Shown here: positions 1-35,657 of the stretch, one piece after another
Layout: every line of letters starts with the position of its first letter
Position numbering within the stretch: the stretch's first letter is position 1
Virus record (IMG/VR): IMGVR_UViG_2740892433_000005
Coordinates: 1 to 35,657 of that record
Length of the DNA stretch: 35,657 bases
From: a virus
Taxonomy: Duplodnaviria > Heunggongvirae > Uroviricota > Caudoviricetes
Strand: one strand, 5' to 3'
Notes under the pieces: model-generated
Database searches by the model: none
What the model was told of the DNA's origin: nothing
Seen by the model: the letters and a program-made list of their open reading frames with translations, nothing else
Position numbers and translations under genes: made by a program

Positions 1-516
1 TCAGAGGTGCTGTTGGTGGCACTGCTCAGTTGATCCCCGGGCCAGATCATACGCGATTTTCACAGCCTTCGGCGTGGCAGCCTCAGTTTCTGATTGACTG
101 TCCGTGGCACTGCTCAGTTGTACGGTGCCTTTTGCCGTCAGCGAGGCAGCAGGCACTCCCGTTATCTGACTCCACGGGTGAGTGTGGCTGACGGGTGCCT
201 TGCCGGCTGCAAGGTCGTATGCAGCCTTGACGGCTTTTGGTGTGGCGGCCAGCGTTTCAGAGGTGCTGTTGGTGGCACTGCTCAGTTGGGTGAACCCCTT
301 AGCTGTCAGTGTCGCGTCCGGGTGGTTACGGGAACGTACGTGTTCAGCCAGTGACTGTGCGGCTTCCTCCGTTTTTTTCTTCAGCCATTTCGTCCTGTTT
401 GCCAGTTGCCGGGGGGCTCGATTTGATATCCCGTCAGCACCACCCAGAACCGGATCTGATGTCTCCAGTTGATAGATATTTTCTTCCCACTTTTCTGTTT
501 CATTCAGGTTTCCCAT
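1..516 (-). CDS. tail fiber protein, N-terminal part (gene continues past window start)
   Basis: Minus-strand ORF with ATG at 514-516, GGGAG 9 nt upstream, 2 nt after the stop of the preceding baseplate gene; two near-duplicate ~33-aa segments (TAKG..QLSSAT..SE..AATPKAVK.AYDLA) typical of fiber shafts; no stop before coordinate 1. Confidence 0.55.
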   Translation of the reverse strand: MGNLNETEKWEENIYQLETSDPVLGGADGISNRAPRQLANRTKWLKKKTEEAAQSLAEHVRSRNHPDATLTAKGFTQLSSATNSTSETLAATPKAVKAAYDLAAGKAPVSHTHPWSQITGVPAASLTAKGTVQLSSATDSQSETEAATPKAVKIAYDLARGSTEQCHQQHL

Positions 517-518
517 AA

Positions 519-1097
519 TCAACTGCTCCCGTGGTTATAACTGCCATCATGGATGGCGGTATTGTTATAGCGAATGGCCACAGACTGATACTCCAGGCTG
601 GCCAGATGGCAGCGGGCCGGTGCAAATGCAGCGAGCGTCTGACGCAGCATCGCGGCCTGATCGTTAGTAATGGGCTGTTTCAGAATAACGCGATAAACCG
701 CCCAGGCGGCTGCATCTCCATGAACAAACAGTCCGTTATAGCTGCGATTGCCGTCGTAACTGAGACGACCTGTGCCTTCAATCAGATCCACTTCACCAAA
801 GCCAAAACGGCGGATAACTTCCCGGATTGACCACGGCGTCCCTTTATACCGGTGCAGTTCGATGGCTGCTTTTATAAGCATGCGGCGAACATCGTCCGAT
901 TCCGCCAGCTCCCAGCCATCGCCAGACAGTGAGAACTGCTCGCCCAGCCATGGCAGCGCAGAACTGTCGACGATATCGACGAGAAAGACCATCAGTACGC
1001 TCAGGTCGATGTTATCCAGCCGCCCTGCCAGTCTTCCCAGCGTCCTGAGACTGATATCACCCTCAAGCGGTGGCGGGAGTTGTAATGGCTCAGTCAT
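519..1097 (-). CDS. baseplate/tail protein, P2 gpI-like (Mu gp48-like)
   Basis: ORF track 519..1109; ATG at 1097 overlaps the stop of the upstream gpJ-like gene; position immediately before the fiber gene and size match the gpI slot of P2/Mu baseplate modules. Confidence 0.55.
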   Translation of the reverse strand: MTEPLQLPPPLEGDISLRTLGRLAGRLDNIDLSVLMVFLVDIVDSSALPWLGEQFSLSGDGWELAESDDVRRMLIKAAIELHRYKGTPWSIREVIRRFGFGEVDLIEGTGRLSYDGNRSYNGLFVHGDAAAWAVYRVILKQPITNDQAAMLRQTLAAFAPARCHLASLEYQSVAIRYNNTAIHDGSYNHGSS

Positions 1098-2193
1098 CAG
1101 ACACTCCACTCATGTTAAGTGTGATCGCCGTACAGTTTGCCCATTCGTTTTCTGCCACCACCCTCAGTGCCGGTGTCACCAGTTCAACCTGGTACACCCC
1201 GGAAACGGACAATGCACTGATAATCTGGCTGGGGACAATATCACGCCCCAGCGTGGCGGCACGTGATGCCACCCAGTTCTGTATGGCGCTGTTAGCGGCA
1301 TCTTTTACAGACCTGGCATCCTGATCACGATAGATCGTAATCCTGGCTTCAATGGTGTAATCCACCTTCACTGGTGTTTTAGCCCGCACTGTATCAGTGA
1401 GTGGCCTGACTTTCTCATCAGAGCAGAAACTCTCTACCAGCGTGAGAACACCGCCGTCCGGCAGACCGGTACTGAGCAGCGGATACAGATCTACGGTCCC
1501 GGGAACCGGGGAAAGCACAGCAACATCGACAATGTTGGGATGGGCCTGCATGGCATGAAAGCGGTATGCGCCACGGCTTCCGGCATTGGTGAATGACTCC
1601 GGGGCCAGCCTGATACGCTCCCGGAGCCTGTCATCGTCTTCCTGTTCTGAACCGCCGGAACTGGCCGTCAGATTGCTCACCAGCAGGTCGACGTTATCAA
1701 TCTCATCGAGTAACTGACTGACCTGCGCAGGTTGCCAGCCGTTACCAGCGGTACCGGGTTCGGTACAGGTGGACGTGACATTGACCAGCAGCAATCCGGC
1801 CTTCAGTACCACATCTGTATCGGTGGCAAAAATAACGCTGTCGGAAGCGCTGACGCGGGTGCCTGCCGGGATCAGCACATCAATGGTCAGTGCCTCATCC
1901 ACAGAGAACTGAAGTGTGGTGGTGGCAGGCTGCGCGGCAAGGCGGTATACACCAACCAGTTCTCCGAGGTAATCAATCATCGGCTCTCGTGAAAAGGCGA
2001 CCAGATTCTGCTTTGCTGCCTCCTGTACCGCAACCCTGACCAGCATTTCGCGATAGGCCCACAGATCAATCAGCAGACGTTCTGCCTGTGCCGGGTACAG
2101 CGTTTTGCCGGTATCCGCTTCATACTTCGCAATCATTTCTGCCGTGATTTTGTCGGCATCGCGTTCAATAAAATCGGGTTCTGTCAGCGCCAT
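1090..2193 (-). CDS. baseplate protein J-like (Mu gp47-like)
   Basis: 367-aa ORF, ATG at 2193 with AGGAG upstream; size and position between gpW-like and gpI-like genes; N-terminus and length fit the baseplate J family. Confidence 0.65.
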   Translation of the reverse strand: MALTEPDFIERDADKITAEMIAKYEADTGKTLYPAQAERLLIDLWAYREMLVRVAVQEAAKQNLVAFSREPMIDYLGELVGVYRLAAQPATTTLQFSVDEALTIDVLIPAGTRVSASDSVIFATDTDVVLKAGLLLVNVTSTCTEPGTAGNGWQPAQVSQLLDEIDNVDLLVSNLTASSGGSEQEDDDRLRERIRLAPESFTNAGSRGAYRFHAMQAHPNIVDVAVLSPVPGTVDLYPLLSTGLPDGGVLTLVESFCSDEKVRPLTDTVRAKTPVKVDYTIEARITIYRDQDARSVKDAANSAIQNWVASRAATLGRDIVPSQIISALSVSGVYQVELVTPALRVVAENEWANCTAITLNMSGVSDD

Positions 2194-2531
2194 AGCAACT
2201 CCTGAGTCCGGGTCTGTCCGTCTGAGCCTTTCCAGCTCACCCGGAGCGTAAGATGTTCGCCGTCGACGGCGGGTTTAACTGACATAAGCTGGCAGCGGGG
2301 CTCCCAGCGTCGGATGGCATCGACGGATTCGCGCACCACATGCGGAATGGCCCGGTCTACAGGCCAGTCGATATAAAGATGCAGATTGCTGCCGAACTCC
2401 GGGCGATGCGGGTCGCTGCCGCGGGGAGTCCGCAGGATAATTTGAATCGCCTGCCGGATATCATCCAGCCCCCGGACAATTTCGCCGGGAGCCTGCAGGG
2501 TCGGTTGCCAGAATACTGAGGTTGTTTTCAT
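2184..2531 (-). CDS. baseplate wedge protein W-like (gp25/GPW lysozyme-like fold family)
   Basis: 115-aa ORF directly upstream of the J-like gene with 10-nt overlap; size and order (V-W-J-I) as in P2/Mu baseplate clusters. Confidence 0.6.
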   Translation of the reverse strand: MKTTSVFWQPTLQAPGEIVRGLDDIRQAIQIILRTPRGSDPHRPEFGSNLHLYIDWPVDRAIPHVVRESVDAIRRWEPRCQLMSVKPAVDGEHLTLRVSWKGSDGQTRTQELLWR

Positions 2532-2585
2532 GGGGGCAGTATTGCCCCCGTGCGGGAACGCTGATATTAAAGGCGTTTAAAAAGC

Positions 2586-3182
2586 TCAGTGGGAGTGGTG
2601 GCTGGAGTTTTCGCCATCAGACAACATACTGCCCGTGGCATGGGCATTCCCTTTAATCTCGATATTGCCATGGATGGTCGCGGTAACACCTTCACCACCA
2701 GAACCCGCCATGCCTCCTTCGTAAATCAGCTTACCCCTGACACGCAGATCTCCGGTAAGTTCGGTTTCCGGTGCGTCAATCGTGGCTTTCTGTGTTTTCA
2801 ATACCACATCAGCACCACACTCAATGACAATATGCTCAATGCCGCCCCGGATGATCAGAGTGTGCGTCTTCCGGTTGTAGCTGTACTCTGCACCATCAGC
2901 AAACCGGGTTCCCCGGATATTTTTGTCACTGAACGGTGGTTTATCGACGTCTGAATACACCGCGCCCAGAATAACACCATCCTCGCCGTTGGCATCGAGC
3001 AGCACCTCAACCTGCTCCCCCACGTCAGGGAGCCAGTAATCTTTGTTATCCTGGGTATTGCGCTGCAGCACGTTAAGCCAGTTTGTGCGCAGGTTATCGC
3101 ATTCAGGCAGACGAACGCGGGCCTGAACCCTGTCGGCATCAACGGCACTGACCGTACCGACCTGACGAGTGACACCAGTCAT
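2586..3182 (-). CDS. baseplate assembly/spike protein V-like (Mu gp45-like)
   Basis: 198-aa ORF; ATG at 3182 overlaps the stop of the gpD-like gene (ATGA); Gly-rich C-terminal region and size typical of gpV spike proteins. Confidence 0.65.
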   Translation of the reverse strand: MTGVTRQVGTVSAVDADRVQARVRLPECDNLRTNWLNVLQRNTQDNKDYWLPDVGEQVEVLLDANGEDGVILGAVYSDVDKPPFSDKNIRGTRFADGAEYSYNRKTHTLIIRGGIEHIVIECGADVVLKTQKATIDAPETELTGDLRVRGKLIYEGGMAGSGGEGVTATIHGNIEIKGNAHATGSMLSDGENSSHHSH

Positions 3183-4351
3183 TTTTTCTTCTCTCTTATT
3201 ACTGTGGACGTGCTGCCGTCCGGTTTATAGATGGTCAGCATCCGGGTTTTGCCGATTTTTTTACCTTTCTTCGCCTTGCCCTGTGTGATCGGCCCCCGTG
3301 CCACTTCCAGCTCTGTGGTGTAGCCGCTGTTACGGTCAAACGCATGGCGGGCAGTGGTTATGAGCCATGGCCCGGATAACTGCCCAAAACCCACCAGTTC
3401 AATTTTGTTGCCTGCTGTCAGTTGAGGTGTTCCCGTCAGCGTCAGGGAGCCGTTCTGCTGGTATTCGTTATGTCTGGCCAGTGCTGAATCCGCTTTAATC
3501 CGGGCACTGTCCGGGTCGCTGACGCGGCTGTTAACTTTAAGTGAGTCAGCGCTGGTAACCTTACCACCTTTGAGCTTTTTGTCGCTTTCACGGGTACCAC
3601 CATCAGCTTCGTAGACGATCAGTTTTTTACTGCTGCTTTTCTGGTGTTTTACCTTTGCAGATTTATAGACCCGGTTGATGGTGTCACGCAGGGAAAAGCG
3701 GGCCACATCCTGCGGTTTTAACTGCCTGACCGGCTCCTGACTGCGCAGTGTGGCCAGATGAGAAAAAATCAGCTGGTCACTGACCACTTTCACTGCATAA
3801 CCATACTCGCTGGCCAGCCGGCGCAGAAAACCCACGTCGGTTTCAGCATACTGGGTCACCCGGTCGATTCTGATGGACTCAATGCTGCCCACCAGTTTCA
3901 GCCGGTGCTTTCTGGCAATCCGCCCCGCAACAGCTGCCAGCGTGGTGTTCTCAAAACCACGACTGGTTTTAGTCCGCAGGGCACTGTTAACCGAGGTGGC
4001 CACCCCACGGATAGAAACAACGGAAGCGGGCGAACTCACTTCGATCTCGTCTATAGAGAACGTACCGCAGGACAGCAGCTTCTCGTCCTGATAGCCCATT
4101 TTCAGCGTCAGCGTGTCACCCTTGCCCGGATACCACTTATCCAGCCAGCGGCCATCGGTGTCGTCCAGCTCCACCTCAATGGTATCGGACTCATTTTTGA
4201 TGTTATCGCTCCAGGTCACACGGGTGACATAAGGCGCGATATCAGAGGTGATGTTTTTCTGCAGATACCACAGAGTGAACACCGGTGTCAGCACATCGCT
4301 GACGCCGGTTAACGCTGATGTGACTTGCGCAGTGCTGTTTATCTCAGCCAT
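3179..4351 (-). CDS. tail protein D-like / baseplate hub (Mu gp44 P-like)
   Basis: 390-aa ORF following the X-like gene; basic C-terminus; order U-X-D-V-W-J-I matches P2-type tail gene order. Confidence 0.6.
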   Translation of the reverse strand: MAEINSTAQVTSALTGVSDVLTPVFTLWYLQKNITSDIAPYVTRVTWSDNIKNESDTIEVELDDTDGRWLDKWYPGKGDTLTLKMGYQDEKLLSCGTFSIDEIEVSSPASVVSIRGVATSVNSALRTKTSRGFENTTLAAVAGRIARKHRLKLVGSIESIRIDRVTQYAETDVGFLRRLASEYGYAVKVVSDQLIFSHLATLRSQEPVRQLKPQDVARFSLRDTINRVYKSAKVKHQKSSSKKLIVYEADGGTRESDKKLKGGKVTSADSLKVNSRVSDPDSARIKADSALARHNEYQQNGSLTLTGTPQLTAGNKIELVGFGQLSGPWLITTARHAFDRNSGYTTELEVARGPITQGKAKKGKKIGKTRMLTIYKPDGSTSTVIREKKK

Positions 4352-4551
4352 GGGGCAATATCCTCTTCTGTACGGGCTTCTTCAGCCTCAATCACCGGGA
4401 TCAGTAACAACAGCCCGGAGGGCAGCACCGGCGTGATGGCCACGTGCGGATTGGCGGCAATAATCCGGGGATAGCCCAGCGGGTCACCGTAGTACTGCCA
4501 TGCCAGCGAATCCCAGCGCTCTCCGTCACGGGTAACATGTTCAAGAAACAT
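4339..4551 (-). CDS. tail protein X-like (small LysM-like tail protein)
   Basis: ~70-aa ORF; ATG at 4549-4551 shares one nt with the stop of the upstream gene (TGATG); position between U-like and D-like genes. Confidence 0.45.
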   Translation of the reverse strand: MFLEHVTRDGERWDSLAWQYYGDPLGYPRIIAANPHVAITPVLPSGLLLLIPVIEAEEARTEEDIAPWLR

Positions 4552-5435
4552 CACACACTCCTCGTCAGTATTCTGGCGGCCATTGCACTTAATCCCGGAG
4601 ACATGCGGTTGAATGCTGTTCCGACGGCGTTAAGCTGCCCGGAAACGGTATCCAGAGCACCTGCAATATTTCTTTTGTCCACACCACTCAGCGCAGACTG
4701 TGCCTGCTGTACATACGTGGCTGCTTCGCTGGCTGTTCTGGCCAGACTGATGGCATCGGGCATGGATTCAGAGAGTGCGTTAAACGCCGGAACACTTTTC
4801 CCCAGAGCCCCGGAGATATTACCCAGTCCGCTCATCAGCCCCGGCACACGGGTCAGTGCGACAACGGGGTTATCCTTCATTTTCTGTGTCACTCGAACGG
4901 CGCTGATAGTGGTCTGGAGTACAGACTGCGCCTGTTTCGCATAGTTGACGCCGTTGCGGATGAACTGCGCCACCCCGGAAGGTGAAGGAATGGCACCGGA
5001 GACCGCCCCGACACCCGGGAGCTTCGTGCGTATTGCCGGTGGTTGCAGAGGATTTTTCGGGTCACCGGTGTATTCCCGGAGAGACACGGTGGCACTGACA
5101 GCCAGCACGTTGCCGGTACTGTCAGTCTGCTCGCTGGTTGCAGTCACATCGGTAATCACGAACCAGCCGCGATAGTCACCGTTGCCGAAGACCAGCGCCA
5201 GTGCCTGATGGGCTTTCATGGCTGTTCGCAGTCTCGCCAGCTCCACATCGGGTACACAATAATGCTGATGGAAAACCAGAGTTATCTGGATTTCGTCCAG
5301 CCTGTCGCCGACGAACTGCAGGCCAGGCTTACCCCCGATGCGGGCATGCTCCGCATAATCGACGCCGAACGTGGCCTCGAAGCCGTCCCAGTAGGTAATC
5401 AGCTCAAACTCAATATCACCCAGTACGGCAAACAT
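4551..5435 (-). CDS. tail protein with P2 gpU-like / Mu N (DNA circulation) N-terminal region
   Basis: 294-aa ORF immediately downstream of the tape measure gene; N-terminal segment (..RIGGKPGLQFVGDRLDEIQITLVF..) resembles gpU-type tail proteins as I remember them. Confidence 0.45.
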   Translation of the reverse strand: MFAVLGDIEFELITYWDGFEATFGVDYAEHARIGGKPGLQFVGDRLDEIQITLVFHQHYCVPDVELARLRTAMKAHQALALVFGNGDYRGWFVITDVTATSEQTDSTGNVLAVSATVSLREYTGDPKNPLQPPAIRTKLPGVGAVSGAIPSPSGVAQFIRNGVNYAKQAQSVLQTTISAVRVTQKMKDNPVVALTRVPGLMSGLGNISGALGKSVPAFNALSESMPDAISLARTASEAATYVQQAQSALSGVDKRNIAGALDTVSGQLNAVGTAFNRMSPGLSAMAARILTRSV

Positions 5436-7033
5436 CAGCGGTACTCCTTACGTTGTTTCTGAGCCAGCAGACGCTCCAGCATTTTTTCCAGCTCATGCAG
5501 ACTCATATTCAGGGCACCAGTCAGTCCTGCAGGCGCTGTGGTTTCCCTGCCATTGAGGAAAAACTGAGGATTAAAGCTGACCTGGATACCACCAGACGTT
5601 CCACCGCCGGTTGCAGCTGCACCACGGCCTGAATATCCGGCAGCCAGGATTTCAGGCGAGGGGATACGGGGAACATCCGGTGTCATCTCATTTGCCAGAC
5701 GTTGCCCTGGTAAAATCGATGCCCGGGTGGAGAGCGGAATAACGGGCATGGAAGACAAACTATTGATTACGGCTCCGATCGCATTTTTAGCAGACGACAT
5801 AAACCCATTGATATCGGGCAACGGCATACTGAAGCGAACACCTGAAGTGTTATCCCGTATTTCTGGCCCCTGAATGCTCACGGGCATTCTGGGGAGCAGT
5901 TCACTGGCCATTCGCTGCCCGGCCAGAGCTGCAAGCGGAGTGGTCCGCTGCAGGCCAATGGCGGCCCCCTGCGCGATATTGTCACCAAAGCCCATAAACA
6001 CGCGGCTCGGCGAATGAATGCCCAGCTTTTCGCTGAACCAGCCACTGATGCTGTCACCCATTCCGGTTACACTGGATTTGAGCGACTCCCATTTGTTTTT
6101 GATACCGTTAATCAGACCGTCGACAAGATGGCCACCGAAGTCGGTGAACTTTGCCGGCAGATCAACACCAAGATATTTCAGCGCAGCTGCAAAGGCTTTA
6201 TAGAGCAGGCCTGCCGGCGACCAGTTAATCAGCAGCTTACCAGTTCCCGCGATACCGCCGTTAAAGGCTTCCTGAATGTCAGCCCAGCACTGTTTAAACC
6301 AGCTACTGATGCTGTCACCCATTCCGGTTACACTGGATTTGAGCGACCCCCATTTGTTTTTGATACCGTTAATCAGACCGTCGATAAGATGGCCACCGAA
6401 GTCGGTGAACTTTGCCGGCAGAGCAACGCCGAAATATTTCAGCGCAGCCGCAAAGGCTTTATAGAGCAGGCCTGCCGGCGACCAGTTAATCAGCAACTTA
6501 CCAATTCCCACAATTCCGCCGTTAAAGGCTTCCTGAATGTCAGCCCAGCGCTGTTTAAACCAGCTACTGATGCTGTCACCCATTCCGGTTACACTGGATT
6601 TGAGCGACCCCCATTTGTTTTTGATACCGTTAATCAGACCGTCGATAAGATGGCCACCGAAGTCGGTGAACTTTGCCGGCAGAGCAACGCCGAAATATTT
6701 CAGCGCAGCCGCAAAGGCTTTATAGAGCAGGCCTGCCGGCGACCAGTTAATCAGCAACTTACCAATTCCCACAATTCCGCCGTTAAAGGCTTCCTGAATG
6801 TCAGCCCAGCGCTGTTTAAACCAGCTACTGATGCTGTCACCCATTCCGGTTACACTGGATTTGAGCGACCCCCATTTGTTTTTGATACCGTTAATCAGAC
6901 CGTCGATAAGATGGCCACCGAAGTCGGTGAACTTTGCCGGCAGAGCAACGCCGAAATATTTCAGCGCAGCCGCAAAGGCTTTATAGAGCAGGCCTGCCGG
7001 CGACCAGTTAATCAGCAACTTACCAATTCCCAC
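5435..7033 (-). pseudogene. tail tape measure protein, C-terminal segment (out of frame with the N-terminal segment)
   Basis: 532-aa ORF made of 87-aa tandem repeat units followed by a unique C-terminus; same gene as 7012..9801 but in a different frame because of a 110-bp aberrant repeat unit at 7059-7168. Confidence 0.55.
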
Positions 7034-7995
7034 AATGCCGCCGTTAAAGGCTTCCTGAATGTCAGCCCAGCGCTGTTTAAACCAACCACTGACAGCCCCC
7101 CACCTGCCGGCGACCAGTTAATCAGCAACTTACCAATTCCCACAATTCCGCCGTTAAAGGCTTCCTGAATGTCAGCCCAGCGCTGTTTAAACCAGCTACT
7201 GATGCTGTCACCCATTCCGGTTACACTGGATTTGAGCGACCCCCATTTGTTTTTGATACCGTTAATCAGACCGTCGATAAGATGGCCACCGAAGTCGGTG
7301 AACTTTGCCGGCAGAGCAACGCCGAAATATTTCAGCGCAGCCGCAAAGGCTTTATAGAGCAGGCCTGCCGGCGACCAGTTAATCAGCAACTTACCAATTC
7401 CCACAATGCCGCCGTTAAAGGCTTCCTGAATGTCAGCCCAGCGCTGTTTAAACCAGCTACTGATGCTGTCACCCATTCCGGTTACACTGGATTTGAGCGA
7501 CCCCCATTTGTTTTTGATACCGTTAATCAGACCGTCGATAAGATGGCCACCGAAGTCGGTGAACTTTGCCGGCAGAGCAACGCCGAAATATTTCAGCGCA
7601 GCCGCAAAGGCTTTATAGAGCAGGCCTGCCGGCGACCAGTTAATCAGCAACTTACCAATTCCCACAATGCCGCCGTTAAAGGCTTCCTGAATGTCAGCCC
7701 AGCGCTGTTTAAACCAGCTACTGATGCTGTCACCCATTCCGGTTACACTGGATTTGAGCGACCCCCATTTGTTTTTGATACCGTTAATCAGACCGTCGAT
7801 AAGATGGCCACCGAAGTCGGTGAACTTTGCCGGCAGAGCAACGCCGAAATATTTCAGCGCAGCCGCAAAGGCTTTATAGAGCAGGCCTGCCGGCGACCAG
7901 TTAATCAGCAACTTACCAATTCCCACAATGCCGCCGTTAAAGGCTTCCTGAATGTCAGCCCAGCGCTGTTTAAACCAACCACTGACAGCCCCCCA
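6018..7995 (-). repeat. tandem array of ~261-bp (87-aa) repeats inside the tape measure gene, about 8 units
   Basis: The unit-start motif atgtcagcccagcgctgtttaaacca recurs at 6276, 6537, 6798, 7059, 7169, 7430, 7691 and 7952 (spacing 261, 261, 261, 110, 261, 261, 261); units are nearly identical at nucleotide level. Confidence 0.9.
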
Positions 7996-9801
7996 GTTGC
8001 GGTAGATAAGGTAAGCTGCTGTCGCGACAGCGGTGATAACGAGACCGATGGGATTCATCATCAGCGCTCGCCCAATCCAGAGAACGGCACGTGCAGCGCT
8101 CATAAAACCGCGAACGAGGCTGCCCGCCAGAACTTTGCTGAGTTTCAGTCCTCCGCTGGTCAGTCGGCTGAATCCAGTGACAAGCCAGCGTAATTTGCCA
8201 CCTTCTCCGAGTGCGGTAGTCAGTCGATGCCAGTTGGTCCGGAGTAAAACAGTAGTTTTCCAGACGTTCACAAAGGGGGAAATAAGGAGATTCAGCCCCA
8301 GTTTGAGACCAATAGTCGCTATCTTAATCGCAAGGAGCGCACTGATGAGCTTAAAAGCCCCACTGACAAATTGCGGGTGAGTCGCTACCCAGTGTTTTGT
8401 CCCCTGAATGAGTGGGAGCAGTTCCTGAGTCAGAGAAATAAAAGATGGAGCTAATTGATCGCCCAGCGTAATTGCCAGATCGCGACTGCTGACCATAAGT
8501 GTTTTAGTGGCTTCAAGGGGAGATTTCAGCCGCTGATCATAAGCACTGGCAAGCAAATCGTTATCCGCAGCCCTGAGAGCACCGGCACGGATCTCTCGAT
8601 ATCTGTCCATGTTGGCCAGCATCGGGCGGATAAATGCCATGACCTGCATATCCGCGAACATATCGCCCAGACCAAAGTTTTTCGCCAGAGCCTGAAGTGC
8701 CTCATCTCTTGCCGTATCATTCTTTATTTTCATGGCTGATTTGAAGCCGGCCAGCGCTTCGGGGCTTTTGGCATTGAGGTAACGTTCTATAACACTCAAC
8801 ATCCCTTCAATCGGAGAGATCCCCGCAGCTTTATAACTCGCAATAGATCCCTGCAAATCAATACCCAGATCAGCAAACTGTTTCTGAGTATCGCGGGCAA
8901 AAATTTTGGTAAGAAAGTTTTTAAAATTATTGGCTGCTTCGTCGGTGGAACCTGCACCGATTTTTGCTATCTGGAGACTGGCCCCGATTTCAGCAACAGC
9001 CTCTTTTCCACTGGCAAGACCCGCCATCATTGGGGCCAGGGACTGCATCCACTTGACCTGATCCGGGATTTCAAATGACCCCTGGTCACCGGCATAAGCC
9101 ATAATATTCTGAACGGCACCAAAATCTCTGGCCGCACCTTTCAGGGAGTTTTGCCAGACTGCGGCCACTTTTGCCCAGTCCTGAGCAGACGTGCGTGTTG
9201 CCGTTGCCGCGCGGGCAATATCCGGCATCAGAAAACCGATATCTGACACATTATCAATATTGTCGCTGATGAGTGAACCCACCGCCTCCTGCAGCTCATC
9301 CTGATACTGATTGTATTTAAGCGCCCAGCCTTTTATCTGTCCGGCAAGTGCATCCCGCGTTTTATTGTCATATTTTGCGGTGATCGACATATCAATCATT
9401 TTGTCCTGAAAAGACATGGACTGCTGAACGGCAGGGGAAACCGTATGATAAACAGTCTGTGCCATGCCATACGCTTCAATCCCCTGACCATACAGCGCCA
9501 TGCGGTTAGCTTTCAGCGCATCACTGGTAGCGGATGCCGCTGACAGACGGCGCTGCTGGCGCTCAATTTGCTCCATGGTGCGGCTTACCCGCAGCAGCTC
9601 GCTGTTGAGATGCTGCATCCGGGAAGAACCCAGTTGACCATAACGTTCTGTTGCACGGGTTAAAGCGTTCTGACGTTCCTGCAGGCGGCGTGAGGTATCG
9701 CTCAGGGAATCAAGCGCACGGCGGGTACCGCTCATTGCAGAACGGAATGTGCTGCCAATCATCCCGCCGATAACAACGCCGACTGAAAACTGTCCCGACA
9801 T
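7012..9801 (-). CDS. tail tape measure protein, N-terminal segment including the first repeat units
   Basis: 929-aa ORF; ATG at 9801 with GGAGG 9 nt upstream; long Ala/Gln-rich helical N-terminal region typical of tape measure proteins, then 87-aa repeats; ORF ends inside the aberrant repeat unit. Confidence 0.75.
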   Translation of the reverse strand: MSGQFSVGVVIGGMIGSTFRSAMSGTRRALDSLSDTSRRLQERQNALTRATERYGQLGSSRMQHLNSELLRVSRTMEQIERQQRRLSAASATSDALKANRMALYGQGIEAYGMAQTVYHTVSPAVQQSMSFQDKMIDMSITAKYDNKTRDALAGQIKGWALKYNQYQDELQEAVGSLISDNIDNVSDIGFLMPDIARAATATRTSAQDWAKVAAVWQNSLKGAARDFGAVQNIMAYAGDQGSFEIPDQVKWMQSLAPMMAGLASGKEAVAEIGASLQIAKIGAGSTDEAANNFKNFLTKIFARDTQKQFADLGIDLQGSIASYKAAGISPIEGMLSVIERYLNAKSPEALAGFKSAMKIKNDTARDEALQALAKNFGLGDMFADMQVMAFIRPMLANMDRYREIRAGALRAADNDLLASAYDQRLKSPLEATKTLMVSSRDLAITLGDQLAPSFISLTQELLPLIQGTKHWVATHPQFVSGAFKLISALLAIKIATIGLKLGLNLLISPFVNVWKTTVLLRTNWHRLTTALGEGGKLRWLVTGFSRLTSGGLKLSKVLAGSLVRGFMSAARAVLWIGRALMMNPIGLVITAVATAAYLIYRNWGAVSGWFKQRWADIQEAFNGGIVGIGKLLINWSPAGLLYKAFAAALKYFGVALPAKFTDFGGHLIDGLINGIKNKWGSLKSSVTGMGDSISSWFKQRWADIQEAFNGGIVGIGKLLINWSPAGLLYKAFAAALKYFGVALPAKFTDFGGHLIDGLINGIKNKWGSLKSSVTGMGDSISSWFKQRWADIQEAFNGGIVGIGKLLINWSPAGLLYKAFAAALKYFGVALPAKFTDFGGHLIDGLINGIKNKWGSLKSSVTGMGDSISSWFKQRWADIQEAFNGGIVGIGKLLINWSPAGGGLSVVGLNSAGLTFRKPLTAALWELVSC

Positions 9802-9851
9802 AGTGGTTAACCTCCGGGGAAGGTGAAAAGACGTGAGGGGATAACGCAGAA

Positions 9852-9870
9852 CAGCCGCTACTGGCGGCTG
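9852..9870 (-). other. stem-loop between tail chaperone and tape measure genes
   Basis: cagccgc / gcggctg 7-bp inverted repeat with 5-nt loop in the 75-nt gap before the tape measure start. Confidence 0.3.
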
Positions 9871-9876
9871 TCTGTA

Positions 9877-10134
9877 CTATGATTTGTCGCCGTACTCGCT
9901 TTTGATTTGCTCTTCAGCCTGCTCCAGCCACATCTCCAGATCGTCAGTATCGAGGGCATCAATCTCCCCCGGCTGAAACCGGAACCATCTCGCCAGCAGC
10001 CCCTGCGCCTGCGTCAGCGCCCTGGTTGCTCTCACCCATCCCCGTGATGAGCTGAAATCGTTTCTGTAACTGCAGGTAATCAGCCAGATCCATATTGTCG
10101 AGATCTTCCGGGAGAAGACCAGTACTGCGGGCAA
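9877..10134 (-). CDS. putative frameshift-extended C-terminal segment of the tail assembly chaperone (+1/-2 frame)
   Basis: ORF overlapping the 3' half of the chaperone gene in the +1 frame; its last ~45 codons (..GLLARWFRFQPGEIDALDTDDLEMWLEQAEEQIKSEYGDKS) look protein-like and end 75 nt before the tape measure gene, the classic chaperone-extension position. Confidence 0.35.
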   Translation of the reverse strand: MPAVLVFSRKISTIWIWLITCSYRNDFSSSRGWVRATRALTQAQGLLARWFRFQPGEIDALDTDDLEMWLEQAEEQIKSEYGDKS

Positions 10135-10294
10135 TCAGCGGTTCGTCCCAGTCTGCCGGGTTTTTGCTGATTTTGCGCACCTGCTTCAGGTCTTTTACCG
10201 TCAGGCGTTTCAGTTCAACCAGCTCAATTCTGGTGCCTGCAGCAGTGGTGAAGGGATAAGACAATTTAAAAGTATCGGATGGGGTCTGTGACAT
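9959..10294 (-). CDS. tail assembly chaperone
   Basis: 111-aa acidic ORF between tube-side genes and the tape measure gene; ATG at 10294 with AGGAG 8 nt upstream; overlapping alternate-frame ORF downstream as in G/GT-type chaperones. Confidence 0.55.
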   Translation of the reverse strand: MSQTPSDTFKLSYPFTTAAGTRIELVELKRLTVKDLKQVRKISKNPADWDEPLIARSTGLLPEDLDNMDLADYLQLQKRFQLITGMGESNQGADAGAGAAGEMVPVSAGGD

Positions 10295-10354
10295 GATTGT
10301 GCTCCTGTGTAAGTTCAGGGCAGTATGTCGGGAGAAGCGCGTGACGGATATTAA

Positions 10355-10385
10355 AGGAGATTAAGAAGAAGGGGCCGGAGCCCCT
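10355..10385 (-). terminator. putative partial intrinsic terminator inside the tail operon
   Basis: On the minus strand AGGGGC-UCCG-GCCCCU hairpin (plus 10370-10385) followed by the U-rich run UCUUCUUAAUCUCCU, directly after the stop of the 93-aa ORF and before the chaperone RBS. Confidence 0.35.
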
Positions 10386-10391
10386 GTGATG

Positions 10392-10673
10392 TCAGCAAGT
10401 GCGAAACCCCTTGCAGTTACGCAGGAAAGCGATGAGAAGCGTCTTTCCCTCAGATTTGCCGATGCCGGAGAACCAGTGGTCGGGAGGCTCCCATGCTTCA
10501 ATCAAATCCGCCAGTTTGCGGGCCTTTGAACGTGTGCAGTCAATCGGGTCATTGGTTTTACGGGTATTAAAAAGGGTTTCCACCCCCGGAATATCAAGGA
10601 GGGTAAACCACGTACCATTTGACATGCCCAGTGCCGCACATCGTCCTCCTTTATCCGTCAGTTCAACACTCAC
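10392..10673 (-). CDS. hypothetical protein (GTG start), between tail tube and chaperone genes
   Basis: 93-aa ORF starting 2 nt after the tube gene stop; only a GTG is available at that position (first in-frame ATG is at codon 17); no family recognised. Confidence 0.3.
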   Translation of the reverse strand: MSVELTDKGGRCAALGMSNGTWFTLLDIPGVETLFNTRKTNDPIDCTRSKARKLADLIEAWEPPDHWFSGIGKSEGKTLLIAFLRNCKGFRTC

Positions 10674-10675
10674 CG

Positions 10676-11197
10676 TCAGCCCCCGATATTGATACGGTAG
10701 TCAGTCAGTTGATCAACACCGCCGACCCGGAAGATGTTGGCCAGATAGTCCAGTTGCAGCAGCTCTTCACCATCCAGTACCTGTCTGATATACGTGCAGG
10801 TGAAGCTACTGGAGAACTCGGCGTTCTCGTGCTGTTTGAACGTCCCCAGCGGGTTCTTCTTGAACATAATCGTCAGGAAGGTGACCAGCGGGATTTCGTC
10901 AATCAGCCCCTGCGAGCTGTAGCGCTGGACGCTGGAACGACACTGCAGTGCCAGCGACCTGTACGGGTTCGCGGCAGACAGCATCGCATCGCGGTAAAAG
11001 CTGTTCCATTTGATTTCGCCTTCCAGCTTGTCAAAACCAGCCGGGAGTTCCACCTTACCCACCATCCCCAGCGCCTTGTGTTCCTGCATAATCATGGAGA
11101 CATCGGGGAGTTTGACTTCCTCAGCCCGTCCCAGCAGGTTAGTACCATCCAGATAGATGTTGGCATTCGTGATGCGGTTTATCTCAATCTTTGACAT
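10676..11197 (-). CDS. tail tube protein (Mu gpM-like)
   Basis: 173-aa ORF; ATG at 11197 shares a nucleotide with the sheath gene stop; size and position right after the sheath gene. Confidence 0.6.
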   Translation of the reverse strand: MSKIEINRITNANIYLDGTNLLGRAEEVKLPDVSMIMQEHKALGMVGKVELPAGFDKLEGEIKWNSFYRDAMLSAANPYRSLALQCRSSVQRYSSQGLIDEIPLVTFLTIMFKKNPLGTFKQHENAEFSSSFTCTYIRQVLDGEELLQLDYLANIFRVGGVDQLTDYRINIGG

Positions 11198-12624
11198 CAG
11201 TTGCCCCCTTTCAGGGTTAACAGGTATTCCGAGGTGATCTCAGTCTCAAACGTCAGTCGCTCCAGCGGCGGTGGTGGCGTATATTTGTAGCTCAGCAACA
11301 GGTGCCCGGCGGCCAGCTCCGTCTCCGGATTGCGGGCCGGATCAAACCAGCAACGGAAGCCCAGTACCGCACCATCACCAGTCATTTTGCGACCGTAGGC
11401 GTTGACCGACTCCGTCAGTGCATCAATCAGCGCCTGAGTAATCGGCATGTCGATGTACTGCTGGCTGAAATAACGAATGGACTCGTTGATCACATCACCG
11501 GTGCGGCGAACGTTCTCAAAGTTACGCATATGGGTGACCGTTGGCCATGCTGCCGTCCGGTTACCCCACAGACGAAGGCCGCTGCCGTAACTGCTGAATA
11601 CCGTGGTGATCCCCTGTTCGTTAAGCAGGTTCACCTCACTCTGCGGGTCATCAATCATCGCGGACAGCTGGCGCTCCACGCCGGTGATCCCCAGAATCTC
11701 CTGATTGGAGGATGACCACCAGTAGCCCTTGTCCAGATCGACTCTGGCACGCAGACCTGCTGCACGCTGGCTGAGCGGCTCCAGACGCTCTGTGTTTGTC
11801 ACCGGGTCATATACCTTCACATGCGGATAGCACAGACGGACGCGGTCGGAGCTGGTATTGAAGTTGATGGTGCCTTCCGGGCCACGACCTGCCAGAGCCT
11901 GTGCAAAGGTGGTACCGACAGGCGCATCAATGTAGGTTACCGCGCCCAGCTTCTCTGCCATGGCGATAAGCTCAACTGCGACACTCTTCTGGGTGCAGAA
12001 CACCGGCGCAATCAGAATTTTGGCGAAATAGCCGTACAGGTTGAAGCTGTCGTTAAGCAGCTTCATGCCGGTTCGGTTTCCGGCGCTGTTCACCCCGCCG
12101 ATGATGTCCGCCGCAGTCACCTTCGACGGGTCCGCGTACTCATAGCTCACCTTCACGCTGCCACCGGCCTCAATAGCCTTGCCCAGGTTCGTGAGCACAC
12201 CCGCCTGCGCATCAACACGGTAGTCCGTGTTCGCCGTGTGGGTGGTGCTGCCTTCACTGTTTTTCACCACCACATTAGCGACAACCGGATGCGCCAGTCT
12301 GGCCTGCCCTGTCGATTTGTCAAAGGTAACCACCTCATCCTCGATCGCCGTTTTATGTTTCGCCGGGTCGAGGACGTTAATGACCAGAACGGTGCCTGCA
12401 CCATGGTCATAAATCGCATCCAGCGCCTGCGGAATGGTAAAGCCGGTGAACTGGCTGCCAAATGCCGCTGCGTCTTTCTCAGACAGGCACTGTACCAGCG
12501 TATTGACATCCCCCATCGGGGCGGTACCAATCAGGCCAATAACGGCAGATTTCACCGTTTTAACCGGGCGGGCTCCGTTTTCCACCTCAATGGTTTCGGG
12601 ACCATGCAGATAGTTAGCTGCCAT
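11197..12624 (-). CDS. tail sheath protein (Mu gpL-like)
   Basis: 475-aa ORF; size and placement upstream of the tube gene; composition typical of contractile sheath proteins. Confidence 0.75.
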   Translation of the reverse strand: MAANYLHGPETIEVENGARPVKTVKSAVIGLIGTAPMGDVNTLVQCLSEKDAAAFGSQFTGFTIPQALDAIYDHGAGTVLVINVLDPAKHKTAIEDEVVTFDKSTGQARLAHPVVANVVVKNSEGSTTHTANTDYRVDAQAGVLTNLGKAIEAGGSVKVSYEYADPSKVTAADIIGGVNSAGNRTGMKLLNDSFNLYGYFAKILIAPVFCTQKSVAVELIAMAEKLGAVTYIDAPVGTTFAQALAGRGPEGTINFNTSSDRVRLCYPHVKVYDPVTNTERLEPLSQRAAGLRARVDLDKGYWWSSSNQEILGITGVERQLSAMIDDPQSEVNLLNEQGITTVFSSYGSGLRLWGNRTAAWPTVTHMRNFENVRRTGDVINESIRYFSQQYIDMPITQALIDALTESVNAYGRKMTGDGAVLGFRCWFDPARNPETELAAGHLLLSYKYTPPPPLERLTFETEITSEYLLTLKGGN

Positions 12625-12865
12625 GGGCGTCCTCCGTTTTCACTTCGCTGTCACTGCTGCTTCTGCGCTTTGGTGACTGCACAGCCGGTGTGACGGCGGG
12701 TTTAGTATCTTCTGGTACCGGCGTCAGATGCTTCAGCGCCACCAGTACCTTCACGTAGTCATGCTCCTCCGGCAGGGAAACCGTCTTCCCCGGCCAGAGC
12801 AGGATTTCGGTTCCGTCCGACAGCGTGACGCCGCTGGCCGGGCCGGAATAGCGGTATTCTTTCAT
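12614..12865 (-). CDS. small conserved phage protein (Mu gp38-like by position)
   Basis: ~83-aa ORF; ATG at 12865 overlaps the upstream gene stop; sits between head-completion genes and the sheath gene. Confidence 0.35.
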   Translation of the reverse strand: MKEYRYSGPASGVTLSDGTEILLWPGKTVSLPEEHDYVKVLVALKHLTPVPEDTKPAVTPAVQSPKRRSSSDSEVKTEDAHGS

Positions 12866-13329
12866 CACTCGCTTTCCTCATAGTTCACTTCGGTTAACAG
12901 CGGGCCGGACGGTAAATCGCTGTCTTCGATAAAGATGCTTTCAGTCGCGAAGTCGAGGGCGTATTGCCACAGCCCCCTGACTTCACCGATAAACACCTCG
13001 CGGGTCAGCCAGATACGGCAGCGGCACCCGGGCGGGGTGTGGCCACCGAGAATGCGGCGGACAGCATCCAGGACATTAATCGCCCCTTTTTTACCGTTGA
13101 GCTGGCGGAAGACCACCGTGACGCAGAGCTGGATAGTCTGAGACTGGATCACCGCACCGGTATCATCCGGCCTGTCAAAGCGCGAACCGGCATAGCTCAG
13201 CAGCAACGCGCCAACCGGATGGTTCAGGCGATATTCAGCCGGTTTCTCCGGGAAGTACTCCACCTGCAGTTGCGGCAGCTTCTCGCGTAACCGGGCCAGC
13301 ACCGCATCAAGGACGGGCAGAACGTTCAT
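12865..13329 (-). CDS. head-tail joining region protein (Mu gp37-like by position)
   Basis: 154-aa ORF in the gp36/gp37 slot between capsid and sheath genes; translationally coupled to its neighbours. Confidence 0.4.
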   Translation of the reverse strand: MNVLPVLDAVLARLREKLPQLQVEYFPEKPAEYRLNHPVGALLLSYAGSRFDRPDDTGAVIQSQTIQLCVTVVFRQLNGKKGAINVLDAVRRILGGHTPPGCRCRIWLTREVFIGEVRGLWQYALDFATESIFIEDSDLPSGPLLTEVNYEESE

Positions 13330-13775
13330 CAGTATTTCTCCAGTAAACCGTCACGACCGCCGAAAGTAGCCGGGCGACTGCGTACACGAAACTCGCCAGG
13401 CTCAGGCACATCTTTCTGAGTGGACGGCAGCCCCAGCGTGAGCCTGTTATCACGTAACTCCCTGAGTTGCCGCAGCGCTTCTTTGTGGTCATCCTTCACC
13501 GTATCCGGGAGGTCACCTTCCGGGCGGCGGGCGTAGAGCCGGTAACGGACCAGCGTGATGGCAATGTCCCGCAGAACAGTCGGTATCTCTGCCAGTGGCA
13601 GGATATAGCGTCCGCGCAGATGGGCATCAATCAGCTCGTCGGCATAGCGGATACAGCTGTCCACCACACGGGTATTCACTGTTGCAGGTGAGTCGAAGTC
13701 CATCTCTTCACTGGTGAGCTCGATAAGCGTCCGCTCCGGCACCTGCGCAAGCAAATCCTCCAGGGTGCAGTACAT
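13329..13775 (-). CDS. head-tail joining region protein (Mu gp36-like by position)
   Basis: ORF track 13329..13937 begins with TTG and overlaps the upstream gene; the in-frame ATG at 13775 (MYCTLEDLL..) lies 2 nt after the upstream stop and is the likely start. Confidence 0.4.
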   Translation of the reverse strand: MYCTLEDLLAQVPERTLIELTSEEMDFDSPATVNTRVVDSCIRYADELIDAHLRGRYILPLAEIPTVLRDIAITLVRYRLYARRPEGDLPDTVKDDHKEALRQLRELRDNRLTLGLPSTQKDVPEPGEFRVRSRPATFGGRDGLLEKY

Positions 13776-13776
13776 G

Positions 13777-14115
13777 TCACACCCCGCGCAGGATACGAAT
13801 GACGTCGCCTTCACCCCCGGCTTCATCAAGTGCAATACCACAGGATTTACCGTCGCCGGACTGCGGCACGGCTCTGGCCTGAGCATCTGACTGAACAGCC
13901 ACACCACGGCTGACAGCGGCCCCGGCCTCGACAGCAATAATGCCCAGAACGCTCACCGGCGTGCTGTCGCCGGTAACAGCATCCACTTCGGCAACCCCGA
14001 GCGCTGCGGCACCGGCTTTACAGGGGGTATTATCTGCCCCGACAAAACGCTGCTGTGCCAGTGCTGCCCCTGCCGTTACGGTTGTGATCAGAATGACCTG
14101 CTGAGTGGTTCCCAT
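13777..14115 (-). CDS. small Ala/Gly-rich head protein (DUF2190-like decoration/cement candidate)
   Basis: 112-aa Ala/Gly/Val-rich ORF immediately downstream of the major capsid gene; AAGGAGG upstream of the ATG at 14115. Confidence 0.4.
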   Translation of the reverse strand: MGTTQQVILITTVTAGAALAQQRFVGADNTPCKAGAAALGVAEVDAVTGDSTPVSVLGIIAVEAGAAVSRGVAVQSDAQARAVPQSGDGKSCGIALDEAGGEGDVIRILRGV

Positions 14116-14124
14116 AACGCCTCC

Positions 14125-15078
14125 TTATTTACTGATACCGGTAATGAGATACCCGGCATCGCCACCAACCACGGCGACTTTGTAGATATCGGTATAACGG
14201 CAGTACTTCACCTTGCCACCGGCTCCGTCGTATTTGTCGGCAACAGGCATCCCCTTACGACGCAGGGTGTAGCCGAAGGACGGCTCGTTCTCGTCCGCGC
14301 TGTCCGCCCCCGGCTGCGGTTTGCCGACATAGTGCAGCATCAGATTGTCTCCCCAGATATCCGCCGGCACGCTGTTCTTATCCATTGCCGCTTTCATGGA
14401 CGGCAGGGAGACTGGGGCACCGATGACGATCTCTTCGATCTGAAAGAGGTCCTGCAGGATTTCTGTGGTGATGCGCTTGCGTTCGTTGGCTCCGATGGCG
14501 GCCTGAATCGCCGGGTGGAACTTCAGCAGCGCCATCACGCCGGCCCCCATGGTCATCAGGTTAGGACGCAGCCCCGTGGCCGTACGGACCGCTTCCATAC
14601 CGGCTTCAATCACCCCGATGGGGTCCCCCTTACCACCGGCCCAGCGATCACTGGCTGTCAGTTTTTTGACGTGCCCGGTACGGTAGACCTTTTCATCCTG
14701 AGCCAGACGGGCAGCGATAAGTTCACGGCGCAGGTTCACGCCATTCGTGGCGCGACGGATGGCCTTGCTCTCTTCGTTAAACATGGACTCCGCCTGCTCG
14801 CGATAGTCCACCGGCGCAGCCAGATCGTGTTCACCCAGCACCAGGTCCAGCGTGCCTGTTTTTTCACGGACCAGAACATTGCTGTCCGCCCCGACGGCAC
14901 GCTCGGTGTCATATTCCACAAAGGCGGTTTTCCCGAAGGTCGGTACACGCACGCCTTCCTTGTCCGTCAGCACGACGGGGAAAATACGTTCGCCGATGAA
15001 TGCGGCATTTTTATAGCCACGGGCGATACTGGTCAGTACCGGATCAACGACACGTTTACCTTTTAAGTAATCAGACAT
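14125..15078 (-). CDS. major capsid protein (Mu T-like)
   Basis: 317-aa ORF with AAGGAG RBS; position after the protease/scaffold gene and size match Mu major head subunit. Confidence 0.65.
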   Translation of the reverse strand: MSDYLKGKRVVDPVLTSIARGYKNAAFIGERIFPVVLTDKEGVRVPTFGKTAFVEYDTERAVGADSNVLVREKTGTLDLVLGEHDLAAPVDYREQAESMFNEESKAIRRATNGVNLRRELIAARLAQDEKVYRTGHVKKLTASDRWAGGKGDPIGVIEAGMEAVRTATGLRPNLMTMGAGVMALLKFHPAIQAAIGANERKRITTEILQDLFQIEEIVIGAPVSLPSMKAAMDKNSVPADIWGDNLMLHYVGKPQPGADSADENEPSFGYTLRRKGMPVADKYDGAGGKVKYCRYTDIYKVAVVGGDAGYLITGISK

Positions 15079-15092
15079 GCTCTCTCCTTAAA

Positions 15093-16208
15093 TTACAGGC
15101 AGCGTGCGACAGCAGCCTCATAGCTGATGCCTTCTTTTTTGGACAGGGCCACTGCTTTCTGATGCAGGGCCAGACGCTCAGGATCGGCTTCCGCAAACTC
15201 TGCCACATCCACCTTCACCGTGTCGCCGACACGCTCTTTTGTGGCCTGTTCGGCGAAATTCATCACCGGCTCCCCGTCGGAGAGCAATGAACGAAAGGCG
15301 GTGGCCAGCGGTGTGCGGCTTTCCCCCTCAGCAAACTCCACCGGCTTGTCGCCACCGGCGACGGCATCCAGCAGGGCAACCACCACGGAGGAGGCGCGGG
15401 GAGCCAGACGGCCCTCTGCGACCAGTTTTTCTGCAAAGGCCACATTGTCCTTATGCAGTTGCTCCTGTCTGACCTGTGCATCACGCGCATCGCGATCAGC
15501 AGCCTGCTGCTTCAGGCGGCGGTTCTCCTCCTGAAGGGCTTCAATCTCTTCTTTTGTCATCGATGATTCCTCGTTACTTGCGGAAGACGGCCCCGGGCCT
15601 GTCTCACTGAATTGTGCACCTGCTGCATCCTGCGACAGTGTGTCGCGGTACGCCTCTTCGCGCAGACTGTTGAGCTGCCATTCCGGCAGGACTTTTTCTG
15701 CCTCGTCCAGACTGAAGCGGGCGATCAGAAAATCGCGCAGCTTTCCCCACAGGGAGGCATTCGTGATGGCCTGCCAGTCGGCGAACTCCACCACACCTTC
15801 TTCCTGCTCACTGAAGGACACCTGTTTCAGCCCCTTGACGGAAGGTGGCTGTGCCCCGAGAAAGCCCACATGGCGAAGGTAGAGCACGCCGGGCTTCGGA
15901 TTGGACGGTGAATCCGGGAGGTAGAAAGAGGCGGACACTTTTTTGAATCGTCCGTCGGTGACCATCTCAGCAAACTGCGGGTCCAGCTGGGCAGGCTCTG
16001 CCATCAGATCGACGCCGCTGAGCGACAGGGCTTTCACCCAGCCCCACGCCGGGTCTTCCGTTCTGGGATGACCAATCACGAGTGGTGCTTCATGGACGGA
16101 CGGGTCATAGGCTTTCACGCAGGCGGCAAGATCGTCTGGCGTGAACGGCAGTTTTTTGCCGTGCATATCGGTATGAGTACCGGCTTTAAAAATGTGAATG
16201 GCTGACAT
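15093..16208 (-). CDS. head maturation protease / scaffold protein (Mu I-like)
   Basis: 371-aa ORF; acidic coiled-coil C-terminal half (..EEIEALQEENRRLKQQAADRDARDAQVRQEQ..) typical of a scaffold domain; located just upstream of the capsid gene. Confidence 0.6.
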   Translation of the reverse strand: MSAIHIFKAGTHTDMHGKKLPFTPDDLAACVKAYDPSVHEAPLVIGHPRTEDPAWGWVKALSLSGVDLMAEPAQLDPQFAEMVTDGRFKKVSASFYLPDSPSNPKPGVLYLRHVGFLGAQPPSVKGLKQVSFSEQEEGVVEFADWQAITNASLWGKLRDFLIARFSLDEAEKVLPEWQLNSLREEAYRDTLSQDAAGAQFSETGPGPSSASNEESSMTKEEIEALQEENRRLKQQAADRDARDAQVRQEQLHKDNVAFAEKLVAEGRLAPRASSVVVALLDAVAGGDKPVEFAEGESRTPLATAFRSLLSDGEPVMNFAEQATKERVGDTVKVDVAEFAEADPERLALHQKAVALSKKEGISYEAAVARCL

Positions 16209-16335
16209 TTTGCTGTCCCGCGTTATGTTGTCGGAGACAGTTTGTGAGAAATGCAGGCCCGGCGATTTTAATCTGCTTTAGAAAACATCAGGGGAGAAGG
16301 ACAGGGAAAGCAATGCGGTGAACCGGAGGCGGTTA

Positions 16336-16376
16336 TAAAACAGAGGCTGTAAAGCCTTTATAAAGGTAATACAGCC
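16336..16376 (-). terminator. putative terminator-like structure after the G-like gene
   Basis: ggctgta / tacagcc stem (16345-16351 with 16370-16376) enclosing the palindrome CCTTTATAAAGG (16355-16366); on the minus strand it is followed by UCUGUUUUAU. Confidence 0.3.
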
Positions 16377-16422
16377 CCTCATTCGCTGGCAATGATAAAT
16401 CACCCGCCTGAAGAGAGAAAAC

Positions 16423-16881
16423 TCAGCGACGGGCCGCTGATTCAAGATGGCGGACAATGGTATCGAGGATGGGGATTACCACTTCAGGCTGTAGTTCTCC
16501 ATCCCCCGTCACCGGCAGGAACGGGCGGGCCGGAAGTTCAACAGACTCATTACGCCCCGTTTTACCCCCGAACTGGTGAATGGCACCGTAAACAACGTTG
16601 GTCCCCACAACAGCCTGCCGGTCGTCATGGTCGGTTGATACTGACCCCATCAGACGCCCGGTATCCTGCAGTGTCTGCCCGTCACGTTCTTCCGCTGCCA
16701 GCGAGGGCATCCACCCCGGACGCCCCTCATCAAGAAAGTTAAACTGTGTTTCCGCCAGCAGGGTTCCGGCGATTTTGCGCATCGCGGGCTCCAGGTCTGT
16801 GGCAGCAAGATCCAGCGCACGGAGGCTCCGGCGCAGGGACTTATCGTTAATGGTGATACTGACCAGGTTATCGGAAGCCAT
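16423..16881 (-). CDS. virion morphogenesis protein (Mu G-like)
   Basis: 152-aa ORF following the F-like gene with a 2-nt gap; GAGG upstream; size and position match Mu gene G. Confidence 0.55.
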   Translation of the reverse strand: MASDNLVSITINDKSLRRSLRALDLAATDLEPAMRKIAGTLLAETQFNFLDEGRPGWMPSLAAEERDGQTLQDTGRLMGSVSTDHDDRQAVVGTNVVYGAIHQFGGKTGRNESVELPARPFLPVTGDGELQPEVVIPILDTIVRHLESAARR

Positions 16882-16883
16882 TG

Positions 16884-17705
16884 TTATCCTCTCAGTTCCT
16901 GTTGTGCCAGTGGCTGAAGCGTACCCTGATAGCGGGCCAGGTCGGGACGGTATGCTGCCCCCGGTGCATAAGACCAGCCGACGTCGGTGGTCACCTTCGT
17001 GGTGCCGGTATTAAAGGTGGCCACGTTCCGCATTTCGCCGGTTTTCTCTGAGACCAGTTTCAGTTCCTGGCCCATGGCAGAGCCGGAGCTGATAACCTTC
17101 AGGCCACGGGCACGGACATCCGCCGCACTCAGGGCAATCACACTACAGCGGCAGCGCCAGCCGTTCGGCGGGTAAAATGCCTGCCAGAACGGGTCATCCC
17201 AGCGCAGCACCAGACCATGCAGCGCCAGATGGCTCCTGCGGGTATGGCTGTCGTTGATGCCGGTATACATCCAGTACGGCCTGTCGTCGACGTTTTCCAT
17301 CTGCTCCGCCCAACGACCGGCGCTGTAGAGTACGGACATATTGGTGCGAAAGATGGTGTCGAGCCGCCACGGGCTGCCCTGCTGAATGGTGACCGGCTCA
17401 CCCGTTACCGGGTCAGTCGTGTCACGTGGTCCCCACCATCCCTTACGCTTCAGCACCGGCTCCAGCTCCTGCCGGAACCAGCGATCGGTTTTTCCTTCAT
17501 CGACAGCCTGCTGCAGTGCCCCGCGAATATCTTCCAGGATATCCAGGCGGGTCACTTTAGCGACGGTAAAGGCGCGGGCATGGGCTTCCTGCCACATTTC
17601 TTCCCAGTCCCAGGTAATCTGATACCCTTTGGACTTCAGGTAACTGACTGCCCGCTTCGGGGGAAGCGTCATGCAGTACGCCAGTTCAGCCGTTGTCACG
17701 CTCAT
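16884..17705 (-). CDS. head morphogenesis protein (Mu F / gp30-like)
   Basis: ORF track 16884..17732; in-frame ATG at 17705 (MSVTTAELAY..) overlaps the portal gene end by 20 nt; follows the portal gene as Mu F does. Confidence 0.65.
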   Translation of the reverse strand: MSVTTAELAYCMTLPPKRAVSYLKSKGYQITWDWEEMWQEAHARAFTVAKVTRLDILEDIRGALQQAVDEGKTDRWFRQELEPVLKRKGWWGPRDTTDPVTGEPVTIQQGSPWRLDTIFRTNMSVLYSAGRWAEQMENVDDRPYWMYTGINDSHTRRSHLALHGLVLRWDDPFWQAFYPPNGWRCRCSVIALSAADVRARGLKVISSGSAMGQELKLVSEKTGEMRNVATFNTGTTKVTTDVGWSYAPGAAYRPDLARYQGTLQPLAQQELRG

Positions 17706-19182
17706 GCAGACGCCCCCAGATATTTGCCACAAAGAGAATGCGGGCCAGCCGTTCCTGCAGATCGTCCGTGTTCATCTGAGGGTAGAGCTCCGCCAGTTCG
17801 CCCAGCAGCTCAGACGGGTTAACCCCGTTTTCGACCCGCTTAAACAGAGGTGCCAGGACGGGTTCCAGCGTGCCATTTAACACACCTCCGTTCATCAGAA
17901 TGTCCAGCGCGTCGTCAAGCTGCTGCTGAGCCTGAATATCGGCATCAATCGCCTCGGCAAATGACAGCGGCAGCATGTTATTCTGGCGTTCCGACGGTGG
18001 TGTCTCGTCAATATCGCCGTCCTGCAGCTGGTACTCACGCTTAAAGTATTGCGGGGTCAGACGCAGACCCGCCCGGGTGAGTTTTTCGTCGCGGGTGGCG
18101 CGGGTGTCATCAATGGTCTCCTGTTCCCACATGGCCCAGACCGGACACGGCACATCGCCGAAGTTCAGGGTGACCACCGTTCTGATAACCTGATTCACTG
18201 CTGCCTGAATGATGTCCGCATCCGCATCGCGGATATCAGCCGTTACCTCCAGCCCGGCCTGTGCAGAGGCCTTGTTACTGTTCGCTTCCGTGGTCTGATT
18301 CTGACCAAGTAATGCAATGGAGATCTCACTGCGTGACAGTGTGATCAGCTCGCGGAATACCTCGCTGCTGTCCGCCTTACCATCCGCGGCTTTGAGTTCG
18401 ATGCTGCTGTCATCGGGGATGGCGGCCACCGCGTCCTCCACCATCTGCTCCATGGAGTCCAGCAGTTTTTCAATCTCTGCATCATTTGCACCCCTCGGGT
18501 GCTTACCGATCACCCACGGGGAGCCAAACTTTTCGGCAAAGCGGAGCCAGAATTTCATCCCGCCTTTCTTGAAGGCGACCGGCCAGAAGCACATGGACAG
18601 GTCAGGGAAACCGTAAGGATTGTCATACGAGGCATCCTGTGCCGGCACCACGAATTTTGACGGTGACAGCAGCTCACCCTCCACACCCGCATCACGCGCC
18701 CGGAAGCGCAGGCAGTTGTCCGTATCAAACTGAAACCACTCAGGCGGTTTGCCGACAATATCCGTCACCGCCCACGCCCTGACCGAACGGCCCCACATGA
18801 TTTCACAGGGCTGATACCCGTAGAGCACGGCATCGCTCATCTCACCGATGATGCGGGACAGATCCAGATCGTCGAGCATGTCGCGGATGAAACGGAAGAC
18901 CCGGGCAGAAGCGTGACCGCGCTCCAGTCCACGCTCCAGCGATTTGAGCGCTGCTTTACGTCTGCGGATACAGCCTCCGACCAGCGGGTCGGTGCGCAGT
19001 TCGCGGTAGATACGGATATCCCGTCCCTGAGCCTTGAGAATGGGATCAGGATTGGGCAGATACATGCCCAGTCCGTAAAAGTCGATCGCGCGGCTGCGGG
19101 AGGCAATCTGCGCGGTCAGTGATTTCTGAGGCTCAGAAAAAGCAACAAATTCATCGGGTGAAACCCAGATACCCCTCGCCAT
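17686..19182 (-). CDS. portal protein (Mu gp29-like)
   Basis: 498-aa ORF; ATG at 19182 shares a nucleotide with the terminase large subunit stop; size and position typical of Mu-type portal. Confidence 0.7.
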   Translation of the reverse strand: MARGIWVSPDEFVAFSEPQKSLTAQIASRSRAIDFYGLGMYLPNPDPILKAQGRDIRIYRELRTDPLVGGCIRRRKAALKSLERGLERGHASARVFRFIRDMLDDLDLSRIIGEMSDAVLYGYQPCEIMWGRSVRAWAVTDIVGKPPEWFQFDTDNCLRFRARDAGVEGELLSPSKFVVPAQDASYDNPYGFPDLSMCFWPVAFKKGGMKFWLRFAEKFGSPWVIGKHPRGANDAEIEKLLDSMEQMVEDAVAAIPDDSSIELKAADGKADSSEVFRELITLSRSEISIALLGQNQTTEANSNKASAQAGLEVTADIRDADADIIQAAVNQVIRTVVTLNFGDVPCPVWAMWEQETIDDTRATRDEKLTRAGLRLTPQYFKREYQLQDGDIDETPPSERQNNMLPLSFAEAIDADIQAQQQLDDALDILMNGGVLNGTLEPVLAPLFKRVENGVNPSELLGELAELYPQMNTDDLQERLARILFVANIWGRLHERDNG

Positions 19183-20705
19183 CAGAATCCCTCCAGCATA
19201 CGGGCCGCCTGACGACGACGGCGTGAGCTTGCCTTCACCGGCCCTTTGTTAATTTCACGGCTGGCGAAATACGCCAGCGCCAGTGCGATGGCTGAATCCC
19301 CGTGGCGTTTACCACCGTCAGCCTTTGCTTTTGAGCGTTGCTCCGGTACGCGGGGGACACCGTTCACCACCTGAACGGCCCGCAGGTCATCCAGTGTGTC
19401 TTCATCCTTTGGTAAGTCCACCAGGTTACCGTCTTCCAGTGCAGCTTTGACCGGAGGCATATGCTCCCTGTACCAGCCTTCGGTTGGCATCACCTGCTGA
19501 ATCCGGCTGGAGCCGTAGCGCTGCATGGCGTATTCAGCCAGATAGGCACCATTACCACGGGCATCAAACGCTGCACCCAGCAGACCGGGCAGGCCATCCA
19601 TCAGATACCAGGTGATTTGCTCCTGCTGCCTGAACGGCACGTTACGCAACTCCAGTACGAATGGCACGCGTCGTATCAGGTTCTTCTCCTGCAACAACGG
19701 GTAGTCCACCGACAAATCCCCGCTGCGACCAAAGTCACGCCCCAGAAAAGAGCGGGCATCAGTGGGGAGTGCCTCCAGCAAGGGTTTCAGATGCTCATCA
19801 AGCCAGTCCTGCGTCTCGCGGAAGCGAACCTCATCAGACAGCAGTTCATAACCTTCCTTGCAGGTCAGACGCAATACCGGCGTATCAGCGGACATGCGGG
19901 ACTCTATCAGGGCTCGGGACAGCCAGGCACCGCCACCGTTGGCCGGAATACAGTCAAGCTCTTCGGATGCACCGGCACCGTAGAATTTGTACACCGACGC
20001 CATCCAGGCCTGCTCGGATGCCTCCGACCATTCCTTCCCGGTGCGCAGACAAACGCGCCGGAACAGCCCCTCAGATACGGCTTCCCGGAAAGTGATGCGA
20101 TGTACGCTGCCTCCCTGACGTCCGGCACGGATATCCCCGATAAGCGTATTGAACGGATTGTCGTCACCGTCATGGGTGGAGATAACGCGTACCTTTCCCC
20201 CCCAGATAAGCATCGCCAGCGCCGCTTTCAGCAGTTCGTCCAGTTGCTCATGGAACGCCGCTTCATCAATGACAATAACCCCCTGACGACCACGCAGGTT
20301 AGACGGGCGGCTGGAGAGCGCAACCACGCGAAAGCCGGACTCCGGGAACCTGATGGTGTAAGTTTTGATGTGTTTGTCGTCGTCGTCCTCTTCCCAGAAT
20401 CCTTCTTCAATTTCACTGGCTGCGTAGTTGAATACCCGTGCCCACATGGCACAGGCCTGGATATATTCGACGGTCATGTCCTGGTTATAAGCGATGTAAT
20501 ACACATTCATCCCGCCTGCTGGCGCAGAAGAGGCGGCGGTCAGTACGTTATCGGATGCCTCAGCCCATGTAATACCGGTACGACGGCTCTTTTCTATCAC
20601 CTTAAGCGGAGAGGCATCTGCCACCCAGCGCTGCTGGTAGGGCAACAGAACGGGAGGGGCATCATAACCGGAAGTGTCTGGTATTACCGGCGTGAACTGG
20701 CTCAT
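19182..20705 (-). CDS. terminase large subunit (Mu gp28-like)
   Basis: 507-aa ORF; ATGA overlap with the upstream small-subunit-like gene; acidic patch and size typical of Mu-family large terminase. Confidence 0.75.
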   Translation of the reverse strand: MSQFTPVIPDTSGYDAPPVLLPYQQRWVADASPLKVIEKSRRTGITWAEASDNVLTAASSAPAGGMNVYYIAYNQDMTVEYIQACAMWARVFNYAASEIEEGFWEEDDDDKHIKTYTIRFPESGFRVVALSSRPSNLRGRQGVIVIDEAAFHEQLDELLKAALAMLIWGGKVRVISTHDGDDNPFNTLIGDIRAGRQGGSVHRITFREAVSEGLFRRVCLRTGKEWSEASEQAWMASVYKFYGAGASEELDCIPANGGGAWLSRALIESRMSADTPVLRLTCKEGYELLSDEVRFRETQDWLDEHLKPLLEALPTDARSFLGRDFGRSGDLSVDYPLLQEKNLIRRVPFVLELRNVPFRQQEQITWYLMDGLPGLLGAAFDARGNGAYLAEYAMQRYGSSRIQQVMPTEGWYREHMPPVKAALEDGNLVDLPKDEDTLDDLRAVQVVNGVPRVPEQRSKAKADGGKRHGDSAIALALAYFASREINKGPVKASSRRRRQAARMLEGF

Positions 20706-21244
20706 GTGGCAATCCCCAGAATCTCGCGACGAAGTGCCTGTACTGCGTCGCTTGACAATCCGCCCTTACGGGCAATTTTCTCGGCCGCATTCGCTGCAAG
20801 TTCTGCTTTTTCCTTGACCTCACTCTGAAAACGCTTGAGATTGACAGAGGCGCGGGTCAGGGTCGCAATATTGCGGGAAGCGGTGGCCAGCAATTTCGCC
20901 CGATCAGTCGGATCATTCTCGTCACTGACTTGTTGCAGACGCATCAGGATGTCGATCATCTCCGTCTGGATCAACGTCATCAGTCCCGCAGAACGGTCAT
21001 CCGCATCATCCCCCGCTTCACGAGCCATCAGCCTGGCTGCTTCAGTTGCCGCACGAACACGGGCCAGTTGCTGCTCCATTTTGTAGCCGAACCGCTGCAG
21101 GGAGGAGCGGGTTATCACATATCCCCTCTCTTTTAACAAACTTTCAAGTTCAGCATAGCCGGTGAAATTATTCTCCGTCAGCGCCCGCTCCAGCCAGCGG
21201 CGGACATCCGTCGGCAGAGAATCAATGCTGCTGCGACGTCCCAT
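20702..21244 (-). CDS. terminase small subunit-like protein (Mu gp27-like)
   Basis: ORF track 20702..21250; ATG at 21244; N-terminus (..GRRSSIDSLPTDVRRWLERAL..) resembles Mu gp27-type proteins as remembered; sits immediately upstream of the large terminase. Confidence 0.5.
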   Translation of the reverse strand: MGRRSSIDSLPTDVRRWLERALTENNFTGYAELESLLKERGYVITRSSLQRFGYKMEQQLARVRAATEAARLMAREAGDDADDRSAGLMTLIQTEMIDILMRLQQVSDENDPTDRAKLLATASRNIATLTRASVNLKRFQSEVKEKAELAANAAEKIARKGGLSSDAVQALRREILGIAT

Positions 21245-21246
21245 AA

Positions 21247-21558
21247 TCACTCACTCCAGTATTTTTCCGGTCGGGCAATACCCGGGCCGCATTCCACGGT
21301 GTATTCCACAATATCCACACCAAGGCGACTCAGATCGGCAAACCAGTCACCGGACGGTCTCTTCTCCAGCTCCACCATTTTGCGATCTGCCAGATAATCA
21401 AGCTCCCGGCGCAGCTCCAGTTGCGTGGTGTCCGGGTAGATGGCGCGGGACACGTCCAGCAGCAACGTTTCGCTGGCGGTGTAAGGGCGGGTTTTGTTCA
21501 GGGCAACCAGCAGACTCCAGCGCAGGGATTCGCGGCGTACCCGGGTAATATCGACCAT
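21247..21558 (-). CDS. hypothetical protein in lysis/packaging junction (Mu gp26-like by position)
   Basis: 103-aa ORF with GGAGG RBS; start overlaps the stop of the upstream membrane protein gene. Confidence 0.35.
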   Translation of the reverse strand: MVDITRVRRESLRWSLLVALNKTRPYTASETLLLDVSRAIYPDTTQLELRRELDYLADRKMVELEKRPSGDWFADLSRLGVDIVEYTVECGPGIARPEKYWSE

Positions 21559-21884
21559 TATTGACCTCCGGTATTGCGGTACTGCTGTACCACTTCCAGT
21601 TTGTTATAAAGCGCGTCCAGTTTGGCCTCGATGACTGTCTGGCCACGGATATAATCCTCGCGACGGACATAATTCAGCGGTAAATCCGCTTTAAATCGCA
21701 TAAATTCTTTTTCCAGCTCGCCCCAGTTGGATGCGGACTGTTGCAGGGCCTGTTCAAGAGAGGCGAATCGTGCCGCCTGGCGTTCTTCTGTTTTACTGAA
21801 CAACCATTTGGCGAGCCCTCCCACAAACCCCATGAAGGTGAGCAAAAAACTCACCACCGTCCAGAATTCAACCTGCAGTGTCAT
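21558..21884 (-). CDS. membrane protein with N-terminal TM helix and coiled coil (Mu gp25-like by position)
   Basis: 108-aa ORF; hydrophobic N-terminus (FWTVVSFLLTFMGFVGGLAKWLF); ATGA overlap with the i-spanin gene stop. Confidence 0.4.
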   Translation of the reverse strand: MTLQVEFWTVVSFLLTFMGFVGGLAKWLFSKTEERQAARFASLEQALQQSASNWGELEKEFMRFKADLPLNYVRREDYIRGQTVIEAKLDALYNKLEVVQQYRNTGGQ

Positions 21885-22531
21885 TTCTGTAATCCTTCCC
21901 GTTCATCCAGTAGCGCGTTTATCTGGTTCCGCCAGCGACGACATTGCCCTGCGTTGTCGATGATGTTGGCGAGAACGTCACGCTGGGAGACGCCTGAGTC
22001 GCGTAGCCAGGCGTCAGCGGTTTCAGGTTGCCCGGTCGCTGTGCCAGAGCGGGTGCCAGTGGCGGCAACTGAGTCTGAATGACCGCTGTCGACGGATGCG
22101 TTGTCATATCCGAGTGCGGCGTTGTACTGGCGCACGAAACCGCGAGTAAACACGCACTCAATGGGATGGCTCTTACCTTTTTCATCAATCCAGCGCTGTG
22201 TGACATCGTTAATTTGCCCCTGTAGTTGTTTATTCCGGCTCTCCAGTTGAGCAATCTGCTCAAGGTAACTGGCTTCAGCCTGCTGCCCGGCGGCCACCTG
22301 CTCCTGATACCGTTTTGCCCAGGCCCGCAACGCAGCGTTCTCAAGCGTTGCCTGCTCCGTTTTGTATTTGTCGAATGCTGACTGCAACTGACTGAGCGCG
22401 GTATTACCGTCACGCTTTGCAGAGTCATGACCACTGCTGTATCCCATGGCATACAGGCCGACCAGAAAGGCATTGATAAGAATGGCCAGCAGAATGCCGC
22501 GCCACGGCAGCTTTTTAACCAGATGCCACAC
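21881..22531 (-). CDS. i-spanin (Rz-like inner-membrane spanin)
   Basis: N-terminal TM segment (WRGILLAILINAFLVGLYAMGY) then periplasmic coiled coil; directly downstream of the endolysin; contains an embedded +1-frame lipoprotein ORF. Start uncertain: GTG at 22531 taken, upstream ATGs would overlap the endolysin gene by ~100 nt. Confidence 0.55.
   Translation of the reverse strand: MWHLVKKLPWRGILLAILINAFLVGLYAMGYSSGHDSAKRDGNTALSQLQSAFDKYKTEQATLENAALRAWAKRYQEQVAAGQQAEASYLEQIAQLESRNKQLQGQINDVTQRWIDEKGKSHPIECVFTRGFVRQYNAALGYDNASVDSGHSDSVAATGTRSGTATGQPETADAWLRDSGVSQRDVLANIIDNAGQCRRWRNQINALLDEREGLQK
21919..22185 (-). CDS. o-spanin (Rz1-like outer-membrane lipoprotein), embedded in +1 frame of i-spanin
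   Basis: ATG at 22185; predicted product MKKVRAIPLSACLLAVSC.. has a lipoprotein-type signal with Cys, followed by a proline-rich segment; entirely inside the i-spanin gene. Confidence 0.45.
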   Translation of the reverse strand: MKKVRAIPLSACLLAVSCASTTPHSDMTTHPSTAVIQTQLPPLAPALAQRPGNLKPLTPGYATQASPSVTFSPTSSTTQGNVVAGGTR

Positions 22532-23255
22532 AACTGCTGCCTCCCCATGTGAGATATCGCGGTGCCAGCTCGCGCAGGATGCGTTGTGGATAATGGCGGT
22601 TCTCCCGCCAGCTGGCAGCATTGCGTCCGGCATTCACCGTGGCGACATGTCCGAACCAGCGCTGACTGTCCAGCCCCAGATATGCGGCGAGCCGCTGGTC
22701 ACGGCGCACCCAGCCCGGGCCACCGTTATAGCCCGACAGTGTCATGGCCATACGCTCGCAGTCGCTGGCGGCACTGATGCGCTGCCACAGCCAGCGGTCA
22801 TAACTGACCAGCGCCCGGATAGCCCATGCCGGATTAAACGGCTCTCGACTGCTCAGCGCCGGCATCAACTGGCTTATCCAGTCGGCAGTGGCAGGCATAA
22901 ACTGCGCCAGTCCCTGAGCCCCCACCGGCGAGATCGCATCAGGTCGCCAGCCGCTTTCCTGATGCAGTTGCGCAGCGAAATCAGCCACCGGCGCAGACAG
23001 TCCCCATTCAAGCCGGGCATTACGGATCACATCATCGCGATACTGCAGGGCAGCCCGCGGGGGCTGTGCTGCGGATGCCTGACTGAAAAAGCCACCACAC
23101 CAGAGCAACATTGCGACAAAGAATACCCATGCCATATGAACCAGAAAGGTCCCGGCGCGGACTGACAGGCGTTCGGTTCTGATGAAGACCCGAAAGGCTT
23201 CGAAAGCCAGTTTCAGGGACATGCATACAATCCAGGTGATCTGCGGCCAGTTCAT
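22515..23255 (-). CDS. endolysin, lytic transglycosylase (SLT domain) with N-terminal signal-anchor or signal peptide
   Basis: Motif ..LHQESGWRPDAISPVGAQGLAQFMP.. (catalytic Glu-Ser of the SLT family); hydrophobic segment MAWVFFVAMLLWCGGFF; ATG at 23255 is 2 nt after the holin stop, alternative ATG at 23135. Confidence 0.7.
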   Translation of the reverse strand: MNWPQITWIVCMSLKLAFEAFRVFIRTERLSVRAGTFLVHMAWVFFVAMLLWCGGFFSQASAAQPPRAALQYRDDVIRNARLEWGLSAPVADFAAQLHQESGWRPDAISPVGAQGLAQFMPATADWISQLMPALSSREPFNPAWAIRALVSYDRWLWQRISAASDCERMAMTLSGYNGGPGWVRRDQRLAAYLGLDSQRWFGHVATVNAGRNAASWRENRHYPQRILRELAPRYLTWGGSSCVASG

Positions 23256-23257
23256 GA

Positions 23258-23608
23258 TTAAAGCCCCATCGCAACAGCCAGACAGACAGCTGCAACAATC
23301 AGTGCACGACGAAGCAGGGCGGCAGCAAACACCAGATGAAGCCCGGTCTGTACGGGCCAGCGCCCCTCAGCCATGAGGCGCTCGTCATGCTTCAGGTACT
23401 GCCCCGGGCGGGCCTTCGGGAAGAGCGAGCGGTCCAGCCAGTAGCCGAGAACGGCGGCGAGGGAGATGAGAGAGAGCTTGTACACCACCACCGGCAGCTG
23501 CTGGGGCGAGACCAGCGCGATGATGAGGAGCAGCAGTACGGCGGCAACAAGCCAGCCACGCAGGCGGGTTTTTTGTACGTCTGCGATAAGGGAGGTGAGT
23601 TTTTTCAT
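23258..23608 (-). CDS. holin candidate (three predicted TM segments)
   Basis: 116-aa ORF with three hydrophobic stretches, first gene of the leftward late block, directly upstream of the endolysin. Confidence 0.5.
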   Translation of the reverse strand: MKKLTSLIADVQKTRLRGWLVAAVLLLLIIALVSPQQLPVVVYKLSLISLAAVLGYWLDRSLFPKARPGQYLKHDERLMAEGRWPVQTGLHLVFAAALLRRALIVAAVCLAVAMGL

Positions 23609-23613
23609 AAAGA

Positions 23614-23636
23614 TGTCTCCTTGTGTAGTGGAGACA
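23614..23636 (-). promoter_or_regulatory. stem-loop overlapping the holin ribosome-binding site
   Basis: tgtctcc (23614-23620) and ggagaca (23630-23636) are perfect inverse complements with a 9-nt loop; on the minus strand the GGAG 8 nt before the holin ATG lies in the 3' arm. Confidence 0.35.
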
Positions 23637-23740
23637 GCATCACAAATACGGGGCGCGAAGGATTTTAAAGCGCGTTAAGAGAGCCGGGGATACGGGATGC
23701 GCAGAATAAACGATGAATTATTCACAGAGGAGAATACGAT

Positions 23741-24484
23741 ATGACGCACACACTGAATCCGGTCATCACTGTCACTGTGTCCGGTCCTGTGGGCAGCGGT
23801 AAAAGTTACGTACTGGCGCGGATAGAAGAGATGGTGAAACAGGAACTCGGAAACAGCGTCATTGTCGATGCTGCTGACGTGGAGAATGAGCGCCGTATGA
23901 GTGGCGATGATCTGACGACCTGGCAGAAGCCACGGGGTGGCACAGTGATCAGGCTGGAGGAATACACGGGACAGGGCCTGTTGTCATACGGCGAGGAGCG
24001 TATCTGTCGGACGAATGAGCTGCTGGATGTTATATGCCCCGCGGGCCGGCAACCCTGGATACTGCCCGATGCACTGCATGCCACCATTGCGGCACTGATG
24101 ACAGTTTACGATCAGGAACTGCTCATGAAGGAGTTACGTAAACTCACCGGTCAGCCAACAGAATGTTTTTCGGCCCCGAAGTACGGGAAGCAGGAACACA
24201 TCCCGGTGAACACAATCCCCGTTAACCAGCCTCCCCGGTTCTTCGACGAATACATTCTGACACCGGAAAATAAAGCTGAGCATGAAGAGATCAAAGAGGC
24301 GTTGTTCCGGGAAATCAGGAAGATTGCTGAAATGCAACTGGGGGGCGGGCTGGACAGAGTGATGGCGAGAGGAGAATGGGAGTCGCTGTTTGAAAGAGTT
24401 TCCCCGGAATTACTGCCCCTCGCACTGGCTATCGGGATTATGCAGACAGCAGATAAACCTCACTTACGTTCATCAAACACGTAG
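23741..24484 (+). CDS. P-loop (Walker A GPVGSGKS) protein of unknown function
   Basis: 247-aa ORF, GAGGAG 8 nt upstream of ATG; Walker A-type motif at residues 15-22; no further family assignment possible by eye. Confidence 0.45.
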   Translation: MTHTLNPVITVTVSGPVGSGKSYVLARIEEMVKQELGNSVIVDAADVENERRMSGDDLTTWQKPRGGTVIRLEEYTGQGLLSYGEERICRTNELLDVICPAGRQPWILPDALHATIAALMTVYDQELLMKELRKLTGQPTECFSAPKYGKQEHIPVNTIPVNQPPRFFDEYILTPENKAEHEEIKEALFREIRKIAEMQLGGGLDRVMARGEWESLFERVSPELLPLALAIGIMQTADKPHLRSSNT

Positions 24485-24537
24485 CGCAGAATATTTTGCC
24501 GGTGAGTACATAAAAATCATCATTTAAGGAGTGCATC

Positions 24538-24762
24538 ATGAATCCCCGATTAACGTTAACAGAACATCAGCGCCGTGCCGAAGCAGTGAACAATGTTCTG
24601 GAAGATATTATCCGGTTACATCGCGGAGAACTGAGTGTCTGTCGTGCTACTGTTCATTTTCAGGAAATACAAAAGCAGTTCGATACTTCTGTTTTTGCAG
24701 AAGGGATCACTTATGCCCTGGACCAGATAAAGGCAGAAAATCGCTCCCCGGATAATCCCTAA
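24538..24762 (+). CDS. small hypothetical protein
   Basis: 74-aa ORF with strong TAAGGAG RBS 7 nt upstream of ATG, 53 nt downstream of the P-loop gene. Confidence 0.4.
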   Translation: MNPRLTLTEHQRRAEAVNNVLEDIIRLHRGELSVCRATVHFQEIQKQFDTSVFAEGITYALDQIKAENRSPDNP

Positions 24763-24811
24763 ACCACATTAACAGAAATCCCGCCATCCCTGCCGCATCA
24801 TGAAAGAACGA

Positions 24812-24839
24812 CCAGCCCGGAACCCGAAATCCGGGCTGG
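24812..24839 (+). other. 10-bp-stem hairpin in the leader upstream of the methyltransferase gene
   Basis: ccagcccgga / tccgggctgg perfect inverted repeat with 8-nt loop; not followed by a U-tract on the plus strand. Confidence 0.4.
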
Positions 24840-24944
24840 CCATCGTCCCACAGGAATGCACTGTGAGCCGACCGAGGTTCAGTCAGTCTCGCGAGACCAG
24901 ACTAGCCTGCCATATTTTTAGTAATTGTAAAAGGCTTACAGATT

Positions 24945-25709
24945 ATGAAAATGCAGACATTACCCATCGTTCCATGGATTGGTGGCAAACGCCGCCTTGC
25001 AAAACACATTCTGCCGCTGTTTCCGGCGCATGAATGTTATGTGGAGCCGTTTTGTGGGGCAGCAGCGCTCTATTTTCTTAAGACACCCGGCAAGATCGAA
25101 GTCATTAATGATATCAACGGTGAACTGGTGAATCTGTACCGGGTGGTAAAGCATCACCTGGAAGAATTTGTCCGCCAGTTCAAATGGGCGCTGGTCAGCC
25201 GTCAGATCTACAAATGGCTGCAGATCACCCCGGAAGAAACACTGACGGATATCCAGCGTGCGGCACGGTTCTACTACCTTCAGAAGCAGGCGTTTGGCGG
25301 CAAGGTGGCAGAGCACAGCTTCGGTACCTCCACCACATCCCCGCCACGCTTCAACCTGCTGCGTATTGAAGAAGAACTGTCAACAGCACACCTGCGGCTT
25401 TCCAGAACAGTCATAGAACACATGGACTGGCAACAGTGCATTGAGCGTTATGATCGTCCGCACACACTGTTCTACTGCGACCCACCGTACCTGGGTACGG
25501 AAGGCTATGGTGTGGATTTTCCTGAAGGGAACTACTCGCGGCTGGCAGAGCTGGCCCGGTGCATCAGAGGAAAAATGATAATTTCGGTGAACGATATCCC
25601 ACAGATGCGCGAGGTGTTCACTGGACTGAACATACAGACAGTGAACATCAACTACAGTCTGGCGGGGAAACCCACGCCGCGCCGTGAACTGGTAATCTGC
25701 AACTTCTGA
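24945..25709 (+). CDS. DNA N6-adenine methyltransferase, Dam (D12) class
   Basis: Motif I ..VEPFCGAAALYF.. and motif IV ..YCDPPYLGTEGY.. in the order typical of Dam-family enzymes; N-terminal ..PWIGGKRRL.. resembles the Dam N-terminus; 254 aa. Confidence 0.8.
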   Translation: MKMQTLPIVPWIGGKRRLAKHILPLFPAHECYVEPFCGAAALYFLKTPGKIEVINDINGELVNLYRVVKHHLEEFVRQFKWALVSRQIYKWLQITPEETLTDIQRAARFYYLQKQAFGGKVAEHSFGTSTTSPPRFNLLRIEEELSTAHLRLSRTVIEHMDWQQCIERYDRPHTLFYCDPPYLGTEGYGVDFPEGNYSRLAELARCIRGKMIISVNDIPQMREVFTGLNIQTVNINYSLAGKPTPRRELVICNF

Positions 25710-25715
25710 GACAAA

Positions 25716-25740
25716 ACCGGAAAGCACAATGCTTTCCGGT
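25716..25740 (-). terminator. intrinsic terminator-like hairpin between methyltransferase and repressor genes
   Basis: accggaaagca / tgctttccggt 11-bp perfect stem with a short loop; on the minus strand followed by UUUGUCUC; lies ~85 nt downstream of the repressor stop and 7 nt after the methyltransferase stop. Confidence 0.5.
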
Positions 25741-25825
25741 AAACCAGACGATTTCTGCCATGCTACTGACGGCGCTTTCTGAAAGCGTCCAGATCAACCA
25801 CCTGTCCTTTGTGTCCGGGTCAGTA

Positions 25826-26179
25826 TCAGCCTGCGATTTTTCCTGGTTTTGGCTGAGTATAGAATCGCCCAATCTCAAGAAATGAGCGTTGTTGGTCTGG
25901 TGTCATGTTGTCAAAAGTATCTATTAATTTTTGTTTTTCGGGGGATATCCGGTTCTGAATTTCCACCTCACCATCTGTGCTCATACCCGTAAGAATGAAG
26001 GCAACATCTACTCCTGCGGCTCCTAAAACTACCAGTTTATCTAGCGGGATATTTCCTTTTTCCATCCAGTTATAAATCGTCGCCCGCGAGATACCAGTGG
26101 ACTTAGATACCGCCAAAGGACCAACACGTTTTAATTCTGAAATGAGACGCGCATGTATTTTTTCTAAATTAATGGACAT
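25826..26179 (-). CDS. prophage repressor (XRE-family HTH)
   Basis: ORF track 25826..26401; chosen start is the in-frame ATG at 26179 (MSINLEKIH..) because the longer form would read through the operator region and the Ner-like gene start; HTH ..VSKSTGISRATIYNWMEKG.. and ..VDVAFILTG.. helix typical of XRE/CI-type repressors; divergent from the early operon; visibly AT-rich. Confidence 0.65.
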   Translation of the reverse strand: MSINLEKIHARLISELKRVGPLAVSKSTGISRATIYNWMEKGNIPLDKLVVLGAAGVDVAFILTGMSTDGEVEIQNRISPEKQKLIDTFDNMTPDQQRSFLEIGRFYTQPKPGKIAG

Positions 26180-26184
26180 AAAAC

Positions 26185-26213
26185 TTGCTCTGTCTAAATT
26201 TTTAGACAATAAT
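26185..26213 (+). promoter_or_regulatory. candidate early promoter with operator palindrome in the spacer
   Basis: TTGCTC (26185-26190), 17-nt spacer, AATAAT (26208-26213); the spacer contains the perfect 16-bp palindrome GTCTAAATTTTTAGAC (26192-26207); a related half-site tctaaatt occurs at 26164-26171. Confidence 0.45.
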
Positions 26214-26260
26214 CTATCACACATAACGCAAACATCATTGCACCAAACAAGGAGACAACA

Positions 26261-26449
26261 ATGACTGCAGACCAGGTCAAAGCTCATTTCCGTCGCAATG
26301 GGATCACTTTTACCCAGTGGGCAAAACAGAACAACTACACCAGAGCGGAGGTTTACCGCGTACTGAATGGCCAGGTAAAAGCGAACTACGGCAAAGCCCA
26401 TGAAATCGCTGTAAAGCTGGGATTAAAAACCATCACTGACGCTGCTTAA
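26261..26449 (+). CDS. small DNA-binding regulator, Ner/Cro-like by position
   Basis: 62-aa ORF, AAGGAG 6 nt upstream of ATG; first rightward gene divergent from the repressor; no confident family match by eye. Confidence 0.45.
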   Translation: MTADQVKAHFRRNGITFTQWAKQNNYTRAEVYRVLNGQVKANYGKAHEIAVKLGLKTITDAA

Positions 26450-26498
26450 AAAGATACAGCATACGAAAAAGATTATCACATATTGAAAAGGTGTGCAG

Positions 26499-26804
26499 AT
26501 GAGTAAGGCGAATGTTTCAAGCTCCGGCACCCGTATCCTTCGGGTACTTAAGGCACTGCGCGGTCATGCCCTGAACGGTATTTCCAACGGTGAACTGGCA
26601 GCAGCACTGCACGAGTCACCGGCAAACATCAACCGGGCACTCAACACCCTCATCGAAGAAGGGCTGGCTCTGAAACTGGAAAACGGACGTTTTGCGCCGG
26701 GCATCCAGTTGCTGCAGATCGCCATGGCTCATAACAATGAAATGGCCCATGCCCAGGCCCGTATTAATGAAATCAACCAGCGTGTTATCGCTGGCAGCCG
26801 TTAA
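26499..26804 (+). CDS. putative winged-helix DNA-binding regulator
   Basis: ATG at 26499 preceded by AAAAGGTG; product ..GTRILRVLKALRGHALNGISNGELAAALHESPANINRALNTLIEEGLA.. looks like a winged-helix HTH. Confidence 0.4.
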   Translation: MSKANVSSSGTRILRVLKALRGHALNGISNGELAAALHESPANINRALNTLIEEGLALKLENGRFAPGIQLLQIAMAHNNEMAHAQARINEINQRVIAGSR

Positions 26805-26813
26805 GGAATAACT

Positions 26814-27746
26814 ATGGCTCGTACAAAATCACAACCTGCTGAACTTGTCCCTGACGTGGAACTGAATCCTGAACTGGAATCAACCCAAAATTTAATGGCA
26901 ACAGCTATCAGCCAGATTACTGATGAACGTGACCTGCTGAACCAATTACTTGGCCAAGCACAGATGGCAGGAGCATTCGAAGATTTTTCCCGCACCGTGC
27001 GGACTTCTAAACTGGCTTTTGTCAAAGAAAACAAGCTATACCGAAATTTAAAAGGCTCAAAAAGTCCGCACGGTGCGGAAAAAATGTCAGGAACATGGGA
27101 AGAATTTTGCAGTTTGCTTGGCAGGTCTGTTGATCAAGTAGATCGCGATATTGCCAACCTGAGAACCTTCGGCGAAGAAGCCCTCGAATCCATGTCACGT
27201 ATGGGAATCGGTTACCGTGAATTACGCCAGTTCCGCCGGCTGCCGGACGACCAGAAAAACGCACTCATTGAAGTGGCCAAAGAAGGCGATAAAACGGCCC
27301 TGCTGGAATTAGCAGAAGAAATGATCGCCAGACACACAAAAGAGAAAGAAGAACTTAAAACTGATCTCGAAATCAGCCGTCAGATGCTGGCAGAGAAGAA
27401 AAGTGAAATCGAAGTTCTCAAGGATCAGACTGACGAACTAAAGACAAAACTGACGCGCCGCGCGACAACAGAGACACCTGATGAAGAAGGTCAGGTACTT
27501 GAAACTGAAGCCACCGGTTTTAAGAGCGGTGTACTCAGCGCTCTTATCAACCTCAAATGCGGTTTTGAGGCACTGGCCGAACACGCAGAACGTACAGGTA
27601 TCAGCCATACCCACATTATGACAGGGTTGCTTGATGATATTGAAGCCCGTGTTGTCGATATGCGTCAGCAGTTTGATTTGCCTGACTTCCGCGAGATTGA
27701 TGGCATGCCGGACTGGGTGAAAGAAGCACAGGAAGGGGATGAATAA
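26814..27746 (+). CDS. hypothetical protein with coiled-coil region
   Basis: 310-aa ORF with AAGGA RBS; Glu/Lys-rich central heptad-like segment; AT-rich compared with flanking phage genes; no family recognised. Confidence 0.4.
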   Translation: MARTKSQPAELVPDVELNPELESTQNLMATAISQITDERDLLNQLLGQAQMAGAFEDFSRTVRTSKLAFVKENKLYRNLKGSKSPHGAEKMSGTWEEFCSLLGRSVDQVDRDIANLRTFGEEALESMSRMGIGYRELRQFRRLPDDQKNALIEVAKEGDKTALLELAEEMIARHTKEKEELKTDLEISRQMLAEKKSEIEVLKDQTDELKTKLTRRATTETPDEEGQVLETEATGFKSGVLSALINLKCGFEALAEHAERTGISHTHIMTGLLDDIEARVVDMRQQFDLPDFREIDGMPDWVKEAQEGDE

Positions 27747-28092
27747 CATGGTCGCTTCACATCCGACACCACCAGTAAAAGAACGCGAACCACAAGAAAG
27801 CCTTTTTATGGACAGCCCGGAAGCTCTTGGATACGCGTTATGCACTCTTGTACCAGACATGATGGCGGGATTCAGCATCCTGACAAGTACCGGAGAAATC
27901 AGGATTTCAGCACCCGATGCGCCTGCATTTGCCACTGCAATGGAAACATTACTTCTGGAAAAAATTCACTATATCCAGAACGAACGCAGTGACCATTCTG
28001 CCAACAAACGGGCTGTTGAGGCTGCGGAGAAACTTCTGGAGAACCGTAAGAAATGGAAGCAATGGCAACAAGAAGTGAAGGCTAATTTATGA
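27739..28092 (+). CDS. hypothetical protein
   Basis: 117-aa ORF overlapping the stop of the upstream gene and the start of the transposase gene (ATGA). Confidence 0.35.
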   Translation: MNNMVASHPTPPVKEREPQESLFMDSPEALGYALCTLVPDMMAGFSILTSTGEIRISAPDAPAFATAMETLLLEKIHYIQNERSDHSANKRAVEAAEKLLENRKKWKQWQQEVKANL

Positions 28093-29882
28093 ATCCGGCG
28101 CTGACGCAACGGCTCGTCAGCATAGCCGCCGCCGCTGACGCAGCTATACACGGCGAAAAAGAGGCGGTATACCGGGCGGCGTGTGAAGAATTACAGATGT
28201 CACGCGCCACCCTGCTAAAAAAGCTTAAGGGTGTACGGATGAGCAAACCACGCAAACAGCGATCTGATGCAGGTAAAACGACACTGACTCACGATGAAAT
28301 GCTGACTATTTCTGGTGCATGGCTGGCATCACCTCGCCCTGGTAACGGCAAGAAAGGTTACAGCCTGGAGGATATTGTGGACGGTTTACGCGATAACGGT
28401 CTGATTATTGCTGGTCGAACCGATACTGAGACTGGAGAATTTTTCCCGCTATCAATTGACGCCATCAGTCGCGCCCTCCGCCAGCATCGTATGCATCCCG
28501 ACCAGTTACGGGCACCATCTCCTGCTCTGGAGCTGGCCAGCCTGCACCCAAACCACGTCTGGCAACTGGATGCGTCTATTTGCGTACTGTATTACCTCAA
28601 AAATCCGGCTAAAAAGGCTAAGGGGGACACCGGACTGCGCGTCATGAGCGCAGCAGAGTTCAACAAAAACAAACCCCGCAATTTGGACCGTATTGTCAAT
28701 GACAGGGTGTGGTCATTTGAAATCACCGACCATACCACAGGCTGGATTTACGTCGAGTACCGCTTCGGTGGTGAAAGCGCCGTCAACTTTCTGGAGGTGA
28801 TGATTAACGCCATGCAGGAACGCGGTGGTGCAGACGTGCTGCACGGCGTGCCGAAGATTCTGTTTACTGACCCGGGCTCTGCACTTGTTTCAGCCTCCCT
28901 GCTCAACATGTGCCGGGCGATGGGTATTTGTACCATTCAGCATAAGGCTCACAACGCCCGGGCCACCGGTTCGGTGGAAAAAGCCCGTGACATTATCGAA
29001 CGCAAGTTTGAAGGGGGGCTGCGTTTTCTGAGGGTGGATGATATTGATGAACTGAACCGGCTTGCACGTCTCTGGCGCATGAAGTTTAACCGCACAGCAA
29101 TTCACAGCCGCCACTGTATGTCGCGTACAGATGCGTGGTTGAGAATTACCGAAGAGCAACTGGTAAAAGCCCCGGCACCTGAAATCTGCAGGGAACTGGC
29201 CATCTCTTTACCTGAAGAACGCACTGTTACCGGCAAGTTGCGCGTACCTTTCAGAGGCAAGGAATACGATGTGTCTGATGTTCCTGGTGTATTTGTCGGT
29301 GACAAGGTGATGGTTGCCCGTAATCCCTGGTCAGATGAGGAGGCCAGAGTCGTTATCATCAATGATGAAGGCTTTGAAACCTTCCATGTTATTAACGCAA
29401 TACAGAAAGATGAACTCTGGCAGTACAGCACCAGTGCGCCGGTGATTGGAGAGGAGTACCGTCAGTTACCGGAGACCATTACCCGGACGAACCGCGATGA
29501 GGTGGAGCAACATACCTACGGCACTGCCAGCCGGGAAGAAACAGATGCGGCTAAAAAAGACAAAGCTCTGCCATTCGGTGGTCGCTTCAACCCTTATCTG
29601 GATATTGAGCGCGATGATCATCCTGCCTACCTGCCGAAGCGAGGCCAGGCCTCTGACGTACGCGGACCGCGCACTGAACAGCGTCCCATGACTCATGTGG
29701 AGGCCGCGAAAGCCCTGCGCGATAAGTTCAGCGCCGACGGCCTTACCTGGACGCCGGAACATTACCGCCAGTTAACGGCACAGTACCCGGACGGCGTACC
29801 GGAAGCTGCACTGGATGAAGTCATGGCCACGCTGACCACGCCGGCACGCAGCAGTGTTATCAGCATTGTTAACGGCAACTGA
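28089..29882 (+). CDS. DDE-type transposase (integrase-core, rve-like)
   Basis: 597 aa; N-terminal HTH-like region; candidate catalytic residues in ..HVWQLDASI.., ..ILFTDPGSA.. and a Glu ~35 residues further on, the D-D-35-E spacing of retroviral-integrase-type transposases; followed by an ATPase gene as in Mu A/B and Tn552-type pairs. Confidence 0.7.
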   Translation: MNPALTQRLVSIAAAADAAIHGEKEAVYRAACEELQMSRATLLKKLKGVRMSKPRKQRSDAGKTTLTHDEMLTISGAWLASPRPGNGKKGYSLEDIVDGLRDNGLIIAGRTDTETGEFFPLSIDAISRALRQHRMHPDQLRAPSPALELASLHPNHVWQLDASICVLYYLKNPAKKAKGDTGLRVMSAAEFNKNKPRNLDRIVNDRVWSFEITDHTTGWIYVEYRFGGESAVNFLEVMINAMQERGGADVLHGVPKILFTDPGSALVSASLLNMCRAMGICTIQHKAHNARATGSVEKARDIIERKFEGGLRFLRVDDIDELNRLARLWRMKFNRTAIHSRHCMSRTDAWLRITEEQLVKAPAPEICRELAISLPEERTVTGKLRVPFRGKEYDVSDVPGVFVGDKVMVARNPWSDEEARVVIINDEGFETFHVINAIQKDELWQYSTSAPVIGEEYRQLPETITRTNRDEVEQHTYGTASREETDAAKKDKALPFGGRFNPYLDIERDDHPAYLPKRGQASDVRGPRTEQRPMTHVEAAKALRDKFSADGLTWTPEHYRQLTAQYPDGVPEAALDEVMATLTTPARSSVISIVNGN

Positions 29883-29892
29883 GGAGGAAAAC

Positions 29893-31059
29893 ATGCTGGT
29901 ACTGAAGCAGCAACTGAAAGAGGCCCGTATCCCACAGGCGGTGGTGGCGAGAGCTGTCGATGTTTCTGAGGCCACGCTGGCCCAGATTGTGAATCATAAC
30001 GCGTGGCCCCGCACCAGCCCCGGAGAAGTGCGCCGGCGTCTTGCGTCCTGGCTGGAAAGTCAGGGGATTGATACAACGAAGAGTTTTGATGCTGTACAGG
30101 GCGCAGCCACGCCCCGTACAGCGGGTACCACAGATAAAACGAGCCTCAGTGAGGAAGAGAATATGTTACTCAAAAAACAGGTGTTATTTCCAGCAACCAA
30201 AAAAGCGTTTGGTCTTTTCCGTGACCCGTTCGCCGATGAAGCCATGCAGGGTTCTGATGATGTGTTCACCACCCCGGACATTCGCTACGTGCGTGAGGCG
30301 TTGTACCAGACAGCCCGTCATGGTGGGTTTATGGCCGTCATCGGTGAGTCCGGTGCGGGTAAATCCACGCTGCGCCGCGACCTGACTGAACGTATCAACC
30401 GCGAGAATGCGCCGGTAATTGTTATCGAGCCATACATCATCGCTATGGAAGACAACGATGTGAAAGGGAAAACCCTGAAGGCAGCAGCGATTGCCGAAGC
30501 CATTATCAGTACCATCGCACCACTGGAAAGCATCAGACGCAGTCAGGACGCCCGTTTTCGCCAGTTGCATCGCGTCCTGAAAGACAGCAGCCAGGCGGGG
30601 TTCAGCCACGTTCTGGTGATTGAGGAGGCCCACAGTCTGCCCATTCCGACACTGAAACACCTCAAACGCTTTTTTGAGCTGGAGTCCGGTTTCAAAAAAC
30701 TGCTGTCCATCGTGCTGATTGGCCAGCCGGAACTGGCGACAAAACTGTCTGAACGCAATATGGAAGTCCGTGAAGTCGTTCAGCGCTGTGAGGTGGTCGA
30801 ACTTCTGCCTCTGGACAATAACCTTGAAGAATTTCTGACGTTCAAACTGCAACGGGCCGGTAAACAGCTGACGGACATTATGGACGCCGGTGCAGTGGAT
30901 GCCATACGTGCCCGCCTGAGCAATCCGGGAAGTCACCGTAAAAATATGGTCAGCCTGCTGTATCCGCTGGCCGTCAGTAACCTGGTAATAGCCGCCATGA
31001 ATCTGGCCGCTGAAATCGGGGTTCCACAGGTCAACGCTGACGTTGTCAAAGGGGTTTAA
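29893..31059 (+). CDS. transposition ATPase (MuB-like, AAA+)
   Basis: ATG at 29893 with GAGGAGG upstream; N-terminal HTH-like segment then Walker A ..GESGAGKST.. and Walker B-like ..HVLVIEEAH..; immediately downstream of the transposase. Confidence 0.7.
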   Translation: MLVLKQQLKEARIPQAVVARAVDVSEATLAQIVNHNAWPRTSPGEVRRRLASWLESQGIDTTKSFDAVQGAATPRTAGTTDKTSLSEEENMLLKKQVLFPATKKAFGLFRDPFADEAMQGSDDVFTTPDIRYVREALYQTARHGGFMAVIGESGAGKSTLRRDLTERINRENAPVIVIEPYIIAMEDNDVKGKTLKAAAIAEAIISTIAPLESIRRSQDARFRQLHRVLKDSSQAGFSHVLVIEEAHSLPIPTLKHLKRFFELESGFKKLLSIVLIGQPELATKLSERNMEVREVVQRCEVVELLPLDNNLEEFLTFKLQRAGKQLTDIMDAGAVDAIRARLSNPGSHRKNMVSLLYPLAVSNLVIAAMNLAAEIGVPQVNADVVKGV

Positions 31060-31061
31060 TA

Positions 31062-31331
31062 ATGAAATCCACCACAGGTATCAACCAGCAAATCAGCAAA
31101 GTGCAGTCAGCCATTATGGCGCTTAAGGCGACGAACACGGATGTACAAAGCATCACCATCAGGGGTAACAAACCTGTCATCCGCGTTTCCCGGAGTGCGC
31201 ATTGCATGCGCATGCTTGAGCAGGGAAAGGCCTGTTATCTGTATACCGGACATGACCACAGGGGATATTTCCGTCAGGGCGTTTTCGAACTGCACGGCTG
31301 TCGCGTCGTGTGGCCGGAATCTTTGTGGTAA
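31062..31331 (+). CDS. hypothetical early protein
   Basis: 89-aa ORF starting 3 nt after the ATPase stop, AAAGGGG upstream. Confidence 0.35.
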   Translation: MKSTTGINQQISKVQSAIMALKATNTDVQSITIRGNKPVIRVSRSAHCMRMLEQGKACYLYTGHDHRGYFRQGVFELHGCRVVWPESLW

Positions 31332-31358
31332 TCAGCACAACTGGAGAAATCATAAAAA

Positions 31359-31889
31359 ATGGCAAAAAGTACAAAAGGTGCAAAACGTATCAAGGCCGCA
31401 GCAGCACTCTGGGTGCCGGGGACACGTGAAGAGGTCATTGAGGGAATCAGACTACTCGGTGACGCACAACGTGAACTGGTCAGGGCTGAAACAGAAATGA
31501 ATGACGCCATTGGCGATATCACCGCACGTTATGCCCCGCTCACCGAGAGCCTGAAAAAACGCATGGCCGAACTGCAGTCCGGTATTCAGACATGGTGTGA
31601 GGCACACCGTGATGAACTGACCGGCAACGGGAAGGTGAAGTTCGCTAACCTCACCACCGGCGAGGTGCAGTGGCGAAACCGTCCGCCGTCAGTCAGCATT
31701 CGCGGGGCGGATAATGTCATTGAACTGCTGAGACGTCTGGGGCTTGAGCGCTTTATTCGTGTAAAGGAGGAAATAAATAAAGATGCCATTCTGAATGAAA
31801 AAGAGGCTGTGAAAAATATTCCCGGTATTACCATAAAAAGTGATATTGAGGATTTTTCAATAATTCCTTTTGAGCAGGATGTGCAGTAA
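31359..31889 (+). CDS. gam: host-nuclease inhibitor Gam (Mu Gam-like DNA end-binding protein)
   Basis: 176 aa; long collinear similarity to Mu Gam as I remember it (MAK..KRIK.AAA..VP..R..VI..I...GD.QRE..R.ETEMNDAI..IT....P......WCEA.RDELT..GKVK.ANL.TG.V.WR.RPPSVSIRG.D.V.E.L.RLGL.RFIR.K.EINK.AIL.E..AV....GIT.KS.IEDFSIIPFEQ). Confidence 0.85.
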   Translation: MAKSTKGAKRIKAAAALWVPGTREEVIEGIRLLGDAQRELVRAETEMNDAIGDITARYAPLTESLKKRMAELQSGIQTWCEAHRDELTGNGKVKFANLTTGEVQWRNRPPSVSIRGADNVIELLRRLGLERFIRVKEEINKDAILNEKEAVKNIPGITIKSDIEDFSIIPFEQDVQ

Positions 31890-31931
31890 ACACACCACGT
31901 TAATTATTTAATAAAAACATTTTCTTTTTTA

Positions 31932-31968
31932 TTCCGGCGTCAGCGCCGCGGGCTTCTGCACGCCGGAA
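31932..31968 (+). other. stem-loop in the gam-downstream intergenic region
   Basis: ttccggcgt (31932-31940) and acgccggaa (31960-31968) perfect 9-bp inverted repeat with 19-nt loop, preceded by a T-run and followed by GAGGAG and the next ATG. Confidence 0.3.
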
Positions 31969-31986
31969 ACAGAGGAGAATTAAATC

Positions 31987-32181
31987 ATGATATTTAAATG
32001 TATTCAGTGCGAGAGGGATATAACAGCCCTGCGTTTTCACAGCGCCATCGCCGTGATGTCCGGTAAATACCACATCCCTGCGGTACGCGTCACCCTGGTC
32101 TGCCCGTACTGCAGCCAGCATTTTTCGGCAGACGTGCCCGTCATGGAATTCTCCCGCCCTGACAGGGAGGACTCGCAATGA
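31987..32181 (+). CDS. small Cys-rich protein (zinc-ribbon-like CxxC...CxxC)
   Basis: 64-aa ORF with C-x2-C (CIQC) and C-x2-C (CPYC) pairs about 38 residues apart; GAGGAG RBS. Confidence 0.4.
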   Translation: MIFKCIQCERDITALRFHSAIAVMSGKYHIPAVRVTLVCPYCSQHFSADVPVMEFSRPDREDSQ

Positions 32182-32450
32182 TTACCCCACAGGAAGCACG
32201 ACAGCGCACCCGAACCCTTGTTGAACACTATGTCAACGAGTGTGAATGCCGCGACCTCACCGATGTGAAGCACGTCCTGACGGCGCTAATCAGCATTGCC
32301 GCTCAGGCCATTGTGGCGACCAACGGAAAGGCGGCTGCCCTGCAGGTACTGGTGAACACACTCACCCACACGGCAGAGCATGAGGTGCCGTACCGGATGG
32401 AAACCACTGCAGAAGGCGGCCTGCACATCACCGTCAGCCGGAAGCACTGA
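32178..32450 (+). CDS. hypothetical early protein
   Basis: 90-aa ORF with ATGA overlap to the upstream gene. Confidence 0.35.
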   Translation: MITPQEARQRTRTLVEHYVNECECRDLTDVKHVLTALISIAAQAIVATNGKAAALQVLVNTLTHTAEHEVPYRMETTAEGGLHITVSRKH

Positions 32451-32459
32451 GGGCGCGGC

Positions 32460-32756
32460 ATGACACGGAACACCATACTCACCCGCACCGCCCTCTACCG
32501 TCTGGCCCTGCAGCGTTTCGGGCCGGACGCACAGGCCCTGAAACTGACAGAAGAGGCCGCTGAACTGGCGGCCAGTGCTGCCCGCAATCTGAACGGACAG
32601 GGCAGCGAAAGCGACCTCGCGGCAGAGCTGGCAGACGTGGAAATCATGACAGAGCAATTGCGCCTTCAGGGGATGGACCGGCTGATTGACTTCCACAAAC
32701 AGAAAAAACTGGAACGTCTGGCTGCACGACTGGGCGTGATTTACACGAACGAGTAA
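32460..32756 (+). CDS. MazG-like nucleotide pyrophosphohydrolase domain protein (tentative)
   Basis: 98-aa ORF with ..TEEAAELAAS.. and ..AAELADVEIMTEQL.. acidic helix motifs resembling the EExxE/ExxD pattern of small MazG-type enzymes. Confidence 0.4.
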   Translation: MTRNTILTRTALYRLALQRFGPDAQALKLTEEAAELAASAARNLNGQGSESDLAAELADVEIMTEQLRLQGMDRLIDFHKQKKLERLAARLGVIYTNE

Positions 32757-32770
32757 CCGGGAGGCATTCA

Positions 32771-32986
32771 ATGGCTGACATACTCAGTGAAATCACCGCA
32801 TGGATACTGATTCTTACTGGCCTGGCGACATGCCTCAGTGCGGGGGCAGCCCTGGCTGCCCTGCTGATGCACATAACAACACAGTGGTTATGGGAAAAGC
32901 TTAAAGCAGCATACAGCCTGAAAGAGCTGTCCGACGCTGTCCGGGCATGGAAACGGCAGAAAAATACCGGAGATACAGAACAATGA
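32771..32986 (+). CDS. small membrane protein
   Basis: 71-aa ORF, GGGAGG RBS; one hydrophobic helix (ITAWILILTGLATCLSAGAALAALLM). Confidence 0.35.
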   Translation: MADILSEITAWILILTGLATCLSAGAALAALLMHITTQWLWEKLKAAYSLKELSDAVRAWKRQKNTGDTEQ

Positions 32987-33666
32987 CAGACCAGAATAAA
33001 CACATTGAGAAACTGAAAAAGTTGCTGGCGCTGGCCGCATCCGGCAACCCGCACGAGGCCGCTCTGGCACTGCGCCGAGCCCGTAAACTGATGGATGTTC
33101 ACGGCATCACACATTCCGACATTGCTATGAGTGATATTGATGAAACCATCAGTCATTACTGGCCGACAGGCAGTCTCCGTCCACCGCGCTACATGCTGGG
33201 CCTGATGAACATCATCCGCGAGGCATTTGGTGTTAACTCCATCATTCACCCCGGCACGCATCCGTCTGTGGGGTTCTACGGTAACCGGGAACGAGCGGCA
33301 CTGGCTGCGTACACCTGGGAAGTGCTGGTCCGCCAGCTGAAAAAGGCGCGTCAGCAGTATATCAGCGCACAGAACAAAAGAATAAAAAACGCCACCCGTA
33401 CCAGCCGTGGAGACCAGTTTGCTGAAGGCTGGGTACTGGCCGTTATCAGTGAAATACAGTCCTTTGCCCTGACCGATGATGAGCGTGAACTGATGCAACA
33501 GTGGCTGGAACATAAATACCCGCAGACGCAAACCACCAGGGCGCGTAAACCGGGAAGAAGCCGCAATGGCGACGCCTCGCGCTATGCGGGGTTTCGTGAA
33601 GGGCAGAACGTCAGACTGCACCGCCCGGTCAGTGGGCAGGAACAACAGAAACTGGAGGCCAGATGA
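32983..33666 (+). CDS. conserved phage early protein (DUF2786-like N-terminus)
   Basis: ORF track 32947..33666; ATG at 32983 overlaps the upstream stop (ATGA); N-terminal ..KHIEKLKKLLALAASGNPHEAALALRRARKLM.. matches the motif I associate with this prophage protein family. Confidence 0.4.
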   Translation: MTDQNKHIEKLKKLLALAASGNPHEAALALRRARKLMDVHGITHSDIAMSDIDETISHYWPTGSLRPPRYMLGLMNIIREAFGVNSIIHPGTHPSVGFYGNRERAALAAYTWEVLVRQLKKARQQYISAQNKRIKNATRTSRGDQFAEGWVLAVISEIQSFALTDDERELMQQWLEHKYPQTQTTRARKPGRSRNGDASRYAGFREGQNVRLHRPVSGQEQQKLEAR

Positions 33667-33893
33667 TTACGCTATCAGGTAAAAGCCGGAAATTAAAAGC
33701 CTGCCGAATATCTGCCAGATACCTTTTTGCCCGCGCCTTTTTTAAGAACGTCAGGCCGGGGATCACAATTGGTGTTATTGCCGGACGCGAACAGGTTGAA
33801 AAATACATGTCAGGTGCATGGTGGAATAACGACCCTGTCATTGCTGCCCGTAATATTCATATCAGTTGGGGGGATATTCAGAATGACTACTGA
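33663..33893 (+). CDS. hypothetical early protein
   Basis: 76-aa basic ORF with ATGA overlap to the upstream gene. Confidence 0.3.
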   Translation: MITLSGKSRKLKACRISARYLFARAFFKNVRPGITIGVIAGREQVEKYMSGAWWNNDPVIAARNIHISWGDIQNDY

Positions 33894-34089
33894 AACCATT
33901 GTCTGTTTTCTTTTCTGGTATATGTACGCAGGATCATGCAGCGCAAGACTTCATCGTTCCCTGGGCTATGGCAGGCACTACGACACCGCGCATTACATCC
34001 TGTACATGACCGCCGTCATGTTGTTCTGGCCAGTCACCCTGCCAGCTGCAACCGACATTGTTGCCGACAGACTGAAAAAAAGGAGATGA
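33883..34089 (+). CDS. small hydrophobic protein
   Basis: In-frame ATG at 33883 within ORF 33727..34089, overlapping the upstream stop; product is largely hydrophobic. Confidence 0.3.
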   Translation: MTTETIVCFLFWYMYAGSCSARLHRSLGYGRHYDTAHYILYMTAVMLFWPVTLPAATDIVADRLKKRR

Positions 34090-34090
34090 T

Positions 34091-34540
34091 ATGCAGAAAA
34101 AACGCCTGATACAGCTTATCCATATTGCCCGTAATGAACTGGGTATGGATGAAGACACCTACCGCCAGATGTTACAGGGGCTGACCGGTAAAGCCTCAAC
34201 CAAAGGAATGGATACCACACAACTAAACTGCGTGCTGGAATCCATGAAAAAGAAAGGCTTTCGCGTTAAACCAGCCAGAAAAGCCAGCTCCGGTTTACCG
34301 CTTGATAACCATCCGCAGTCCAGGAAAATTCGTGCGCTATGGCTTGAAATGGCTGCTGCCGGCATTGTTCGTGACCGTTCAGAAAATGCATTAGCGAGGT
34401 GGATCAAGCGGGAAACGGGCATCAGCGCCCTGCGCTGGCTCAGTACTGAACAGGCAAGCAGTGTTATTGAGAAACTGAAGAAGTGGCAGCGCAGAGCTGC
34501 GGGAGTCAAACATGAGCGACCTGAATCAGTTTCGAAGTAA
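34091..34540 (+). CDS. gemA: GemA-like protein (Mu gp16 family)
   Basis: 149 aa; AGGAG RBS; N-terminal ..LIQLIHIARNELGMDEDTYRQMLQGLTGKAS.. fits the Mu gp16/GemA pattern as remembered; located just upstream of the Mor-like gene as in Mu. Confidence 0.55.
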   Translation: MQKKRLIQLIHIARNELGMDEDTYRQMLQGLTGKASTKGMDTTQLNCVLESMKKKGFRVKPARKASSGLPLDNHPQSRKIRALWLEMAAAGIVRDRSENALARWIKRETGISALRWLSTEQASSVIEKLKKWQRRAAGVKHERPESVSK

Positions 34541-34910
34541 GGGGCCGGAACTCCTGGTGGAACTGGCACAGCATACCTCTGAGACCGTTCGCGAGATTAT
34601 TGATATTGAGCCCGAAGTTGCCGACCAGATTGGTCAGGCCGTCGCGAACCGAATGATGCAGGTCTGGGGCGGGCAAAACGTTTATTTTCCTATGGGCATG
34701 GTATGGAAGGTCAGTCAGCGCGACCGGGAAATCTTCAGGGAGTTTAACGGACGCAACCACCACGAACTGGCCCGCAAGTTTGGTGTTTCGCTTCAGTGGG
34801 TCTACAGCGTGGTTAAGCGGGTCAGAAAAGAAGAACTGGATCGGATGCAGGGCAGGTTGTTTGATGAAGATCTGCCAGAGGAGACGAAAGACGTTAACAA
34901 ATCCAGATAA
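34512..34910 (+). CDS. mor: Mor/C-family transcriptional activator
   Basis: 132 aa; C-terminal ..GGQNVYFPMG....RDREIFREFNGRNHHELARKFGVSLQWVYSVVKRVRK.. matches the Mor/C HTH region pattern (..GGQ.VYIP.G......R...I...FNGRN...L...YGV....VY..IRR.R.); last gene of the rightward operon. Confidence 0.7.
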   Translation: MSDLNQFRSKGPELLVELAQHTSETVREIIDIEPEVADQIGQAVANRMMQVWGGQNVYFPMGMVWKVSQRDREIFREFNGRNHHELARKFGVSLQWVYSVVKRVRKEELDRMQGRLFDEDLPEETKDVNKSR

Positions 34911-34952
34911 TTCCTGCTTGTTAAAGTCCTTTCAAAAATCTCCTTATTGTAT

Positions 34953-34987
34953 AAAAGCACGGTAGACCCCTTACCGTGCTTTTTTTA
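34953..34987 (+). terminator. rho-independent terminator after the Mor-like gene
   Basis: agcacggta (34956-34964) and taccgtgct (34972-34980) 9-bp perfect stem, 7-nt loop, followed by TTTTTT (34981-34986); 46 nt after the stop codon. Confidence 0.7.
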
Positions 34988-35024
34988 TGCTCTCTCTTTA
35001 GTATTCAGGATGCAGGGAGAAAAT

Positions 35025-35657
35025 ATGTTTGACGTTTCGTTGTTAAATCTGCCATGGGCAACACTGGTGACCCTGACCAGTGGCTATATTGGGTATTTTA
35101 TTGCGAATGTGGGACTGAAGGATCACCACAAGCCCATTGAGGTGACTTTTTCTTCGCTGATTTTTGGCCTGACAGCAATGATGGCTTACCAGGCTGTTAT
35201 GTGGGCAGGTCTGAATGCCTGGCTGGCAACACCACCAGCACTTCTGTGTGCCGTTACATGCGGTGCGTGGTGGCGCAGGTACGGTCGCAAATGGATGTAC
35301 AGATTACTGTGGAATAATGATATTTCATGGTCTGACGATACCAGCTCAGCATGGCAGGCAATGTTTGATCAAACAGGCTTCAGCGTTACCGAGGTCAGAG
35401 TGATTCTTCGCGATGGTTCCGGTATGATGTCACGACTGCCAGGGAACTTTGAAGAGTGGCCTAACGGTCCGTTTACCCTGGGGAATAAAGGCGATATGGT
35501 TCTTTACGTCACGCACAGCAGCCCTTCAGGCAGTAACGAATGGGAAGAGTATAAAGGCGTGGTTGATAAGTACTGGGGAGCTCTGGCAACCTATATTCCA
35601 GCAGATCAGATTGCCAGAGTGGAGATCAGGCGCGTTCGTGCGACGAACGATGAATGA
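35025..35657 (+). CDS. membrane protein of unknown function (3 predicted N-terminal TM helices plus soluble C-terminal domain)
   Basis: ATG at 35025 with AGGGAG 8 nt upstream; hydrophobic segments in the first ~90 residues; stop codon is the last three bases of the window. Confidence 0.5.
   Translation: MFDVSLLNLPWATLVTLTSGYIGYFIANVGLKDHHKPIEVTFSSLIFGLTAMMAYQAVMWAGLNAWLATPPALLCAVTCGAWWRRYGRKWMYRLLWNNDISWSDDTSSAWQAMFDQTGFSVTEVRVILRDGSGMMSRLPGNFEEWPNGPFTLGNKGDMVLYVTHSSPSGSNEWEEYKGVVDKYWGALATYIPADQIARVEIRRVRATNDE

Follow-up and report, generated by a model that had tools for sequence, protein, structure and literature searches.

A probable BcepMu-type transposable prophage of Escherichia coli with opposed gene blocks and a single Mor/C-family gene

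Gene content and layout

The window analyzed here is a stretch of 35,657 nucleotides from a viral record assigned to the Caudoviricetes (IMGVR_UViG_2740892433_000005). An earlier note on this DNA had described a Mu-like gene content in which the early genes run rightward and the late genes leftward, and Pfam profiles and the gene map confirmed both the content and the strand layout. The late block (1-23608, minus strand) consists of lysis genes, Mu-type head genes and P2-type tail and baseplate genes according to Pfam. At its start lie a holin (23258-23608; Holin_2-3, 4e-40), an endolysin with a Pfam SLT domain (22515-23255) and an Rz-like spanin (ORF 21881-22633, likely 21881-22492; PHROG, 5.6e-91), with an embedded ORF for an Rz1-like lipoprotein (about 21919-22206) carrying the lipobox LSAC. 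This lysis cassette is 61-64% identical to gp22 and gp21 of BcepMu, and two small genes beside it (21247-21884) are homologs of gp26 and gp25. The packaging and head region (16423-21250) encodes a gp27-like small terminase (20702-21250), TerL (19182-20705), the portal (17686-19182), an F-like protein (16884-17732) and a G-like protein (16423-16881), with matches to Phage_Mu_Gp27 (1.6e-50), Portal_Mu (2.9e-90), Phage_Mu_F and Phage_tail_S and 44-63% identity to BcepMu gp27-gp31.

The next head genes (12865-16208) are 44-53% identical to BcepMu gp32-gp37. They comprise the protease/scaffold gene, equivalent to Mu I/Z (15093-16208), and the major head protein gene (14125-15078), followed by a DUF2190/cement gene (13777-14115; Phage_cement_2), a Mu gp36-like gene (13329-13775; Phage_Mu_Gp36, 1.3e-37) and Gp37 (12865-13329; 4.9e-61). 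The tube and sheath region (10392-12868) includes a gp38-like gene (12614-12868), sheath FI (11197-12624; Phage_sheath_1/1C), tube FII (10676-11197; Phage_tube, 2.9e-53) and a DUF7739 gene (10392-10673), the sheath and tube being 67-76% identical to BcepMu gp39 and gp40. The tail assembly chaperone is P2 E-like (9959-10294; Phage_TAC_7, 5.5e-21), and an ORF overlapping it (9877-10134) sits where an E' frameshift extension would lie; the equivalent slippage pair annotated in BcepMu is gp42/gp43. Beyond the tape measure (5435-9801; PhageMin_Tail) are gpU (4551-5435), gpX (4339-4554), a gpD-like hub (3179-4351) and the gpV spike (2586-3182), which match Phage_P2_GpU, Phage_tail_X, Phage_GPD and Phage_base_V and are 46-56% identical to BcepMu gp45-gp48. 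The baseplate genes (519-2531) are gpW/gp25-like (2184-2531; GPW_gp25), gpJ-like (1090-2193; Baseplate_J, 9e-69) and gpI-like (519-1109; Tail_P2_I), with 55-63% identity to BcepMu gp49, gp50 and gp51, and the block ends in the constant N-terminal part of the tail fibre gene (1-522; Phage_fiber_2 repeats, PF03406, 1.5e-38).

The earlier note had placed the switch between the blocks at 23.6-26.3 kb. The blocks do diverge there, but the region has a finer structure: the late operon starts at 23608, a plus-strand accessory cassette of three genes spans 23741-25709, and a repressor-like gene on the minus strand (25826-26179) precedes the early operon, which begins at 26261. The cassette encodes proteins of 247 aa (23741-24484) and 74 aa (24538-24762), which belong to PHROG 3787 and 4490 with no function assigned there, and a D12-class N6-adenine DNA methyltransferase (24945-25709; MethyltransfD12, 1e-27; PADLOC MTase_II, 5.6e-112). 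The methylase and repressor genes converge on a perfect 11-bp hairpin (25716-25740), a likely bidirectional terminator. The repressor-like gene encodes an HTH protein and occupies the place of BcepMu gp17; the protein matches Phage_AlpA and Phage_CI_repr weakly and is a transcriptional regulator in PHROG, and its SCU-105 counterpart bears the RefSeq label "AlpA family phage regulatory protein". The 23-nt sequence TCTAAATTaaTgGACAtaAAaCT occurs twice, 30 bp apart (26163-26215); the two copies are candidate operators between the divergent repressor and ner-like genes, with a plus-strand promoter-like site at 26173-26200.

The early operon (plus strand) begins with a Ner/Cro-like HTH protein (26261-26449) and a winged-HTH protein (26493-26804), which match HTH_31 and HTH_IclR/HTH_24 and are 49% and 33% identical to BcepMu gp16 and gp12, followed by proteins of 310 aa (26814-27746) and 117 aa (27739-28092) from PHROG 4623 and 5446, again with no function assigned there. 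A DDE (rve) transposase of the BcepMu / B3-D3112 type (28089-29882; PHROG, 4e-115; weak Pfam rve match) is 53% identical to BcepMu gp09 and about 50% identical to those of Pseudomonas transposable phages, and the adjacent ExeA-family AAA ATPase (29854-31059, likely start 29893; AAA_22, 1e-19) is 59% identical to gp08. The remaining early genes (31062-34089; PHROG 2245 among the matches) encode a small protein (31062-31331), Gam (31359-31889; Phage_Mu_Gam, 6.4e-40), further small proteins, a MazG-like pyrophosphatase domain (32460-32756) and a DUF2786/DUF7168 protein (32947-33666). GemA (34091-34540; Pfam, 5e-39; 44% to gp02) is the penultimate gene and a Mor/C-family activator (34512-34910; Mor, 2.8e-43) the last. 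An end-proximal cargo gene for a predicted membrane protein (34947-35657, plus strand, likely start about 35025; PHROG 12870, 9.6e-134, with no function assigned there) had no Pfam or PADLOC match; it lies inside the ZH063 prophage before the right end and is not found in PhiKM, and SCU-105 gives only a partial alignment here (82%).

Relationship to BcepMu and Mu

The likeness to BcepMu that the earlier note had suggested was borne out, as tblastn of the window proteins against NC_005882 gave a strictly collinear, mirror-image match. All of the late genes from tail fibre to holin have BcepMu counterparts (44-76% amino-acid identity). Resemblance to Mu is limited to Gam, GemA, Mor, TerL, portal, F, G and part of baseplate J (62% identity for Gam, 49% for TerL and 48% for F in tblastn). 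Neither the transposase with MuA nor the ATPase with MuB gave a tblastn match; the description of a Mu-like transposase and ATPase thus holds as a functional analogy and not as homology. By this analogy, the ATPase is the putative functional counterpart of MuB.

The Mu-type genes and the inverted orientation of the early block relative to the collinear genome of Mu would fit a standard Mu genome in which misassembly or an isolated rearrangement had inverted that block, the scenario that the earlier note had offered as its own refutation. However, the same layout is found in BcepMu, in the virion-derived phages PhiKM and KP12 and in the prophages of ZH063 and SCU-105, with related sequence in approximately 640 complete E. 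coli genomes; most tail genes are of P2 and not Mu type, and nucleotide similarity to Mu is only about 1.6% overall. The inversion scenario is refuted by the layout shared across relatives and by the non-Mu transposase, and we give it practically no chance. Two opposed gene clusters have indeed been described as the distinctive organisation of the BcepMu group (PMC2771037), together with a Tn552/IS1604-type transposase, terminal CA and a P2-like tail (PMC2771037, PMC2628397). The opposed layout, the single late-gene activator and the extra DNA methylase are therefore normal for the group and do not represent a rearranged Mu.

Over most of its length the window is about 98% identical in nucleotide sequence to PhiKM, a deposited phage filed under Bcepmuvirus at NCBI. 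The family is present in about 12% of complete E. coli genomes, including EC958, where it is "Phi2"; this is a common and already described kind of prophage, the "Phi2" of ST131 strains. The prophage extends beyond the window, with both ends just outside it. Of a full prophage of about 38-40 kb, the window covers most; at the left it lacks the rest of the tail fibre gene, an invertible segment and an invertase (about 3.8-4.3 kb in ZH063 and SCU-105), and at the right the last 0.35 kb or so. The signatures of transposition come from these two complete relatives, which are single insertions of 38.2-38.5 kb with one pair of 5'-TG...CA-3' ends, flanked by direct repeats of 6 bp (GTTTGC in SCU-105, TCTCGA in ZH063) and not by the 5-bp target duplication that is made by Mu and had been expected here. 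We consider it very probable that the window covers most of an E. coli prophage that is a transposable myovirus of the BcepMu type, which integrates and replicates by DDE transposition with its rve transposase and ExeA-family AAA ATPase.

The tail module resembles P2 in sequence and gene order while the head and early modules resemble Mu, as would also be seen if a P2-like prophage or tailocin lay beside a Mu-like remnant. Yet in ZH063 and SCU-105 the single pair of ends and single 6-bp duplication bracket the whole 38 kb, and both halves are present in PhiKM and KP12. The window has no integrase, replication or capsid module of P2, and the candidate late promoters described below share one element across both parts. 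Two adjacent elements are therefore a very improbable explanation. The virion pairs a head and packaging machinery of the Mu type with a contractile tail of the P2 type.

Candidate late promoters and a single activator

As the earlier note had observed, only one Mor/C-family gene is visible: tblastn searches of the window with Mor and C of Mu, and with the Mor encoded in the window, recovered just 34512-34910, the next best matches having E > 0.2. BcepMu likewise carries one such gene, at its genome end. The protein shares 56% identity with BcepMu gp01, the HTH region being almost the same in both; its identity with Mor of Mu is 30% and with C of Mu 35%.

Four candidate late promoters, all on the minus strand, consist of a dyad, a 22-nt gap and a -10-like hexamer. 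These are P_lys ahead of the holin (23635-23677; TTAA-N6-TTAAAA, ATGCTG), P_I ahead of the protease (16238-16280; CTAA-N6-TTAAAA, AAACTG), P_E ahead of the chaperone (10321-10363; TTAA-N6-TTAATA, ATACTG) and P_W ahead of gpW (2537-2579; TTAA-N6-TTAATA, ATACTG). The composite pattern had exactly these four matches, all on the late strand, intergenic and upstream of the genes named, and none in 100 shuffles; the bare dyad also occurs in the window only at these four sites, against 0.04 expected. The dyads are centred at about -43, ahead of the hexamers, and there is no -35 element. The P_lys dyad is palindromic, and a mirrored -10-like CAGAAT at 23702-23707 (plus strand) faces the accessory cassette.

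The pattern was derived from the window itself, and its independent check comes from the sites in BcepMu and KP12. In KP12 and SCU-105 the element, that of P_E included, lies at the orthologous sites. In BcepMu the 16-mer TAAAGCCGATTAAAAG occurs identically at 11486 (before the holin) and 18813 (before gp32), with 0.01 expected, and a one-mismatch copy precedes gp49, the equivalent of P_W; the fourth BcepMu site is degenerate. P_I forms a conserved island in the three-way alignment of the window, KP12 and BcepMu. The Mor and C sites of Mu have the same geometry, with a 16-bp dyad centred at -43.5 and a -10 without a -35 (PMC4287176, PMC2582627), and TAAAGCCGGTTAATCC occurs in Mu just downstream of mor. 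A conserved hairpin followed by a T-rich tail (16342-16379, minus strand) lies between the G-like gene and P_I and is the probable terminator of the first late operon. For a 101-nt segment, the MFE structure (-26.2 kcal/mol, z = -2.1) and the centroid structure both include this hairpin, and the window, KP12 and BcepMu share its 16-nt core, TTTATAAAGGCTTTAC, without change.

These features can be arranged in a regulatory scheme. The repressor-like gene and the Ner/Cro-like gene face each other across the operator-like repeat, and derepression would turn on the rightward early operon, with its regulators, transposase, ATPase, Gam, GemA and, near the genome end, finally the Mor/C activator. From the position and conservation of the dyads, this activator most likely binds the four TTAA-N6-TTAA sites about 43 bp upstream of the leftward promoters lacking a -35. 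It would thereby drive four putative late operons: lysis to G, protease to tube, chaperone to spike and baseplate to fibre. The single Mor/C gene together with the four dyads suggests a two-step cascade, in which a single step would turn on the late genes, in place of Mu's relay of Mor and then C.

The D12 methyltransferase

The methylase, which the earlier note had called an added Dam-class enzyme, had no tblastn match in BcepMu or Mu, and homologs with about 65% identity occur in unrelated temperate phages. It is 99% identical to the methylase of the ZH063 (ST131) prophage, whose site is that of M.EcoMIV, as the enzyme has already been named, in EC958 Phi2 (PMC4659465). On the basis of sequence and position, it is M.EcoMIV, an accessory gene acquired horizontally with its cassette, though a constant feature of the enterobacterial clade. 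M.EcoMIV is poorly transcribed in the EC958 lysogen (PMC4659465). Most likely, the methylase would modify phage DNA during lytic growth and thereby evade restriction.

Lesions and rare alleles in this copy

Two genes are broken in the window copy. The tape measure gene, intact in SCU-105 (1,070 aa), is spread here over two ORFs (7012-9801 and 5435-7033), because a tandem duplication of 1,154 bp, not a multiple of three, breaks the frame within repeats of 261 bp (87 aa); Tandem Repeats Finder reported arrays at 6036-7092 and 7103-7985, and the duplication junction is contiguous in no complete E. coli genome. In the tail fibre gene, a net deletion of 44 nt relative to ZH063, SCU-105 and TUM13754 brings a stop codon to positions 1-3 and cuts the gene short. 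In relatives the state of both genes is compatible with function, and the window copy may be a defective, decaying prophage that could still transpose and lyse but cannot build tails. Both lesions, however, fall in repetitive DNA, where assemblies often err, and the other genes compared all either match those of relatives from end to end or represent allelic variants; we place decay at somewhat short of an even chance. Unless the lesions are assembly errors, this copy may yield no infectious particles.

The transposase and immunity module of the window copy is rare. Its transposase is a rare allele, 63-64% identical to the allele carried by PhiKM and ZH063.

Gene content and layout

The ORF listing and base composition divided the window into two strand blocks, a minus-strand block from 1 to 23608 and a block mainly on the plus strand from 23741 to the window end. 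Together with Pfam and PHROGs searches, they confirmed the gene content and the opposed strand blocks that an earlier note had read from the sequence. In the minus block, Pfam identified a P2-type tail and baseplate module (gpI, J, W, V, D, X and U, the tape measure, an E-type chaperone, tube FII and sheath FI) and a Mu-type head and packaging module (Gp37, Mu gp36, Mu F, Mu portal at 2.9e-90, Mu gp27 at 1.6e-50, a G-like protein and the large terminase). The lysis cassette in the same block comprises a holin (4e-40) and an SLT endolysin found by Pfam, an Rz-like spanin found by PHROGs, and an embedded Rz1-like lipoprotein ORF. Pfam and PHROGs assigned to the plus block a D12 adenine methyltransferase, small HTH regulators, an rve transposase, an AAA ATPase, Gam, a MazG-like domain, a DUF2786 protein, GemA and Mor.

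On the plus strand, the early genes extend from 26261 to 34910; the repressor-like HTH gene (25826-26179) is on the minus strand and diverges from the Ner-like gene at 26179-26261. The gap between them carries a 23-nt repeat twice, 30 bp apart (26163-26215), and these repeats are candidate operators. A sigma-70 promoter and terminator scan of 23.5-26.6 kb gave hits no more numerous than those in shuffled sequence. The lysis cassette lies near this control region; in the enterobacterial clade, an accessory cassette (23741-25709, plus strand) sits between the control region and the holin.

Membership in the BcepMu-like group

The window represents an unexceptional member of a phage group that has been described before. 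A tblastn search of 54 window proteins against Burkholderia phage BcepMu (NC_005882) produced a strictly collinear, mirror-image map with identical gene order. All of the late genes, from fibre to holin, have BcepMu counterparts at 44-76% identity, and the Mu-related head genes and subsequent P2-like tail cassette are collinear with gp27-gp52. Among the early genes, matches were found between the Ner-like protein and gp16, the HTH regulator and gp12, the transposase and gp09 (53%), the ATPase and gp08 (59%), GemA and gp02 (44%), and Mor and gp01 (56%). The two phages also share an early operon that closes with GemA and Mor at the genome end, one Mor/C gene, and a dyad element ahead of the late operons.

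Lavigne et al. characterise BcepMu-like viruses by two gene clusters opposed to each other, with the lysogeny control region where they meet, by a transposase of the Tn552/IS1604 type, by CA dinucleotides at the termini, by a cassette of holin, endolysin and Rz/Rz1, and by a Mu-related TerL and a P2-like tail (PMC2771037; also PMC2628397, PMC2920897). The window has opposed clusters with the control region at their interface, an rve/DDE transposase of the Tn552-IS1604 type, unrelated to MuA, with an adjacent ExeA-type ATPase (both of the families found in BcepMu), a repressor/Ner-like switch adjoining the holin, SLT endolysin and Rz/Rz1 cassette, and Mu-related terminase and head genes followed by a P2-related tail cassette. 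TG...CA ends, as in BcepMu, were seen in its relatives. The resemblance to BcepMu-like phages suggested in the earlier note is thus supported both by the collinear map and by the match to the published group traits (PMC2771037).

The enterobacterial clade differs from BcepMu in possessing Gam (62% identical to Mu Gam) and the D12 methylase cassette, and its end cargo is different. The left arm of enterobacterial relatives, located outside the window, also holds an inversion system that BcepMu lacks (PMC2771037, PMC2628397): an invertible tail-fibre segment, alternative genes for fibre and assembly proteins, and a Gin-type invertase. The BcepMu acyltransferase gp53, HU-like gene and SSB-like gene are all missing from the window.

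At the nucleotide level, blastn aligned 28.6% of the window to BcepMu at 67.7% identity, which amounts to about 19% overall. By convention, the ICTV delimits a genus at about 70% nucleotide identity over the genome, and the window does not have the high genome-wide similarity to BcepMu that strict membership in Bcepmuvirus requires; NCBI nevertheless places Escherichia phage PhiKM (PQ738613) in that genus. The window fits the wider BcepMu-like group and probably represents a separate genus. The features that look odd beside Mu, namely the opposed blocks, single Mor/C gene, P2-type tail and extra methylase, are the normal design of the described group, and the main value of the analysis lies in correct classification. 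Beyond this, only the late-promoter set and the 6-bp target duplication might contribute anything.

Comparison with Mu and Pseudomonas phages

Like Mu (NC_000929), the window represents a transposable temperate myovirus. In tblastn searches against Mu, identity was 62% for Gam, 49% for TerL, 48% for F, 36% for GemA, 29% for G, 27% for the portal and 33% for a partial match of baseplate J; for the Mor protein, it was 30% with Mu Mor and 35% with Mu C. For gpV, identity was 26% over 72 aa (E = 0.01), a short fibre segment also matched, and there were no other hits to Mu. No tblastn match to MuA or MuB was found among the window proteins; the transposase matched a PHROG transposase family at 4e-115.

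The order of genes in Mu is collinear (c-ner-A-B...mor-C-lys-head-tail-gin-mom) and includes MuA and MuB. The window differs in the orientation of its early block, which is inverted with respect to the late block, and in having a transposase and an ATPase that share no relationship with MuA and MuB, a P2-type tail, and a D12 methylase in place of mom/com. With its early block inverted and MuA, MuB and a second Mor/C gene all missing, it falls outside Muvirus. An alternative explanation for this layout, raised in the earlier note, was a collinear Mu genome inverted during assembly. The synteny comparison refuted this possibility: the same layout is common to BcepMu, PhiKM, clone KP12_2 of the Klebsiella phage KP12, and the prophages of E. 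coli ZH063 and SCU-105.

In phages of the B3/D3112 group of Pseudomonas (JBD25, JD18, H72 and others), the transposase is about 50% identical over its full length, and a short Gam DNA stretch also matches the window. Phages of this group are siphoviruses with a Mu-like collinear layout.

Closest relatives, termini and target duplication

In megablast searches, PhiKM matched the late region of the window at about 98% identity and most of its early region at 95%; KP12_2 was about 86% identical. Expressed as identity × coverage, nucleotide similarity to the window was about 87% for PhiKM, 63% for KP12 and 1.6% for Mu. The ZH063 prophage was 96.8-98.6% identical, with 98.6% in the right arm; it is inserted in ssuB at about 1.02-1.06 Mb and corresponds to Phi2 of the ST131 reference strain EC958. 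The best complete-genome match was SCU-105, which was 100% identical only over 25750-29900 and 97.7% elsewhere. PhiKM, the 'Phi2' prophage of EC958 and ZH063, KP12_2 and the window are one phage lineage. Of 5,426 complete E. coli genomes, 632-676 (about 12%) contained related sequence, many of them ST131, and this phage group is common in E. coli, the pandemic ST131 lineage included. The invertible tail-fibre segment and the orphan methylase M.EcoMIV of EC958 Phi2 have already been described (PMC4134206, PMC4659465).

Two database records deserve comment. The PhiKM record was deposited circularly permuted and opened at the small terminase gene; in its 19738-20771 region, the true ends are joined by a fragment of a 'Fe2+ ABC transporter permease' gene that resembles host sequence. 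KP12_2 is classified in Vequintavirinae, although its genome is that of a BcepMu-type transposable phage.

Both prophage ends lie outside the window, and the termini were located in complete relatives, each of which is a single insertion of 38.2-38.5 kb. The left terminus, 5'-TGATGCGCCGCGCGATAAATG, was common to three independent insertions, in ssuB of ZH063, next to php in TUM13754 and in a sulfatase-like gene of SCU-105. The relatives begin with TGATGCG... and end with ...ATCA or ...TTCA (5'-TG...CA-3'), and GATAAAT repeats at both ends resemble the GATATTT repeats of BcepMu. The left end is identical among prophages whose transposase alleles share just 64% identity. The target duplication in Mu is 5 bp, and a duplication of this size had been expected here; the flanking direct repeat measured in the relatives was 6 bp, with an unambiguous GTTTGC in SCU-105 and with TCTCGA in ZH063. 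The possibility of two adjacent elements was rejected because the complete relatives have one pair of ends and one target duplication.

A single Mor activator and candidate late promoters

The Mor/C gene at 34512-34910 matched Pfam PF08765 over the whole model (2.8e-43), which places its product among the Mor/C transcription activators with a C-terminal HTH. Neither Pfam searches of the called ORFs nor six-frame tblastn of the window, queried with its own Mor and with Mor and C of Mu, detected a second paralog, in agreement with the earlier note, in which one such gene was visible; only 34512-34910 was recovered. BcepMu likewise has one Mor/C gene, whereas Mu employs a Mor-then-C relay. In Mu, the sequence directly 3' of mor is TAAAGCCGGTTAATCC.

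Comparison of the late-strand intergenic gaps revealed a shared element, TTAA-N6-TTAA(A/T)A, followed after exactly 22 nt by A(A/T)(A/G)CTG. The composite pattern occurred four times in the window and never in 100 shuffles. All four copies are on the late strand, directly upstream of the holin gene (P_lys, 23635-23677), the protease/scaffold gene (P_I, 16238-16280), the tail chaperone gene (P_E, 10321-10363) and the gpW gene (P_W, 2537-2579). The bare dyad was found at these four sites only, against an expectation of 0.04. Because the pattern was derived from the window itself, the fair test is provided by other genomes. First, the element was present at the orthologous sites in KP12 and SCU-105. 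Second, in BcepMu, which is about 50% identical at the protein level, the identical 16-mer TAAAGCCGATTAAAAG was found ahead of the holin gene and gp32 (expected 0.01), with a one-mismatch copy before gp49 and a degenerate copy before the chaperone gene.

If xAWRCT is taken as the -10 hexamer, the dyad at the four sites is centred at about -42.5. In Mu, the imperfect 16-bp dyads bound by Mor and C have their centre at -43.5 and belong to promoters with a -10 and without a -35 element (PMC4287176, PMC2582627). The candidate late promoters of the window are similar to those of Mu in having a dyad, here a putative activator site, near -43 and no -35, and they stand at the same relative places, ahead of the lysis genes and the head protease gene. 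From these sequence patterns, we infer that the single Mor/C activator would directly switch on the four late operons in a two-tier cascade. Conserved across very distant hosts, the four Mor-type candidate promoters offer specialists a testable set.

The D12 methylase cassette

The methylase encoded at 24945-25709 belongs to the D12 class (Pfam PF02086), contains a DPPY motif in its translation, and shows no more than remote similarity to E. coli Dam and DpnM (E 1e-14 to 1e-17). The earlier description of a Dam-class enzyme holds for the catalytic core. The protein is 99% identical to that of the ZH063 prophage, i.e. M.EcoMIV of EC958 Phi2. Forde et al. reported that M.EcoMIV is poorly transcribed in the lysogen and that no motif could be assigned to it, and by 2015 the recognition sites of close homologs had yet to be established (PMC4659465). 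Methylases about 65% identical were found in unrelated temperate phages, including VP882, phiE125, phi1026b and KS9; among BcepMu-type phages, the gene is confined to enterobacterial ones. GATC occurs 98 times in the whole window compared with about 137 expected from base composition, a mild depletion in keeping with the published observation that GATC is under-represented in prophages of EC958 (PMC4659465).

The cassette is variable, lies on the plus strand between the holin and repressor genes, and is followed by a perfect 11-bp hairpin. The dyad of the candidate lysis promoter is palindromic; read on the plus strand, it is followed with identical spacing by a -10-like CAGAAT (23702-23707), which lies 34 nt 5' of the first start codon of the cassette. 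Within 23702-23741, this hexamer is succeeded by a GAGGAG ribosome-binding site ahead of the 247-aa gene that heads the cassette. The palindromic dyad may act as a bidirectional activator-dependent promoter, whose mirror-image half would drive the divergent methylase cassette in the E. coli clade. On the strength of this shared spacing, we speculate that the methylase cassette may be a late, activator-dependent function. If this is true, the methylase would be a late anti-restriction function and a convergent counterpart of the C-dependent mom gene of Mu. The joint reading, in which BcepMu-type phages from Burkholderia to E. coli would be two-tier with one activator and four late promoters, and in which the P_lys dyad of the E. 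coli clade would be bidirectional and the methylase a late, activator-dependent anti-restriction function, is tentative and, taken as a whole, rather unlikely.

Exchange of the immunity/transposase module

The immunity/transposase module of the window (about 25.8-29.6 kb) differs from that of the PhiKM/ZH063/KP12 lineage. The stretch from 25750 to 29900, identical throughout to SCU-105, was covered to at least 80% in only 4 of the 5,426 genomes. The window transposase is 63-64% identical to the common allele, which is closer to BcepMu gp09. Its last ~90 residues, however, match the common allele at 82-100% and adjoin an ATPase gene that is 99-100% identical. The right-hand breakpoint of this rare module falls inside the transposase gene, so that the last ~90 residues stay linked to the identical ExeA-type ATPase. 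In MuA, the tail is the part that contacts its ATPase partner, and by analogy the position of the breakpoint hints at a similar role for the transposase tail here.

Repeat regions and minor features

Two arrays of 261-bp (87-aa) tandem repeats, 6036-7092 and 7103-7985, lie within the tape-measure gene (5435-9801). Compared with SCU-105, in which the gene is intact and encodes 1,070 aa, the window has 1,154 extra bp that break the frame at about 7012-7103 and leave two ORFs. The junction CCGGCAGG|TGGGGGGCTG was contiguous in no complete E. coli genome searched, and as a sequence tag it gave no match among species-representative genomes or in IMG/VR. The number of repeats varies among relatives: the protein, which sets tail length, has 821 aa in KP12 and 983 aa in TUM13754, while the PhiKM gene is interrupted by a sequencing gap. 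Compared with ZH063, SCU-105 and TUM13754, the tail-fibre gene has lost a net 44 nt within its Phage_fiber_2 repeats, and the resulting frameshift produces a stop codon at 1-3. Assembly errors in the repeats would account for both lesions; otherwise, this copy is unable to build tails. The window appears to be cut at an artificial end of the fibre gene. Copy-number variation of the 87-residue tape-measure repeat, module swapping with an intragenic breakpoint, and 6-bp rather than 5-bp target duplications are modest points for specialists.

Between Mor and the right end, a cargo gene (34947-35657) encodes a predicted membrane protein of PHROG 12870, to which PHROG assigns no function; neither Pfam nor the defence library PADLOC gave a match. 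A role in defence was rejected for the unassigned cargo genes, for which PADLOC was blank and only PHROG families of unknown function were found. The cargo gene is missing from PhiKM, and the counterpart region of SCU-105 aligns just partly, at 82%; a query that contains the gene (33800-35657) was covered to at least 80% in 115 complete genomes.

Finally, a hairpin with a T-rich tail, a candidate terminator, lies at 16342-16379 between the G-like and protease genes. In Mu, the corresponding place between G and I is occupied by the strong gyrase site. The window, KP12 and BcepMu all have the same 16-nt core of the hairpin, TTTATAAAGGCTTTAC, while the outer stem varies.

Follow-up and report, generated by a model that had tools for sequence, protein, structure and literature searches.

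A frame-broken tape measure gene with an expanded repeat array, probably a recent pseudogene, in a BcepMu-like prophage of Escherichia coli

In a viral stretch of 35,657 nucleotides (IMGVR_UViG_2740892433_000005, referred to here as the window), the gene for the tape measure protein (TMP; 5435..9801, minus strand, 4367 nt) is frame-broken and, as written, a pseudogene. It carries seven full copies (tblastn) of an 87-aa (261-bp) module that most of the family has once and the E. coli clade two to three times, and its reading frame is lost at a joint inside this array. The sequence points to a recent, real pseudogenization of an expanded TMP gene by illegitimate tandem duplication, which we regard as the probable explanation.

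The element is a BcepMu-like transposable prophage of E. coli. It encodes a DDE transposase, a MuB-like ATPase, Gam, Mor, a Mu-type portal, Mu F and homologs of Mu gp27, gp36 and gp37, calls that were annotated or Pfam-marked in collinear relatives and whose full-length counterparts are all present in the window. PhiKM, which is 96.7% identical, is classified in Bcepmuvirus. The identical 597-aa transposase lies beside differing host genes in 10 loci, and in STIN_95 the prophage sits within gcl; such differing neighbors indicate insertion at many chromosomal sites.

Identification of the broken gene as a tape measure gene, made in the original prediction from the sequence alone, is supported by two profiles scoring above their cut-offs in the upstream reading frame: PF10145 (74.8 bits versus a cut-off of 33.2, residues 159-340) and TIGR01760 (60.1 bits versus 28.8, residues 119-493). 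It is also supported by the location of the gene between a gpE-like chaperone and gpU/X/D, in the order sheath, tube, hypothetical, gpE-like chaperone, TMP, gpU, gpX, gpD, V, W, J, I and fiber, with an intact 1070-aa TMP ortholog at the equivalent position in two related prophages (L001 and L004). Both neighbors are intact: the upstream gpE-like tail assembly chaperone (9959..10294, minus strand), assigned to PF10109 in relatives, is 100% identical to that of STIN_95, and the downstream gene encodes a gpU-like tail protein (4551..5435, minus strand).

The 26-nt motif that opens each unit is found at all eight predicted positions, namely 6276 (one mismatch), 6537, 6798, 7059, 7169, 7430, 7691 and 7952, compared with 0 expected from shuffled sequences, and its spacing is 261 bp throughout save for one step of 110 bp. 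TRF reports a period of 261 with 4.0 and 3.4 copies at 97-99% matches, as well as periods of 110 and 371, the latter at 99% matches. The repeat array is thus as described, but the proposed count of about eight near-identical units has to be revised to six complete units with 0-1 differences, one diverged unit and one hybrid. The hybrid is the 110-bp unit (7059-7168), which consists, as had been noticed, of 26 nt of unit start, the 18-mer ACCACTGACAGCCCCCCA and the final 66 nt of a unit; a search of the window confines this 18-mer to 7085-7102 and 7978-7995.

Read in gene orientation (all features on the minus strand), the gene runs unique-J-[C][C][C]-[92-nt fragment]-J-[C][A][A]-[diverged]-C-terminus, where J is the junction 18-mer, a C/A SNP at unit position 48 sets the unit order, and the fragment is of the A type. 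The unique N-terminal region (7996..9801), DNA-identical to intact alleles, leads into the native J (7978..7995, TGGGGGGCTGTCAGTGGT in gene orientation), of which relatives also have a single copy. Three 261-bp [C] units follow that are 100% identical (7195..7977, in gene phase, motif plus 235 nt), and then a 92-nt unit fragment with the 48A variant (7103..7194), which ends at the breakpoint. Beyond it lie a second, ectopic J identified by its 18-mer match (7085..7102), the three units [C][A][A] (6302..7084), a diverged terminal unit with 14 differences in 261 positions in gene phase (6041..6301), present in all relatives, and the unique C-terminal domain of about 200 aa plus stop (5435..6040). 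The novel joint falls between 7103 and 7102, where GGCAGG abuts TGGGGGG with no microhomology; its sequence as assembled is GGCAGGTGGGGGG.

Analysis of ORFs and frames confirms what was originally proposed, a broken frame and a truncated product of 929 aa. ORF1 (7012..9801, minus strand, 929 aa) comprises the unique N-terminal region and three units, continues 30 aa into a fourth unit and ends at a stop after about 29 residues read out of frame, while ORF2 (5435..7033, minus strand, 532 aa) begins at an internal GTG and holds about 3.7 units and the C-terminal domain, which the start codon no longer reaches. The native TMP frame stays open between 7117 and 5435, and residues 605-1070 of the intact TMP align to 6835..5438 (tblastn). 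Instead of one uninterrupted ORF with the C-terminal domain, the gene therefore consists of two ORFs split by an insertion of 110+261n nt, and as such is a TMP pseudogene, not a functional TMP gene. Units of 261 bp, a multiple of 3, preserve the phase in any number, but the extra 110 nt do not, and the frame is thus broken at any copy number. No exact record was found on look-up of either ORF product. Profile matches of ORF2 to Chalcone_2 and IS607_TnpB (Pfam/NCBIfam) were set aside as lying under the curated cut-offs, and a match to DUF5009 as lacking any individually significant matched stretch.

Related prophages carry one to three units only, as seen in 82 loci, in 639 sampled complete genomes of E. 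coli, and among the best-scoring protein matches. Intact alleles such as WP_001529030.1 (1070 aa; strains EC11 and STIN_95) and those of 983 and 896 aa share with the window the gene, its position and neighbors, the 261-bp unit and the diverged last unit. However, they have one, two or three units, a single J and one frame, in contrast to the seven units, second J and frameshift of the window. In the early region the closest relative is CP165389; for SCU-105, the closest there among complete genomes, a TMP-region query gave a three-unit span of 4147 bp. The exact 31-mer across the joint has 0 matches in genome_contigs, viral_contigs and metagenome_contigs, and a 106-bp query found no contiguous match across the joint in 5426 complete E. 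coli genomes. An apparent conserved 114-bp unit was rejected: all matches of the query in E. coli genomes were in two pieces (record span 110), which in L001 were traced to the native J joined with the tail of the preceding unit, and the hybrid unit occurs in no relative.

This uniqueness of the joint and of an array of more than three units, seen nowhere else in the collections and genomes searched, counts against a real event. We consider it appreciably less probable than real pseudogenization, though not negligible, that the true TMP gene is an ordinary one with two to four units in frame and that the lesion arose through mis-resolution of the repeat graph, chimeric reads, or a mixture of related prophage copies or a minority variant. 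Several E. coli strains do carry two such prophages (L017/L018 and L022/L023). The flanks, which are identical to intact alleles, are also in keeping with an artifact: the unique N-terminal flank has 0 differences in 2305 nt relative to L001, L004 and L019-L024, and across 3.8 kb of TMP flanks just 0-1 positions differ, so that at least three rearrangement steps would have to fit within almost no divergence time. The 100% identity of three units and the trouble that the array causes in other assemblies point in the same direction; the PhiKM TMP gene is annotated as "disrupted by sequencing gap", and many "partial" TMPs and contigs terminate within the array.

The collapsed assembly raised as an alternative in the original prediction, on the other hand, is rejected, as collapse removes units and makes no second J, and relatives have fewer units. 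The artifacts that could matter here would be chimerism at the joint, an incorrect number of copies, or a single miscalled nucleotide in a run of six G at the joint. Because neither collapse nor expansion of repeats alone can make a J-to-unit joint, the reads must contain the k-mers of the joint. The pattern of SNPs is moreover coherent with stepwise duplication, comparable natural duplications exist in relatives, and no other gene of the prophage shows defects of the assembly type. About 50 other genes are full-length and free of frameshifts, and the structural proteins match their counterparts in an intact prophage at 98-100% identity; the assembly is therefore not riddled with indels. The tail-fiber gene of the prophage is damaged too: its N-terminal part (1..522, minus strand; stop at 1-3) is frame-broken with 44 nt missing, through a 40-nt deletion between GGGA repeats and a 4-nt deletion. 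This type of lesion is atypical of assembly errors, and a second frame-breaking lesion counts in favor of real pseudogenization. We infer that the TMP lesion is probably present in the organism.

The proposed segmental duplication with a breakpoint inside a unit agrees with the structure of the array, since the aberrant unit is the joint of a segmental tandem duplication extending from the junction into a unit, and with the order of SNPs. The most economical account of the array starts with a non-homologous tandem duplication, of 371 bp originally or 893 bp in its present state, after which units were gained homologously. Ancestrally, the array would have been either J-[C][A][A][diverged] or a smaller one enlarged by one unit. 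A non-homologous template switch may then have re-copied J through 92 nt of the second unit, generating a 371-bp tandem duplication (371 mod 3 = 2), and two further identical [C] units would have been added by homologous slippage or unequal exchange. A 371-bp duplication with unit gains predicts the SNP-based unit order that was found, and the 92-nt fragment carries the variant of the unit next after [C] in the second block; 48A is present in one relative (L024). We infer the order of events and the slippage mechanism from these patterns. A single 893-bp tandem duplication as the sole event was rejected: copy 1 ends in 66 nt (7103-7168) that correspond to an [A] unit, not to the diverged unit that stands in register in copy 2 (6210-6275).

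The class of event is ordinary, even if the specimen is unusual. Independent in-frame duplications of the same class are found in two relatives, which favors a real event in the window. P0001 (1084-aa TMP, GCA_018489775.1, locus L025) has a perfect 303-bp tandem duplication that starts in the unique region, crosses J and takes in the initial 75 nt of the array, its microhomology being 2 nt, and a distant family member from IMG/VR (L079, 1038-aa TMP) has one of 705 bp. Both ORFs are intact because 303 and 705 are multiples of 3, in contrast to the 371 or 893 of the window.

Elongated in-frame TMPs of this kind are also compatible with another reading, in which the duplication is real and the gene in frame, the apparent break resulting from one base miscalled in a homopolymer, either at 7096-7101 (G6 in place of G7) or at another point of the array. 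The ectopic J holds a run of six G (7096..7101, minus strand; C6 on the plus strand), and the joint as assembled reads ...GGCAGGTGGGGGGCTG..., with exactly six. One G added to this run restores the native frame at once (...SPAGGGAVSGWFKQRW...), and L024, an NCTC long-read assembly, has G5 at the equivalent run and a TMP split there, which shows that the run is prone to indels or errors. If such a miscall had occurred, the true TMP would be functional and extra-long, at about 1455 aa, and the tail some 55-60 nm longer. However, both J copies have G6, as do those of all relatives, and G7 demands a second, compensating event. None of the roughly 50 other genes has a homopolymer frameshift, and the tail-fiber gene is broken too, suggesting relaxed selection. 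A miscall of this kind therefore appears improbable.

Rescue of the gene at the level of translation seems more improbable still. The frameshift would in this case be real, and some ribosomes would slip by -1 between 7117 and 7015, either at the heptamer T_TTA_AAC (7075..7081, minus strand, read 7081-7075) or at the G run, and re-enter the TMP frame to yield low levels of a full-length TMP of about 1455 aa. The heptamer is a speculative rescue site, in phase in the shifted (ORF1) frame for a -1 slip, and the -1 frame, which is the native one, is open over 7117-5435. A G-rich SD-like sequence made by the joint, AGGTGGGGGG, lies 14 nt upstream. Each tail requires just a small number of TMP molecules. 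On the other hand, this type of heptamer is poor in E. coli, where AAC-to-AAA shifts in the A site are inefficient (PMC4066793). A stimulatory RNA fold was sought at the joint and none was found (z-score -0.04). The arrangement is accidental; with a unique joint it cannot be conserved, and the fiber gene is broken as well. Were slippage to occur, rare particles with tails some 55-60 nm longer would be expected, and the site would constitute a natural "savior" frameshift on a freshly expanded tape measure.

Under real pseudogenization, which we favor over these alternatives, translation would leave the TMP frame at the joint and stop at 7012, and the sole product would be the 929-aa N-terminal fragment without the C-terminal domain of about 200 aa. 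TMPs depend on their C-terminus for nucleation of tail assembly at the baseplate or initiator, and with this part missing a tail-defective prophage is expected. The prophage thus probably cannot build tails; its genes for replication, transposition, head formation and lysis are intact. In lambda, length variants of the TMP gpH set the length of the tail. In TP901-1, the C-terminal 60 aa of the TMP are required, tail length scales with TMP length, and internal repeats were proposed to ease duplication and deletion (Mahony et al. 2016, PMC5099701). Variants of the TP901-1 type come from siphophages with 11/18-aa aromatic repeats, whereas the change in the window affects an 87-aa module of a contractile-tail Mu-like prophage and, being out of frame, destroys the protein instead of lengthening it.

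If the lesion is real, the window would offer a very young snapshot of prophage decay, with the first lesions in the two repeat-bearing tail genes and all else intact. It would also display which mutations a tape measure repeat array undergoes before selection, namely unit gains and an illegitimate duplication, whereas circulating phages retain in-frame products only (261, 303 and 705 nt). On induction, the lysogen should release tail-less heads, even though prophage-calling tools would still rate the element "intact". In assembled genomes of E. coli ST131, ST73 and their relatives, the TMP array and the G6 run are spots to check.

The TMP gene is disrupted in other E. coli copies too, by IS66 or IS3 insertions in four of them (H34, H35, H125 and L020) and by 1-nt frameshifts in two (L015 and L024). 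These cases resemble the window in showing repeated inactivation of the gene in lysogens, but they involve IS elements or single-base indels and not, as in the window, a segmental duplication in an expanded array.

Repeat-unit copies in the minus-strand gene at 5435-9801 were located by the 26-nt motif that opens each unit, which occurs eight times in the window against none expected from shuffled sequences. The copies lie 261 bp apart with the single exception of a 110-bp step at 7059-7168, and TRF reports a period of 261 (4.0 and 3.4 copies, 97-99% matches) together with periods of 110 and 371, the latter at 99% matches. Printing out the units shows that the short one consists of 26 nt of unit start, the 18-mer ACCACTGACAGCCCCCCA and the final 66 nt of a unit. 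This 18-mer is the junction between the unique N-terminal region and the array and is confined to 7085-7102 and 7978-7995 in the window. The original prediction had described the spacing, the hybrid unit and the restricted 18-mer correctly; its count of about eight near-identical units needs a small correction, as the array holds six complete units that differ at 0-1 positions, a diverged terminal unit (differing at 14 of 261 positions) and the hybrid. Seven full 87-aa modules are detected by tblastn. Units fall into C and A variants by a SNP at unit position 48. In gene orientation, and with the unit phase starting at the motif, the minus strand reads from the unique N-terminus (9801-7996) through the native junction (7995-7978), three identical C units (7977-7195), a 92-nt unit fragment of the 48A variant (7194-7103), a second, ectopic junction (7102-7085), units of the C, A and A variants (7084-6302) and the diverged unit (6301-6041) to the unique C-terminus (6040-5435).

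The gene encodes a tape measure protein (TMP), as proposed from the sequence: the first product matches PF10145 (74.8 bits, cut-off 33.2) and TIGR01760 (60.1 bits, cut-off 28.8), within a tail module ordered sheath, tube, gpE-like chaperone, TMP, gpU, gpX, gpD, V, W, J, I and fibre. The predicted frame break is present as well, with minus-strand ORFs of 929 aa (7012..9801) and then, in a different frame, 532 aa (5435..7033). The former ends in ...INWSPAG and about 29 junk residues before the stop at 7012, and the native frame reopens at 7117; the latter starts at an internal GTG, for which inspection of the sequence found no convincing Shine-Dalgarno. The novel joint, GGCAGG/TGGGGGG, shows no microhomology, and the sequences just upstream of both breakpoints resemble each other only loosely (CCGGCAGG versus CCGCAAC). 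A single passage through the joint lengthens the gene by 110+261n nt, so that no true unit copy number would keep it in frame. Translation of a real lesion might be rescued by frameshifting at a T_TTA_AAC heptamer (7081-7075), which is positioned in the shifted frame such that a -1 slip would return ribosomes to the TMP frame; this is very improbable, because AAC-to-AAA shifts in the A site are inefficient in E. coli (PMC4066793) and the region folds no better than shuffled sequence (z = -0.04).

Comparison with the same gene in related prophages, suggested in the original prediction, sets this array apart. Among 82 related loci drawn from complete genomes, drafts and IMG/VR, one unit is found in 55, two in 13 and three in 14, seven being present in the window alone. 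By this distribution the module is an ancestral single-copy segment whose duplication is limited to the E. coli clade. The top E. coli matches (99.3% identity, spanning 4147 bp versus 5301 bp in the window) encode an uninterrupted 1070-aa TMP whose array consists of a near-identical pair of units and a diverged one, with just one junction. In a spread sample drawn from the 639 complete E. coli genomes with this prophage family, TMP-region spans of 4147, 3886 and ~3622 bp correspond to three, two and one units, and longer spans occur only with an inserted IS element; SCU-105, which among complete genomes is closest in the early region, has 4147 bp and three units. The best 120 of 810 protein matches by score include TMPs of 1084, 1070, 983, 896 and 883 aa, contig-end partials and a few others, none exceeding 1084 aa. 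A search of 5426 complete E. coli genomes found no contiguous match to the joint, the joint 31-mer does not occur in three public collections, and a look-up found neither ORF product on record.

Several observations favor a real out-of-frame lesion, which we consider the most likely reading. The original prediction had offered a collapsed assembly as an explanation, but neither collapse nor expansion of repeats can create the junction-to-unit joint, so the joint sequence must exist in the reads. The SNP pattern agrees with a stepwise history, about 50 further prophage genes are full-length with zero frameshifts, and the fibre gene is also broken by deletions not typical of assembly errors. Relatives carry independent duplications of the same class, which there preserve the reading frame and leave an intact ORF. 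At locus L025 (GCA_018489775.1, JAHBHB010000006.1; 1501-4755), a perfect 303-bp tandem duplication with 2-nt microhomology (GA) runs from the unique region across the junction to 75 nt into the first unit of a 1084-aa TMP. The distant member L079 (IMGVR_UViG_2568526497_000007) has a 705-nt (235-aa) tandem duplication at ~2383-3712 that includes the 87-aa module, with copies ~89% identical in a 1038-aa ORF. Against these arguments, the window state has no parallel, its unit number being more than double that of any relative, and needs at least three rearrangement steps despite essentially zero flank divergence: the unique TMP parts differ from intact alleles at 0 of 2305 nt and 0-1 of 1490 nt. 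The array is also a documented assembly trouble spot, where many partial TMPs and contigs terminate and where the TMP of PhiKM, the closest phage record, is annotated 'disrupted by sequencing gap'. An assembly artefact of some other kind is a serious but lesser possibility. It is unlikely that a miscalled base in a real duplication hides an in-frame gene of ~1455 aa, even though the joint abuts a G6 run, read as G5 in the split TMP of the relative L024, and one extra G would restore the frame.

For a real lesion, the SNP order is consistent with a 371-bp tandem duplication (18+261+92 nt), supporting the predicted segmental duplication of junction plus repeats with a breakpoint inside a unit. 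An ancestor with the junction followed by C, A, A and diverged units would have undergone this duplication and then acquired two more identical C units; a bigger duplication followed by unit loss would be equivalent. Replication slippage or unequal sister-strand exchange acts readily on direct repeats such as these 261-bp units and would account for the unit gains, and the ectopic junction would require one illegitimate template switch. A plain 893-bp duplication is at odds with the array, as the last 66 nt of copy 1 correspond to an A unit and not to the in-register diverged unit of copy 2. The 48A variant is also present in L024. Out-of-frame products persist in a lysogen because the TMP is under no selection there; only in-frame products (261, 303 and 705 nt) are seen in circulating phage. 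The event type, combining prophage gene decay and tape measure repeat plasticity, is already known; what is unusual is the copy number, the non-homologous joint and its capture with identical flanks.

TMP inactivation is recurrent within this family. The gene is broken by IS3 or IS66 insertion or a near-N-terminal +1 frameshift in L020 (CM128543.1), in two E. coli genomes (AP046545, OZ039818) and in L015. In L024 (NCTC assembly UGDF01000003.1), whose flanks are identical to those of the window, the junction G run (13868-13886) reads G5, not G6, which divides the TMP into ORFs of 631 aa and 445 aa; the shorter run is a genuine slippage mutation or else a homopolymer error from long reads.

The element is a transposable Mu-like prophage, with Mu-type head genes, lysis genes, a DDE transposase, a MuB-like ATPase, Gam and Mor beyond the tail genes. 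PhiKM is 96.7% identical and classified in Bcepmuvirus, and the family is found in 639 of 5426 complete E. coli genomes, with an identical transposase at many different chromosomal sites and the STIN_95 prophage (L004) within gcl. The early region is mosaic (26800-29900 versus L004): late genes match those of STIN_95 at 98-100% identity, whereas the transposase shares only 64% identity with its counterpart there and 100% with a 597-aa transposase that occupies many chromosomal sites and occurs in at least 114 collection blocks. Both window ends are exactly stop codons, at 1-3 (truncated fibre ORF) and 35655-35657 (210-aa gene, 35025-35657), and gene calls, not contig ends, probably set the limits of the window.

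In phage TP901-1, tail length varies linearly with the length of the TMP, and the C-terminal 60 residues of the TMP are needed for tail assembly (PMC5099701). The 929-aa fragment lacks the ~200-aa C-terminal domain and, by analogy, should not be expected to support tail assembly. The fibre gene (1-522, minus strand) is frame-broken too: its first 483 nt are identical to intact 526-630-aa fibres (A24, STIN_95), after which 44 nt are missing, as a 40-nt deletion between GGGA direct repeats and a 4-nt deletion, and the shifted frame stops at 1-3, with the remaining gene outside the window. This lesion has no contiguous match in the 5426 E. coli genomes. With both genes broken, the element would be best described as a young cryptic prophage whose early, head and lysis functions are intact. 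The fibre genes of STIN_95 (L004, 34817-36709) and A24 (L099, 1403-2983) contain ~300-nt tandem repeats encoding QLSSAT...PKAVKAAYDLA modules, in strain-dependent number (630 versus 526 aa), and form a second length-variable repeat array of the tail module.

Follow-up and report, generated by a model that had tools for sequence, protein, structure and literature searches.

[quoted passage not shown]

Introduction

Frameshifts in tail chaperone genes are among the most conserved recoding events of phages, and to our knowledge they are nearly always annotated as −1 shifts. The stretch of DNA analysed here (referred to as the window; 35,657 nucleotides of the viral record IMGVR_UViG_2740892433_000005) raises the question of how a tail assembly chaperone could be joined to an extension that is encoded in the +1 frame. 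A sequence-only reading of the window had pointed out this frame relation and had proposed a run of five G residues beside the chaperone stop codon as the slip site. As set out below, comparison with relatives bears out the direction of the shift, which is of the +1 type, conserved and free of any indel, whereas the stop codons and substitutions of the relatives speak against a slip on the G run. They point instead to CGA_UUU_C, 29 codons further upstream.

The chaperone gene and its setting

The prophage in the window is BcepMu-like, its contractile tail is of the P2 type, and its chaperone region lies on the minus strand. The genes follow in the order sheath, tube, 93-aa ORF, chaperone and tape measure, the chaperone pair being placed between the tube and tape measure genes (Table 1). 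The 111-aa chaperone matches PF10109 (E=5.5e-21; 74.8 bits with a cut-off of 25) and phrog_166, annotated as a tail protein (E=2.8e-32). Compared with Escherichia phage PhiKM this region shows 99.8% identity, and with Klebsiella phage KP12 about 85%; among 5426 complete E. coli genomes, 637 contain 531 bases of it. The tape measure gene is split in the window; in E. coli 2016C-3878 the same chaperone region adjoins an intact tape measure gene.

Table 1. Coordinates of the genes and sequence elements considered in the window
Feature	Position	Strand	Basis
Sheath gene	11197-12624	-	Gene order
Tail tube gene	10676-11197	-	PF04985
93-aa ORF	10392-10673	-	Between tube and chaperone genes
Tail assembly chaperone, frame 0, 111 aa (P2 gpE / BcepMu gp41 homologue)	9959-10294	-	PF10109 Phage_TAC_7
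Full mechanical +1-frame ORF, 85 aa from TTG	9877-10134	-	ORF list
Proposed +1 shift site CGA_UUU_C: E-site CGA 10060-10058, P-site UUU (Phe80) 10057-10055, C 10054	10054-10060	-	Relatives
+1 coding segment after the proposed shift, 58 codons and stop 9879-9877	9877-10053	-	Translation, substitution periodicity
GpE'-like domain in the +1 segment, QAQGLLARWFRFQPGEIDALDTDDLEMWLEQAEEQ	9907-10011	-	hhalign against P2 E', PF06528
G5 run, earlier candidate slip site; Pro-Gly-Glu in the +1 frame; indel-prone in assemblies	9966-9970	-	
Hairpin CAGCCGC-CAGTA-GCGGCTG, between extension stop and tape measure start	9852-9870	-	Fold
Tape measure gene start, ATG 9801-9799, GGAGG 9815-9811	9799-9815	-	Sequence
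Tape measure ORF	7012-9801	-	PF10145

The overlapping +1-frame ORF

By three-frame translation, the codons of the overlapping ORF (9877-10134) begin one nucleotide downstream of those of the chaperone, which corresponds to the +1 (equivalently −2) frame. The C-terminal half of this ORF is acidic and protein-like, its tail reading ...EIDALDTDDLEMWLEQAEEQIKSEYGDKS up to the stop codon, and 76 nt separate that stop from the tape measure ATG, in agreement with the earlier description of an acidic second ORF that ends just before the tape measure gene. Its residues 34-85 are matched by phrog_8286, and in some PGAP annotations it contains a 52-aa 'GpE family phage tail protein'. We propose that only the portion downstream of 10054 is translated.

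The stem-loop that had been noted behind the extension is likewise present. It folds with −18.1 kcal/mol (z=−4.4; 0 of 200 shuffles fold as well) and is kept in close relatives with base changes on both arms. It is without a U tract, and terminator scoring of this hairpin gave no terminator.

Profile comparison relates the extension to E' of phage P2. When the profile of the extension family was aligned with P2 E' by hhalign, a probability of 95.3% and E=2.3e-8 were obtained over the stretch QAQGLLARWFRFQPGEIDALDTDDLEMWLEQAEEQ, and PF06528 (Phage_P2_GpE) matches 14 of 21 diverse family members, with a best E of 1.6e-8. The window's own +1 peptide matches PF06528 weakly (E=0.0015-0.007; 16-18 bits, below the gathering score of 23), and an NCBIfam search yielded no useful match. 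Between clusters of less than 40% identity the +1 peptide retains the pattern F-x-x-(C)-W...LW....LLARWFRFQPSEID, which right after Phe80 takes the form F-x-x-(C)-W-[VLI]-x-P-x-x-LW....LLARWF. On these grounds of homology, the chaperone with its extension is the gpE / gpE+E' system of P2, with the extension in another frame.

Frame arrangement among related loci

A total of 205 related loci were gathered from viral contigs, genomes, phage records and assemblies, and the chaperone and extension were placed in them with HMMs; frame counts cover the 203 loci in which the chaperone was found. The extension lies in the +1 frame in 172 of them and in the −1 frame in 17, it is fused in frame 0 in four, and it was undetected in ten. 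Members with the +1 arrangement include phages of Enterobacteria, Burkholderia (BcepMu, phiE255) and Ralstonia as well as metagenomic phages. The claim that the extension occupies the +1 (or −2) rather than the usual −1 frame is therefore upheld both by translation of the window and by the 172 loci, which establish a real arrangement rather than an indel. As judged from this comparison, it is an old and conserved feature, far beyond chance, and no sequencing indel.

Relatives with a −1 extension and a canonical slippery site, which the sequence-only reading had held out as a sign of a sequencing indel in the window, do exist, and they are the 17 distant loci only. These carry the heptamers GAT_TTT_TTA, GGT_TTT_TTA, AGT_TTT_TTC, GAT_TTT_TTG or G_GGA_AAG, located 2-3 codons after the Phe80 equivalent as in P2; in one such locus the Phe80-equivalent codon is TTC. 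This proximity indicates that the family has switched direction within the same short T-rich stretch. As far as can be read from their sequences, the 17 loci show an evolutionary switch of direction and no error in the window. Also widespread (914 contigs) is a 90-aa chaperone variant with TAG at codon 91, and Phe80 is still upstream of its stop.

Position of the shift

In the window's own lineage, stop codons alone permit any site from 10134 to the variant TAG at codon 91. Other lineages supply further limits. The +1 frame opens merely 8 nt before the Phe codon in several lineages, among them Ralstonia phage YO107_2 and loci L173, L179 and L183, and frame 0 ends 5-8 codons after Phe80 in several more (the last residues before the stop being RLMLG in L169, LEGSSD in L174, RGMLDSAG in L144 and QSFAGLAA in L117 and L121), the closest frame-0 end among relatives lying 18 nt after the first base of the Phe codon. 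A shared shift site would be confined by these stop codons to about 26 nt around Phe80, provided that the site is homologous across the family, as this way of bracketing assumes.

Within this stretch of about 26 nt, only one element is common to the family: an in-frame TTT whose next base is a pyrimidine, found in 126 of 126 distinct +1-type sequences. The base after TTT is C in 125 of these and T in one, and TTC never occurs there. TTT and TTC were counted 121 and 0 times in the Phe80 column, as against 53:12, 11:21, 21:54 and 7:9 in four other Phe columns. Several of the 21 clusters formed at less than 70% protein identity have a GC content of 59-66%, with TTT making up just 9-34% of their Phe codons; the product of local TTT usage over all 21 is about 1e-11, a value to be taken only as a rough guide because the clusters are not fully independent. 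No other in-frame homotriplet able to re-pair one base downstream was found in the permitted stretch of the window.

The neighbouring codons are restricted as well. The codon after TTT specifies Gln, Arg, Leu, His or Tyr and always starts with a pyrimidine, Arg never being encoded by AGR nor Leu by TTR. When Arg precedes Phe80, it is encoded by CGA in 83 of 85 sequences, compared with a background usage of 10%, and all seven positions of CGA_TTT_C are invariant in 62 distinct close relatives. Of 126 relatives, 33 have CGN directly after UUU and 12 have TCC directly before it; the window, reading CGA_UUU_CAG, is without this PA-X/amalgavirus form (A-site CGN, E-site UCC). Its A-site codon, CAG, is not rare in E. 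coli.

Substitutions among the same 62 close relatives mark the change of frame. Before TTT, nucleotide diversity peaks at the third positions of frame 0 (0.395 vs 0.17 and 0.09). From codon +9 to +24 after Phe80, third positions of the +1 frame are the more diverse (0.27 vs 0.12), and this is also the case across the G run (0.32 vs 0.035). Over the eight codons that directly follow TTT, frame 0 remains constrained as well, so that the periodicity is mixed there; the +1 Trp codon, six codons after Phe80, is invariant among close relatives. These patterns show that, starting directly behind Phe80, the +1 frame is under purifying selection.

Stimulatory elements were looked for around UUU_C. No conserved SD-like element was found upstream of it among relatives. 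Downstream, 49 distinct relatives gave no consensus RNA structure (−2.0 kcal/mol), single sequences folding with z values of −1.6 to +1.6; the window alone folds there with z=−2.1.

Two other candidate sites and one class of database entry were considered and set aside. In the abundant 104-aa form, frame 0 ends in a 'shifty stop', GTT_TAG, preceded by an SD-like GAGGTG (GAG_GTG_GTT_TAG); this was rejected because, upstream of that stop, relatives retain the RWFRF motif despite base changes, which are silent in the +1 frame. At codon 98 (10003-10001) the window has GGG_G, for which relatives have GGG_T, GGG_A or GGC while keeping Gln-Gly-Leu-Leu in the +1 frame. Fused proteins of 138-144 aa in databases were not accepted as evidence for a junction, since their indels fall at several places and look like assembly errors or mutations.

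Alternatives to a shift at Phe80

The +1 ORF might be translated without any frameshift, with initiation inside it at a codon such as the GTG of 10035-10033. PGAP, which gives the 52-aa 'GpE family phage tail protein' in one genome, and PHROGs do treat the ORF as a separate protein, and some ATG, GTG or TTG lies in the +1 ORF upstream of the domain in 110 of 126 relatives. However, a start codon accompanied by an SD-like sequence is found downstream of TTT in only 13 of 126, and the relatives share no common start position. Conservation of the +1 peptide sets in straight after Phe80 and includes the invariant Trp upstream of the putative GTG, and P2 E' is annotated as being made solely as the E+E' fusion. 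As internal initiation also leaves the conservation of UUU_Y and of CGA unexplained, we consider it unlikely.

If ribosomes slipped by +1 or −2, in the manner of phage Mu, on the G5 run beside the frame-0 stop (GCC_GGG_GGA_GAU_UGA, the run being 9970-9966), the resulting junction would be ...VSAG(G)EIDAL.... The run itself is real: it falls in codons 109-110 on the coding strand, close to the stop at codon 112, as the sequence-only reading had it. Every 111-aa relative retains it, and Mu has a verified −2 shift on CGG_GGG_CGA, likewise a G5 near the end of the chaperone gene. Nevertheless, frame 0 stops upstream of the run in relatives of 90, 92, 100, 104 and 106 aa, and a G run of at least five occurs within the overlap in only 20 of 126 distinct +1-type sequences. 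In the +1 frame the run reads CCG_GGG_GAG (Pro-Gly-Glu), and it varies to CCT_GGG, CCA_GGG or CCG_AGT. Within the 111-aa group, bases upstream of the run have changed in ways that are silent for the +1 peptide but replace residues of the frame-0 product; between Phe80 and the run, RWFRF survives AGA/AGG, CGG/AGG/AGA/CGC and TTT/TTC exchanges by which frame 0 is altered or gains a stop. The GpE'-homologous domain starts about 14 codons upstream of the run, and a shift at the run would remove half of it. Homology to Mu gp41 was not detectable (hhalign probability 0.6%, E=0.095). With stops, substitutions and G-run counts of the relatives all in disagreement, a slip at this place appears very improbable.

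Fusion might instead arise at the level of nucleic acid in a subpopulation, by RNA polymerase slippage or by genomic indels in the G run (phase variation), and assemblies with G4 and fused 138-aa proteins do recur (P0007, P0009 with 16 member sequences, P0004, P0006, L079 and L097). In the fused database proteins, though, the indels fall at several positions, and most of these entries stem from read assemblies prone to error. For a polymerase to slip on, G5 and T3 are short runs; most relatives do without the G run, and the conservation of UUU_Y would go unexplained, all of which makes such an origin exceedingly improbable. That the +1 ORF is a decaying remnant of a cryptic prophage that has lost expression, as the split tape measure gene of the window and the common 90-aa truncated chaperone variant might suggest, is scarcely credible in view of the strong purifying selection on the +1 peptide in 172 loci, which include the isolated phages PhiKM, KP12, BcepMu and phiE255, and of the intact tape measure gene beside the same chaperone region in E. 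coli 2016C-3878.

Proposed mechanism and products

Taken together, the comparative data make it probable that a programmed +1 ribosomal frameshift on CGA_UUU_C yields the chaperone fusion. Most ribosomes would stay in frame 0 and produce the 111-aa chaperone, while a minority would pause with tRNA-Phe (anticodon GAA) on the UUU of Phe80 in the P-site. The anticodon of tRNA-Phe, 3'-AAG-5', pairs better with UUC than with UUU, and slippage in the P-site of UUU_C is therefore favoured: tRNA-Phe would re-pair one base downstream on the better-bound UUC, and reading would resume at AGC (10053-10051). The predicted fusion has 80 + 58 = 138 aa and begins and ends as MSQ...LQKRF-SSSRGWVRATRALTQAQGLLARWFRFQPGEIDAL...GDKS; with its extension in full it is MSQ...LQKRF-SSSRGWVRATRALTQAQGLLARWFRFQPGEIDALDTDDLEMWLEQAEEQIKSEYGDKS. 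We infer that the shift is ribosomal and that it takes place exactly on UUU_C. The weakly pairing CGA in the E-site may stimulate it.

The efficiency of the shift is probably low, since UUU_C is a very common tetranucleotide, from which alone a weak shift is expected, and since neither a conserved downstream RNA structure nor a conserved SD-like element accompanies it. A low efficiency would fit the known need for little of the long form, the G:GT ratio of lambda being about 30:1 (PMC5009743). By analogy with G/GT of lambda and E/E+E' of P2, the N-terminal domain shared by both products would bind the tape measure protein, and tube subunits would be recruited by the GpE'-like C-terminus; the ratio of short and long products would be fixed by the rarity of the shift.

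Sites of this kind have been reported elsewhere. Bacterial ribosomes are noted to shift to +1 with particular ease at UUU_Ynn, even where no stop codon comes next (PMC5009743). The +1 shift of influenza PA-X on UCC_UUU_CGU has been proven by mass spectrometry (PMC3498833), and in a large screen by cell-free translation, TTT_C-type tetramers ranked near the top of the +1 sites for efficiency (bioRxiv 10.1101/2025.10.02.679949). BcepMu reads TCC_TTT_CGC, and it and its close relatives carry either TCC_TTT_CGC or GCC_TTT_CGC, the core of the PA-X site.

Annotation and significance

For PhiKM, KP12, phiE255 and RefSeq E. coli prophages, public records contain either the short chaperone alone or a separate ORF labelled 'GpE family' or 'conserved domain', and none of the annotations examined shows a +1 fusion. 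BcepMu is annotated with a −1 model that joins gp42 to gp43. This model looks wrong, because gp42 is the +1 frame of gp41 and carries the E'-like domain. A literature search turned up no account of a +1 site in the chaperones of BcepMu-like phages, and the site may have been described before.

On balance, we favour the view that a large family of tail chaperones from proteobacterial myophages (BcepMu-like phages and relatives) has swapped the ancestral −1 heptamer for a minimal +1 signal, N_UUU_C, with the core motif that influenza PA-X and plant amalgaviruses use. This signal would take the form UCC/GCC_UUU_CGN in Burkholderia phages and CGA_UUU_CAG in enterobacterial ones, and from the sequences of the relatives it appears to work without a conserved RNA structure or SD-like stimulator.

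The UUU_C class of +1 sites is poorly understood. If the proposal is true, the chaperone family would provide a natural and deeply conserved prokaryotic case of it, at least 21 diverged lineages of a candidate UUU_C site, and ready comparative data on the effects of E-site and A-site codons; the natural variation in the E-site (CGA, UCC, GCC) and A-site (CAG, CGN, CUN) makes the context rules testable in E. coli. The P2 E/E' group would then have a branch predicted to use +1 shifting on a four-base motif, the published −1 model of BcepMu gp42/gp43 would be wrong, and about 12% of complete E. coli genomes would, once correctly annotated, gain a predicted essential tail protein in their prophages.

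Comparison with known frameshift systems

The closest counterpart is phage P2, where gpE+E' is made by a −1 shift on GGT_TTT_TTG (T_TTT_TTG; P2 record). The locus in the window shares with it the N-terminal PF10109 domain, the E'-homologous extension and the place between the tube and tape measure genes. Both shifts are placed within one short stretch that follows the conserved LADY..LQ..F motif, and the heptamer of P2 lies about three codons past the Phe80 equivalent. The two differ in direction, which is +1 in the window and −1 in P2, and in the site, a UUU_C tetranucleotide after CGA as against a heptamer. The frame-0 tail after the site is 31 codons long in the window and six in P2, and the window thus has an extended dual-coding overlap.

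The −2 frameshift of phage Mu has reportedly been described by Xu, Hendrix and Duda (2004). Mu gp41/Mu_56 involves a verified −2 shift on CGG_GGG_CGA (GenBank AF083977). As in the window, the Mu tail chaperone directly precedes the tape measure gene and its extension is in the same relative frame (+1, equivalently −2), and the window too has a G5 run near the frame-0 stop. By analogy with Mu, the earlier proposal of a slip on G5 was a reasonable one, although the comparative evidence points elsewhere: homology with Mu is not detectable, the G run of the window has another codon phase than that of Mu and lacks conservation, and the shift is placed 29 codons upstream and in the +1 direction, −2 re-pairing being impossible on CGA_UUU_C.

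Further +1 sites of the UUU_C type are those of amalgaviruses (UUU_CGN) and the error-prone bacterial UUU_Ynn sites in argI and in yopN-tyeA of Yersinia. The proposed chaperone site resembles such sites in its P-site UUU followed by a pyrimidine, which would let tRNA-Phe re-pair on UUC, in the conservation of synonymous positions and in the low efficiency expected. High-GC members of the family read UCC/GCC_UUU_CGC/CGG and thereby have the same core as PA-X, whereas enterobacterial members use CGA in the E-site and CAG in the A-site in place of UCC and CGN. In contrast to PA-X and the amalgavirus sites, those of the chaperone family belong to structural genes of prokaryotic phages; they are proposed from sequence comparison. 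With gpG/gpGT of lambda, finally, the system would have in common a shared N-terminus, a fixed low ratio of the long form and a gene that immediately precedes the one for the tape measure; the two are not similar in sequence, and lambda, with a siphovirus tail, shifts by −1 on the heptamer G_GGA_AAG.

Sequence variation in the chaperone gene

The run of five G at 9966-9970 in the window is repeatedly found as four G in other assemblies (related loci L079 and L097; proteins P0004, P0006, P0007 and P0009 of the same family), and this shorter form yields an in-frame fusion, ...VSAGEIDAL.... The difference represents either a homopolymer sequencing error or genuine indel variation. A variant common in E. 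coli (914 contigs; loci L023 and L024; protein P0026) has TAG in place of CAG at codon 91 of the chaperone gene. This shortens the short product to 90 aa and leaves both the +1 ORF (the GpE'-like extension) and the UUU_C site proposed for the +1 shift unbroken.

Surroundings of the chaperone and the extension

Two hairpins flank these ORFs (one of them, with other features, in the table). The terminator-like hairpin upstream of the chaperone start might lower transcription of the chaperone and tape measure genes relative to those of the sheath and tube. The other, at 9852-9870 (-) on the 3' side of the extension, has no U tract and is kept in close relatives with base changes in both arms, as in the variants ACAGCCGC..GCGGCTGT and CAGCAGCCG..CGGCTGCTT. 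The conserved 93-aa ORF, which also has a weak match to DUF7739, is absent between the tube and chaperone genes in some relatives. An opposite-strand ORF of 80-99 aa, annotated as 'membrane protein' in phiE255, separates the extension from the tape measure gene in relatives L117-L121, L123 and L124; the window lacks such an ORF there.

Features of the tail region and the corresponding BcepMu loci
Feature	Positions	Strand	Remarks
Tape measure gene, broken into two ORFs	7012-9801 and 5435-7033	-	whole span 5435-9801
Terminator-like GC hairpin, then T-rich tail	10370-10385	-	AGGGGCTCCGGCCCCT TCTTCTTAAT; between 93-aa ORF and chaperone start
Conserved 93-aa ORF	10392-10673	-	downstream of tube, upstream of chaperone; phrog_1239 (E=4.7e-48)
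BcepMu loci L003/L122	24602-25363		AY539836/NC_005882, record positions

Comparison with related tape measure genes and BcepMu

In E. coli 2016C-3878, which matches the window at 100% identity over the chaperone region, the tape measure gene is a single intact CDS of 3213 nt. The window's span exceeds it by 1154 nt, equal to 4x261+110, and its gene contains 261-bp tandem repeats (4 copies at 6036-7092 and 3.4 copies at 7103-7985) and a 110-nt partial duplication (6993-7202), the 110-nt piece breaking the reading frame. This excess over the intact gene points to repeat expansion or mis-assembly. The record of phage PhiKM also flags a sequencing gap in this region.

In BcepMu the PF10109 chaperone is gp41, which carries a TCC_TTT_CGC motif; gp42 occupies the +1 frame relative to gp41 and includes the GpE'-like domain. 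The GenBank model, 'gp42 -> gp43 by ribosomal slippage' in the -1 direction, appears to be mistaken.

Follow-up and report, generated by a model that had tools for sequence, protein, structure and literature searches.

Known accessory hotspots of temperate phages include those of P2 and P4 and the anti-CRISPR loci of Pseudomonas Mu-like phages. The transposable phage Mu has four late promoters, Pmom among them, with a 16-bp dyad at -43.5 (PMC2582627; PMC4390567), and in a lysogen of E. coli EC958 the methylase M.EcoMIV of prophage Phi2 is transcribed significantly less than the host dam gene, with no methylation motif assigned to it (PMC4659465). The window that we analysed, a stretch of 35,657 nucleotides taken at its full length, is a BcepMu-like transposable prophage of the same type as the one called Phi2 in E. 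coli ST131; its closest phage match is Escherichia phage PhiKM, of the genus Bcepmuvirus, and it encodes Mor, GemA, Gam and Mu gp27 domains. Prophages of this type occur in ~12% of complete E. coli genomes, the pandemic ST131 clone included, and the block of genes considered here is currently annotated merely as 'hypothetical' and 'DNA adenine methylase'.

The block is flanked on the left by minus-strand lysis genes, an SLT endolysin (22515-23255) and a holin (23258-23608), and on the right by a minus-strand HTH repressor gene (25826-26401). Its three plus-strand ORFs encode a 247-aa protein (23741-24484; phrog_3787), a 74-aa protein (24538-24762; phrog_4490) and a 254-aa DNA methyltransferase (24945-25709). 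The original prediction had drawn these ORFs with these limits, set them between lysis genes and a repressor, and taken the block to be uncharacterised; the ORF check and the annotated flanks bear this out, and the region is a variable one. The ORFs are real genes, beyond what chance would produce. Purifying selection and good ribosome-binding sites are reported for all three, with pairwise dN/dS of ~0.2 for the 247-aa gene, ~0.33 for the 74-aa gene (on few substitutions) and 0.06-0.23 for the methylase, and with strong Shine-Dalgarno sequences ahead of the 247-aa gene (GAGGAG) and the 74-aa gene (AAGGAG). Near-identical homologues are present in hundreds of genomes: the block or parts of it were found in 635 of 5,426 complete E. 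coli genomes, and the full-length block in 481. No counterpart of the 247-aa, 74-aa or methylase gene was found in BcepMu itself. Between the convergent methylase and repressor genes lies a perfect 11-bp hairpin (25716..25740), which we assign as the repressor terminator because its T-run is present only on the minus strand; it is also a possible barrier to the plus-strand transcript.

The region upstream of the block contains a near-palindromic 14-bp dyad, TTAAAGCGCGTTAA (23665..23678), which is a predicted Mor/C-type activator site common to divergent promoters. Lying 23 nt past the dyad on the plus strand is a predicted -10 hexamer, CAGAAT (23702..23707), and at the same distance on the other strand is the predicted -10 hexamer of the holin (late lysis) promoter, GATGCT (23636..23641, minus strand). 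Two further predicted late promoters on the minus strand have the same construction and are conserved in Klebsiella phage KP12, one in the baseplate/tail region (dyad at 2567..2580, 23 nt, AATACT) and one in the tail region (dyad at 10351..10364, 23 nt, CATACT), so that a spacing of 23 nt is common to the plus-strand promoter and all three late promoters on the minus strand. The phage has a single Mor/C-family transcription activator (34512..34910, plus strand; PF08765, 1.1e-43), which is the predicted trans-acting factor of the dyad promoters. Allowing at most one mismatch, the dyad TTAAA-N4-TTTAA occurs five times in the window against 0.39 expected, a count reached in 0 of 200 shuffles, and the full architecture of dyad, spacing and hexamer likewise occurs five times against 0.03 expected. 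Two dyad-like sites were not counted as promoters: that at 31046 has no suitable hexamer at the fixed spacing, and that at 34921 has only a nominal one (CACGGT, within a terminator hairpin).

Alignment of loci indicates that the dyad is conserved across divergent loci and that the hexamer, CA[G/T][A/G]AT, is kept in 7/7 aligned loci, with the spacer not conserved. The bidirectional arrangement is conserved in loci L037, L038, L040 and L002, in EC958 and in KP12; no such dyad was found in the first 20 kb of BcepMu. The centre of the dyad lies ~42 nt upstream of the inferred plus-strand start, and no sigma-70 consensus promoter was found upstream of the block. The upstream architecture is thus that of late promoters, and we therefore predict Mor-dependent late transcription and not a lysogen-expressed moron. 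The block is probably switched on late in infection, along with the lysis genes, although the promoter, the activator site and the translational gating described below are predictions from sequence, and the dyad could bind a factor other than Mor. If they are correct, they amount to testable late-promoter and activator-site predictions for enterobacterial BcepMu-like phages.

A survey anchored on the methylase indicates how the block is put together. The holin and the Dam-family gene are found without both the 247-aa and the 74-aa genes in 58 of 68 loci; in these 58 the methylase sits behind the holin-divergent promoter, and in many of the 68 the holin-Dam gap is merely ~250-280 bp. In most relatives the methylase leader, considered below, comes directly behind the promoter, and elsewhere unrelated cargo, on either strand, is found in the same slot; among the cargo sampled, no known family of defence or anti-defence proteins was recognised. 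Conversely, the P-loop (247-aa) gene is the first gene divergent from the holin in 23/23 P-loop-anchored loci, and it is found without the methylase in L002 and L020-L025 (E. coli) and in L038. These arrangements show that the stretch from promoter to leader serves as an insertion slot, occupied by different cargo from one prophage to the next. In this window the cargo is the 247-aa and 74-aa genes, and behind them lies the resident gene of the rightward unit, the orphan Dam-family methyltransferase, together with its conserved leader. On the same comparisons the trio is not one obligate module. Of the original claim of a previously undescribed module, then, the uncharacterised cargo genes stand but the single module does not. 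If this interpretation is correct, the slot would be a defined place in which to seek new lytic-phase accessory genes.

The methylase is preceded by a conserved structured 5' leader of ~145 nt (24799..24944, plus strand). In an alignment of 47 distinct leader sequences, 96.3% of cells are paired, compared with 29-55% in slid controls, and the covariation is 0.222, compared with at most 0.047 in the slid controls; the leader window has an MFE of -55 kcal/mol (z -4.58). Hairpin P1 (CCAGCCCGGA / TCCGGGCTGG; 24812..24839) is a perfect inverted repeat in the window, and compensatory double changes are present in 7/8 of its pairs. A long-range helix is predicted between a 5' arm (CUGUGAGCC; 24861..24869) and a 3' arm (GGCUUACAG; 24933..24941) that overlaps the methylase Shine-Dalgarno sequence and the spacer before the ATG at 24945. 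Where the pairs of this helix vary at all, they do so only between wobble-compatible pairs, and compensatory double changes were not seen in it; since the search pattern used to collect the leaders already prescribed the 3' arm, the invariance of that arm does not constitute independent evidence. Formation of the helix would mask the Shine-Dalgarno region and so gate translation of the methylase. No Rfam 15 family matched at E <= 1 in 23500-26500. P1 was considered as an intrinsic terminator and rejected, as it has no U-tract, and an ORF that overlaps the leader (24800-25033) was rejected as coding, since its start codon is not conserved and its substitutions track the base pairing. If the regulatory role is real, the leader is a further candidate for a cis-regulatory RNA, one well supported by covariation.

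The methylase itself is a D12-class (Dam-family) N6-adenine DNA methyltransferase and a close homologue of M.EcoMIV, with 98-99% amino acid identity to ST131-type copies. The Dam-class assignment originally made from the EPFCGAAA and DPPY motifs is confirmed by full-length matches to PF02086 (5e-29; 102.2 bits, cut-off 22) and TIGR00571 'dam' (116.5 bits, cut-off 114.85), and alignment to DpnM and EcoDam places the SAM-binding motif I at residues 34-41 and the catalytic motif IV at 179-182. The enzyme is nevertheless distant from E. coli Dam and DpnM (phmmer E values of 5.7e-14 and 1.1e-16; 55-64 bits), scores 67.2 against a cut-off of 441 with the E. coli Dam equivalog model NF008152, and differs from EcoDam in its target-recognition segment. 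It is an orphan, lacking a cognate endonuclease: no nuclease-like ORF or domain was found beside it, its surroundings being the 74-aa gene and the leader on one side and the repressor on the other. GATC has an observed/expected ratio of 0.55 in the prophage, a figure that says nothing on the methylase target; a dam+ host would have no need of a second GATC enzyme.

The 247-aa protein comprises an N-terminal mini P-loop domain, a helical middle and C-terminal modules. The Walker A motif GPVGSGKS recognised in the original prediction at residues 15-22 (23783..23806) is indeed present, as GxxxxGK[ST] following a beta-strand, and G20 and K21 are invariant among 21 divergent sequences; GKN replaces GK[ST] in three homologues. 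The further statement that the protein has only a Walker A motif may need amending, since the protein also has, at VIRLEE (residues 69-74; 23945..23962), a candidate for a Walker B-like strand. Its assignment is based on pattern: an hhhh(x)E arrangement is visible in the alignment around it, and E73 is invariant in nine divergent homologues. The conserved domain spans residues 1-76 (23741..23968) and is the sole part with homologues outside E. coli; in a representative search, nearly all matches past close relatives and fragments of the E. coli protein were confined to it. It also occurs alone, in natural forms of 68-90 aa in unrelated phage contigs, and fused to shuffled C-terminal modules, which are themselves present as separate proteins in the same slot, and there are many truncated or frameshifted variants (141-, 158- and 182-aa forms and fragments). 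The 21 N-domains used in the alignment-based locus search had no common conserved stretch and were divided into two subgroups. Outside the E. coli prophages, the domain stands alone in seemingly lytic-type and jumbo phage contigs, within arrays of small genes; it lies 1-2.5 kb from dCTP-deaminase-like and HD-domain nucleotide-metabolism genes in two unrelated phage contigs, too few to count, and just upstream of the terminase and portal genes in one siphovirus-like contig. No neighbours common to the domain-bearing contigs of other phages were found, and no Dam relative (tblastn, E <= 1e-3) was found within ~6 kb of the domain in the unrelated contigs.

As originally proposed, neither the 247-aa nor the 74-aa protein matches a characterised family in Pfam, NCBIfam, PADLOC, PHROGs or PDB. 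For the 247-aa protein, the Pfam, NCBIfam and PADLOC searches gave only sub-threshold matches to the Walker A region, and the PHROG match carries no functional annotation; the best Pfam P-loop family reached 16.8 bits against a threshold of 27. PDB sequence searches, with a single sequence and with a profile, matched in the Walker A region only, the profile finding ABC-type Walker A regions and engineered phosphate-loop proteins at E values of 3.7e-5 to 6.7e-4. No complete alpha/beta P-loop core was recognised, the Pfam, NCBIfam and PDB matches covering residues ~2-60 below cut-offs, and a Pfam search with ten divergent family members for fusion partners gave no recognisable C-terminal domain. 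The AlphaFold2 models are poor (pLDDT 39.9 at full length and 56.0 for the N-domain), and Foldseek against PDB returned nothing at E <= 1e-3. We infer that the 247-aa protein binds phosphate or nucleotide. To our knowledge, a 75-residue unit is far below the size of any characterised P-loop NTPase core, and nucleotide binding by the mini domain is for that reason putative. In terms of protein evolution, natural proteins of 68-90 aa with an intact Walker A motif resemble engineered minimal phosphate-loop proteins.

The 74-aa protein is confined to E. coli relatives, and its gene was seen only beside the same C-terminal module of the 247-aa protein, in BcepMu-like prophages of E. coli. Because the two genes are adjacent within ~1 kb, this co-occurrence may be mere linkage. 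Its PHROG family carries no functional annotation, and no PADLOC or Pfam family match was found for the protein, which we infer to be either a helical partner restricted to this lineage or cargo in its own right. A role as a Com-like activator of the methylase was rejected, as the leader is kept in many loci without the 74-aa gene.

Taken as a whole, the block is probably, if by no means assuredly, an accessory operon that a BcepMu-like transposable prophage expresses in the late phase, and not a self-contained three-gene system. During lytic growth, Mor would bind the shared dyad, centred near -42, and fire the lysis/late operon leftward and the block rightward, as Mu C does at Plys and Pmom. 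The methylase would then modify replicating or progeny phage DNA late in infection, and this methylation would protect against restriction in the next host or self-mark the phage DNA. If this is true, late transcription and translational gating would explain the silence of M.EcoMIV in lysogen methylomes. The mini P-loop domain, with its Walker A motif and hhhhE strand, would be a generic add-on to exchangeable helical modules, serving for example as an NTP-dependent switch or oligomeriser. What the 247-aa protein does is a low-confidence guess: counter-defence or host manipulation in lytic growth may be its likeliest role because the protein is late-expressed, on our predictions, mosaic and phage-restricted. 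Against this, the PADLOC, Pfam and PDB searches matched nothing past the Walker A region that would tie it to defence or counter-defence. A bolder proposal, which we consider unlikely, is that the ~70-residue mini P-loop is the smallest autonomous nucleotide-binding P-loop domain in nature and the hallmark of a new protein family, which phages would express late for counter-defence or host takeover and in which an N-terminal NTP-dependent switch or oligomeriser is joined to exchangeable target-recognition modules in a Mor-driven slot, upstream of a methylase gated by a non-Rfam leader RNA.

We considered how far the same observations could be read otherwise. The P-loop and 74-aa proteins might be a toxin-antitoxin or abortive-infection pair that is expressed in the lysogen and protects it, with the methylase a co-travelling orphan. 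The hypervariable region adjoins the repressor, where defence genes of prophages are typically found; P-loop proteins are frequent in defence systems, the weak PADLOC matches (SngB and HerA, Walker A region only; E >= 0.01, best 0.011) are to such systems, and wherever the 74-aa gene was seen, the C-terminal module of its neighbour was present too. None of the PADLOC matches is significant, however; with a P-loop signature confined to ~75 residues, this leaves the kinase-like toxin and partner originally suggested unsupported. The domain stands alone in the seemingly lytic-type and jumbo phage contigs, and the pair is adjacent DNA within ~1 kb, for which neither a conserved two-gene linkage in unrelated genomes nor any co-occurrence outside Mu-like prophages was found, the 74-aa gene being limited to BcepMu-like prophages of E. 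coli. The lack of a sigma-70 consensus, the late-type promoter architecture and the poor transcription of the methylase of the orthologous operon in the EC958 lysogen (PMC4659465) also make a moron in the sense of a lysogen-expressed gene, as first proposed, improbable. We regard lysogen defence as unlikely, a shade more so than the new-family proposal. Slightly less credible again is a single DNA-modification machine, in which the P-loop and small proteins give the methylase nucleotide-dependent targeting, activation or substrate. The three genes do share a strand and a predicted transcript, and the dCTP-deaminase-like and HD-domain genes lie near the domain in two unrelated contigs. Yet 58/68 loci carry the methylase, with the same leader, and neither of the other two genes, and conversely the P-loop gene is found in E. 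coli L002 and L020-L025 and in L038 where the methylase is missing. In other phages a Dam relative was not found within ~6 kb of the domain, and the domain contigs have no common neighbours. The earlier idea of a nucleotide-modifying accessory to the methylase is unlikely on the same loci.

Two further readings seem to us more doubtful still. That the 247-aa protein is an accessory of the phage's own lysis or packaging, such as a holin-co-regulated factor, and not directed against the host, fits its position as the first gene divergent from the holin in all 23 P-loop-anchored loci, with a predicted activator site in common, and also the one siphovirus-like contig in which the stand-alone domain immediately precedes terminase and portal genes. 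The gene is missing, however, from most relatives with the same lysis and packaging genes, and from BcepMu, and its variable C-termini speak against a conserved structural partner, so that we consider this role improbable. Least probable of all, by our estimate, is that recombination at a hotspot left the 247-aa and 74-aa ORFs behind as decaying remnants, with no function of their own. The many truncated and frameshifted forms and the mosaic modules, indicative of frequent recombination, point that way; against it are dN/dS values of ~0.2 and ~0.33, the full-length block in 481 complete genomes, strong ribosome-binding sites and a Walker A lysine that is invariant across distant phages.

The reading of the block as a late-phase accessory operon can be set beside several described systems. 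Like the orphan Dam-family methyltransferases of other phages (T4 Dam, P1 Dam, Stx-phage Dam and M.EcoMIV), the enzyme has a D12 domain with EPFCGAAA and DPPY motifs and no cognate endonuclease, and its homologue in Phi2 is a close one; it differs in falling below the E. coli Dam equivalog cut-off and in having a conserved structured leader that is in no RNA family library searched. The mini P-loop domain shares with P-loop NTPases and engineered phosphate-loop proteins (PDB 6c2u; designed ATPase 9jix) a beta-strand, GxxGxGK[ST] and helix, a second strand and a hydrophobic strand with a terminal Glu. In contrast to the NTPases, the conserved unit is only ~75 residues, with stand-alone forms of 68-90 aa, and the 247-aa protein has neither a Pfam P-loop match at threshold nor a confident fold model.

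The nearest parallel in gene control is the com-mom operon of Mu, expressed from the C-dependent Pmom. Both are found in transposable phages with a Mor/C-family activator; the four predicted activator-dependent promoters here have a dyad near -43 and a -10 hexamer with no -35 (PMC2582627), one of them is predicted to drive a DNA-modification gene, and a predicted RNA structure would mask the translation start of that gene. The enzyme here, however, is a Dam-family methyltransferase and not Mom; there is no Com-like zinc-finger protein, the 74-aa protein having a single Cys and being missing from most leader-bearing loci; there is no sign of Dam/OxyR control; and the promoter is divergent from the lysis promoter, with a dyad common to both. 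As in the hotspots of other temperate phages, a fixed spot between conserved genes is occupied by varying small uncharacterised genes in otherwise similar prophages. What differs is that the sampled cargo could be assigned to no known family of defence or anti-defence proteins, and that the slot falls within the 5' portion of what is predicted to be a late transcript, with the promoter on one side and the structured methylase leader on the other.

The three co-oriented plus-strand ORFs of the original prediction are present in the window (23741-24484, 247 aa; 24538-24762, 74 aa; 24945-25709, 254 aa), bounded as proposed by lysis genes on the left, namely a Holin_2-3 holin (23258-23608, minus strand) and an SLT endolysin, and by a minus-strand HTH repressor on the right (25826-26401). 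The motifs read from them also hold, with the Walker A sequence GPVGSGKS at residues 15-22 of the 247-aa protein and the Dam-class motifs EPFCGAAA and DPPY in the 254-aa ORF. All three are real genes: the first two have strong Shine-Dalgarno sequences, and pairwise dN/dS points to purifying selection (247-aa gene ~0.2, 74-aa gene ~0.33, methylase 0.06-0.23). The 191-aa repressor ORF overlaps a ner-like gene (26261-26449) and is far longer than the 118-128 aa annotated in relatives; its true start is probably an internal Met at ~26179, giving an 81-bp divergent early control region. The closest phage is Escherichia phage PhiKM, genus Bcepmuvirus (94.9% identity across the block). From this match, and from the Mor, GemA, Gam and Mu gp27 domains, DDE transposase and AAA+ transposition protein that the window encodes, we identify the element as a BcepMu-like transposable prophage. 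Counterparts of all three genes were looked for in BcepMu itself, and none was found.

The proposal that the trio is a previously undescribed module is not borne out by the surveys of related loci. A survey anchored on the P-loop gene yielded 23 enterobacterial BcepMu-like loci, and in all of them (23/23, down to 47% N-domain identity) this gene is the first to diverge from the holin; the methylase lies downstream in 14, seven are without it and two are truncated. Anchoring on the methylase start gave 68 loci with holin and methylase, of which eight carry the full trio, two carry partial forms and 58 have neither the P-loop nor the 74-aa gene. The holin-methylase gap is just ~250-280 bp in roughly half of these 58, and larger gaps are filled by unrelated genes on either strand, among which no known defence family was found, the matches being limited to DUF2441 and a weak match to a 2TM effector. 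From these surveys we read the methylase as the resident gene and the stretch immediately upstream as an insertion slot, in which the 247-aa and 74-aa genes are one cargo variant (~23708-24798). Proteins matching the C-terminal modules of P-loop fusions also stand on their own in the slot, on the plus strand (E 1e-27 to 1e-51); among the examples is a 102-aa relative of residues 188-233 of the window protein (E 5e-11). The 74-aa gene was observed only in E. coli, beside the C-terminal module of the 247-aa gene; co-occurrence of the two is indistinguishable from simple linkage of adjacent DNA. Elsewhere, the holin-methylase gap of two related loci (L059, L087) contains a minus-strand 186-aa ORF for a predicted membrane protein with a weak PADLOC '2TM effector' match (E 0.005), and the slot of three others (L073, L074, L102) a minus-strand DUF2441 protein of 188-193 aa. 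Both are candidates for lysogen-expressed functions.

As originally noted, neither cargo protein belongs to a recognised family: they fall in phrog_3787 (247 aa) and phrog_4490 (74 aa), PHROG families without known function, and no curated family matched the 247-aa protein at threshold, the Walker A region being the sole signal. Word-based searches found relatives in E. coli only. There, shorter forms of the 247-aa protein, those of 182 aa lacking residues 52-124 and those of 141 aa stopping after residue 135, indicate that it is modular. An exhaustive representative search returned 53 clusters, and outside close relatives and fragments of the E. coli protein nearly all matches cover only residues 1-76. 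These residues make up a compact unit: a beta-strand leads into GxxGxGK[S/T] and a helix, then come a second strand and a loop in which E-R/K, G, D, W and P are conserved, and last a hydrophobic strand that ends on an invariant Glu. This unit occurs as stand-alone proteins of 68-90 aa in assorted phage contigs; in contigs of 116-258 kb it is joined to C-termini unrelated to one another, and Salmonella and Citrobacter prophages have it fused to helical modules that are shuffled. Its profile matches only Walker A-plus-helix segments in the PDB, engineered minimal phosphate-loop proteins among them, and structure prediction was poor (pLDDT 39.9 for the full-length protein, 56 for the domain), a fold search giving no match. 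We therefore call it the 'mini P-loop' domain; the family is in none of the curated protein libraries searched, and the domain is a reasonable candidate for nucleotide binding. Two unrelated phage contigs (at L006 2408-2983 and L007 4471-5166) have a dCTP-deaminase-like gene followed, 1-2.5 kb downstream, by a stand-alone mini P-loop gene, with an HD-domain gene also close by in L007, a weak hint of a tie to nucleotide metabolism. In a 74-kb IMG/VR contig (L013, at 6853-8715 and 8898-10925), a mini P-loop fusion gene adjoins a eukaryotic-type Ser/Thr kinase gene (Pkinase 4e-76; Myosin_TH1 and Pkinase_C domains also present) and another ORF with sub-threshold EGF-like matches; this contig may be giant virus or eukaryotic DNA instead of bacteriophage.

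The methyltransferase is a full-length D12-class match (PF02086, 102 bits), scores narrowly over the TIGR00571 cut-off and matches the PADLOC type II methyltransferase model at 5.6e-112. In sequence it is only distantly akin to DpnM and E. coli Dam, and its score is far below what the equivalog model for E. coli Dam requires. We class it as an orphan Dam-family enzyme. By analogy with other phage methylases, it may modify progeny DNA late, for anti-restriction or self-marking. GATC is depleted in window positions 1-34940 (94 observed, 171.5 expected, ratio 0.55), ranking second to CTAG in under-representation among 4-bp palindromes; ten sites lie within 23600-25850.

No sigma-70 consensus promoter was found in the 132-bp holin/P-loop intergenic region. 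A near-palindrome there, TTAAAGCGCGTTAA, is kept in divergent loci while the surrounding spacer varies. With at most one mismatch, the window has five copies of TTAAA-N4-TTTAA where 0.39 would be expected, and at three sites a minus-strand -10-like hexamer stands exactly 23 nt from the dyad: 2567-2580 (AATACT) and 10351-10364 (CATACT), predicted late promoters in the intergenic gaps before the baseplate and tail late units, and 23665-23678 (GATGCT), before the holin/lysis unit. This last dyad has a plus-strand hexamer, CAGAAT (23702-23707), at the same spacing and 34 nt upstream of the 247-aa start codon. The full architecture of dyad, spacing and hexamer occurs five times against 0.03 expected; its two-directional form is kept in four related loci (L037, L038, L040, L002) and in E. 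coli ST131 strain EC958, and Klebsiella phage KP12 keeps the architecture at all equivalent positions (the counterparts of the first two dyads, in L134, being 4902-4915 and 10718-10731). Between the dyad centre and the inferred start sites downstream lie ~42 nt, and one Mor-family protein is encoded by the phage. On our reading, the block would be a late (or middle) unit that depends on Mor and fires along with the lysis operon. A further dyad-like site (34921-34934, TTAAAGTCCTTTCA), directly after the Mor gene near the prophage's right end, has a poor fixed-spacing hexamer (CACGGT); after it comes a strong hairpin that resembles a terminator and has a T-run. Some Salmonella/Citrobacter-type loci have a second dyad in the slot (L037 7551-7564, between a minus-strand 113-aa gene and the methylase leader; L038 6861-6874), which suggests extra activator-dependent promoters in the cargo region. 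A GTCTCC-N9-GGAGAC hairpin (23615-23635), invariant in 7/7 aligned loci, holds the holin ribosome-binding site GGAG and would be at the extreme 5' end of the predicted late lysis transcript, suggesting translational or stability control of the holin.

The ~145 nt preceding the methylase start codon are kept in every methylase-carrying locus, including those where this leader directly follows the promoter. In an alignment of 47 distinct sequences, pairing of the consensus structure reaches 96.3% (29-55% with slid partners) and its covariation score 0.222 (slid controls at most 0.047); the window leader folds at -55 kcal/mol (z = -4.58). In hairpin P1 (24812-24839), 7/8 pairs carry compensatory double changes. 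A 9-bp long-range helix joins CUGUGAGCC (24861-24869) to GGCUUACAG (24933-24941), which spans the Shine-Dalgarno and spacer; its pairs are invariant or swapped solely among wobble-compatible pairs, and its support is below that of P1 since the 3' arm was fixed by the search pattern. We read this helix as one that would gate methylase translation. An Rfam search gave no match, and the leader is in none of the RNA family libraries searched. An ORF overlapping it (24800-25033) was rejected as a coding gene, its coding sequence not being conserved.

The block or parts of it occur in 635 of 5,426 complete E. coli genomes, nearly always on the chromosome, and 481 of the 635 carry at least 80% of it. 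In EC958 the same prophage type is Phi2, sited upstream of ycaL, a region containing the published Phi2 tail-fibre inversion sites (PMC4134206), and its methylase is the enzyme named M.EcoMIV. In the growing lysogen M.EcoMIV is transcribed significantly below host dam, and no methylation motif was assignable to it (PMC4659465, the only functional study of the block that a literature search found); the weak transcription is consistent with the Mor-dependent late reading. Most E. coli copies, EC958 and PhiKM included, have an extra ~320 bp between the 247-aa gene and the small ORF, carrying a minus-strand 134-aa ORF (L004 3858-4262, ST131-type loci) that matched nothing in Pfam or PADLOC. The rarer variant, lacking this insertion between 24484 and 24538, is the one in the window (98.9% identical to strain SCU-105).

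Taken together, the predicted order is a shared late promoter, the cargo slot, the structured leader, the orphan methylase and a hairpin facing the repressor gene (25716-25740), for which the sequence evidence is consistent and statistically supported across many genomes. The weakest part of our reading concerns the 247-aa protein. Its predicted late expression, its confinement to phages, the invariance of its Walker A lysine and its mosaic C-terminal modules hint at an accessory that would bind nucleotide and act on the host to the phage's benefit in lytic growth. Less likely, it would work with the methylase, serve in lysis or packaging, or act in defence of the lysogen. An anti-host accessory is the role we tentatively favour. 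The trio as such is not a new module; the pieces of it that match no curated protein or RNA family library are the family of mini P-loop domains and the leader RNA of the methylase.

There are parallels in Mu, whose C and Mor proteins bind a 16-bp dyad centred at -43.5 and so activate four late promoters; these, among them Pmom driving a DNA-modification gene, have a -10 but lack a -35 (PMC2582627; PMC4390567). The window's dyad lies at ~-42 from the inferred start, and a single Mor-family protein is encoded. Mu mom has Com, whereas a Com homologue is absent here; in the logic of a translation-inhibiting stem, mom and the methylase leader are alike.

Follow-up and report, generated by a model that had tools for sequence, protein, structure and literature searches.

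Does the hairpin that lies upstream of the dam gene of this phage belong to the dam mRNA or to some other element? In the window (the whole 35,657-nt stretch of viral DNA analyzed here), 182 nt separate the stop codon of a 74-amino-acid (74-aa) open reading frame (ORF) at 24762 from the dam ATG at 24945. The preliminary description had pointed to a hairpin in this gap, and it is real: ccagcccgga (24812-24821) and tccgggctgg (24830-24839) form a perfect 10-bp stem around the 8-nt loop acccgaaa. By hand arithmetic, 182 nt would be expected to contain about 0.001 perfect, short-looped inverted repeats of 10 bp by chance. It had also been observed correctly that no T-run stands 3' of the stem on the plus strand, so the U tract of a Rho-independent terminator is missing there, and that the ribosome-binding site of dam is weak, with AAGG, about 10 nt 5' of the ATG, as its sole Shine-Dalgarno-like element. 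RefSeq annotates the gene as a DNA adenine methylase, and GATC, the Dam site, does not occur within 24709-25093. When the gap region was folded as RNA, it beat shuffled sequences on either strand (z = -3.96 on the plus strand and -3.71 on the minus strand; 200 shuffles per comparison, 0 of 200 as good). The gap also holds two mechanically called ORFs, one of 77 aa on the plus strand (24800-25033) and one of 30 aa on the minus strand (24769-24861). Their reading frames are not conserved, and we rejected them as coding because loop indels of 1 to 5 nt break the frames in relatives.

Comparison with relatives assigns the structure to the minus strand. On that strand, G·U pairs lengthen the stem to 12 to 15 bp. 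Among 35 close variants, 99.8% of the pair cells pair on the minus strand versus 87% on the plus strand, G·U cells number 163 versus 2, and RNAalifold gives -51.7 versus -30.2 kcal/mol. A broad alignment of 64 sequences, drawn from Enterobacterales, Betaproteobacteria, and methylotrophs and so from three proteobacterial classes, has compensatory changes in 33 of its 36 base pairs, as counted, like most pair counts given here, in alignments fitted to the covariance model. In it, 93.6% of the cells are paired, compared with 70.8% in shuffles (0 of 500 reached the observed value), and pairing falls to 26 to 53% when the partners are slid. Cells that are G·U on one strand only number 310 for the minus strand and 57 for the plus strand. 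An independent MAFFT and RNAalifold analysis of 27 diverse sequences recovered helices J, P2, and P3 and had compensatory changes in 22 of its 31 pairs. Secondary structure on the strand antisense to dam is conserved by covariation, and the hairpin is most likely part of a structured minus-strand RNA, not a stand-alone feature of the methylase leader.

This RNA, of about 100 to 120 nt, folds into a 5' hairpin (P1) and a three-way junction of helices J, P2, and P3 (Table 1). The hairpin would be helix P3 of a small structured RNA encoded divergently from dam, within a reading (a sense/antisense switch, set out below) that as a whole we hold to be probable. Covariance-model searches found a single copy of the element in the window, scoring 144.3 bits (E = 1.6e-39) with model R1 and 110.1 bits (E = 1.6e-31) with model R2. 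In the broad alignment, all 12 pairs of P3 have changed on both sides and 92.6% of the P3 cells are paired. Its apical pair, A-U, becomes C-G or U-A in relatives, and the remaining variants are G·U on the minus strand. Every cell of J is paired, with compensatory changes in three of the four pairs (GAAC/GUUC, AGAGC/GCUCU, CAGGGC/GCCCUG, and GGAAGC/GCUUCC). Pairing in P2 reaches 97.7% in the top and 91.3% at the base; wobble cells there are minus only in 158 cases and plus only in 4, and one P2 pair is U·G in 45 of 63 sequences. The P1 inner stem has both-side changes in five of five pairs. Hammerhead, tRNA-like, and attC-like readings of the junction were rejected by eye, given its single 4-nt linker and the absence of the conserved cores.

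Table 1. Features of the dam control region and of the predicted minus-strand RNA (positions in the window)
Feature	Position	Strand	Remarks
dam, D12-class N6-adenine DNA methyltransferase, 254 aa	24945-25709	+	Pfam PF02086, E = 5e-29; PHROG 56
Anti-Shine-Dalgarno arm CUGUGAGCC	24861-24869	+	Leader of the dam mRNA; complementary to the P2 5' arm
Masked initiation region GGCUUACAG	24933-24941	+	GG of the AAGG Shine-Dalgarno plus spacer
Extended -10-like element TGGCAGGCT	24904-24912	-	Predicted promoter; hexamer CAGGCT at 24909-24904
-35-like TTTACA	24926-24931	-	16-nt spacing to the downstream -10; overlap with the complement of the region of the dam Shine-Dalgarno
Full covariance-model match	24922-24801	-	Takes in about 20-25 nt of promoter-proximal sequence on the 5' side
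Predicted small RNA transcript, ~100 nt	24797-24898	-	Both ends predicted: start ~24897, end ~24797-24805
P1, 5'-terminal hairpin GGUCU-CGCG-AGACU	24885-24898	-	Inner stem 94.6% paired
P1 core, perfect 12-bp DNA palindrome GTCTCGCGAGAC	24886-24897		
Possible P1 outer stem	24900-24903 with 24881-24884	-	
J helix, 5' strand GAAC	24877-24880	-	Partner GUUC 24806-24809; closes the three-way junction
J helix, 3' strand GUUC	24806-24809	-	Partner GAAC 24877-24880
P2 hairpin	24842-24872	-	Base GUCG/CGAU, top CUCACAG/CUGUGGG, hypervariable 6-7-nt loop
P3 hairpin, 12 bp	24810-24841	-	Reported stem extended by a G·U and a G-C pair
P3 core (hairpin first reported)	24812-24839	-	Perfect 10-bp stem, 8-nt loop
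3' tail UUUCAUGAU	24797-24805	-	U/pyrimidine-rich

Some properties of P1 would also suit an element that works as DNA, namely, a protein-binding operator, a cruciform, or a recombination site. Perfect P1 palindromes of at least 10 bp, center included, are present in 43 of 63 members, their sequences being many, different, and lineage specific, and the P1 outer stem has no strand preference. The element also lies between divergent genes, at a mosaic junction. However, the loops of P2, P3, and J are hypervariable in length and the stem sequences change, with G·U cells in these three helices biased 253 to 37 toward one strand. Such a one-strand bias is expected for an RNA and not for a duplex DNA site. 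Furthermore, palindromic protein sites keep their sequence instead of covarying. This makes a DNA-level element a very improbable explanation for the structure. P1 is a partial case, because its palindrome could be a protein-binding site instead of, or besides, forming an RNA hairpin. One possibility is that the RNA or the palindromic P1 also binds a protein, perhaps the methylase itself. The predicted RNA start sits within the outer part of P1, which would leave the outer complementarity unexplained.

The small-RNA promoter was called by consensus match only, as a TGnTAnnnT-like element. A (T/C)ANNNT hexamer ends 12 to 15 nt before the center of the P1 palindrome in 48 of 49 family members (TAGGCT in 16, TAGAAT in 16, CAGGCT in 5, and other forms), and TG stands at -15/-14 in 18. 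The predicted start was placed 7 nt after this hexamer. The -35-like element was read directly from the sequence and counts as weak evidence, being conserved solely within Enterobacterales. A generic promoter scan picked a different, weaker minus-strand site, TTTTCA-16-TACAAT (24951-24924). We rejected this site, which is not conserved in KP12-type relatives (TGCAAT, TACTGT); the extended -10 is better conserved. The 3' end was predicted from three properties: the 3' strand of J must be transcribed, the tail is rich in U or pyrimidines, and conservation ends there. Within the tail, GUUCUUUCA is invariant in 38 enterobacterial variants, and relatives have CUGUCUUUUUC-type tails. The U-rich tails that follow the J strand are better in relatives than in Escherichia coli, where the sequence past the stem (CUUUCAUGAU) makes a poor terminator tail and went uncalled in a terminator scan.

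Could the hairpin be merely an intrinsic terminator for minus-strand antisense or read-through transcripts from the repressor side? Its GC-rich stem is followed by UCGUUCUUUCA on the minus strand, conservation ends exactly past that tail, and the tails of relatives are more U-rich, all as such a terminator would have it. However, the repressor gene owns a strong terminator (25740-25716). The closing helix J of the covarying junction uses bases that follow the stem, which a simple terminator would not need, and about 60 nt upstream of the hairpin are nearly invariant. We therefore regard a simple terminator as quite unlikely.

We looked at the distribution of the RNA in two samples, one of 80 loci picked by Dam homology and one of 56 loci picked by the RNA pattern alone. 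In the Dam-anchored sample, the RNA is divergent from a D12-class adenine methylase gene at 75 of 80 loci, always on the strand opposite to dam and with its 5' end about 0 to 34 nt from the first ORF. In the RNA-anchored sample, a methylase gene is alongside at 53 of 56 loci (50 dam genes and 3 very distant D12-like genes), and three copies have no adjoining methylase gene. There was no match to the RNA in BcepMu, a phage without dam, or in the right-end segments of Mu and B3. Among complete E. coli genomes, about 10% have the RNA; it is also present in prophages of Enterobacterales, Burkholderiales, Neisseriales, Nitrosomonadales, and methylotrophs. Of the E. coli lysogens, SCU-105 is 100% identical and ABU 83972 is 97% identical. 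Searches against Rfam 15 gave no relevant match at gathering score for the whole window and 14 divergent relatives, and only noise for 24700-25000 at an E-value cutoff of 10. A literature search for the RNA, its sequence, or antisense control of prophage methylases found no description. The RNA is widely conserved and seemingly undescribed.

The translation start of dam is predicted to be sequestered in mRNA structure. A 9-bp helix, 24861-24869/24933-24941, is present in both the minimum-energy and the centroid folds of the plus strand (z = -4.75). The mean energy of the masking duplex is -13.4 kcal/mol for cognate targets, compared with -6.6 when the targets are shuffled and -4.7 to -8.3 when other segments of the leader are taken. 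The helix is kept with compensatory changes between lineages (CUGUGAGCC:GGCUUACAG, CUGCAAGUC:GGCUUGCAG, GCCAGUGAA..GGCC:GGCUUUCACAAUGGC, and CGUAGGC:GCCUACG). The plus-strand version of the helix is stronger than its minus-strand version in 34 of 50 lineage pairs, and this advantage is modest (-13.4 versus -11.7 kcal/mol; p = 0.002, for sequences that are not independent). An alternative mask, AGCCU:AGGCU, was rejected because it is not conserved. The wobbles of P2 make its hairpin stable on the minus strand and mismatched on the plus strand, which would leave the plus-strand arm free to mask the start. The plus-strand masking helix would also imply that the dam leader is transcribed. In Enterobacterales, CATATT (24911-24916) could serve as a proximal plus-strand promoter of dam; we rejected it, as GC-rich lineages have no room or signal for it.

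The preliminary description had drawn an analogy to the com-mom operon of Mu, in which the upstream 74-aa protein would bind the hairpin in the plus-strand dam leader and so allow dam translation. The general idea survives in part, in that the start region appears to be controlled by RNA structure and the locus is related to com-mom-type modules, but its specifics fail. The hairpin can form on the plus strand too, the dam ribosome-binding site is weak and predicted to be masked, and com-dam operons occur in relatives. However, where stem variants keep a G·U pair on the minus strand, the plus strand has a C·A mismatch, which argues against the hairpin as an element of the dam mRNA, and it is a different helix that is predicted to mask the start. 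The 74-aa protein does lack a zinc finger, as had been said, with no Pfam match and no paired (zinc-ribbon) cysteines. Its ORF is also unlinked to the element. Homology with Klebsiella phage KP12 and many other relatives starts exactly at 24801, past the tail of the RNA, and the genes upstream of that point differ and are often on the other strand. Most relatives that retain the hairpin and dam are without the 74-aa ORF, which is variable cargo and not a Com analogue. A true Com homologue (zinc-ribbon, PF10122) was found at 10 of 70 related genome loci. Its gene lies not on the 74-aa ORF's side of the element but between the RNA and dam, and at these loci the masked start belongs to com. The window has no com and no ORF between the element and dam. 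Judged from these sequences, the comparative data appear largely to refute control by the 74-aa protein, which we consider extremely improbable.

A different question is whether the minus-strand RNA acts on dam at all. It might be real and yet be a trans-acting or protein-binding RNA, or a leader, insulator, or antitermination element of the late operon, with its linkage to dam explained by co-inheritance of a mobile module. Mu-like enterobacterial relatives have the RNA immediately before the holin-lysis-structural operon and in the same orientation. The stems and the junction are highly conserved without a conserved single-stranded seed, as in protein-binding RNAs, and the three copies without a methylase neighbor fit the same explanation. 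However, of nine inspected loci outside Enterobacterales, eight have the RNA and the upstream late genes in convergent orientation, with no same-strand gene after the RNA. The interval between the RNA and holin has a conserved promoter-like motif of its own, TTAACGC-N3-TTTAAAAT. Therefore, a late-operon leader or put-like antiterminator was rejected as a general explanation; the same-orientation layout was seen only in Mu-like Enterobacterales. In the window, 1.2 kb of opposite-strand cargo intervenes between the RNA and the late operon. Furthermore, the RNA keeps a fixed spot by the first ORF of the methylase module across very different prophage backbones, and does so by the second, very distant methylase family as well. 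Its P2 arm is complementary to the start region of that first ORF, with covariation. A role apart from dam, together with linkage by co-inheritance, is in our judgment unlikely.

The reading that we prefer, and think probable, is that the two RNAs form a sense/antisense switch that gates a potentially harmful or toxic methylase, or a com-dam operon in some relatives. The computed basis of this switch is the hairpin, the covarying minus-strand fold, the association with methylase genes, and the masking helix of the plus strand; from these, we infer that the small RNA is transcribed, where it begins and ends, where the dam mRNA originates, and what the regulatory outcome is. The small RNA would be transcribed from the extended -10 promoter at 24912-24904, start at about 24897, pass through P1 and the J/P2/P3 junction, and end in the U-rich tail at about 24800. 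It would be antisense to the long 5' leader of a dam mRNA that most likely arises by read-through from upstream genes. Within this leader, the complement of the P2 5' arm (24861-24869) would pair with the dam Shine-Dalgarno and spacer (24933-24941), and the ribosome-binding site would therefore be masked by default.

As to the sign of the switch, we tentatively favor activation, in which the antisense RNA invades the leader and frees the ribosome-binding site, making it an RNA counterpart of Com. The P2 5' arm, GGCUCACAG, is a near-copy of the masked site, GGCUUACAG, and would capture the anti-Shine-Dalgarno arm by perfect pairing. Cleavage by RNase III would be optional. The opposite sign is conceivable but rather doubtful: the RNA might silence or degrade read-through dam mRNA in lysogens. 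We are similarly hesitant about a broader reading, in which one DNA encodes two functional RNAs, one per strand, that are kept different by wobbles. The wobble positions would be G·U on the minus strand, where they allow a stable small RNA with a three-way junction, and C·A on the plus strand, where the arm stays open and masks the ribosome-binding site. Acting as an RNA Com, the small RNA would unlock methylases or com-dam operons by strand displacement.

If the prediction is true, this is an unannotated, widespread RNA family, and its support from covariation is unusually strong. It would account for the way in which prophages restrain an orphan adenine methylase, which bears on anti-restriction, host epigenetics, and mutation rates, and it would connect the com-mom paradigm of Mu with a layer of control by RNA. 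It would also be a clean, testable case in which selection has given the two strands of one DNA sequence different folds. The covariance model can be used to annotate such loci and to correct mis-called dam starts.

Several structured RNAs are familiar from comparable places. The D12-methyl motif is found beside D12-class methylase genes, and the C4/P4 CI antisense RNAs and HK022 put occur in phage or prophage control regions. The RNA described here matched no Rfam 15 model, the D12-methyl motif, C4, and put included, and its orientation is antisense to the methylase gene.

In Mu, Com opens an mRNA structure that conceals the mom start (PMC3299994, PMC3378877), and Com-methylase pairs are known in FluMu, Pnm1, and B3 (PMC3299994). 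The dam locus resembles com-mom in that a DNA-modification gene of a transposable phage, harmful if misexpressed, has its start predicted to be hidden in mRNA structure, and relatives of the window's module have a true Com homologue directly upstream of dam. However, the window has no com, and its enzyme is a D12 adenine methylase (PF02086), not Mom, which has an acyltransferase fold. The predicted mask is a long-range helix about 65 nt away and not a local stem. Unlike the right-end segments of Mu and B3, this locus also has a conserved structured RNA on the opposite strand. Mu has a divergent promoter, momP2, that overlaps Pmom (PMC3378877). The promoter predicted here is likewise divergent over the control region of a modification operon and could compete. 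Unlike momP2, it would drive a conserved, covarying structured RNA. To our knowledge, no comparable RNA product has been described for momP2.

Cis-antisense RNAs that act on structured leaders include those of hok/sok, the IncI/IncB repZ-Inc RNA system, R1 CopA/CopT, and IS10 RNA-OUT. As in those systems, the RNA proposed here would be a short, stable, structured antisense opposite the leader of a gene that is harmful if overexpressed, with ribosome access governed by long-range leader pairing and with loops free to vary because complementarity is automatic. It differs from them in its fold, a three-way junction plus a 5' hairpin, and in its target, a phage orphan methylase or com. There is also no leader peptide, and the predicted overlap excludes the Shine-Dalgarno sequence itself. 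For the activation that we tentatively favor, the closer parallel is the anti-antisense activation of rpoS by DsrA, RprA, and ArcZ, which are trans-encoded, Hfq dependent, and only partially paired with their target. There too, an upstream complementary arm closes the ribosome-binding site, which could be opened by an RNA that is complementary to the arm. Unlike DsrA, RprA, and ArcZ, the RNA of the window would be cis-encoded and fully complementary to its target, and activation would be one of two possible outcomes.

The preliminary description had placed a perfect 10-bp stem with an 8-nt loop in the 182-nt gap before dam, with no plus-strand T-run after it, and had read the dam Shine-Dalgarno sequence as a weak AAGG. 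All of this is exact. The region also folded far better than shuffles on both strands (z = -3.96 and -3.71). The hairpin is genuine, and chance would hardly produce it. The window is a transposable E. coli prophage of the BcepMu-like type (Bcepmuvirus). It matches E. coli SCU-105 with 100% identity over 24500-25100 and phage PhiKM with 95% identity over 23700-25800. A 601-bp stretch around the hairpin is present in 556 of 5426 complete E. coli genomes.

Features of the methylase module and its surroundings (window positions)
Feature	Position	Strand	Remark
Holin-lysis-structural operon	leftwards from 23608	minus	
Motif CTCTTAACGCGCTTTAAAATCC	23660-23681	minus	~50 nt upstream of holin ATG (23608)
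247-aa P-loop ORF, then 74-aa ORF	23741-24762	plus	PHROG 3787, PHROG 4490; beyond holin operon, before dam
P3	24812-24821/24830-24839	minus	the reported hairpin
P2		minus	loop hypervariable
J		minus	closing helix GAAC/GUUC
P1		minus	hairpin; sole variable base is a bulge
P1 core	24886-24897		
Mask, leader arm CUGUGAGCC	24861-24869	plus	complement of P2 5' arm
Extended -10-like TGGCAGGCT	24912-24904	minus	TTTACA 16 nt upstream
Mask, start arm GGCUUACAG	24933-24941	plus	Shine-Dalgarno GG and spacer
dam, D12-class methylase	24945-25709	plus	
Repressor terminator	25716-25740	minus	11-bp hairpin and T-run
Repressor gene	25826-26401 (mechanical ORF)	minus	after dam
Ner-like, transposase, remaining early genes	beyond repressor	plus	

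The leader travels with dam. The homology that Klebsiella phage KP12 and phage Phi06_2974 B share with the window runs from exactly 24801, just left of the hairpin, through dam; the upstream gene is unrelated to the window's, and the KP12 annotation puts it on the other strand. Forty-eight IMG/VR contigs share a 22-nt leader core. To its left they carry the 247/74-aa pair, a minus-strand ORF of either 134 aa or 188 to 193 aa, or holin; to its right they always carry dam. Therefore, the element belongs to dam, and the 74-aa ORF, previously proposed as the hairpin's partner, is interchangeable cargo. The two cargo ORFs sit in a mosaic hot spot flanked by the RNA and the probable late promoter; in relatives this site holds one of the same minus-strand ORFs or is empty. 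The motif found upstream of holin, TTAACGC-N3-TTTAAAAT, also occurs 35 to 50 nt past the RNA 3' end in cargo-less relatives and is probably the late (lysis operon) promoter or an activator site. On the other side, dam lacks a plus-strand terminator of its own and converges on that of the repressor gene. The mechanical repressor ORF has 191 aa, versus 117 aa in the RefSeq annotation (25826-26179; AlpA/CI-like HTH), and the longer frame would overlap the start region of the Ner-like gene. GATC occurs 98 times in the whole window, versus 139.6 +/- 12.1 expected from shuffles, and is absent from 24709-25093.

The conserved fold is on the minus strand. Across 38 distinct variants, stem changes such as CCAGCCCGG/CCGGACUGG or CCAGGCUGG give G·U pairs on the minus strand and C·A mismatches on the plus strand, and extra G·U and A-U pairs lengthen the stem on the minus strand only. 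RNAalifold gave -51.7 kcal/mol (41 pairs) for the minus strand versus -30.2 kcal/mol (29 pairs) for the plus strand. A trimmed alignment with 35 distinct sequences had 99.8% of its pair cells paired on the minus strand versus 87% on the plus strand, and 163 versus 2 G·U cells. The consensus has four helices (P1, J, P2, and P3); an invariant GUUCUUUCA follows P3, and then conservation stops entirely.

We built two covariance models, R1 from close leader variants and a broader R2, and searched 80 loci chosen solely by Dam protein similarity, one genome per species. These spanned Trabulsiella, Pantoea, Photorhabdus, Xenorhabdus, Serratia, Citrobacter, Burkholderia, Paraburkholderia, Chromobacterium, Iodobacter, Nitrosomonas, Methylophaga, and a Francisella MAG. 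Between them, the models detected the RNA at 75 of these loci; in every case it lay on the other strand from dam, its 5' side abutting the module's first ORF. In a 64-sequence alignment fitted to the covariance model, 33 of 36 pairs had compensatory changes. Paired cells reached 93.6%, versus 70.8% after shuffling (0 of 500 as high) and 26 to 53% with slid partners. Minus-only wobbles numbered 310 versus 57 plus-only, and those in P2 and J were nearly all minus. Because this alignment was fitted to the model, we also ran MAFFT and RNAalifold on 27 diverse sequences. This independent run again gave J (up to 8 bp), P2, and P3, and 22 of its 31 pairs were compensatory. Rfam 15 had no family matching the RNA in the window or 14 divergent relatives, and literature searches, including with the sequence itself, did not find it. 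It appears to be part of a widespread and so far undescribed sense/antisense RNA module that accompanies prophage adenine methylases.

Linkage was also examined from the RNA side, using a P2 pattern in IMG/VR and then R2. Among 56 RNA copies whose flanking DNA was long enough, a dam homologue was divergently adjacent in 50. In 3 more, the neighbor was a D12-like DPPY methylase only remotely similar to the window's Dam (26% local identity; Pfam 21.9 bits versus a cutoff of 22), as adjoins the RNA in L165 (11767-12773), L175, and L192. The other three had no methylase. At L210, the RNA (4844-4965) adjoins a 679-aa tail-fiber-like ORF with no methylase, and none is near L221 or the weak hit L152. 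In Pantoea stewartii (L056, 2954-2978), the element upstream of dam is reduced to its first ~19 nt. The RNA was not found in phage BcepMu, which has no dam at this position, or in the Mu and B3 right-end segments searched. In cargo-less Mu-like Enterobacterales, the RNA is followed by the holin operon in the same orientation. Eight of the 9 loci inspected outside the Enterobacterales instead have the RNA and the tail or lysis genes in convergent orientation, with dam as the last prophage gene. The methylase module is the RNA's only constant partner.

A (T/C)ANNNT hexamer (TAGGCT, TAGAAT, the window's CAGGCT, and others) ends 12 to 15 nt ahead of the P1 palindrome center in 48 of 49 members, 18 of the 48 with an extended -10 TG. 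Its position predicts an RNA start near 24897, at the P1 core edge. The J helix means that the RNA must extend beyond P3. The tail past J is U or pyrimidine rich; the E. coli version is weak as a terminator tail and was not called by a terminator scan. The end, like the start, is a prediction. PhiKM dam is annotated 90 nt longer than the window's (L003, 3913-4767), in an upstream frame opened by a 1-nt T insertion that would cross the predicted small-RNA promoter; this is probably a miscalled start. In 43 of 63 members, the P1 core together with its loop forms a perfect DNA palindrome, with ~17 different sequences and lineage-specific cores (TCGCGA, CTCGAG, ATCGAT, CCGG, GTGCAC, GTCGAC, and GGTACC). 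This palindromy is beyond explanation by RNA folding alone. The outer stem of P1, within which the predicted start falls, favors neither strand. P1 may have a DNA-level role, for example as an operator at +1 to +14.

On the plus strand, the fold of 24801-24950 (z = -4.75) pairs the P2 5' arm complement with the dam ribosome-binding site. This mask is the best leader:start duplex in nearly all lineages, and both sides change in step: CUGCAAGUC:GGCUUGCAG in Iodobacter and Chromobacterium, GCCAGUGAA..GGCC:GGCUUUCACAAUGGC in Burkholderia, CCAGUGAAUUAGCC:GGCAAUUCAUUUAUGG in Paraburkholderia, and CGUAGGC:GCCUACG and GGUGAGC:GCUCACC in others. The mean cognate duplex was -13.4 kcal/mol, versus -6.6 with shuffled starts, -9.7 with noncognate starts, and -4.7 to -8.3 for other leader segments. 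The helix was stronger on the plus than the minus strand in 34 of 50 cases. We therefore infer that the dam mRNA carries the leader, with its ribosome-binding site masked. The conserved P2 wobbles make sense in this light: P2 is stable in the minus RNA and its mirror image is weak in the plus RNA, leaving the arm free to close the start.

Computation establishes the minus-strand fold, its linkage to the methylase, and the mask; a transcribed small RNA, a read-through dam mRNA, and the regulatory effect are inferred. In GC-rich relatives, the predicted small-RNA promoter lies only 25 to 37 nt from the start codon, and this interval contains nothing promoter-like. Therefore, all dam or com mRNAs probably have long, masked leaders, presumably originating by read-through, and an opener is needed. 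The sole conserved candidate would be the antisense RNA, whose P2 5' arm would mimic the masked site and pair perfectly with the masking arm. These two features lead us to favor, tentatively, activation by strand displacement. Somewhat less probably, the antisense RNA would instead silence leaky read-through transcripts in lysogens; functions unrelated to dam take up what likelihood remains.

The preliminary description had likened the leader to com-mom. The idea of mom-like translational gating holds up; the strand assigned to the hairpin and the 74-aa partner do not. In 10 of 70 genome loci (L095, L103, L106, L084, L078, L124, L073, L088, L086, and L087), from Paludibacterium, Aquitalea, Methylophaga, Gallionella, Methylobacter, Methylomicrobium, and Methylomonas, a 52- to 64-aa ORF lies between the RNA and dam. 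All 10 ORFs have a CxxC...CxxC zinc-ribbon signature, and the four scanned all match PF10122 as Mu Com homologues (E = 1e-14 to 5e-17). In L095, the one example read, the masked start is that of com. Because these functions are harmful, Mu-like phages subject mom, Hia5-type methylases, or a dam-like gene to control by Com (PMC3299994), and Mu Pmom is overlapped by a divergent promoter, momP2 (PMC3378877). Both fit the module described here. The E. coli module is thus a member, lacking com, of a com/dam family with an added conserved RNA layer.

What the first reader, a model, noticed from the sequence alone, without database searches (positions are those of the whole stretch)
25826..28092. AT-rich block covering the repressor and two unknown genes inserted between the regulators and the transposase
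By eye the stretch from the repressor through the 310-aa and 117-aa genes is clearly richer in A/T than the flanking late and transposition genes, which suggests a mosaic origin. In Mu itself the transposase gene follows ner directly; here a winged-helix gene plus a 310-aa coiled-coil protein and a 117-aa protein are interposed. Genes placed at the very start of the early operon are expressed first on induction and are good candidates for host-takeover or anti-defence functions.
Basis: partly seen in the sequence, partly recalled or inferred. Interest (0 to 1): 0.55.

Follow-up and report, generated by a model that had tools for sequence, protein, structure and literature searches.

The report
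Transposase partner gene carrying its own sites
The AT-rich stretch is real, but its 310-aa gene is not inserted cargo: it sits beside the transposase in every phage of this type examined, and it appears to encode a DNA-binding protein that recognises two palindromes inside its own coding sequence.

Summary
The window is an intact BcepMu-like transposable prophage of E. coli SCU-105. The AT-rich observation holds: 46.7% GC against 55.0% elsewhere, the lowest stretch of that length in the window. It is composite. The repressor and operator are at 42% and the p310 and p117 genes at 47%, but the winged-helix (WH) gene between them is at 54.5%.

The "interposed cargo" reading fails for WH and p310. 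WH, a ~300-aa protein, transposase and B ATPase occur in that order in all 9 annotated phage records inspected and in 77 of 80 genome loci.

p310 is all-alpha and modular: a helix-turn-helix (HTH) domain, then a coiled-coil C-terminal part that co-varies with the transposase type. Its reading frame holds two identical 13-bp palindromes, 76 bp apart. In 52 related loci the palindrome sequence differs between phages, yet both copies change together. The HTH recognition-helix residues 104, 106, 107 and 111 change with them (Arg with G:C, Glu with C:G).

I infer a site-specific accessory protein of the transposition module, possibly enhancer-like. p117 is lineage-restricted and of unknown function. 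Mosaicism is real: 4 of 5,426 E. coli genomes carry this allele at full length.

The parts
25826..26179 (-). Repressor, 117 aa, with an AlpA/CI-type HTH. It is the most AT-rich CDS of the prophage.
   Evidence: RefSeq CDS. Sub-threshold Phage_CI_repr and AlpA hits. GC 42.1%, GC3 36.4%. The 3' part is 95% identical in DNA to PhiKM, but the HTH-coding part (25993-26197) has no DNA match.
26180..26260 (.). Divergent promoter/operator region between the repressor and the ner-like gene, with a dyad GTCTAAA-TT-TTTAGAC at 26192-26207.
   Evidence: Sequence. Repeat D1. Promoter-like site at 26173-26200 on the + strand, though the number of such sites is not above chance.
26261..26449 (+). Ner-like small HTH protein of the BcepMu gp16 family; first gene of the early operon.
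   Evidence: TIGR04111, 95.5 bits against a cutoff of 34. phrog_925, E 3e-31.
26493..26804 (+). Winged-helix protein with an IclR-type HTH (equivalent to BcepMu gp12 and B3 ORF14). Normal GC. Found upstream of the ~300-aa gene in every annotated phage record inspected and in most genome loci.
   Evidence: HTH_IclR 27.4 bits (GA 22) and HTH_24 23.8 bits (GA 21.9). phrog_1368, E 2e-43. Synteny. GC 54.5%.
26814..27746 (+). p310, 310 aa, all-alpha. Layout: N-terminal long helix (residues 19-72), compact helical HTH domain (about 93-160), then a coiled-coil/helical C-terminal domain (176-310). It is the p310-type allele of the BcepMu gp10 / B3 ORF13 gene.
   Evidence: phrog_4623, E 3e-115. 901 50%-identity clusters match at E<=1e-3. 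AlphaFold2 pLDDT 90.4. hhalign against DUF3102-type proteins: probability 99.6%, E 3e-24, residues 93-307. HMM of the C-terminal domain hits B3, BcepMu, PhiKM and KP12 at E 1e-23 to 1e-29.
26990..27002 (.). Site 1: perfect 13-bp palindrome CCGCAC-C-GTGCGG inside the p310 ORF (codons 59-63).
   Evidence: It sits at the same codons in 52 loci, with a phage-specific sequence and dyad symmetry kept.
27066..27078 (.). Site 2: perfect 13-bp palindrome CCGCAC-G-GTGCGG inside the p310 ORF (codons 85-89), 76 bp after site 1.
   Evidence: Same calls as site 1. This is the only pair of identical perfect 6-N-6 palindromes within 200 bp in the whole window. No other copy occurs in the window at 0 mismatches.
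27120..27149 (+). Codons 103-112 (GRSVDQVDRD): the turn and start of the predicted HTH recognition helix. These are the residues that co-vary with the palindrome sequence.
   Evidence: Helices 95-102 and 106-119 in the model. Normalised mutual information: residue 111 with half-site position 4, 1.00; residue 106 with position 1, 1.00; residues 107 and 104, 0.79 and 0.73. Code table. No third DNA copy of the site lies under these codons. HTH_28 sub-threshold hits in 9 of 31 family members.
27339..27746 (+). p310 C-terminal domain (residues 176-310), shared between p310-type and DUF3102-type proteins. It co-varies with the transposase type.
   Evidence: Spearman rho 0.61-0.67 with the tnpA N-terminus and core, but -0.06 with the p310 middle domain. 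Of 55 loci with this C-terminal type, 53 have a transposase at least 36% identical to the window's; all 19 loci with the alternative C-terminus have less than 36%. Between B3 and JD18, DNA homology starts at about codon 196 of this gene and runs on through A and B.
27739..28092 (+). p117, 117 aa. A conserved ~65-aa N-terminal core followed by a hypervariable C-terminal tail. Lineage-restricted accessory gene of unknown function.
   Evidence: phrog_5446, E 9e-16. Clear homologues (43-58% identity) lie between the ~300-aa gene and tnpA in Enterobacterales loci and PhiKM, with tails of 0-230 aa. Two weaker hits (32% and 42%) lie upstream of the ~300-aa gene in L065 and L074. The core also occurs in the early operon of F10-like Pseudomonas phages. 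No Pfam or PADLOC hit.
28089..29882 (+). Transposase A, 597 aa, DDE/rve type. It has no match to a MuA-type N-terminal enhancer-binding domain. The mosaic joint with PhiKM lies at nt 29621 (codon ~511).
   Evidence: phrog_310, E 4e-115, aligned from profile position 129 of 696. Only a weak rve hit in Pfam. 63% identity to PhiKM, with the last ~87 residues identical in the alignment.
29893..31059 (+). Transposition ATPase B (ExeA/AAA_22 type).
   Evidence: AAA_22, E 4e-20. phrog_296. RefSeq CDS. Its similarity tracks the tnpA C-terminus (rho 0.80).

Best explanation
The AT-rich block is two things lying side by side.

(1) The immunity switch: repressor, divergent promoters and the ner-like gene. 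This part is AT-rich, and its repressor HTH-coding segment has no DNA match in the close relative PhiKM.

(2) The first part of the transposition cassette WH - p310 - (p117) - A - B of BcepMu/B3-type transposable phages.

p310 is the window's allele of BcepMu gp10 / B3 ORF13. I propose the following mechanism.
- Supported by covariation: p310 is a sequence-specific DNA-binding protein. Its helix-turn-helix reads two identical 13-bp palindromes, 76 bp apart, that lie inside its own coding sequence.
- Inferred: it binds as a dimer, as the dyad-symmetric sites and the coiled coil suggest.
- Inferred from covariation and mosaic joints: its C-terminal domain contacts the cognate transposase.
- Inferred by analogy: the protein-site complex acts in cis as an enhancer-like assembly or activation element for transposition. 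It would supply in trans what MuA domain I-alpha and the Mu internal activation sequence supply in Mu.

p117 is a lineage-restricted accessory gene of unknown role.

The low GC of p310 is a standing property of this gene family, not a mark of recent import. The mosaicism is real and comes from exchange of whole modules.
For: Conserved position:
- The order WH, ~300-aa gene, A, B holds in PhiKM, KP12, BcepMu, B3, JD18, PM105, Bhz63 and Bise and in 77 of 80 genome loci from gamma- and beta-proteobacteria.
- Organism counts of the transposase and the ~300-aa family match across the 50,697 phage records.
- p310-type and DUF3102-type proteins are homologous (99.6%, E 3e-24).

DNA binding:
- The model is confident (pLDDT 90 for the whole protein, 94 for the domain), with helices 95-102 and 106-119.
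- Recurrent sub-threshold HTH_28 and HTH_32 hits.
- 17 of 150 family representatives end in a canonical AT-hook.

Sites:
- Two perfect identical palindromes at 26990 and 27066, unique in the window.
- In 52 loci they fall at the same codons, 76 bp apart, with 12 different sequences. Both copies always change together and keep their symmetry.
- The centre base does not co-vary between the two sites.

Protein-site covariation:
- Apart from residues encoded by the sites themselves, the top-ranked residues among ner, WH, p310, tnpA and tnpB are p310 residues 104, 106, 107 and 111, in the recognition helix. The repressor and p117 had too few homologues to test.
- The code is chemically sensible. 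Position 4 = C goes with Arg111, G with Glu111, and A with Leu/Met/Gln/Ile111. Arg106 occurs only with half-sites starting with G, although one G-starting half-site (GGAAAC) has Ala106.
- Close relatives switch helix and both sites together: window, L091 (88% identity) and L007 (86%). Distant relatives share the window's helix and site: L008 fully, and L028 (50% identity) with one mismatch in site 2.
- No hidden third DNA copy under those codons explains the correlation.

Link to the transposase:
- Covariation of the C-terminal domain.
- Mosaic joints: the PhiKM comparison swaps p310 + p117 + tnpA codons 1-510 as one block; the B3/JD18 joint lies at about codon 196 of the gene.
- Positive control for the approach: the tnpA C-terminus tracks B (rho 0.80), as expected from the known MuA-MuB contact.

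Independent hint of a cis role: non-autonomous mini-elements with phage-type ends keep a p310-type gene with its sites but have no A, B or WH. One of them also has a 6-bp target duplication.

DUF3102-type genes carry a single perfect palindrome at one conserved position: 26-30 bp in B3, BcepMu, PhiKM and KP12, and 18 bp in Bhz63. About 0.007 per gene would be expected by chance for arms of 9 or more.
Against: - Nothing has been tested experimentally. Binding is inferred from covariation only.
- Sequences in the covariation set are phylogenetically related, and no tree-corrected statistic was computed.
- Covariation of the C-terminal domain with the transposase is confounded by physical adjacency.
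- The enhancer role is an analogy, not a result.
- The two sites can also pair as a long RNA stem in the window (-44.8 kcal/mol, z -6.3). The DUF3102-type palindromes look like bidirectional intrinsic terminators: a hairpin followed by a U run, z -4.5 to -5.3. An RNA-level role therefore cannot be excluded.
- Some p310-type loci lack the palindromes in this register (L017, L069, L076, L078, L082, L083).
- The role of the WH protein is not explained.
Confidence: 0.45

Rival explanations
1. p310 binds its intragenic sites for gene regulation rather than for transposition chemistry. It would act as an autoregulatory roadblock or timer that limits read-through from the early promoter into the transposase and B genes, possibly together with the WH protein.
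For: The sites lie inside the early operon, directly upstream of A and B. The genes are tightly coupled. The upstream neighbour is a winged-helix regulator. The DUF3102-type palindromes resemble terminators placed before the transposase gene.
Against: The mini-elements keep the gene and its sites although nothing lies downstream to regulate: the p310-type gene is the last gene before the element end. The C-terminal domain tracks the transposase type rather than the regulators.
Confidence: 0.22
2. The palindromes are mainly RNA (or single-strand DNA) structures: an attenuator or terminator hairpin inside the ORF. On this view p310 does not read them.
For: The window region folds at -44.8 kcal/mol with z -6.3, and L007 gives z -3.7. 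The B3, BcepMu and PhiKM palindromes form 12-16-bp hairpins followed by UUUUG.
Against: - Each 13-mer is itself a palindrome, which an RNA stem between the two sites does not require.
- The centre bases do not pair in many loci (G/G or A/G), and L091 folds no better than shuffled sequence (z -1.05).
- An RNA model does not explain why recognition-helix residues 104-111 track the site with an Arg-G / Glu-C code.
Confidence: 0.1
3. One reading: the genes between ner and the transposase are variable cargo expressed first on induction, with host-takeover or anti-defence functions.
For: p117 is lineage-restricted. Its C-terminal tail is hypervariable and its core also occurs in the early operon of non-transposable F10-like phages. 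The slot between the ~300-aa gene and tnpA holds extra ORFs in some relatives. Early-operon expression is shown for a relative (PMC9936078).
Against: WH and p310 are conserved at this position in every phage record inspected with this transposase type. p310 has a cognate DNA site. There are no PADLOC hits. No anti-defence library was available to test.
Confidence: 0.08
4. p310 is a ParB/KorB-like centromere or silencing protein. It would bind a site inside its own gene, as many parB genes do, and organise or anchor the phage DNA rather than act on the transposase.
Against: None of these scores is significant. No ParB N-terminal domain and no ParA partner is present. The profile search of PDB sequences found no ParB. 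An integrated, transposing genome has no obvious need for partition.
Confidence: 0.07

Closest known systems
BcepMu gp10 / B3 ORF13 (annotated 'DUF3102 domain-containing protein'; PHROG 1748 and 4623)
   Same: Same position between the winged-helix regulator and the transposase. Same length and all-alpha build. The C-terminal domain is clearly homologous. Both types carry dyad-symmetric sites inside the gene. No function is assigned in the literature (PMC9936078).
   Different: The window protein has a different N-terminal and HTH module, which does not reach the Pfam DUF3102 threshold. It carries two 13-bp sites 76 bp apart instead of one perfect 18-30-bp palindrome.
MuA domain I-alpha with the Mu enhancer (internal activation sequence, O1-O2)
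   Same: This is a proposed functional analogy. Both involve an internal pair of sites, bound by a DNA-binding module linked to the transposase, in a transposable phage. The window transposase has no match to that N-terminal domain. Knowledge of Mu here comes from the established literature, not from a tool result.
   Different: Here the module would be a separate protein, not a transposase domain. The sites lie inside a coding sequence, not in the operator. There is no sequence or fold relation to MuA I-alpha: HTH_Tnp_Mu_1 matched 1 of 60 members at E 0.007. The function has not been tested.
ParB-parS and KorB-OB
   Same: A dimeric HTH protein reading a palindrome that can lie inside its own gene; KorB operators are also 13-bp palindromes. 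Weak fold resemblance of the HTH domain.
   Different: No ParB N-terminal domain, no ParA-type partner, and no significant structural or sequence match. The C-terminal domain tracks a transposase.

Membership tests
BcepMu/B3-type transposable phage (Bcepmuvirus-like prophage) | DDE transposase plus AAA+ B ATPase, ner-like gene, Gam, GemA and Mor, with a Mu-like virion module | tested here: met
   Closest phage record is PhiKM, classified as Bcepmuvirus.
BcepMu/B3-type transposable phage (Bcepmuvirus-like prophage) | TG...CA termini with repeated transposase sites and a short target duplication | tested here: met
   The ends lie just outside the window in the source genome. The early-side end is TGAAGGGACGTGAGATAA...CGTGAGATAA, the late-side end is ...GCGCATCA, with a 6-bp duplication GCAAAC inside a split sulfatase-like gene. 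The end motif is shared with B3 and BcepMu.
gp10/ORF13 family (PHROG 4623 / 1748) | Significant match to the family profile | tested here: met
   phrog_4623, E 3e-115 over residues 3-307; phrog_1748, E 8e-25 over residues 89-306.
gp10/ORF13 family (PHROG 4623 / 1748) | Position between the winged-helix gene and the transposase gene | tested here: met
Pfam DUF3102 (PF11300) | Score at or above the gathering threshold (24.4 bits) | tested here: not met
   The window protein and JD18 gp14 have no hit at E<=1. B3 (26.5), PhiKM (27.0) and KP12 (30.2) pass; BcepMu gp10 scores 15.7. The profile-profile alignment spans the region, but with low per-column confidence there.
ParB/KorB-type HTH proteins | Significant fold or sequence match of the DNA-binding domain | tested here: inconclusive
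ParB/KorB-type HTH proteins | ParB N-terminal (CTP-binding) domain and a ParA-type partner | tested here: not met
   No such Pfam hit in p310 and no ParA-like gene in the prophage annotation.
MuA I-alpha / Mu repressor DNA-binding domain (HTH_Tnp_Mu_1) | Match to PF02316 | tested here: not met
   1 of 60 family members at E 0.007 and none for the window protein. No hit in the transposase.
Site-specific HTH DNA-binding protein (general) | HTH motif plus a cognate dyad-symmetric site that co-varies with recognition-helix residues | tested here: met
   This is covariation evidence only; binding itself was not testable with these tools.
Anti-phage defence or anti-defence cargo | Match to a known defence-system protein model | tested here: not met
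   PADLOC found no hit for p310 or p117. No anti-defence library was available, so that half is untested.

The most novel reading that the evidence does not exclude
BcepMu/B3-type transposable phages use a previously unrecognised extra component: the gp10/ORF13/p310 protein together with palindromic sites embedded in its own gene.

The pair would work as a specificity-switchable, trans-acting enhancer or recruitment module for the transposase. It has been exchanged between phages as cassettes. Natural non-autonomous mini-elements exploit it: they carry phage ends, a Mor-like activator, a head-protease fragment and their own p310-type gene with its sites, but no transposase.
Probability: 0.3. 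Interest if true: 0.75.

Novelty: new variant of a known kind. Interest (0 to 1): 0.62.

Why it matters
Phages of the B3 and BcepMu type are common prophages of Pseudomonas, Burkholderia, Salmonella, Enterobacter and E. coli. The gene next to their transposase has stayed "hypothetical" since 2004.

The analysis yields a concrete, testable model:
- a protein whose recognition helix and two binding sites can be read from the sequence;
- a simple amino-acid-to-base code;
- a second domain that follows the transposase type.

If the model holds, it would show how a Mu-like transposase that lacks an enhancer-binding domain is directed to its own DNA. It would explain why specificity variants exist among close relatives. 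It would also point to a class of small elements that may parasitise these phages.

There is a methodological lesson too. Low GC here is a family trait of the gene, not a sign of recent acquisition.

Tried and rejected
- Profile searches of PDB sequences, with the whole family and with the domain only, found nothing relevant.
- Pfam and NCBIfam gave no family for p310 or p117. PF28420, listed for close homologues, is only a weak coiled-coil match (CCDC122).
- The literature holds nothing on the function of DUF3102 or on these ORFs.
- I looked for a WH-p310 fusion among longer homologues and found none.
- WH-p310 covariation is weak (rho 0.07-0.27). No WH residue ranks high against the palindromes.
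- BcepMu gp11 is not related to p117.
- The word-index homologue search for p117 gave only 8 close relatives.
- Apparent off-diagonal DNA matches came from a file that held two loci (PhiKM and JD18), not from a real repeat.
- The phage end motif does not recur near p310.
- The idea that AT-richness marks a recent import was rejected, because the same GC gap is seen in most relatives.
Full report
**What the window is.** The sequence is 100% identical to E. coli SCU-105 and covers a BcepMu-like transposable prophage. The closest phage record is PhiKM, classified as Bcepmuvirus. In the source genome the prophage is intact. It has TG...CA ends with repeated CGTGAGATAA sites and a 6-bp target duplication (GCAAAC), and it sits inside a split sulfatase-like gene.

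The local gene order is as follows:
- dam methylase
- repressor, 25826-26179 (-)
- ner-like gene, 26261-26449
- winged-helix protein (WH), 26493-26804
- p310, 26814-27746
- p117, 27739-28092
- transposase A, 28089-29882
- B ATPase, 29893-31059
- gam

**The observation.** The stretch 25826-28092 is 46.7% GC against 55.0% for the rest of the window. It is lower than every sliding window of the same length. By CDS, the repressor is the most AT-rich of 53 genes, and p117 and p310 are 4th and 5th by GC3. The block is not uniform, because the WH gene has normal GC (54.5%).

**Is it inserted cargo?** No, for WH and p310. The order WH, ~300-aa protein, transposase, B holds in all of the following:
- PhiKM, KP12, BcepMu (gp12-gp11-gp10-gp9-gp8), B3 (ORF14-13-12-11), JD18, PM105, Bhz63 and Bise;
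- 77 of 80 loci recovered from bacterial genomes of gamma- and beta-proteobacteria.

In the phage collection, 69 records hold this transposase type. Of these, 67 are hit by B3 ORF13, and the remaining two are hit by the p310 N-terminal part. The organism counts match.

The window protein (phrog_4623) and the DUF3102-type proteins of B3, BcepMu and PhiKM are homologous (hhalign 99.6%, E 3e-24). They share the C-terminal domain. The family is large: 901 clusters at 50% identity.

**Is the AT-richness a sign of import?** Only weakly. The p310 homologue has lower GC than the neighbouring transposase in 69 of 77 loci (mean -3.8 points; GC3 -6.1), in hosts from 34% to 72% GC. The Enterobacter and Salmonella relatives show the same gap as the window. 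Low GC is therefore a trait of the gene family.

Mosaicism is nevertheless real, and comparison shows it directly. Against PhiKM:
- the flanks are 95-98% identical in DNA, and WH is 93% identical in protein;
- p310 aligns only over its C-terminal 130 aa, at 31%;
- p117 is 44% identical;
- the transposase is 63% identical overall, with near-identity resuming at nt 29621.

In complete E. coli genomes, 530 of 5,426 share the regulator part, with homology ending at window 26832. Only 4 carry this p310+p117 allele at full length, and about 24 carry a version interrupted by IS5. The same allele set is common in Enterobacter and Salmonella.

**What p310 is.** The AlphaFold2 model is confident (pLDDT 90.4) and all-alpha:
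- a long helix, residues 19-72;
- a compact helical domain, with helices 95-102 and 106-119 forming a helix-turn-helix;
- long C-terminal helices.

The central domain is the best-conserved piece of the whole module, at 1.2-1.9 bits per residue in every locus. Curated libraries give only sub-threshold HTH hits (HTH_28 in 9 of 31 members). No solved structure matches significantly. KorB, Spo0J and Noc DNA-binding domains recur among the weak matches. Seventeen of 150 family representatives, those with an alternative C-terminal domain, end in a canonical AT-hook.

**The key result.** Inside the p310 reading frame lie two identical perfect palindromes, CCGCAC-N-GTGCGG, at 26990-27002 and 27066-27078. 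They are the only such pair in the window.

In 52 related loci the pair falls at the same codons and the same 76-bp spacing. The sequence differs between phages, with 12 types of the form NNNN-AC-N-GT-NNNN. Both copies always change together and keep their dyad symmetry, at the cost of amino-acid changes at the encoded positions.

I computed mutual information between the variable half-site bases and every residue of the ner-like protein, WH, p310, A and B. The repressor and p117 had too few homologues to test. After the residues encoded by the sites themselves, p310 residues 104, 106, 107 and 111 rank highest, ahead of every WH, ner, tnpA or tnpB residue. These are the turn and the first turns of the predicted recognition helix.

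The correspondence is chemically sensible:
- C at half-site position 4 goes with Arg111;
- G goes with Glu111;
- A goes with Leu, Met, Gln or Ile at 111;
- Arg106 occurs only with half-sites that start with G, although one such half-site (GGAAAC) has Ala106.

Close relatives switch helix and both sites together:
- window: GRSVDQVDRD with CCGCAC;
- L091 (88% identical): GISVDKADLD with CCGAAC;
- L007 (86% identical): GKSSQHIDEE with CCTGAC.

A distant Pseudomonas locus (L028, 50% identical) has the window's helix and its site 1, with one mismatch in site 2. L008 (71% identical) shares both exactly. No third DNA copy of the site under those codons could explain the correlation.

The DUF3102-type genes lack the pair. 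Most carry one perfect palindrome at a single conserved position, again different in each phage. It is 26-30 bp in B3, BcepMu, PhiKM and KP12, and 18 bp in Bhz63. Bise has only a 13-bp dyad there and PM105 none.

**Link to the transposase.**
- The p310 C-terminal domain correlates with the transposase N-terminus and core (rho 0.61-0.67). It does not correlate with the rest of p310.
- Of 55 loci with this C-terminal type, 53 have a transposase at least 36% identical to the window's. All 19 loci with the other type have less.
- Mosaic joints respect these units. PhiKM and the window differ by a block made of p310 + p117 + tnpA codons 1-510. Between B3 and JD18, DNA homology starts at about codon 196 of the ~300-aa gene and runs on through A and B.
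- As a control, the transposase C-terminus tracks B (rho 0.80), in line with the known MuA-MuB contact.
- Adjacency confounds all of these.

**Mini-elements.** Three of the 80 genome loci hold a p310-type gene without A, B or WH. In Tenebrionibacter the unit is 4,424 bp. It is bounded by TG...CA with the same end motifs as the phages and is flanked by a 6-bp duplication between host genes. It encodes a Mor-like activator, a head-protease fragment, two small proteins and the p310-type gene with both palindromes. Its terminal 18 nt are identical to the early end of full-length phages whose transposase is 95% identical to the window's. Keeping the gene and its sites where nothing lies downstream argues for a role in cis on the element itself.

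**Mechanism and its rivals.**
- Best supported (by covariation, not by assay): p310 reads two sites inside its own gene.
- Inferred: its C-terminal domain contacts the cognate transposase, and the complex acts as an enhancer-like assembly element. This would replace the MuA I-alpha domain, to which this transposase has no match.
- Rivals: an autoregulatory roadblock before A and B; an RNA attenuator; a ParB-like organiser. For the RNA rival, the two sites can pair in the window (z -6.3), and the DUF3102-type palindromes look like terminators. That rival does not explain the dyad symmetry of each site or the helix covariation.
- The literature assigns no function to these ORFs (PMC9936078).

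**p117.** It has a conserved ~65-aa core and a tail that varies from 0 to about 230 aa. Clear homologues occur only in Enterobacterales relatives, between the ~300-aa gene and tnpA. Two weaker hits lie upstream of that gene in L065 and L074. The core also occurs in the early operon of F10-like Pseudomonas phages. Its function is unknown.

**Verdict.**
- What is really there is a conserved but uncharacterised partner of the transposase, with a readable protein-site recognition code.
- I rate it a new variant of a known kind, with moderate to high interest.

Noticed in passing
L014 2697-7120 (Tenebrionibacter intestinalis NZ_JAEPBH010000008.1); also L015, L016, L102: A 4,424-bp non-autonomous element bounded by TG...CA with BcepMu-type end sites and a 6-bp target duplication (GCGATT), lying between host tsx and nrdR. 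It encodes a Mor-like activator, a head-protease fragment, two small proteins and a p310-type gene with both palindromes, but no transposase or B. L015, L016 and an IMG/VR contig (L102) hold larger versions that also carry a DUF3102-type paralogue. It looks like a satellite or mini-element of these phages.
   Followed up: partly
Outside the window: L095 1470-1515 and L096 225-270 (NZ_CP051738.1): The window stops short of both prophage ends. In the genome the prophage has TG...CA ends, two CGTGAGATAA sites 23 bp apart at the early end, ATTTATCGC[AG]C sites at the late end, and a 6-bp duplication GCAAAC in a split sulfatase-like gene. The end motif is shared with B3 and BcepMu.
   Followed up: yes
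L005 3415-3440 (B3 ORF13); L003 3404-3433 (BcepMu gp10); L001 4688-4715 (PhiKM); L004 3434-3461 (KP12); L089 1892-1909 (Bhz63): Each DUF3102-type gene holds one perfect palindrome at the same protein position (residues ~117-127). It is 26-30 bp in B3, BcepMu, PhiKM and KP12, with CAAAA...TTTTG outer arms and a phage-specific centre, and 18 bp in Bhz63. As RNA, the three tested (B3, BcepMu, PhiKM) fold as strong hairpins followed by a U run.
   Followed up: partly
window 29621-29882 and 29893-31059: The last ~87 residues of the transposase and the whole B ATPase are about 98% identical in DNA to PhiKM, while the rest of the transposase is only about 60% identical. The joint falls where MuA-type transposases contact their B protein.
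   Followed up: partly
window 25826-26260: The 3' part of the repressor gene is 95% identical in DNA to PhiKM, but the part coding the HTH (25993-26197) has no DNA match, which suggests an immunity swap. A dyad GTCTAAA-TT-TTTAGAC (26192-26207) with a related copy 30 bp upstream lies in the divergent promoter region.
   Followed up: no
E. coli genomes, e.g. NZ_CP014522.1 952501-953963: About 24 complete E. coli genomes, including an O25:H4 strain, carry a p310-type gene (83% DNA identity over its first ~400 nt) that is annotated together with an IS5 transposase. This suggests the gene is interrupted.
   Followed up: no
Representative proteins P0163, P0173, P0179, P0184-P0187, P0199, P0202, P0203, P0214, P0224, P0234, P0236, P0238, P0243, P0244: Seventeen of 150 family representatives have a different C-terminal domain that ends in a canonical AT-hook (R/K-GRP-K/R). 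Loci with an alternative C-terminus sit next to a transposase only 27-35% identical to the window's.
   Followed up: partly
window 24251-25000, 31501-32250, 34751-35250: Three further AT-rich islands (46-47% GC). They cover a 74-aa ORF with its intergenic DNA, the region after gam, and the last early-side gene. The tail-fibre assembly gene is also AT-rich (GC3 39.5%).
   Followed up: no
L008, L011, L012, L020 (between the p310 homologue and tnpA): In some Enterobacterales relatives the p117-type gene is extended to 138-294 aa, or is followed by extra ORFs. The slot just before the transposase is therefore variable, even though the ~300-aa gene is not.
   Followed up: partly

Follow-up and report, generated by a model that had tools for sequence, protein, structure and literature searches.

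The 81-bp region that separates two divergent regulatory genes (26179, minus strand; 26261, plus strand) in the window, i.e. the whole stretch of 35,657 nucleotides analyzed here, is probably the two-operator lysogeny switch of a BcepMu-like prophage. A repressor dimer would occupy a main operator (O1) inside the early promoter (Pe), with a weaker second site (O2) acting as helper. This reading is drawn from sequence comparison. Across related loci, the dyad in the promoter spacer changes together with the DNA-binding domain of the repressor, and a second copy of it is found in most operator types at a nearly constant distance.

The prophage and its regulatory genes

E. coli SCU-105 carries the window as a BcepMu-like transposable prophage. 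Positions 25700-26900 showed a 100% match to the chromosome of this strain, and the annotated neighbourhood is a Mu-like prophage of ~36 kb. Leftward late genes encode a holin, an SLT transglycosylase, a DUF935 portal protein, head proteins similar to Mu F and G, as well as sheath, tube, and tape measure proteins. The rightward early operon encodes a small DNA-binding protein, an IclR-like HTH protein, a DDE transposase, an ExeA/MuB-like ATPase, Gam, and Mor. A gene order of the Mu type is thus present (repressor, small regulator, DDE transposase, and AAA+ transposition ATPase), and the transposition genes were recognized by profile (rve domain; PHROG 310, transposase; PHROG 296, transposition protein). 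The closest phage record was Escherichia phage PhiKM, classified as Bcepmuvirus. Features of BcepMu are present as well, i.e. a gp16-family gene that is divergent from a repressor in the gp17 position, together with Mu-type genes for transposition and morphogenesis. In BcepMu, gp17 was named as the repressor and is divergent from gp16, a DNA-binding protein (PMC2628397). From the prophage context and the positions of the gp16 and gp17 counterparts, it follows that the dyad lies where the lysogeny switch of a transposable phage is expected. The coordinates of all features are collected in Table 1.

Table 1. Features of the switch region and operator types of the E. coli relatives; positions refer to the window.
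Feature	Position	Strand	Description
Repressor gene, 117 aa	25826-26179	-	Open reading frame and PGAP annotation; positional counterpart of BcepMu gp17
Exchangeable immunity cassette, ~270 bp	25940-26208	none	Repressor codons 1 to ~80, O2, -35 hexamer, O1
O2, putative weaker second operator	26161-26178	none	TTTCTAAATTAATGGACA; overlaps the start codon (CAT, 26177-26179) and codons 1-6
Pe -35 hexamer TTGCTC	26185-26190	+	3/6 consensus matches; homologous in position to TTGACA-like hexamers in 81/86 loci
O1, very probable main operator	26191-26208	none	TGTCTAAA-TT-TTTAGACA; fills the 17-bp Pe spacer and the first -10 base
Pe -10 hexamer AATAAT	26208-26213	+	[C/A]ATAAT family-wide, with a constant distance to the first early gene
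Conserved early leader	26214-26260	+	TATCACACAT at 26215-26224; AAACATCATTGCAC at 26230-26243; Shine-Dalgarno AAGGAGA at 26249-26255
First early gene, 62-aa DNA-binding protein	26261-26449	+	BcepMu gp16 family; positional analogue of Ner/Cro
Type A			Window and strain SA53-3; O1 dyad at the Pe spacer slot
Type B			TATCCCATTATTGGGATA in the same Pe slot
Type C			Includes PhiKM; perfect 18-mer TGCTCATAATTATGAGCA in the same Pe slot

The overall layout is inverted with respect to Mu. Genes for lysis, head, and tail (1-23600) point leftward, away from the switch, and the early side occupies 26261-35657, with Mor at the far right of the early/middle operon (~34512-34910). In SCU-105, the right end of the prophage adjoins a truncated sulfatase-like pseudogene beside tRNA-Leu/secG (positions 30528-32016 of locus L001). 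A related prophage was detected in 528 of 5,426 complete E. coli genomes (~10%); the immunity type of the window is rare and was found in two of the same 5,426 genomes.

The window repressor gave weak or borderline Pfam hits (Phage_CI_repr, AlpA); those of types B and C match HTH_3 directly. Its AF2 model, based on 15 homologues, has a mean pLDDT of 81 (~90 over residues 10-60) and consists of a five-helix HTH domain (residues 1-64), a disordered linker (65-79), and two C-terminal helices (80-108). Using Foldseek, the N-terminal domain was matched to the 434 repressor, P22 c2, SinR, DdrO, and the restriction-modification controller protein C.AhdI, with an rmsd of 2.5-3.2 Å over ~62-66 residues and a probability of 0.9-0.99, but with weak E-values (0.08-1). 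The model suggests an XRE-type HTH protein with a short helical oligomerisation tail, resembling SinR and DdrO. RefSeq/PGAP lists the protein as 'AlpA family phage regulatory protein'; this looks like a mis-annotation, since the predicted fold is a 434/P22-c2-like five-helix HTH followed by a two-helix tail. A cleavage domain of the S24/LexA type was not found, neither as a Pfam S24 hit in the 117 aa nor in the model, whose C-terminus is formed by two short helices. Sequence searches of the PDB with the repressor and the gp16-family protein returned nothing significant.

On the minus strand, an open frame of 191 aa (25826-26401) extends the repressor reading frame upstream through O1 and Pe into the gp16-family gene. 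Since relatives with different cassettes do not keep it, the frame is most likely due to chance and unlikely to represent a longer repressor isoform. At the other end of the gene, an 11-bp GC-rich stem-loop followed by a T-run (ACCGGAAAGCA-TTG-TGCTTTCCGGT, 25716-25740) is situated between the convergent ends of a DNA adenine methylase gene (25709) and the repressor gene (25826). It is likely the terminator of the repressor transcript and possibly acts in both directions.

The dyad in the early promoter and its co-variation with the repressor

An earlier sequence-only reading had described GTCTAAATTTTTAGAC (26192-26207) as a perfect 16-bp palindrome that sits in the spacer of the candidate early promoter. 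Its location between TTGCTC and AATAAT, with a spacer of 17 bp, was confirmed. The palindrome, in turn, proved imperfect, as positions 8 and 9 (TT) of this sequence are not self-complementary. The site is better delimited as two 8-bp arms around the non-symmetric TT, with 16 of 18 positions being symmetric. The repressor start codon lies 11 nt from the dyad on one side, and the rightward ATG 53 nt past position 26207 on the other.

The 35.6-kb window contains just four inverted repeats whose 8-bp arms are separated by a spacer of at most 4, and the chance of finding one anywhere in an 81-bp region of the local composition (35% GC) is ~0.006. A pattern search alone was not significant: the one exact hit was equalled in 45 of 100 shuffles when up to three mismatches were allowed. 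Hence, the decisive evidence is comparative. A role of the O1 palindrome as RNA or DNA hairpin was rejected, because its fold reaches just -4 kcal/mol and because it is located upstream of the inferred transcription start.

For comparison, ~85-86 related loci were assembled, 80 of which were fetched from IMG/VR via the gp16-family protein. A promoter with -35 and -10 hexamers 17 bp apart, usually TTGACA-like and CATAAT-like, scored best among the sigma-70-like sites upstream of the gp16-family gene in 81 of 86 loci, in each case at the homologous position. While the position of this promoter is fixed, the sequence of its spacer varies. For the window, we infer a start of Pe transcription at ~26220. 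Its TTGCTC is the weakest -35 hexamer of the set, which is why a generic promoter scan favours a non-homologous site (TGGACA-16-TAAATT) in the window.

Operator types were counted by spacer sequence, giving 43 distinct spacers, since single-linkage clustering of the repressor N-terminal domains at 50% identity (11 clusters) merges XRE repressors with different operators. A strong dyad (at least seven of eight symmetric pairs) was present in 60% of the 43 spacers, compared with 1.1% of control 21-mers from the same loci and 1.6% of shuffled sequences. The identity of O1 between loci was correlated with that of the repressor N-terminal domain (Mantel r = 0.72, p = 0.0005; 0.75 in a second set). 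No such correlation was obtained for the gp16-family protein (0.22) or the product of the third gene (0.21), and the regression coefficients for O1 identity were 0.875, -0.17, and 0.04 for the N-terminal domain, the gp16-family protein, and the third gene, respectively. Discordant pairs of loci displayed the same pattern. When the gp16-family proteins were at least 95% identical but the N-terminal domains less than 40%, 29% of the O1 positions were in common; when the former were less than 80% identical but the latter at least 70%, this value rose to 88%.

The E. coli relatives fall into three immunity types (Table 1), each with a dyad between a -35-like hexamer and the conserved AATAAT. Strain LR-31 carries a gp16-family protein identical to that of the window, but both its repressor and its dyad are of type B. 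Outside this set, the O1 arms TGTCTAA/TT[A/G]GACA are kept at 60-77% identity of the repressor N-terminal domain. Sources that keep the type A arms, even with a different leader and different early genes, comprise (i) Salmonella; (ii) Intestinirhabdus; (iii) a Simplicispira metagenome-assembled genome (MAG; 60% identity); and (iv) a metagenome locus in which the first early gene is a true Pfam Ner. In the Simplicispira MAG the leader is unrelated, yet the O1 arms and O2 are kept, as is likewise the case in the Salmonella and metagenome relatives. A scan of genome contigs with the repressor N-terminal domain returned three loci, one of them the Simplicispira locus.

Thus, the placement of a lysogeny-switch operator in the early promoter, as originally proposed, is borne out by comparison: the position is conserved, and changes in the dyad go along with changes in the HTH domain of the leftward repressor alone. 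Very probably, the lysogeny repressor binds chiefly at O1.

The second site, the proposed mechanism, and its alternatives

The sequence-only reading had also noted a related half-site, TCTAAATT, in the first codons of the repressor gene, and had assumed a single operator. The half-site is indeed present; it is found at 26163-26170 rather than 26164-26171 and belongs to a complete 18-bp copy of the operator. This copy, O2, is identical to O1 at 14 of 18 positions and located 30 bp to its left (null frequency ~0.0007), so that the assumption of a single operator was not supported: a full, weaker second site at this distance is a feature of the family. A search for further copies with GTCTAAANNTTTAGAC and TGTCTAANNNNTTAGACA, allowing up to three mismatches, covered the window and 41 kb of the SCU-105 chromosome. 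It recovered O2 as the sole other site within three mismatches of TGTCTAANNNNTTAGACA in the prophage, save for a hit at 1086 that is probably due to chance.

For a family-wide assessment, each O1 was compared at successive offsets with the 70 bp to its left, and comparisons of an O1 with the corresponding region of a different type served as null. A match of at least 12/18 was found in 74% of the operator types, as opposed to 3.6% in this null. Most offsets are 30-31 bp (~three helical turns), within a cluster of 29-34 bp, and O2 is kept at 29-30 bp in the Salmonella, Simplicispira MAG, and metagenome relatives. Its distance to O1 is fixed while the repressor start codon shifts, so that, depending on the type, O2 precedes the ATG in the 5′ UTR, spans it, or falls within the coding sequence. 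This argues for a role at the level of DNA and not of coding. The copies of O2 are less symmetric than O1 (2.9 versus 5.0 symmetric pairs), as expected for a weaker helper site. In some types the O2 match is weak; in type B, it amounts to 9-11/18 and is partly found at an offset of 20 bp.

We propose that the 117-aa XRE-type repressor binds O1 as a dimer and, since this site fills the spacer between the -35 and -10 hexamers of Pe, physically excludes RNA polymerase. Silencing of Pe would shut the operon of the gp16-family regulator, the DDE transposase, and the MuB-like ATPase. With a spacing of 30 bp, O2 would lie about three turns of the helix upstream of O1, both sites facing roughly the same side. 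Repression would then be tightened by a further dimer, probably bound cooperatively to O2 via the short two-helix C-terminal domain.

Transcription of the repressor itself is less clearly delineated. Generic scans gave no minus-strand promoter near the switch, and no convincing leftward or back-to-back PRM-like promoter was found there, the gap between O1 and the start codon being just 11 bp. Two weak candidates emerged from a PWM scan of the minus strand, i.e. ATGATG-16-TGnTAGATT, an extended -10 element whose hexamer (26211-26216) overlaps the Pe -10 on the opposite strand, and TTGTCT-16-GATGTT, with a -10 hexamer at 26231-26236. Both reside in leader sequence that is conserved within the enteric subgroup alone. 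A third, distal candidate is TGTGATAAT at 26472-26480, which is also weak. A leaderless repressor start and a promoter between O1 and O2 were both rejected by eye, as no -10-like hexamer is present. Given the gap of 11 bp between O1 and the repressor ATG, the leftward promoter must either overlap O1/Pe or lie further to the right; in both cases, the transcript would cross O1 and O2. In the B3-like phage Fc02, RNA-seq attributed most repressor transcription to a distal promoter (pC1) that is antisense to ner and acts alongside the overlapping promoters pC2 and pE (PMC9936078), and a distal promoter is therefore a live possibility in the window.

With O2 on the repressor start codon and a leftward promoter no further left than O1, repressor-bound sites would stand in the path of the repressor's own transcription and would give negative autoregulation. 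The sequence arrangement makes such autoregulation plausible. We treat it as conjecture, because the leftward candidates score low and are conserved in the enteric subgroup alone, and because Fc02 uses a distal promoter.

Several alternatives to a two-operator switch were weighed. O1 alone could be functional, with the likeness of O2 stemming from coding or ribosome-binding constraint or being the relic of a duplication. In the window type, O2 occupies repressor codons 1-6, so that part of the site could be preserved by selection on the protein, and the O2 arms fall on conserved Met-Ser and Leu-Glu codons; its much lower symmetry and the poor match in the type B relatives point in the same direction. 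Against this stand the high frequency of an O1-like site at 29-34 bp in unrelated operator types relative to the cross-type null, and the changing position of O2 with respect to the start codon, by which O2 tracks O1 and not the gene. On balance, we consider a single functional operator unlikely.

Much less probable still is that the dyad serves a regulator other than the leftward repressor, namely the gp16-family (Cro/Ner-like) protein or the IclR-like winged-helix protein. Both early proteins are predicted DNA binders, and lambdoid Cro binds the same operators as CI. However, loci with gp16-family proteins at least 95% identical, or third-gene products at least 90% identical, but with different repressor N-terminal domains had only 29-31% of O1 in common, which is the random level, and the gp16-family protein is nearly invariant across ~20 operator types.

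A similarly small probability is given to a function of the O1/O2 region, in addition or instead, as transposition enhancer bound by the transposase, as in the operator region of Mu (IAS). Mu operators double as transposition enhancer, and the window is a transposable phage with a Mu-like order of repressor, small regulator, transposase, and ATPase genes. Yet no similarity between the repressor and the N-terminus of the transposase was detected (BLASTP E = 19), and heteroimmune relatives differ in the operator while their downstream early region, examined as far as ~26900, stays 60-100% identical. Finally, a chance AT-rich inverted repeat devoid of regulatory role is scarcely credible: the low local GC content and the non-significant pattern search would allow for it, but such a repeat is rarely expected in a region of this size and composition, and a dyad recurs in the same slot of most independent immunity types, co-varying with the repressor.

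The immunity cassette and comparison with known switches

The extent of the variable segment became evident from sliding identity to the heteroimmune E. coli relatives (L003, L004, and L005). Identity drops from 90-100% to ~50-60% within the cassette and recovers exactly at the -10 hexamer. Accordingly, the repressors of the three E. coli types differ in their N-terminal ~75 residues and have the C-terminal 40 aa in common; these 40 aa and the gp16-family gene are both outside the cassette.

The first early gene product was assigned to TIGR04111 (BcepMu_gp16, E = 1.2 × 10−27) and PHROG 925. It has no match to Pfam HTH_35 (Ner), and a profile search of the PDB misses Mu Ner. Across loci with unrelated repressors and operators, the protein displays a mean column identity of 74% with 29 invariant columns, and it is nearly invariant over ~20 operator types. 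This conservation implies that heteroimmune phages share the regulator in the Cro/Ner position.

Two further loci carry a type-A-like repressor together with the same O1/O2 arms in front of a different first early gene, i.e. a true Pfam HTH_35 Ner in L092 (metagenome SRR29142459) and a Mor-domain gene in L091 (Salmonella GCA_020543465.1). These pairings indicate that the repressor/operator cassette moves between early-operon backbones.

The leader between Pe and the gp16-family gene contains a motif, AAACATCATTGCAyCA (26230-26246), ~10 nt upstream of the Shine-Dalgarno sequence. Its core, TTGCATCA, is kept in nearly all loci (L007-L086), including distant ones; the motif may be a gp16 site or an mRNA element. 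A leader dyad, GCAA-N6-TTGC, was rejected as gp16 site, as arms of at least 5 bp were present in 16% of leaders versus 12% of shuffled sequences. We also noted a 10-mer, TATCACAYAT, in the inferred start region of Pe (26215-26224) that recurs in the same orientation in the spacer before the IclR-like third gene (26474-26483) and is found at 21113-21122 as well. Its count in the window is marginal (six hits with at most one mismatch versus 2.4 expected). Upstream of the third gene, TTATCACATAT is kept in the enteric relatives. Read on the minus strand, the second copy of the 10-mer corresponds to the extended -10-like TGTGATAAT and could be a distal leftward promoter.

Taken further, immunity in BcepMu-like phages might be carried by a ~270-bp cassette in a fixed scaffold, with gp16 and the presumed leader site common to heteroimmune phages; we regard this as a doubtful but possible extension. 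If it were true, and if gp16 antagonised repressor synthesis at the shared site, a superinfecting heteroimmune phage could induce a resident prophage in trans. The family would then also represent a natural library of ~20 orthogonal repressor/operator pairs in one promoter frame.

In several respects, the region resembles the OR regions of lambdoid phages (lambda, 434, P22). Repressor and early genes are divergent with a short region between them, dyad operators of 14-18 bp are placed on the lytic promoter, and multiple operators of graded quality are present; the predicted repressor domain is a five-helix HTH similar to those of 434 and P22 c2. The immunity module is mosaic, with a boundary inside the repressor gene and a C-terminal part common to heteroimmune phages, and such a boundary is likewise known from lambda and 434. 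Differences are equally clear. The window has two sites instead of three, at a centre-to-centre distance of 30 bp, whereas lambdoid operators are ~20-24 bp apart. Its repressor comprises 117 aa, with a predicted two-helix C-terminus and no S24/LexA-type cleavage domain. The protein in the Cro position is encoded outside the immunity cassette and, judged by co-variation, does not appear to track the operator. Moreover, O2 overlaps the repressor start codon, and a back-to-back PRM-like promoter is not evident.

With the c-ner regions of Mu and D108, the window shares the transposable lifestyle and the arrangement of a leftward repressor, a rightward small regulator, and then transposase and ATPase. 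In both, the small regulator apparently acts at a site other than the repressor operator, as co-variation suggests for the window. The Mu repressor has a winged-helix domain related to the N-terminus of MuA and binds non-palindromic repeat arrays over ~200 bp that include an IHF bend. In contrast, the window has an XRE-type HTH repressor with no transposase similarity and two short dyads within 48 bp, and the product of its first early gene is a BcepMu gp16-family member rather than a Pfam Ner/HTH_35 protein.

Other systems share single traits. The B3/D3112-type phage Fc02 has a short divergent region (106 bp), overlapping repressor and early promoters, and a CI-like repressor (PMC9936078); the divergent region of the window is shorter still (81 bp). 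The gp16-family gene of the window gave weak DNA hits to the B3-like phage PM105. Repressor sites between -35 and -10 hexamers and paired cooperative sites, as used by small dimeric or tetrameric repressors, are reminiscent of P22 Arc at Pant, C proteins at OL/OR, and SinR. The HTH with a short helical oligomerisation tail resembles SinR and DdrO, and C proteins share the XRE fold. For Arc, C proteins, and SinR, this is a likeness of fold and layout alone, with no family membership at the sequence level and with different spacing and biological role; Arc, in addition, is a ribbon-helix-helix protein.

A dyad operator in the lytic promoter combined with a helper site is an architecture of the textbook kind. 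In the searchable literature, no description of operators was found for BcepMu or other Bcepmuvirus phages. The switch of the BcepMu-like family appears, on comparative sequence grounds, as a new and well-supported case of a known kind. The analysis provides a testable map of the switch (O1, O2, and Pe) for BcepMu-like prophages, which are present in about one tenth of complete E. coli genomes. In addition, it points to ~20 natural repressor/operator pairs in a single 17-bp promoter slot, which may be of use for deriving HTH recognition codes and as orthogonal parts.
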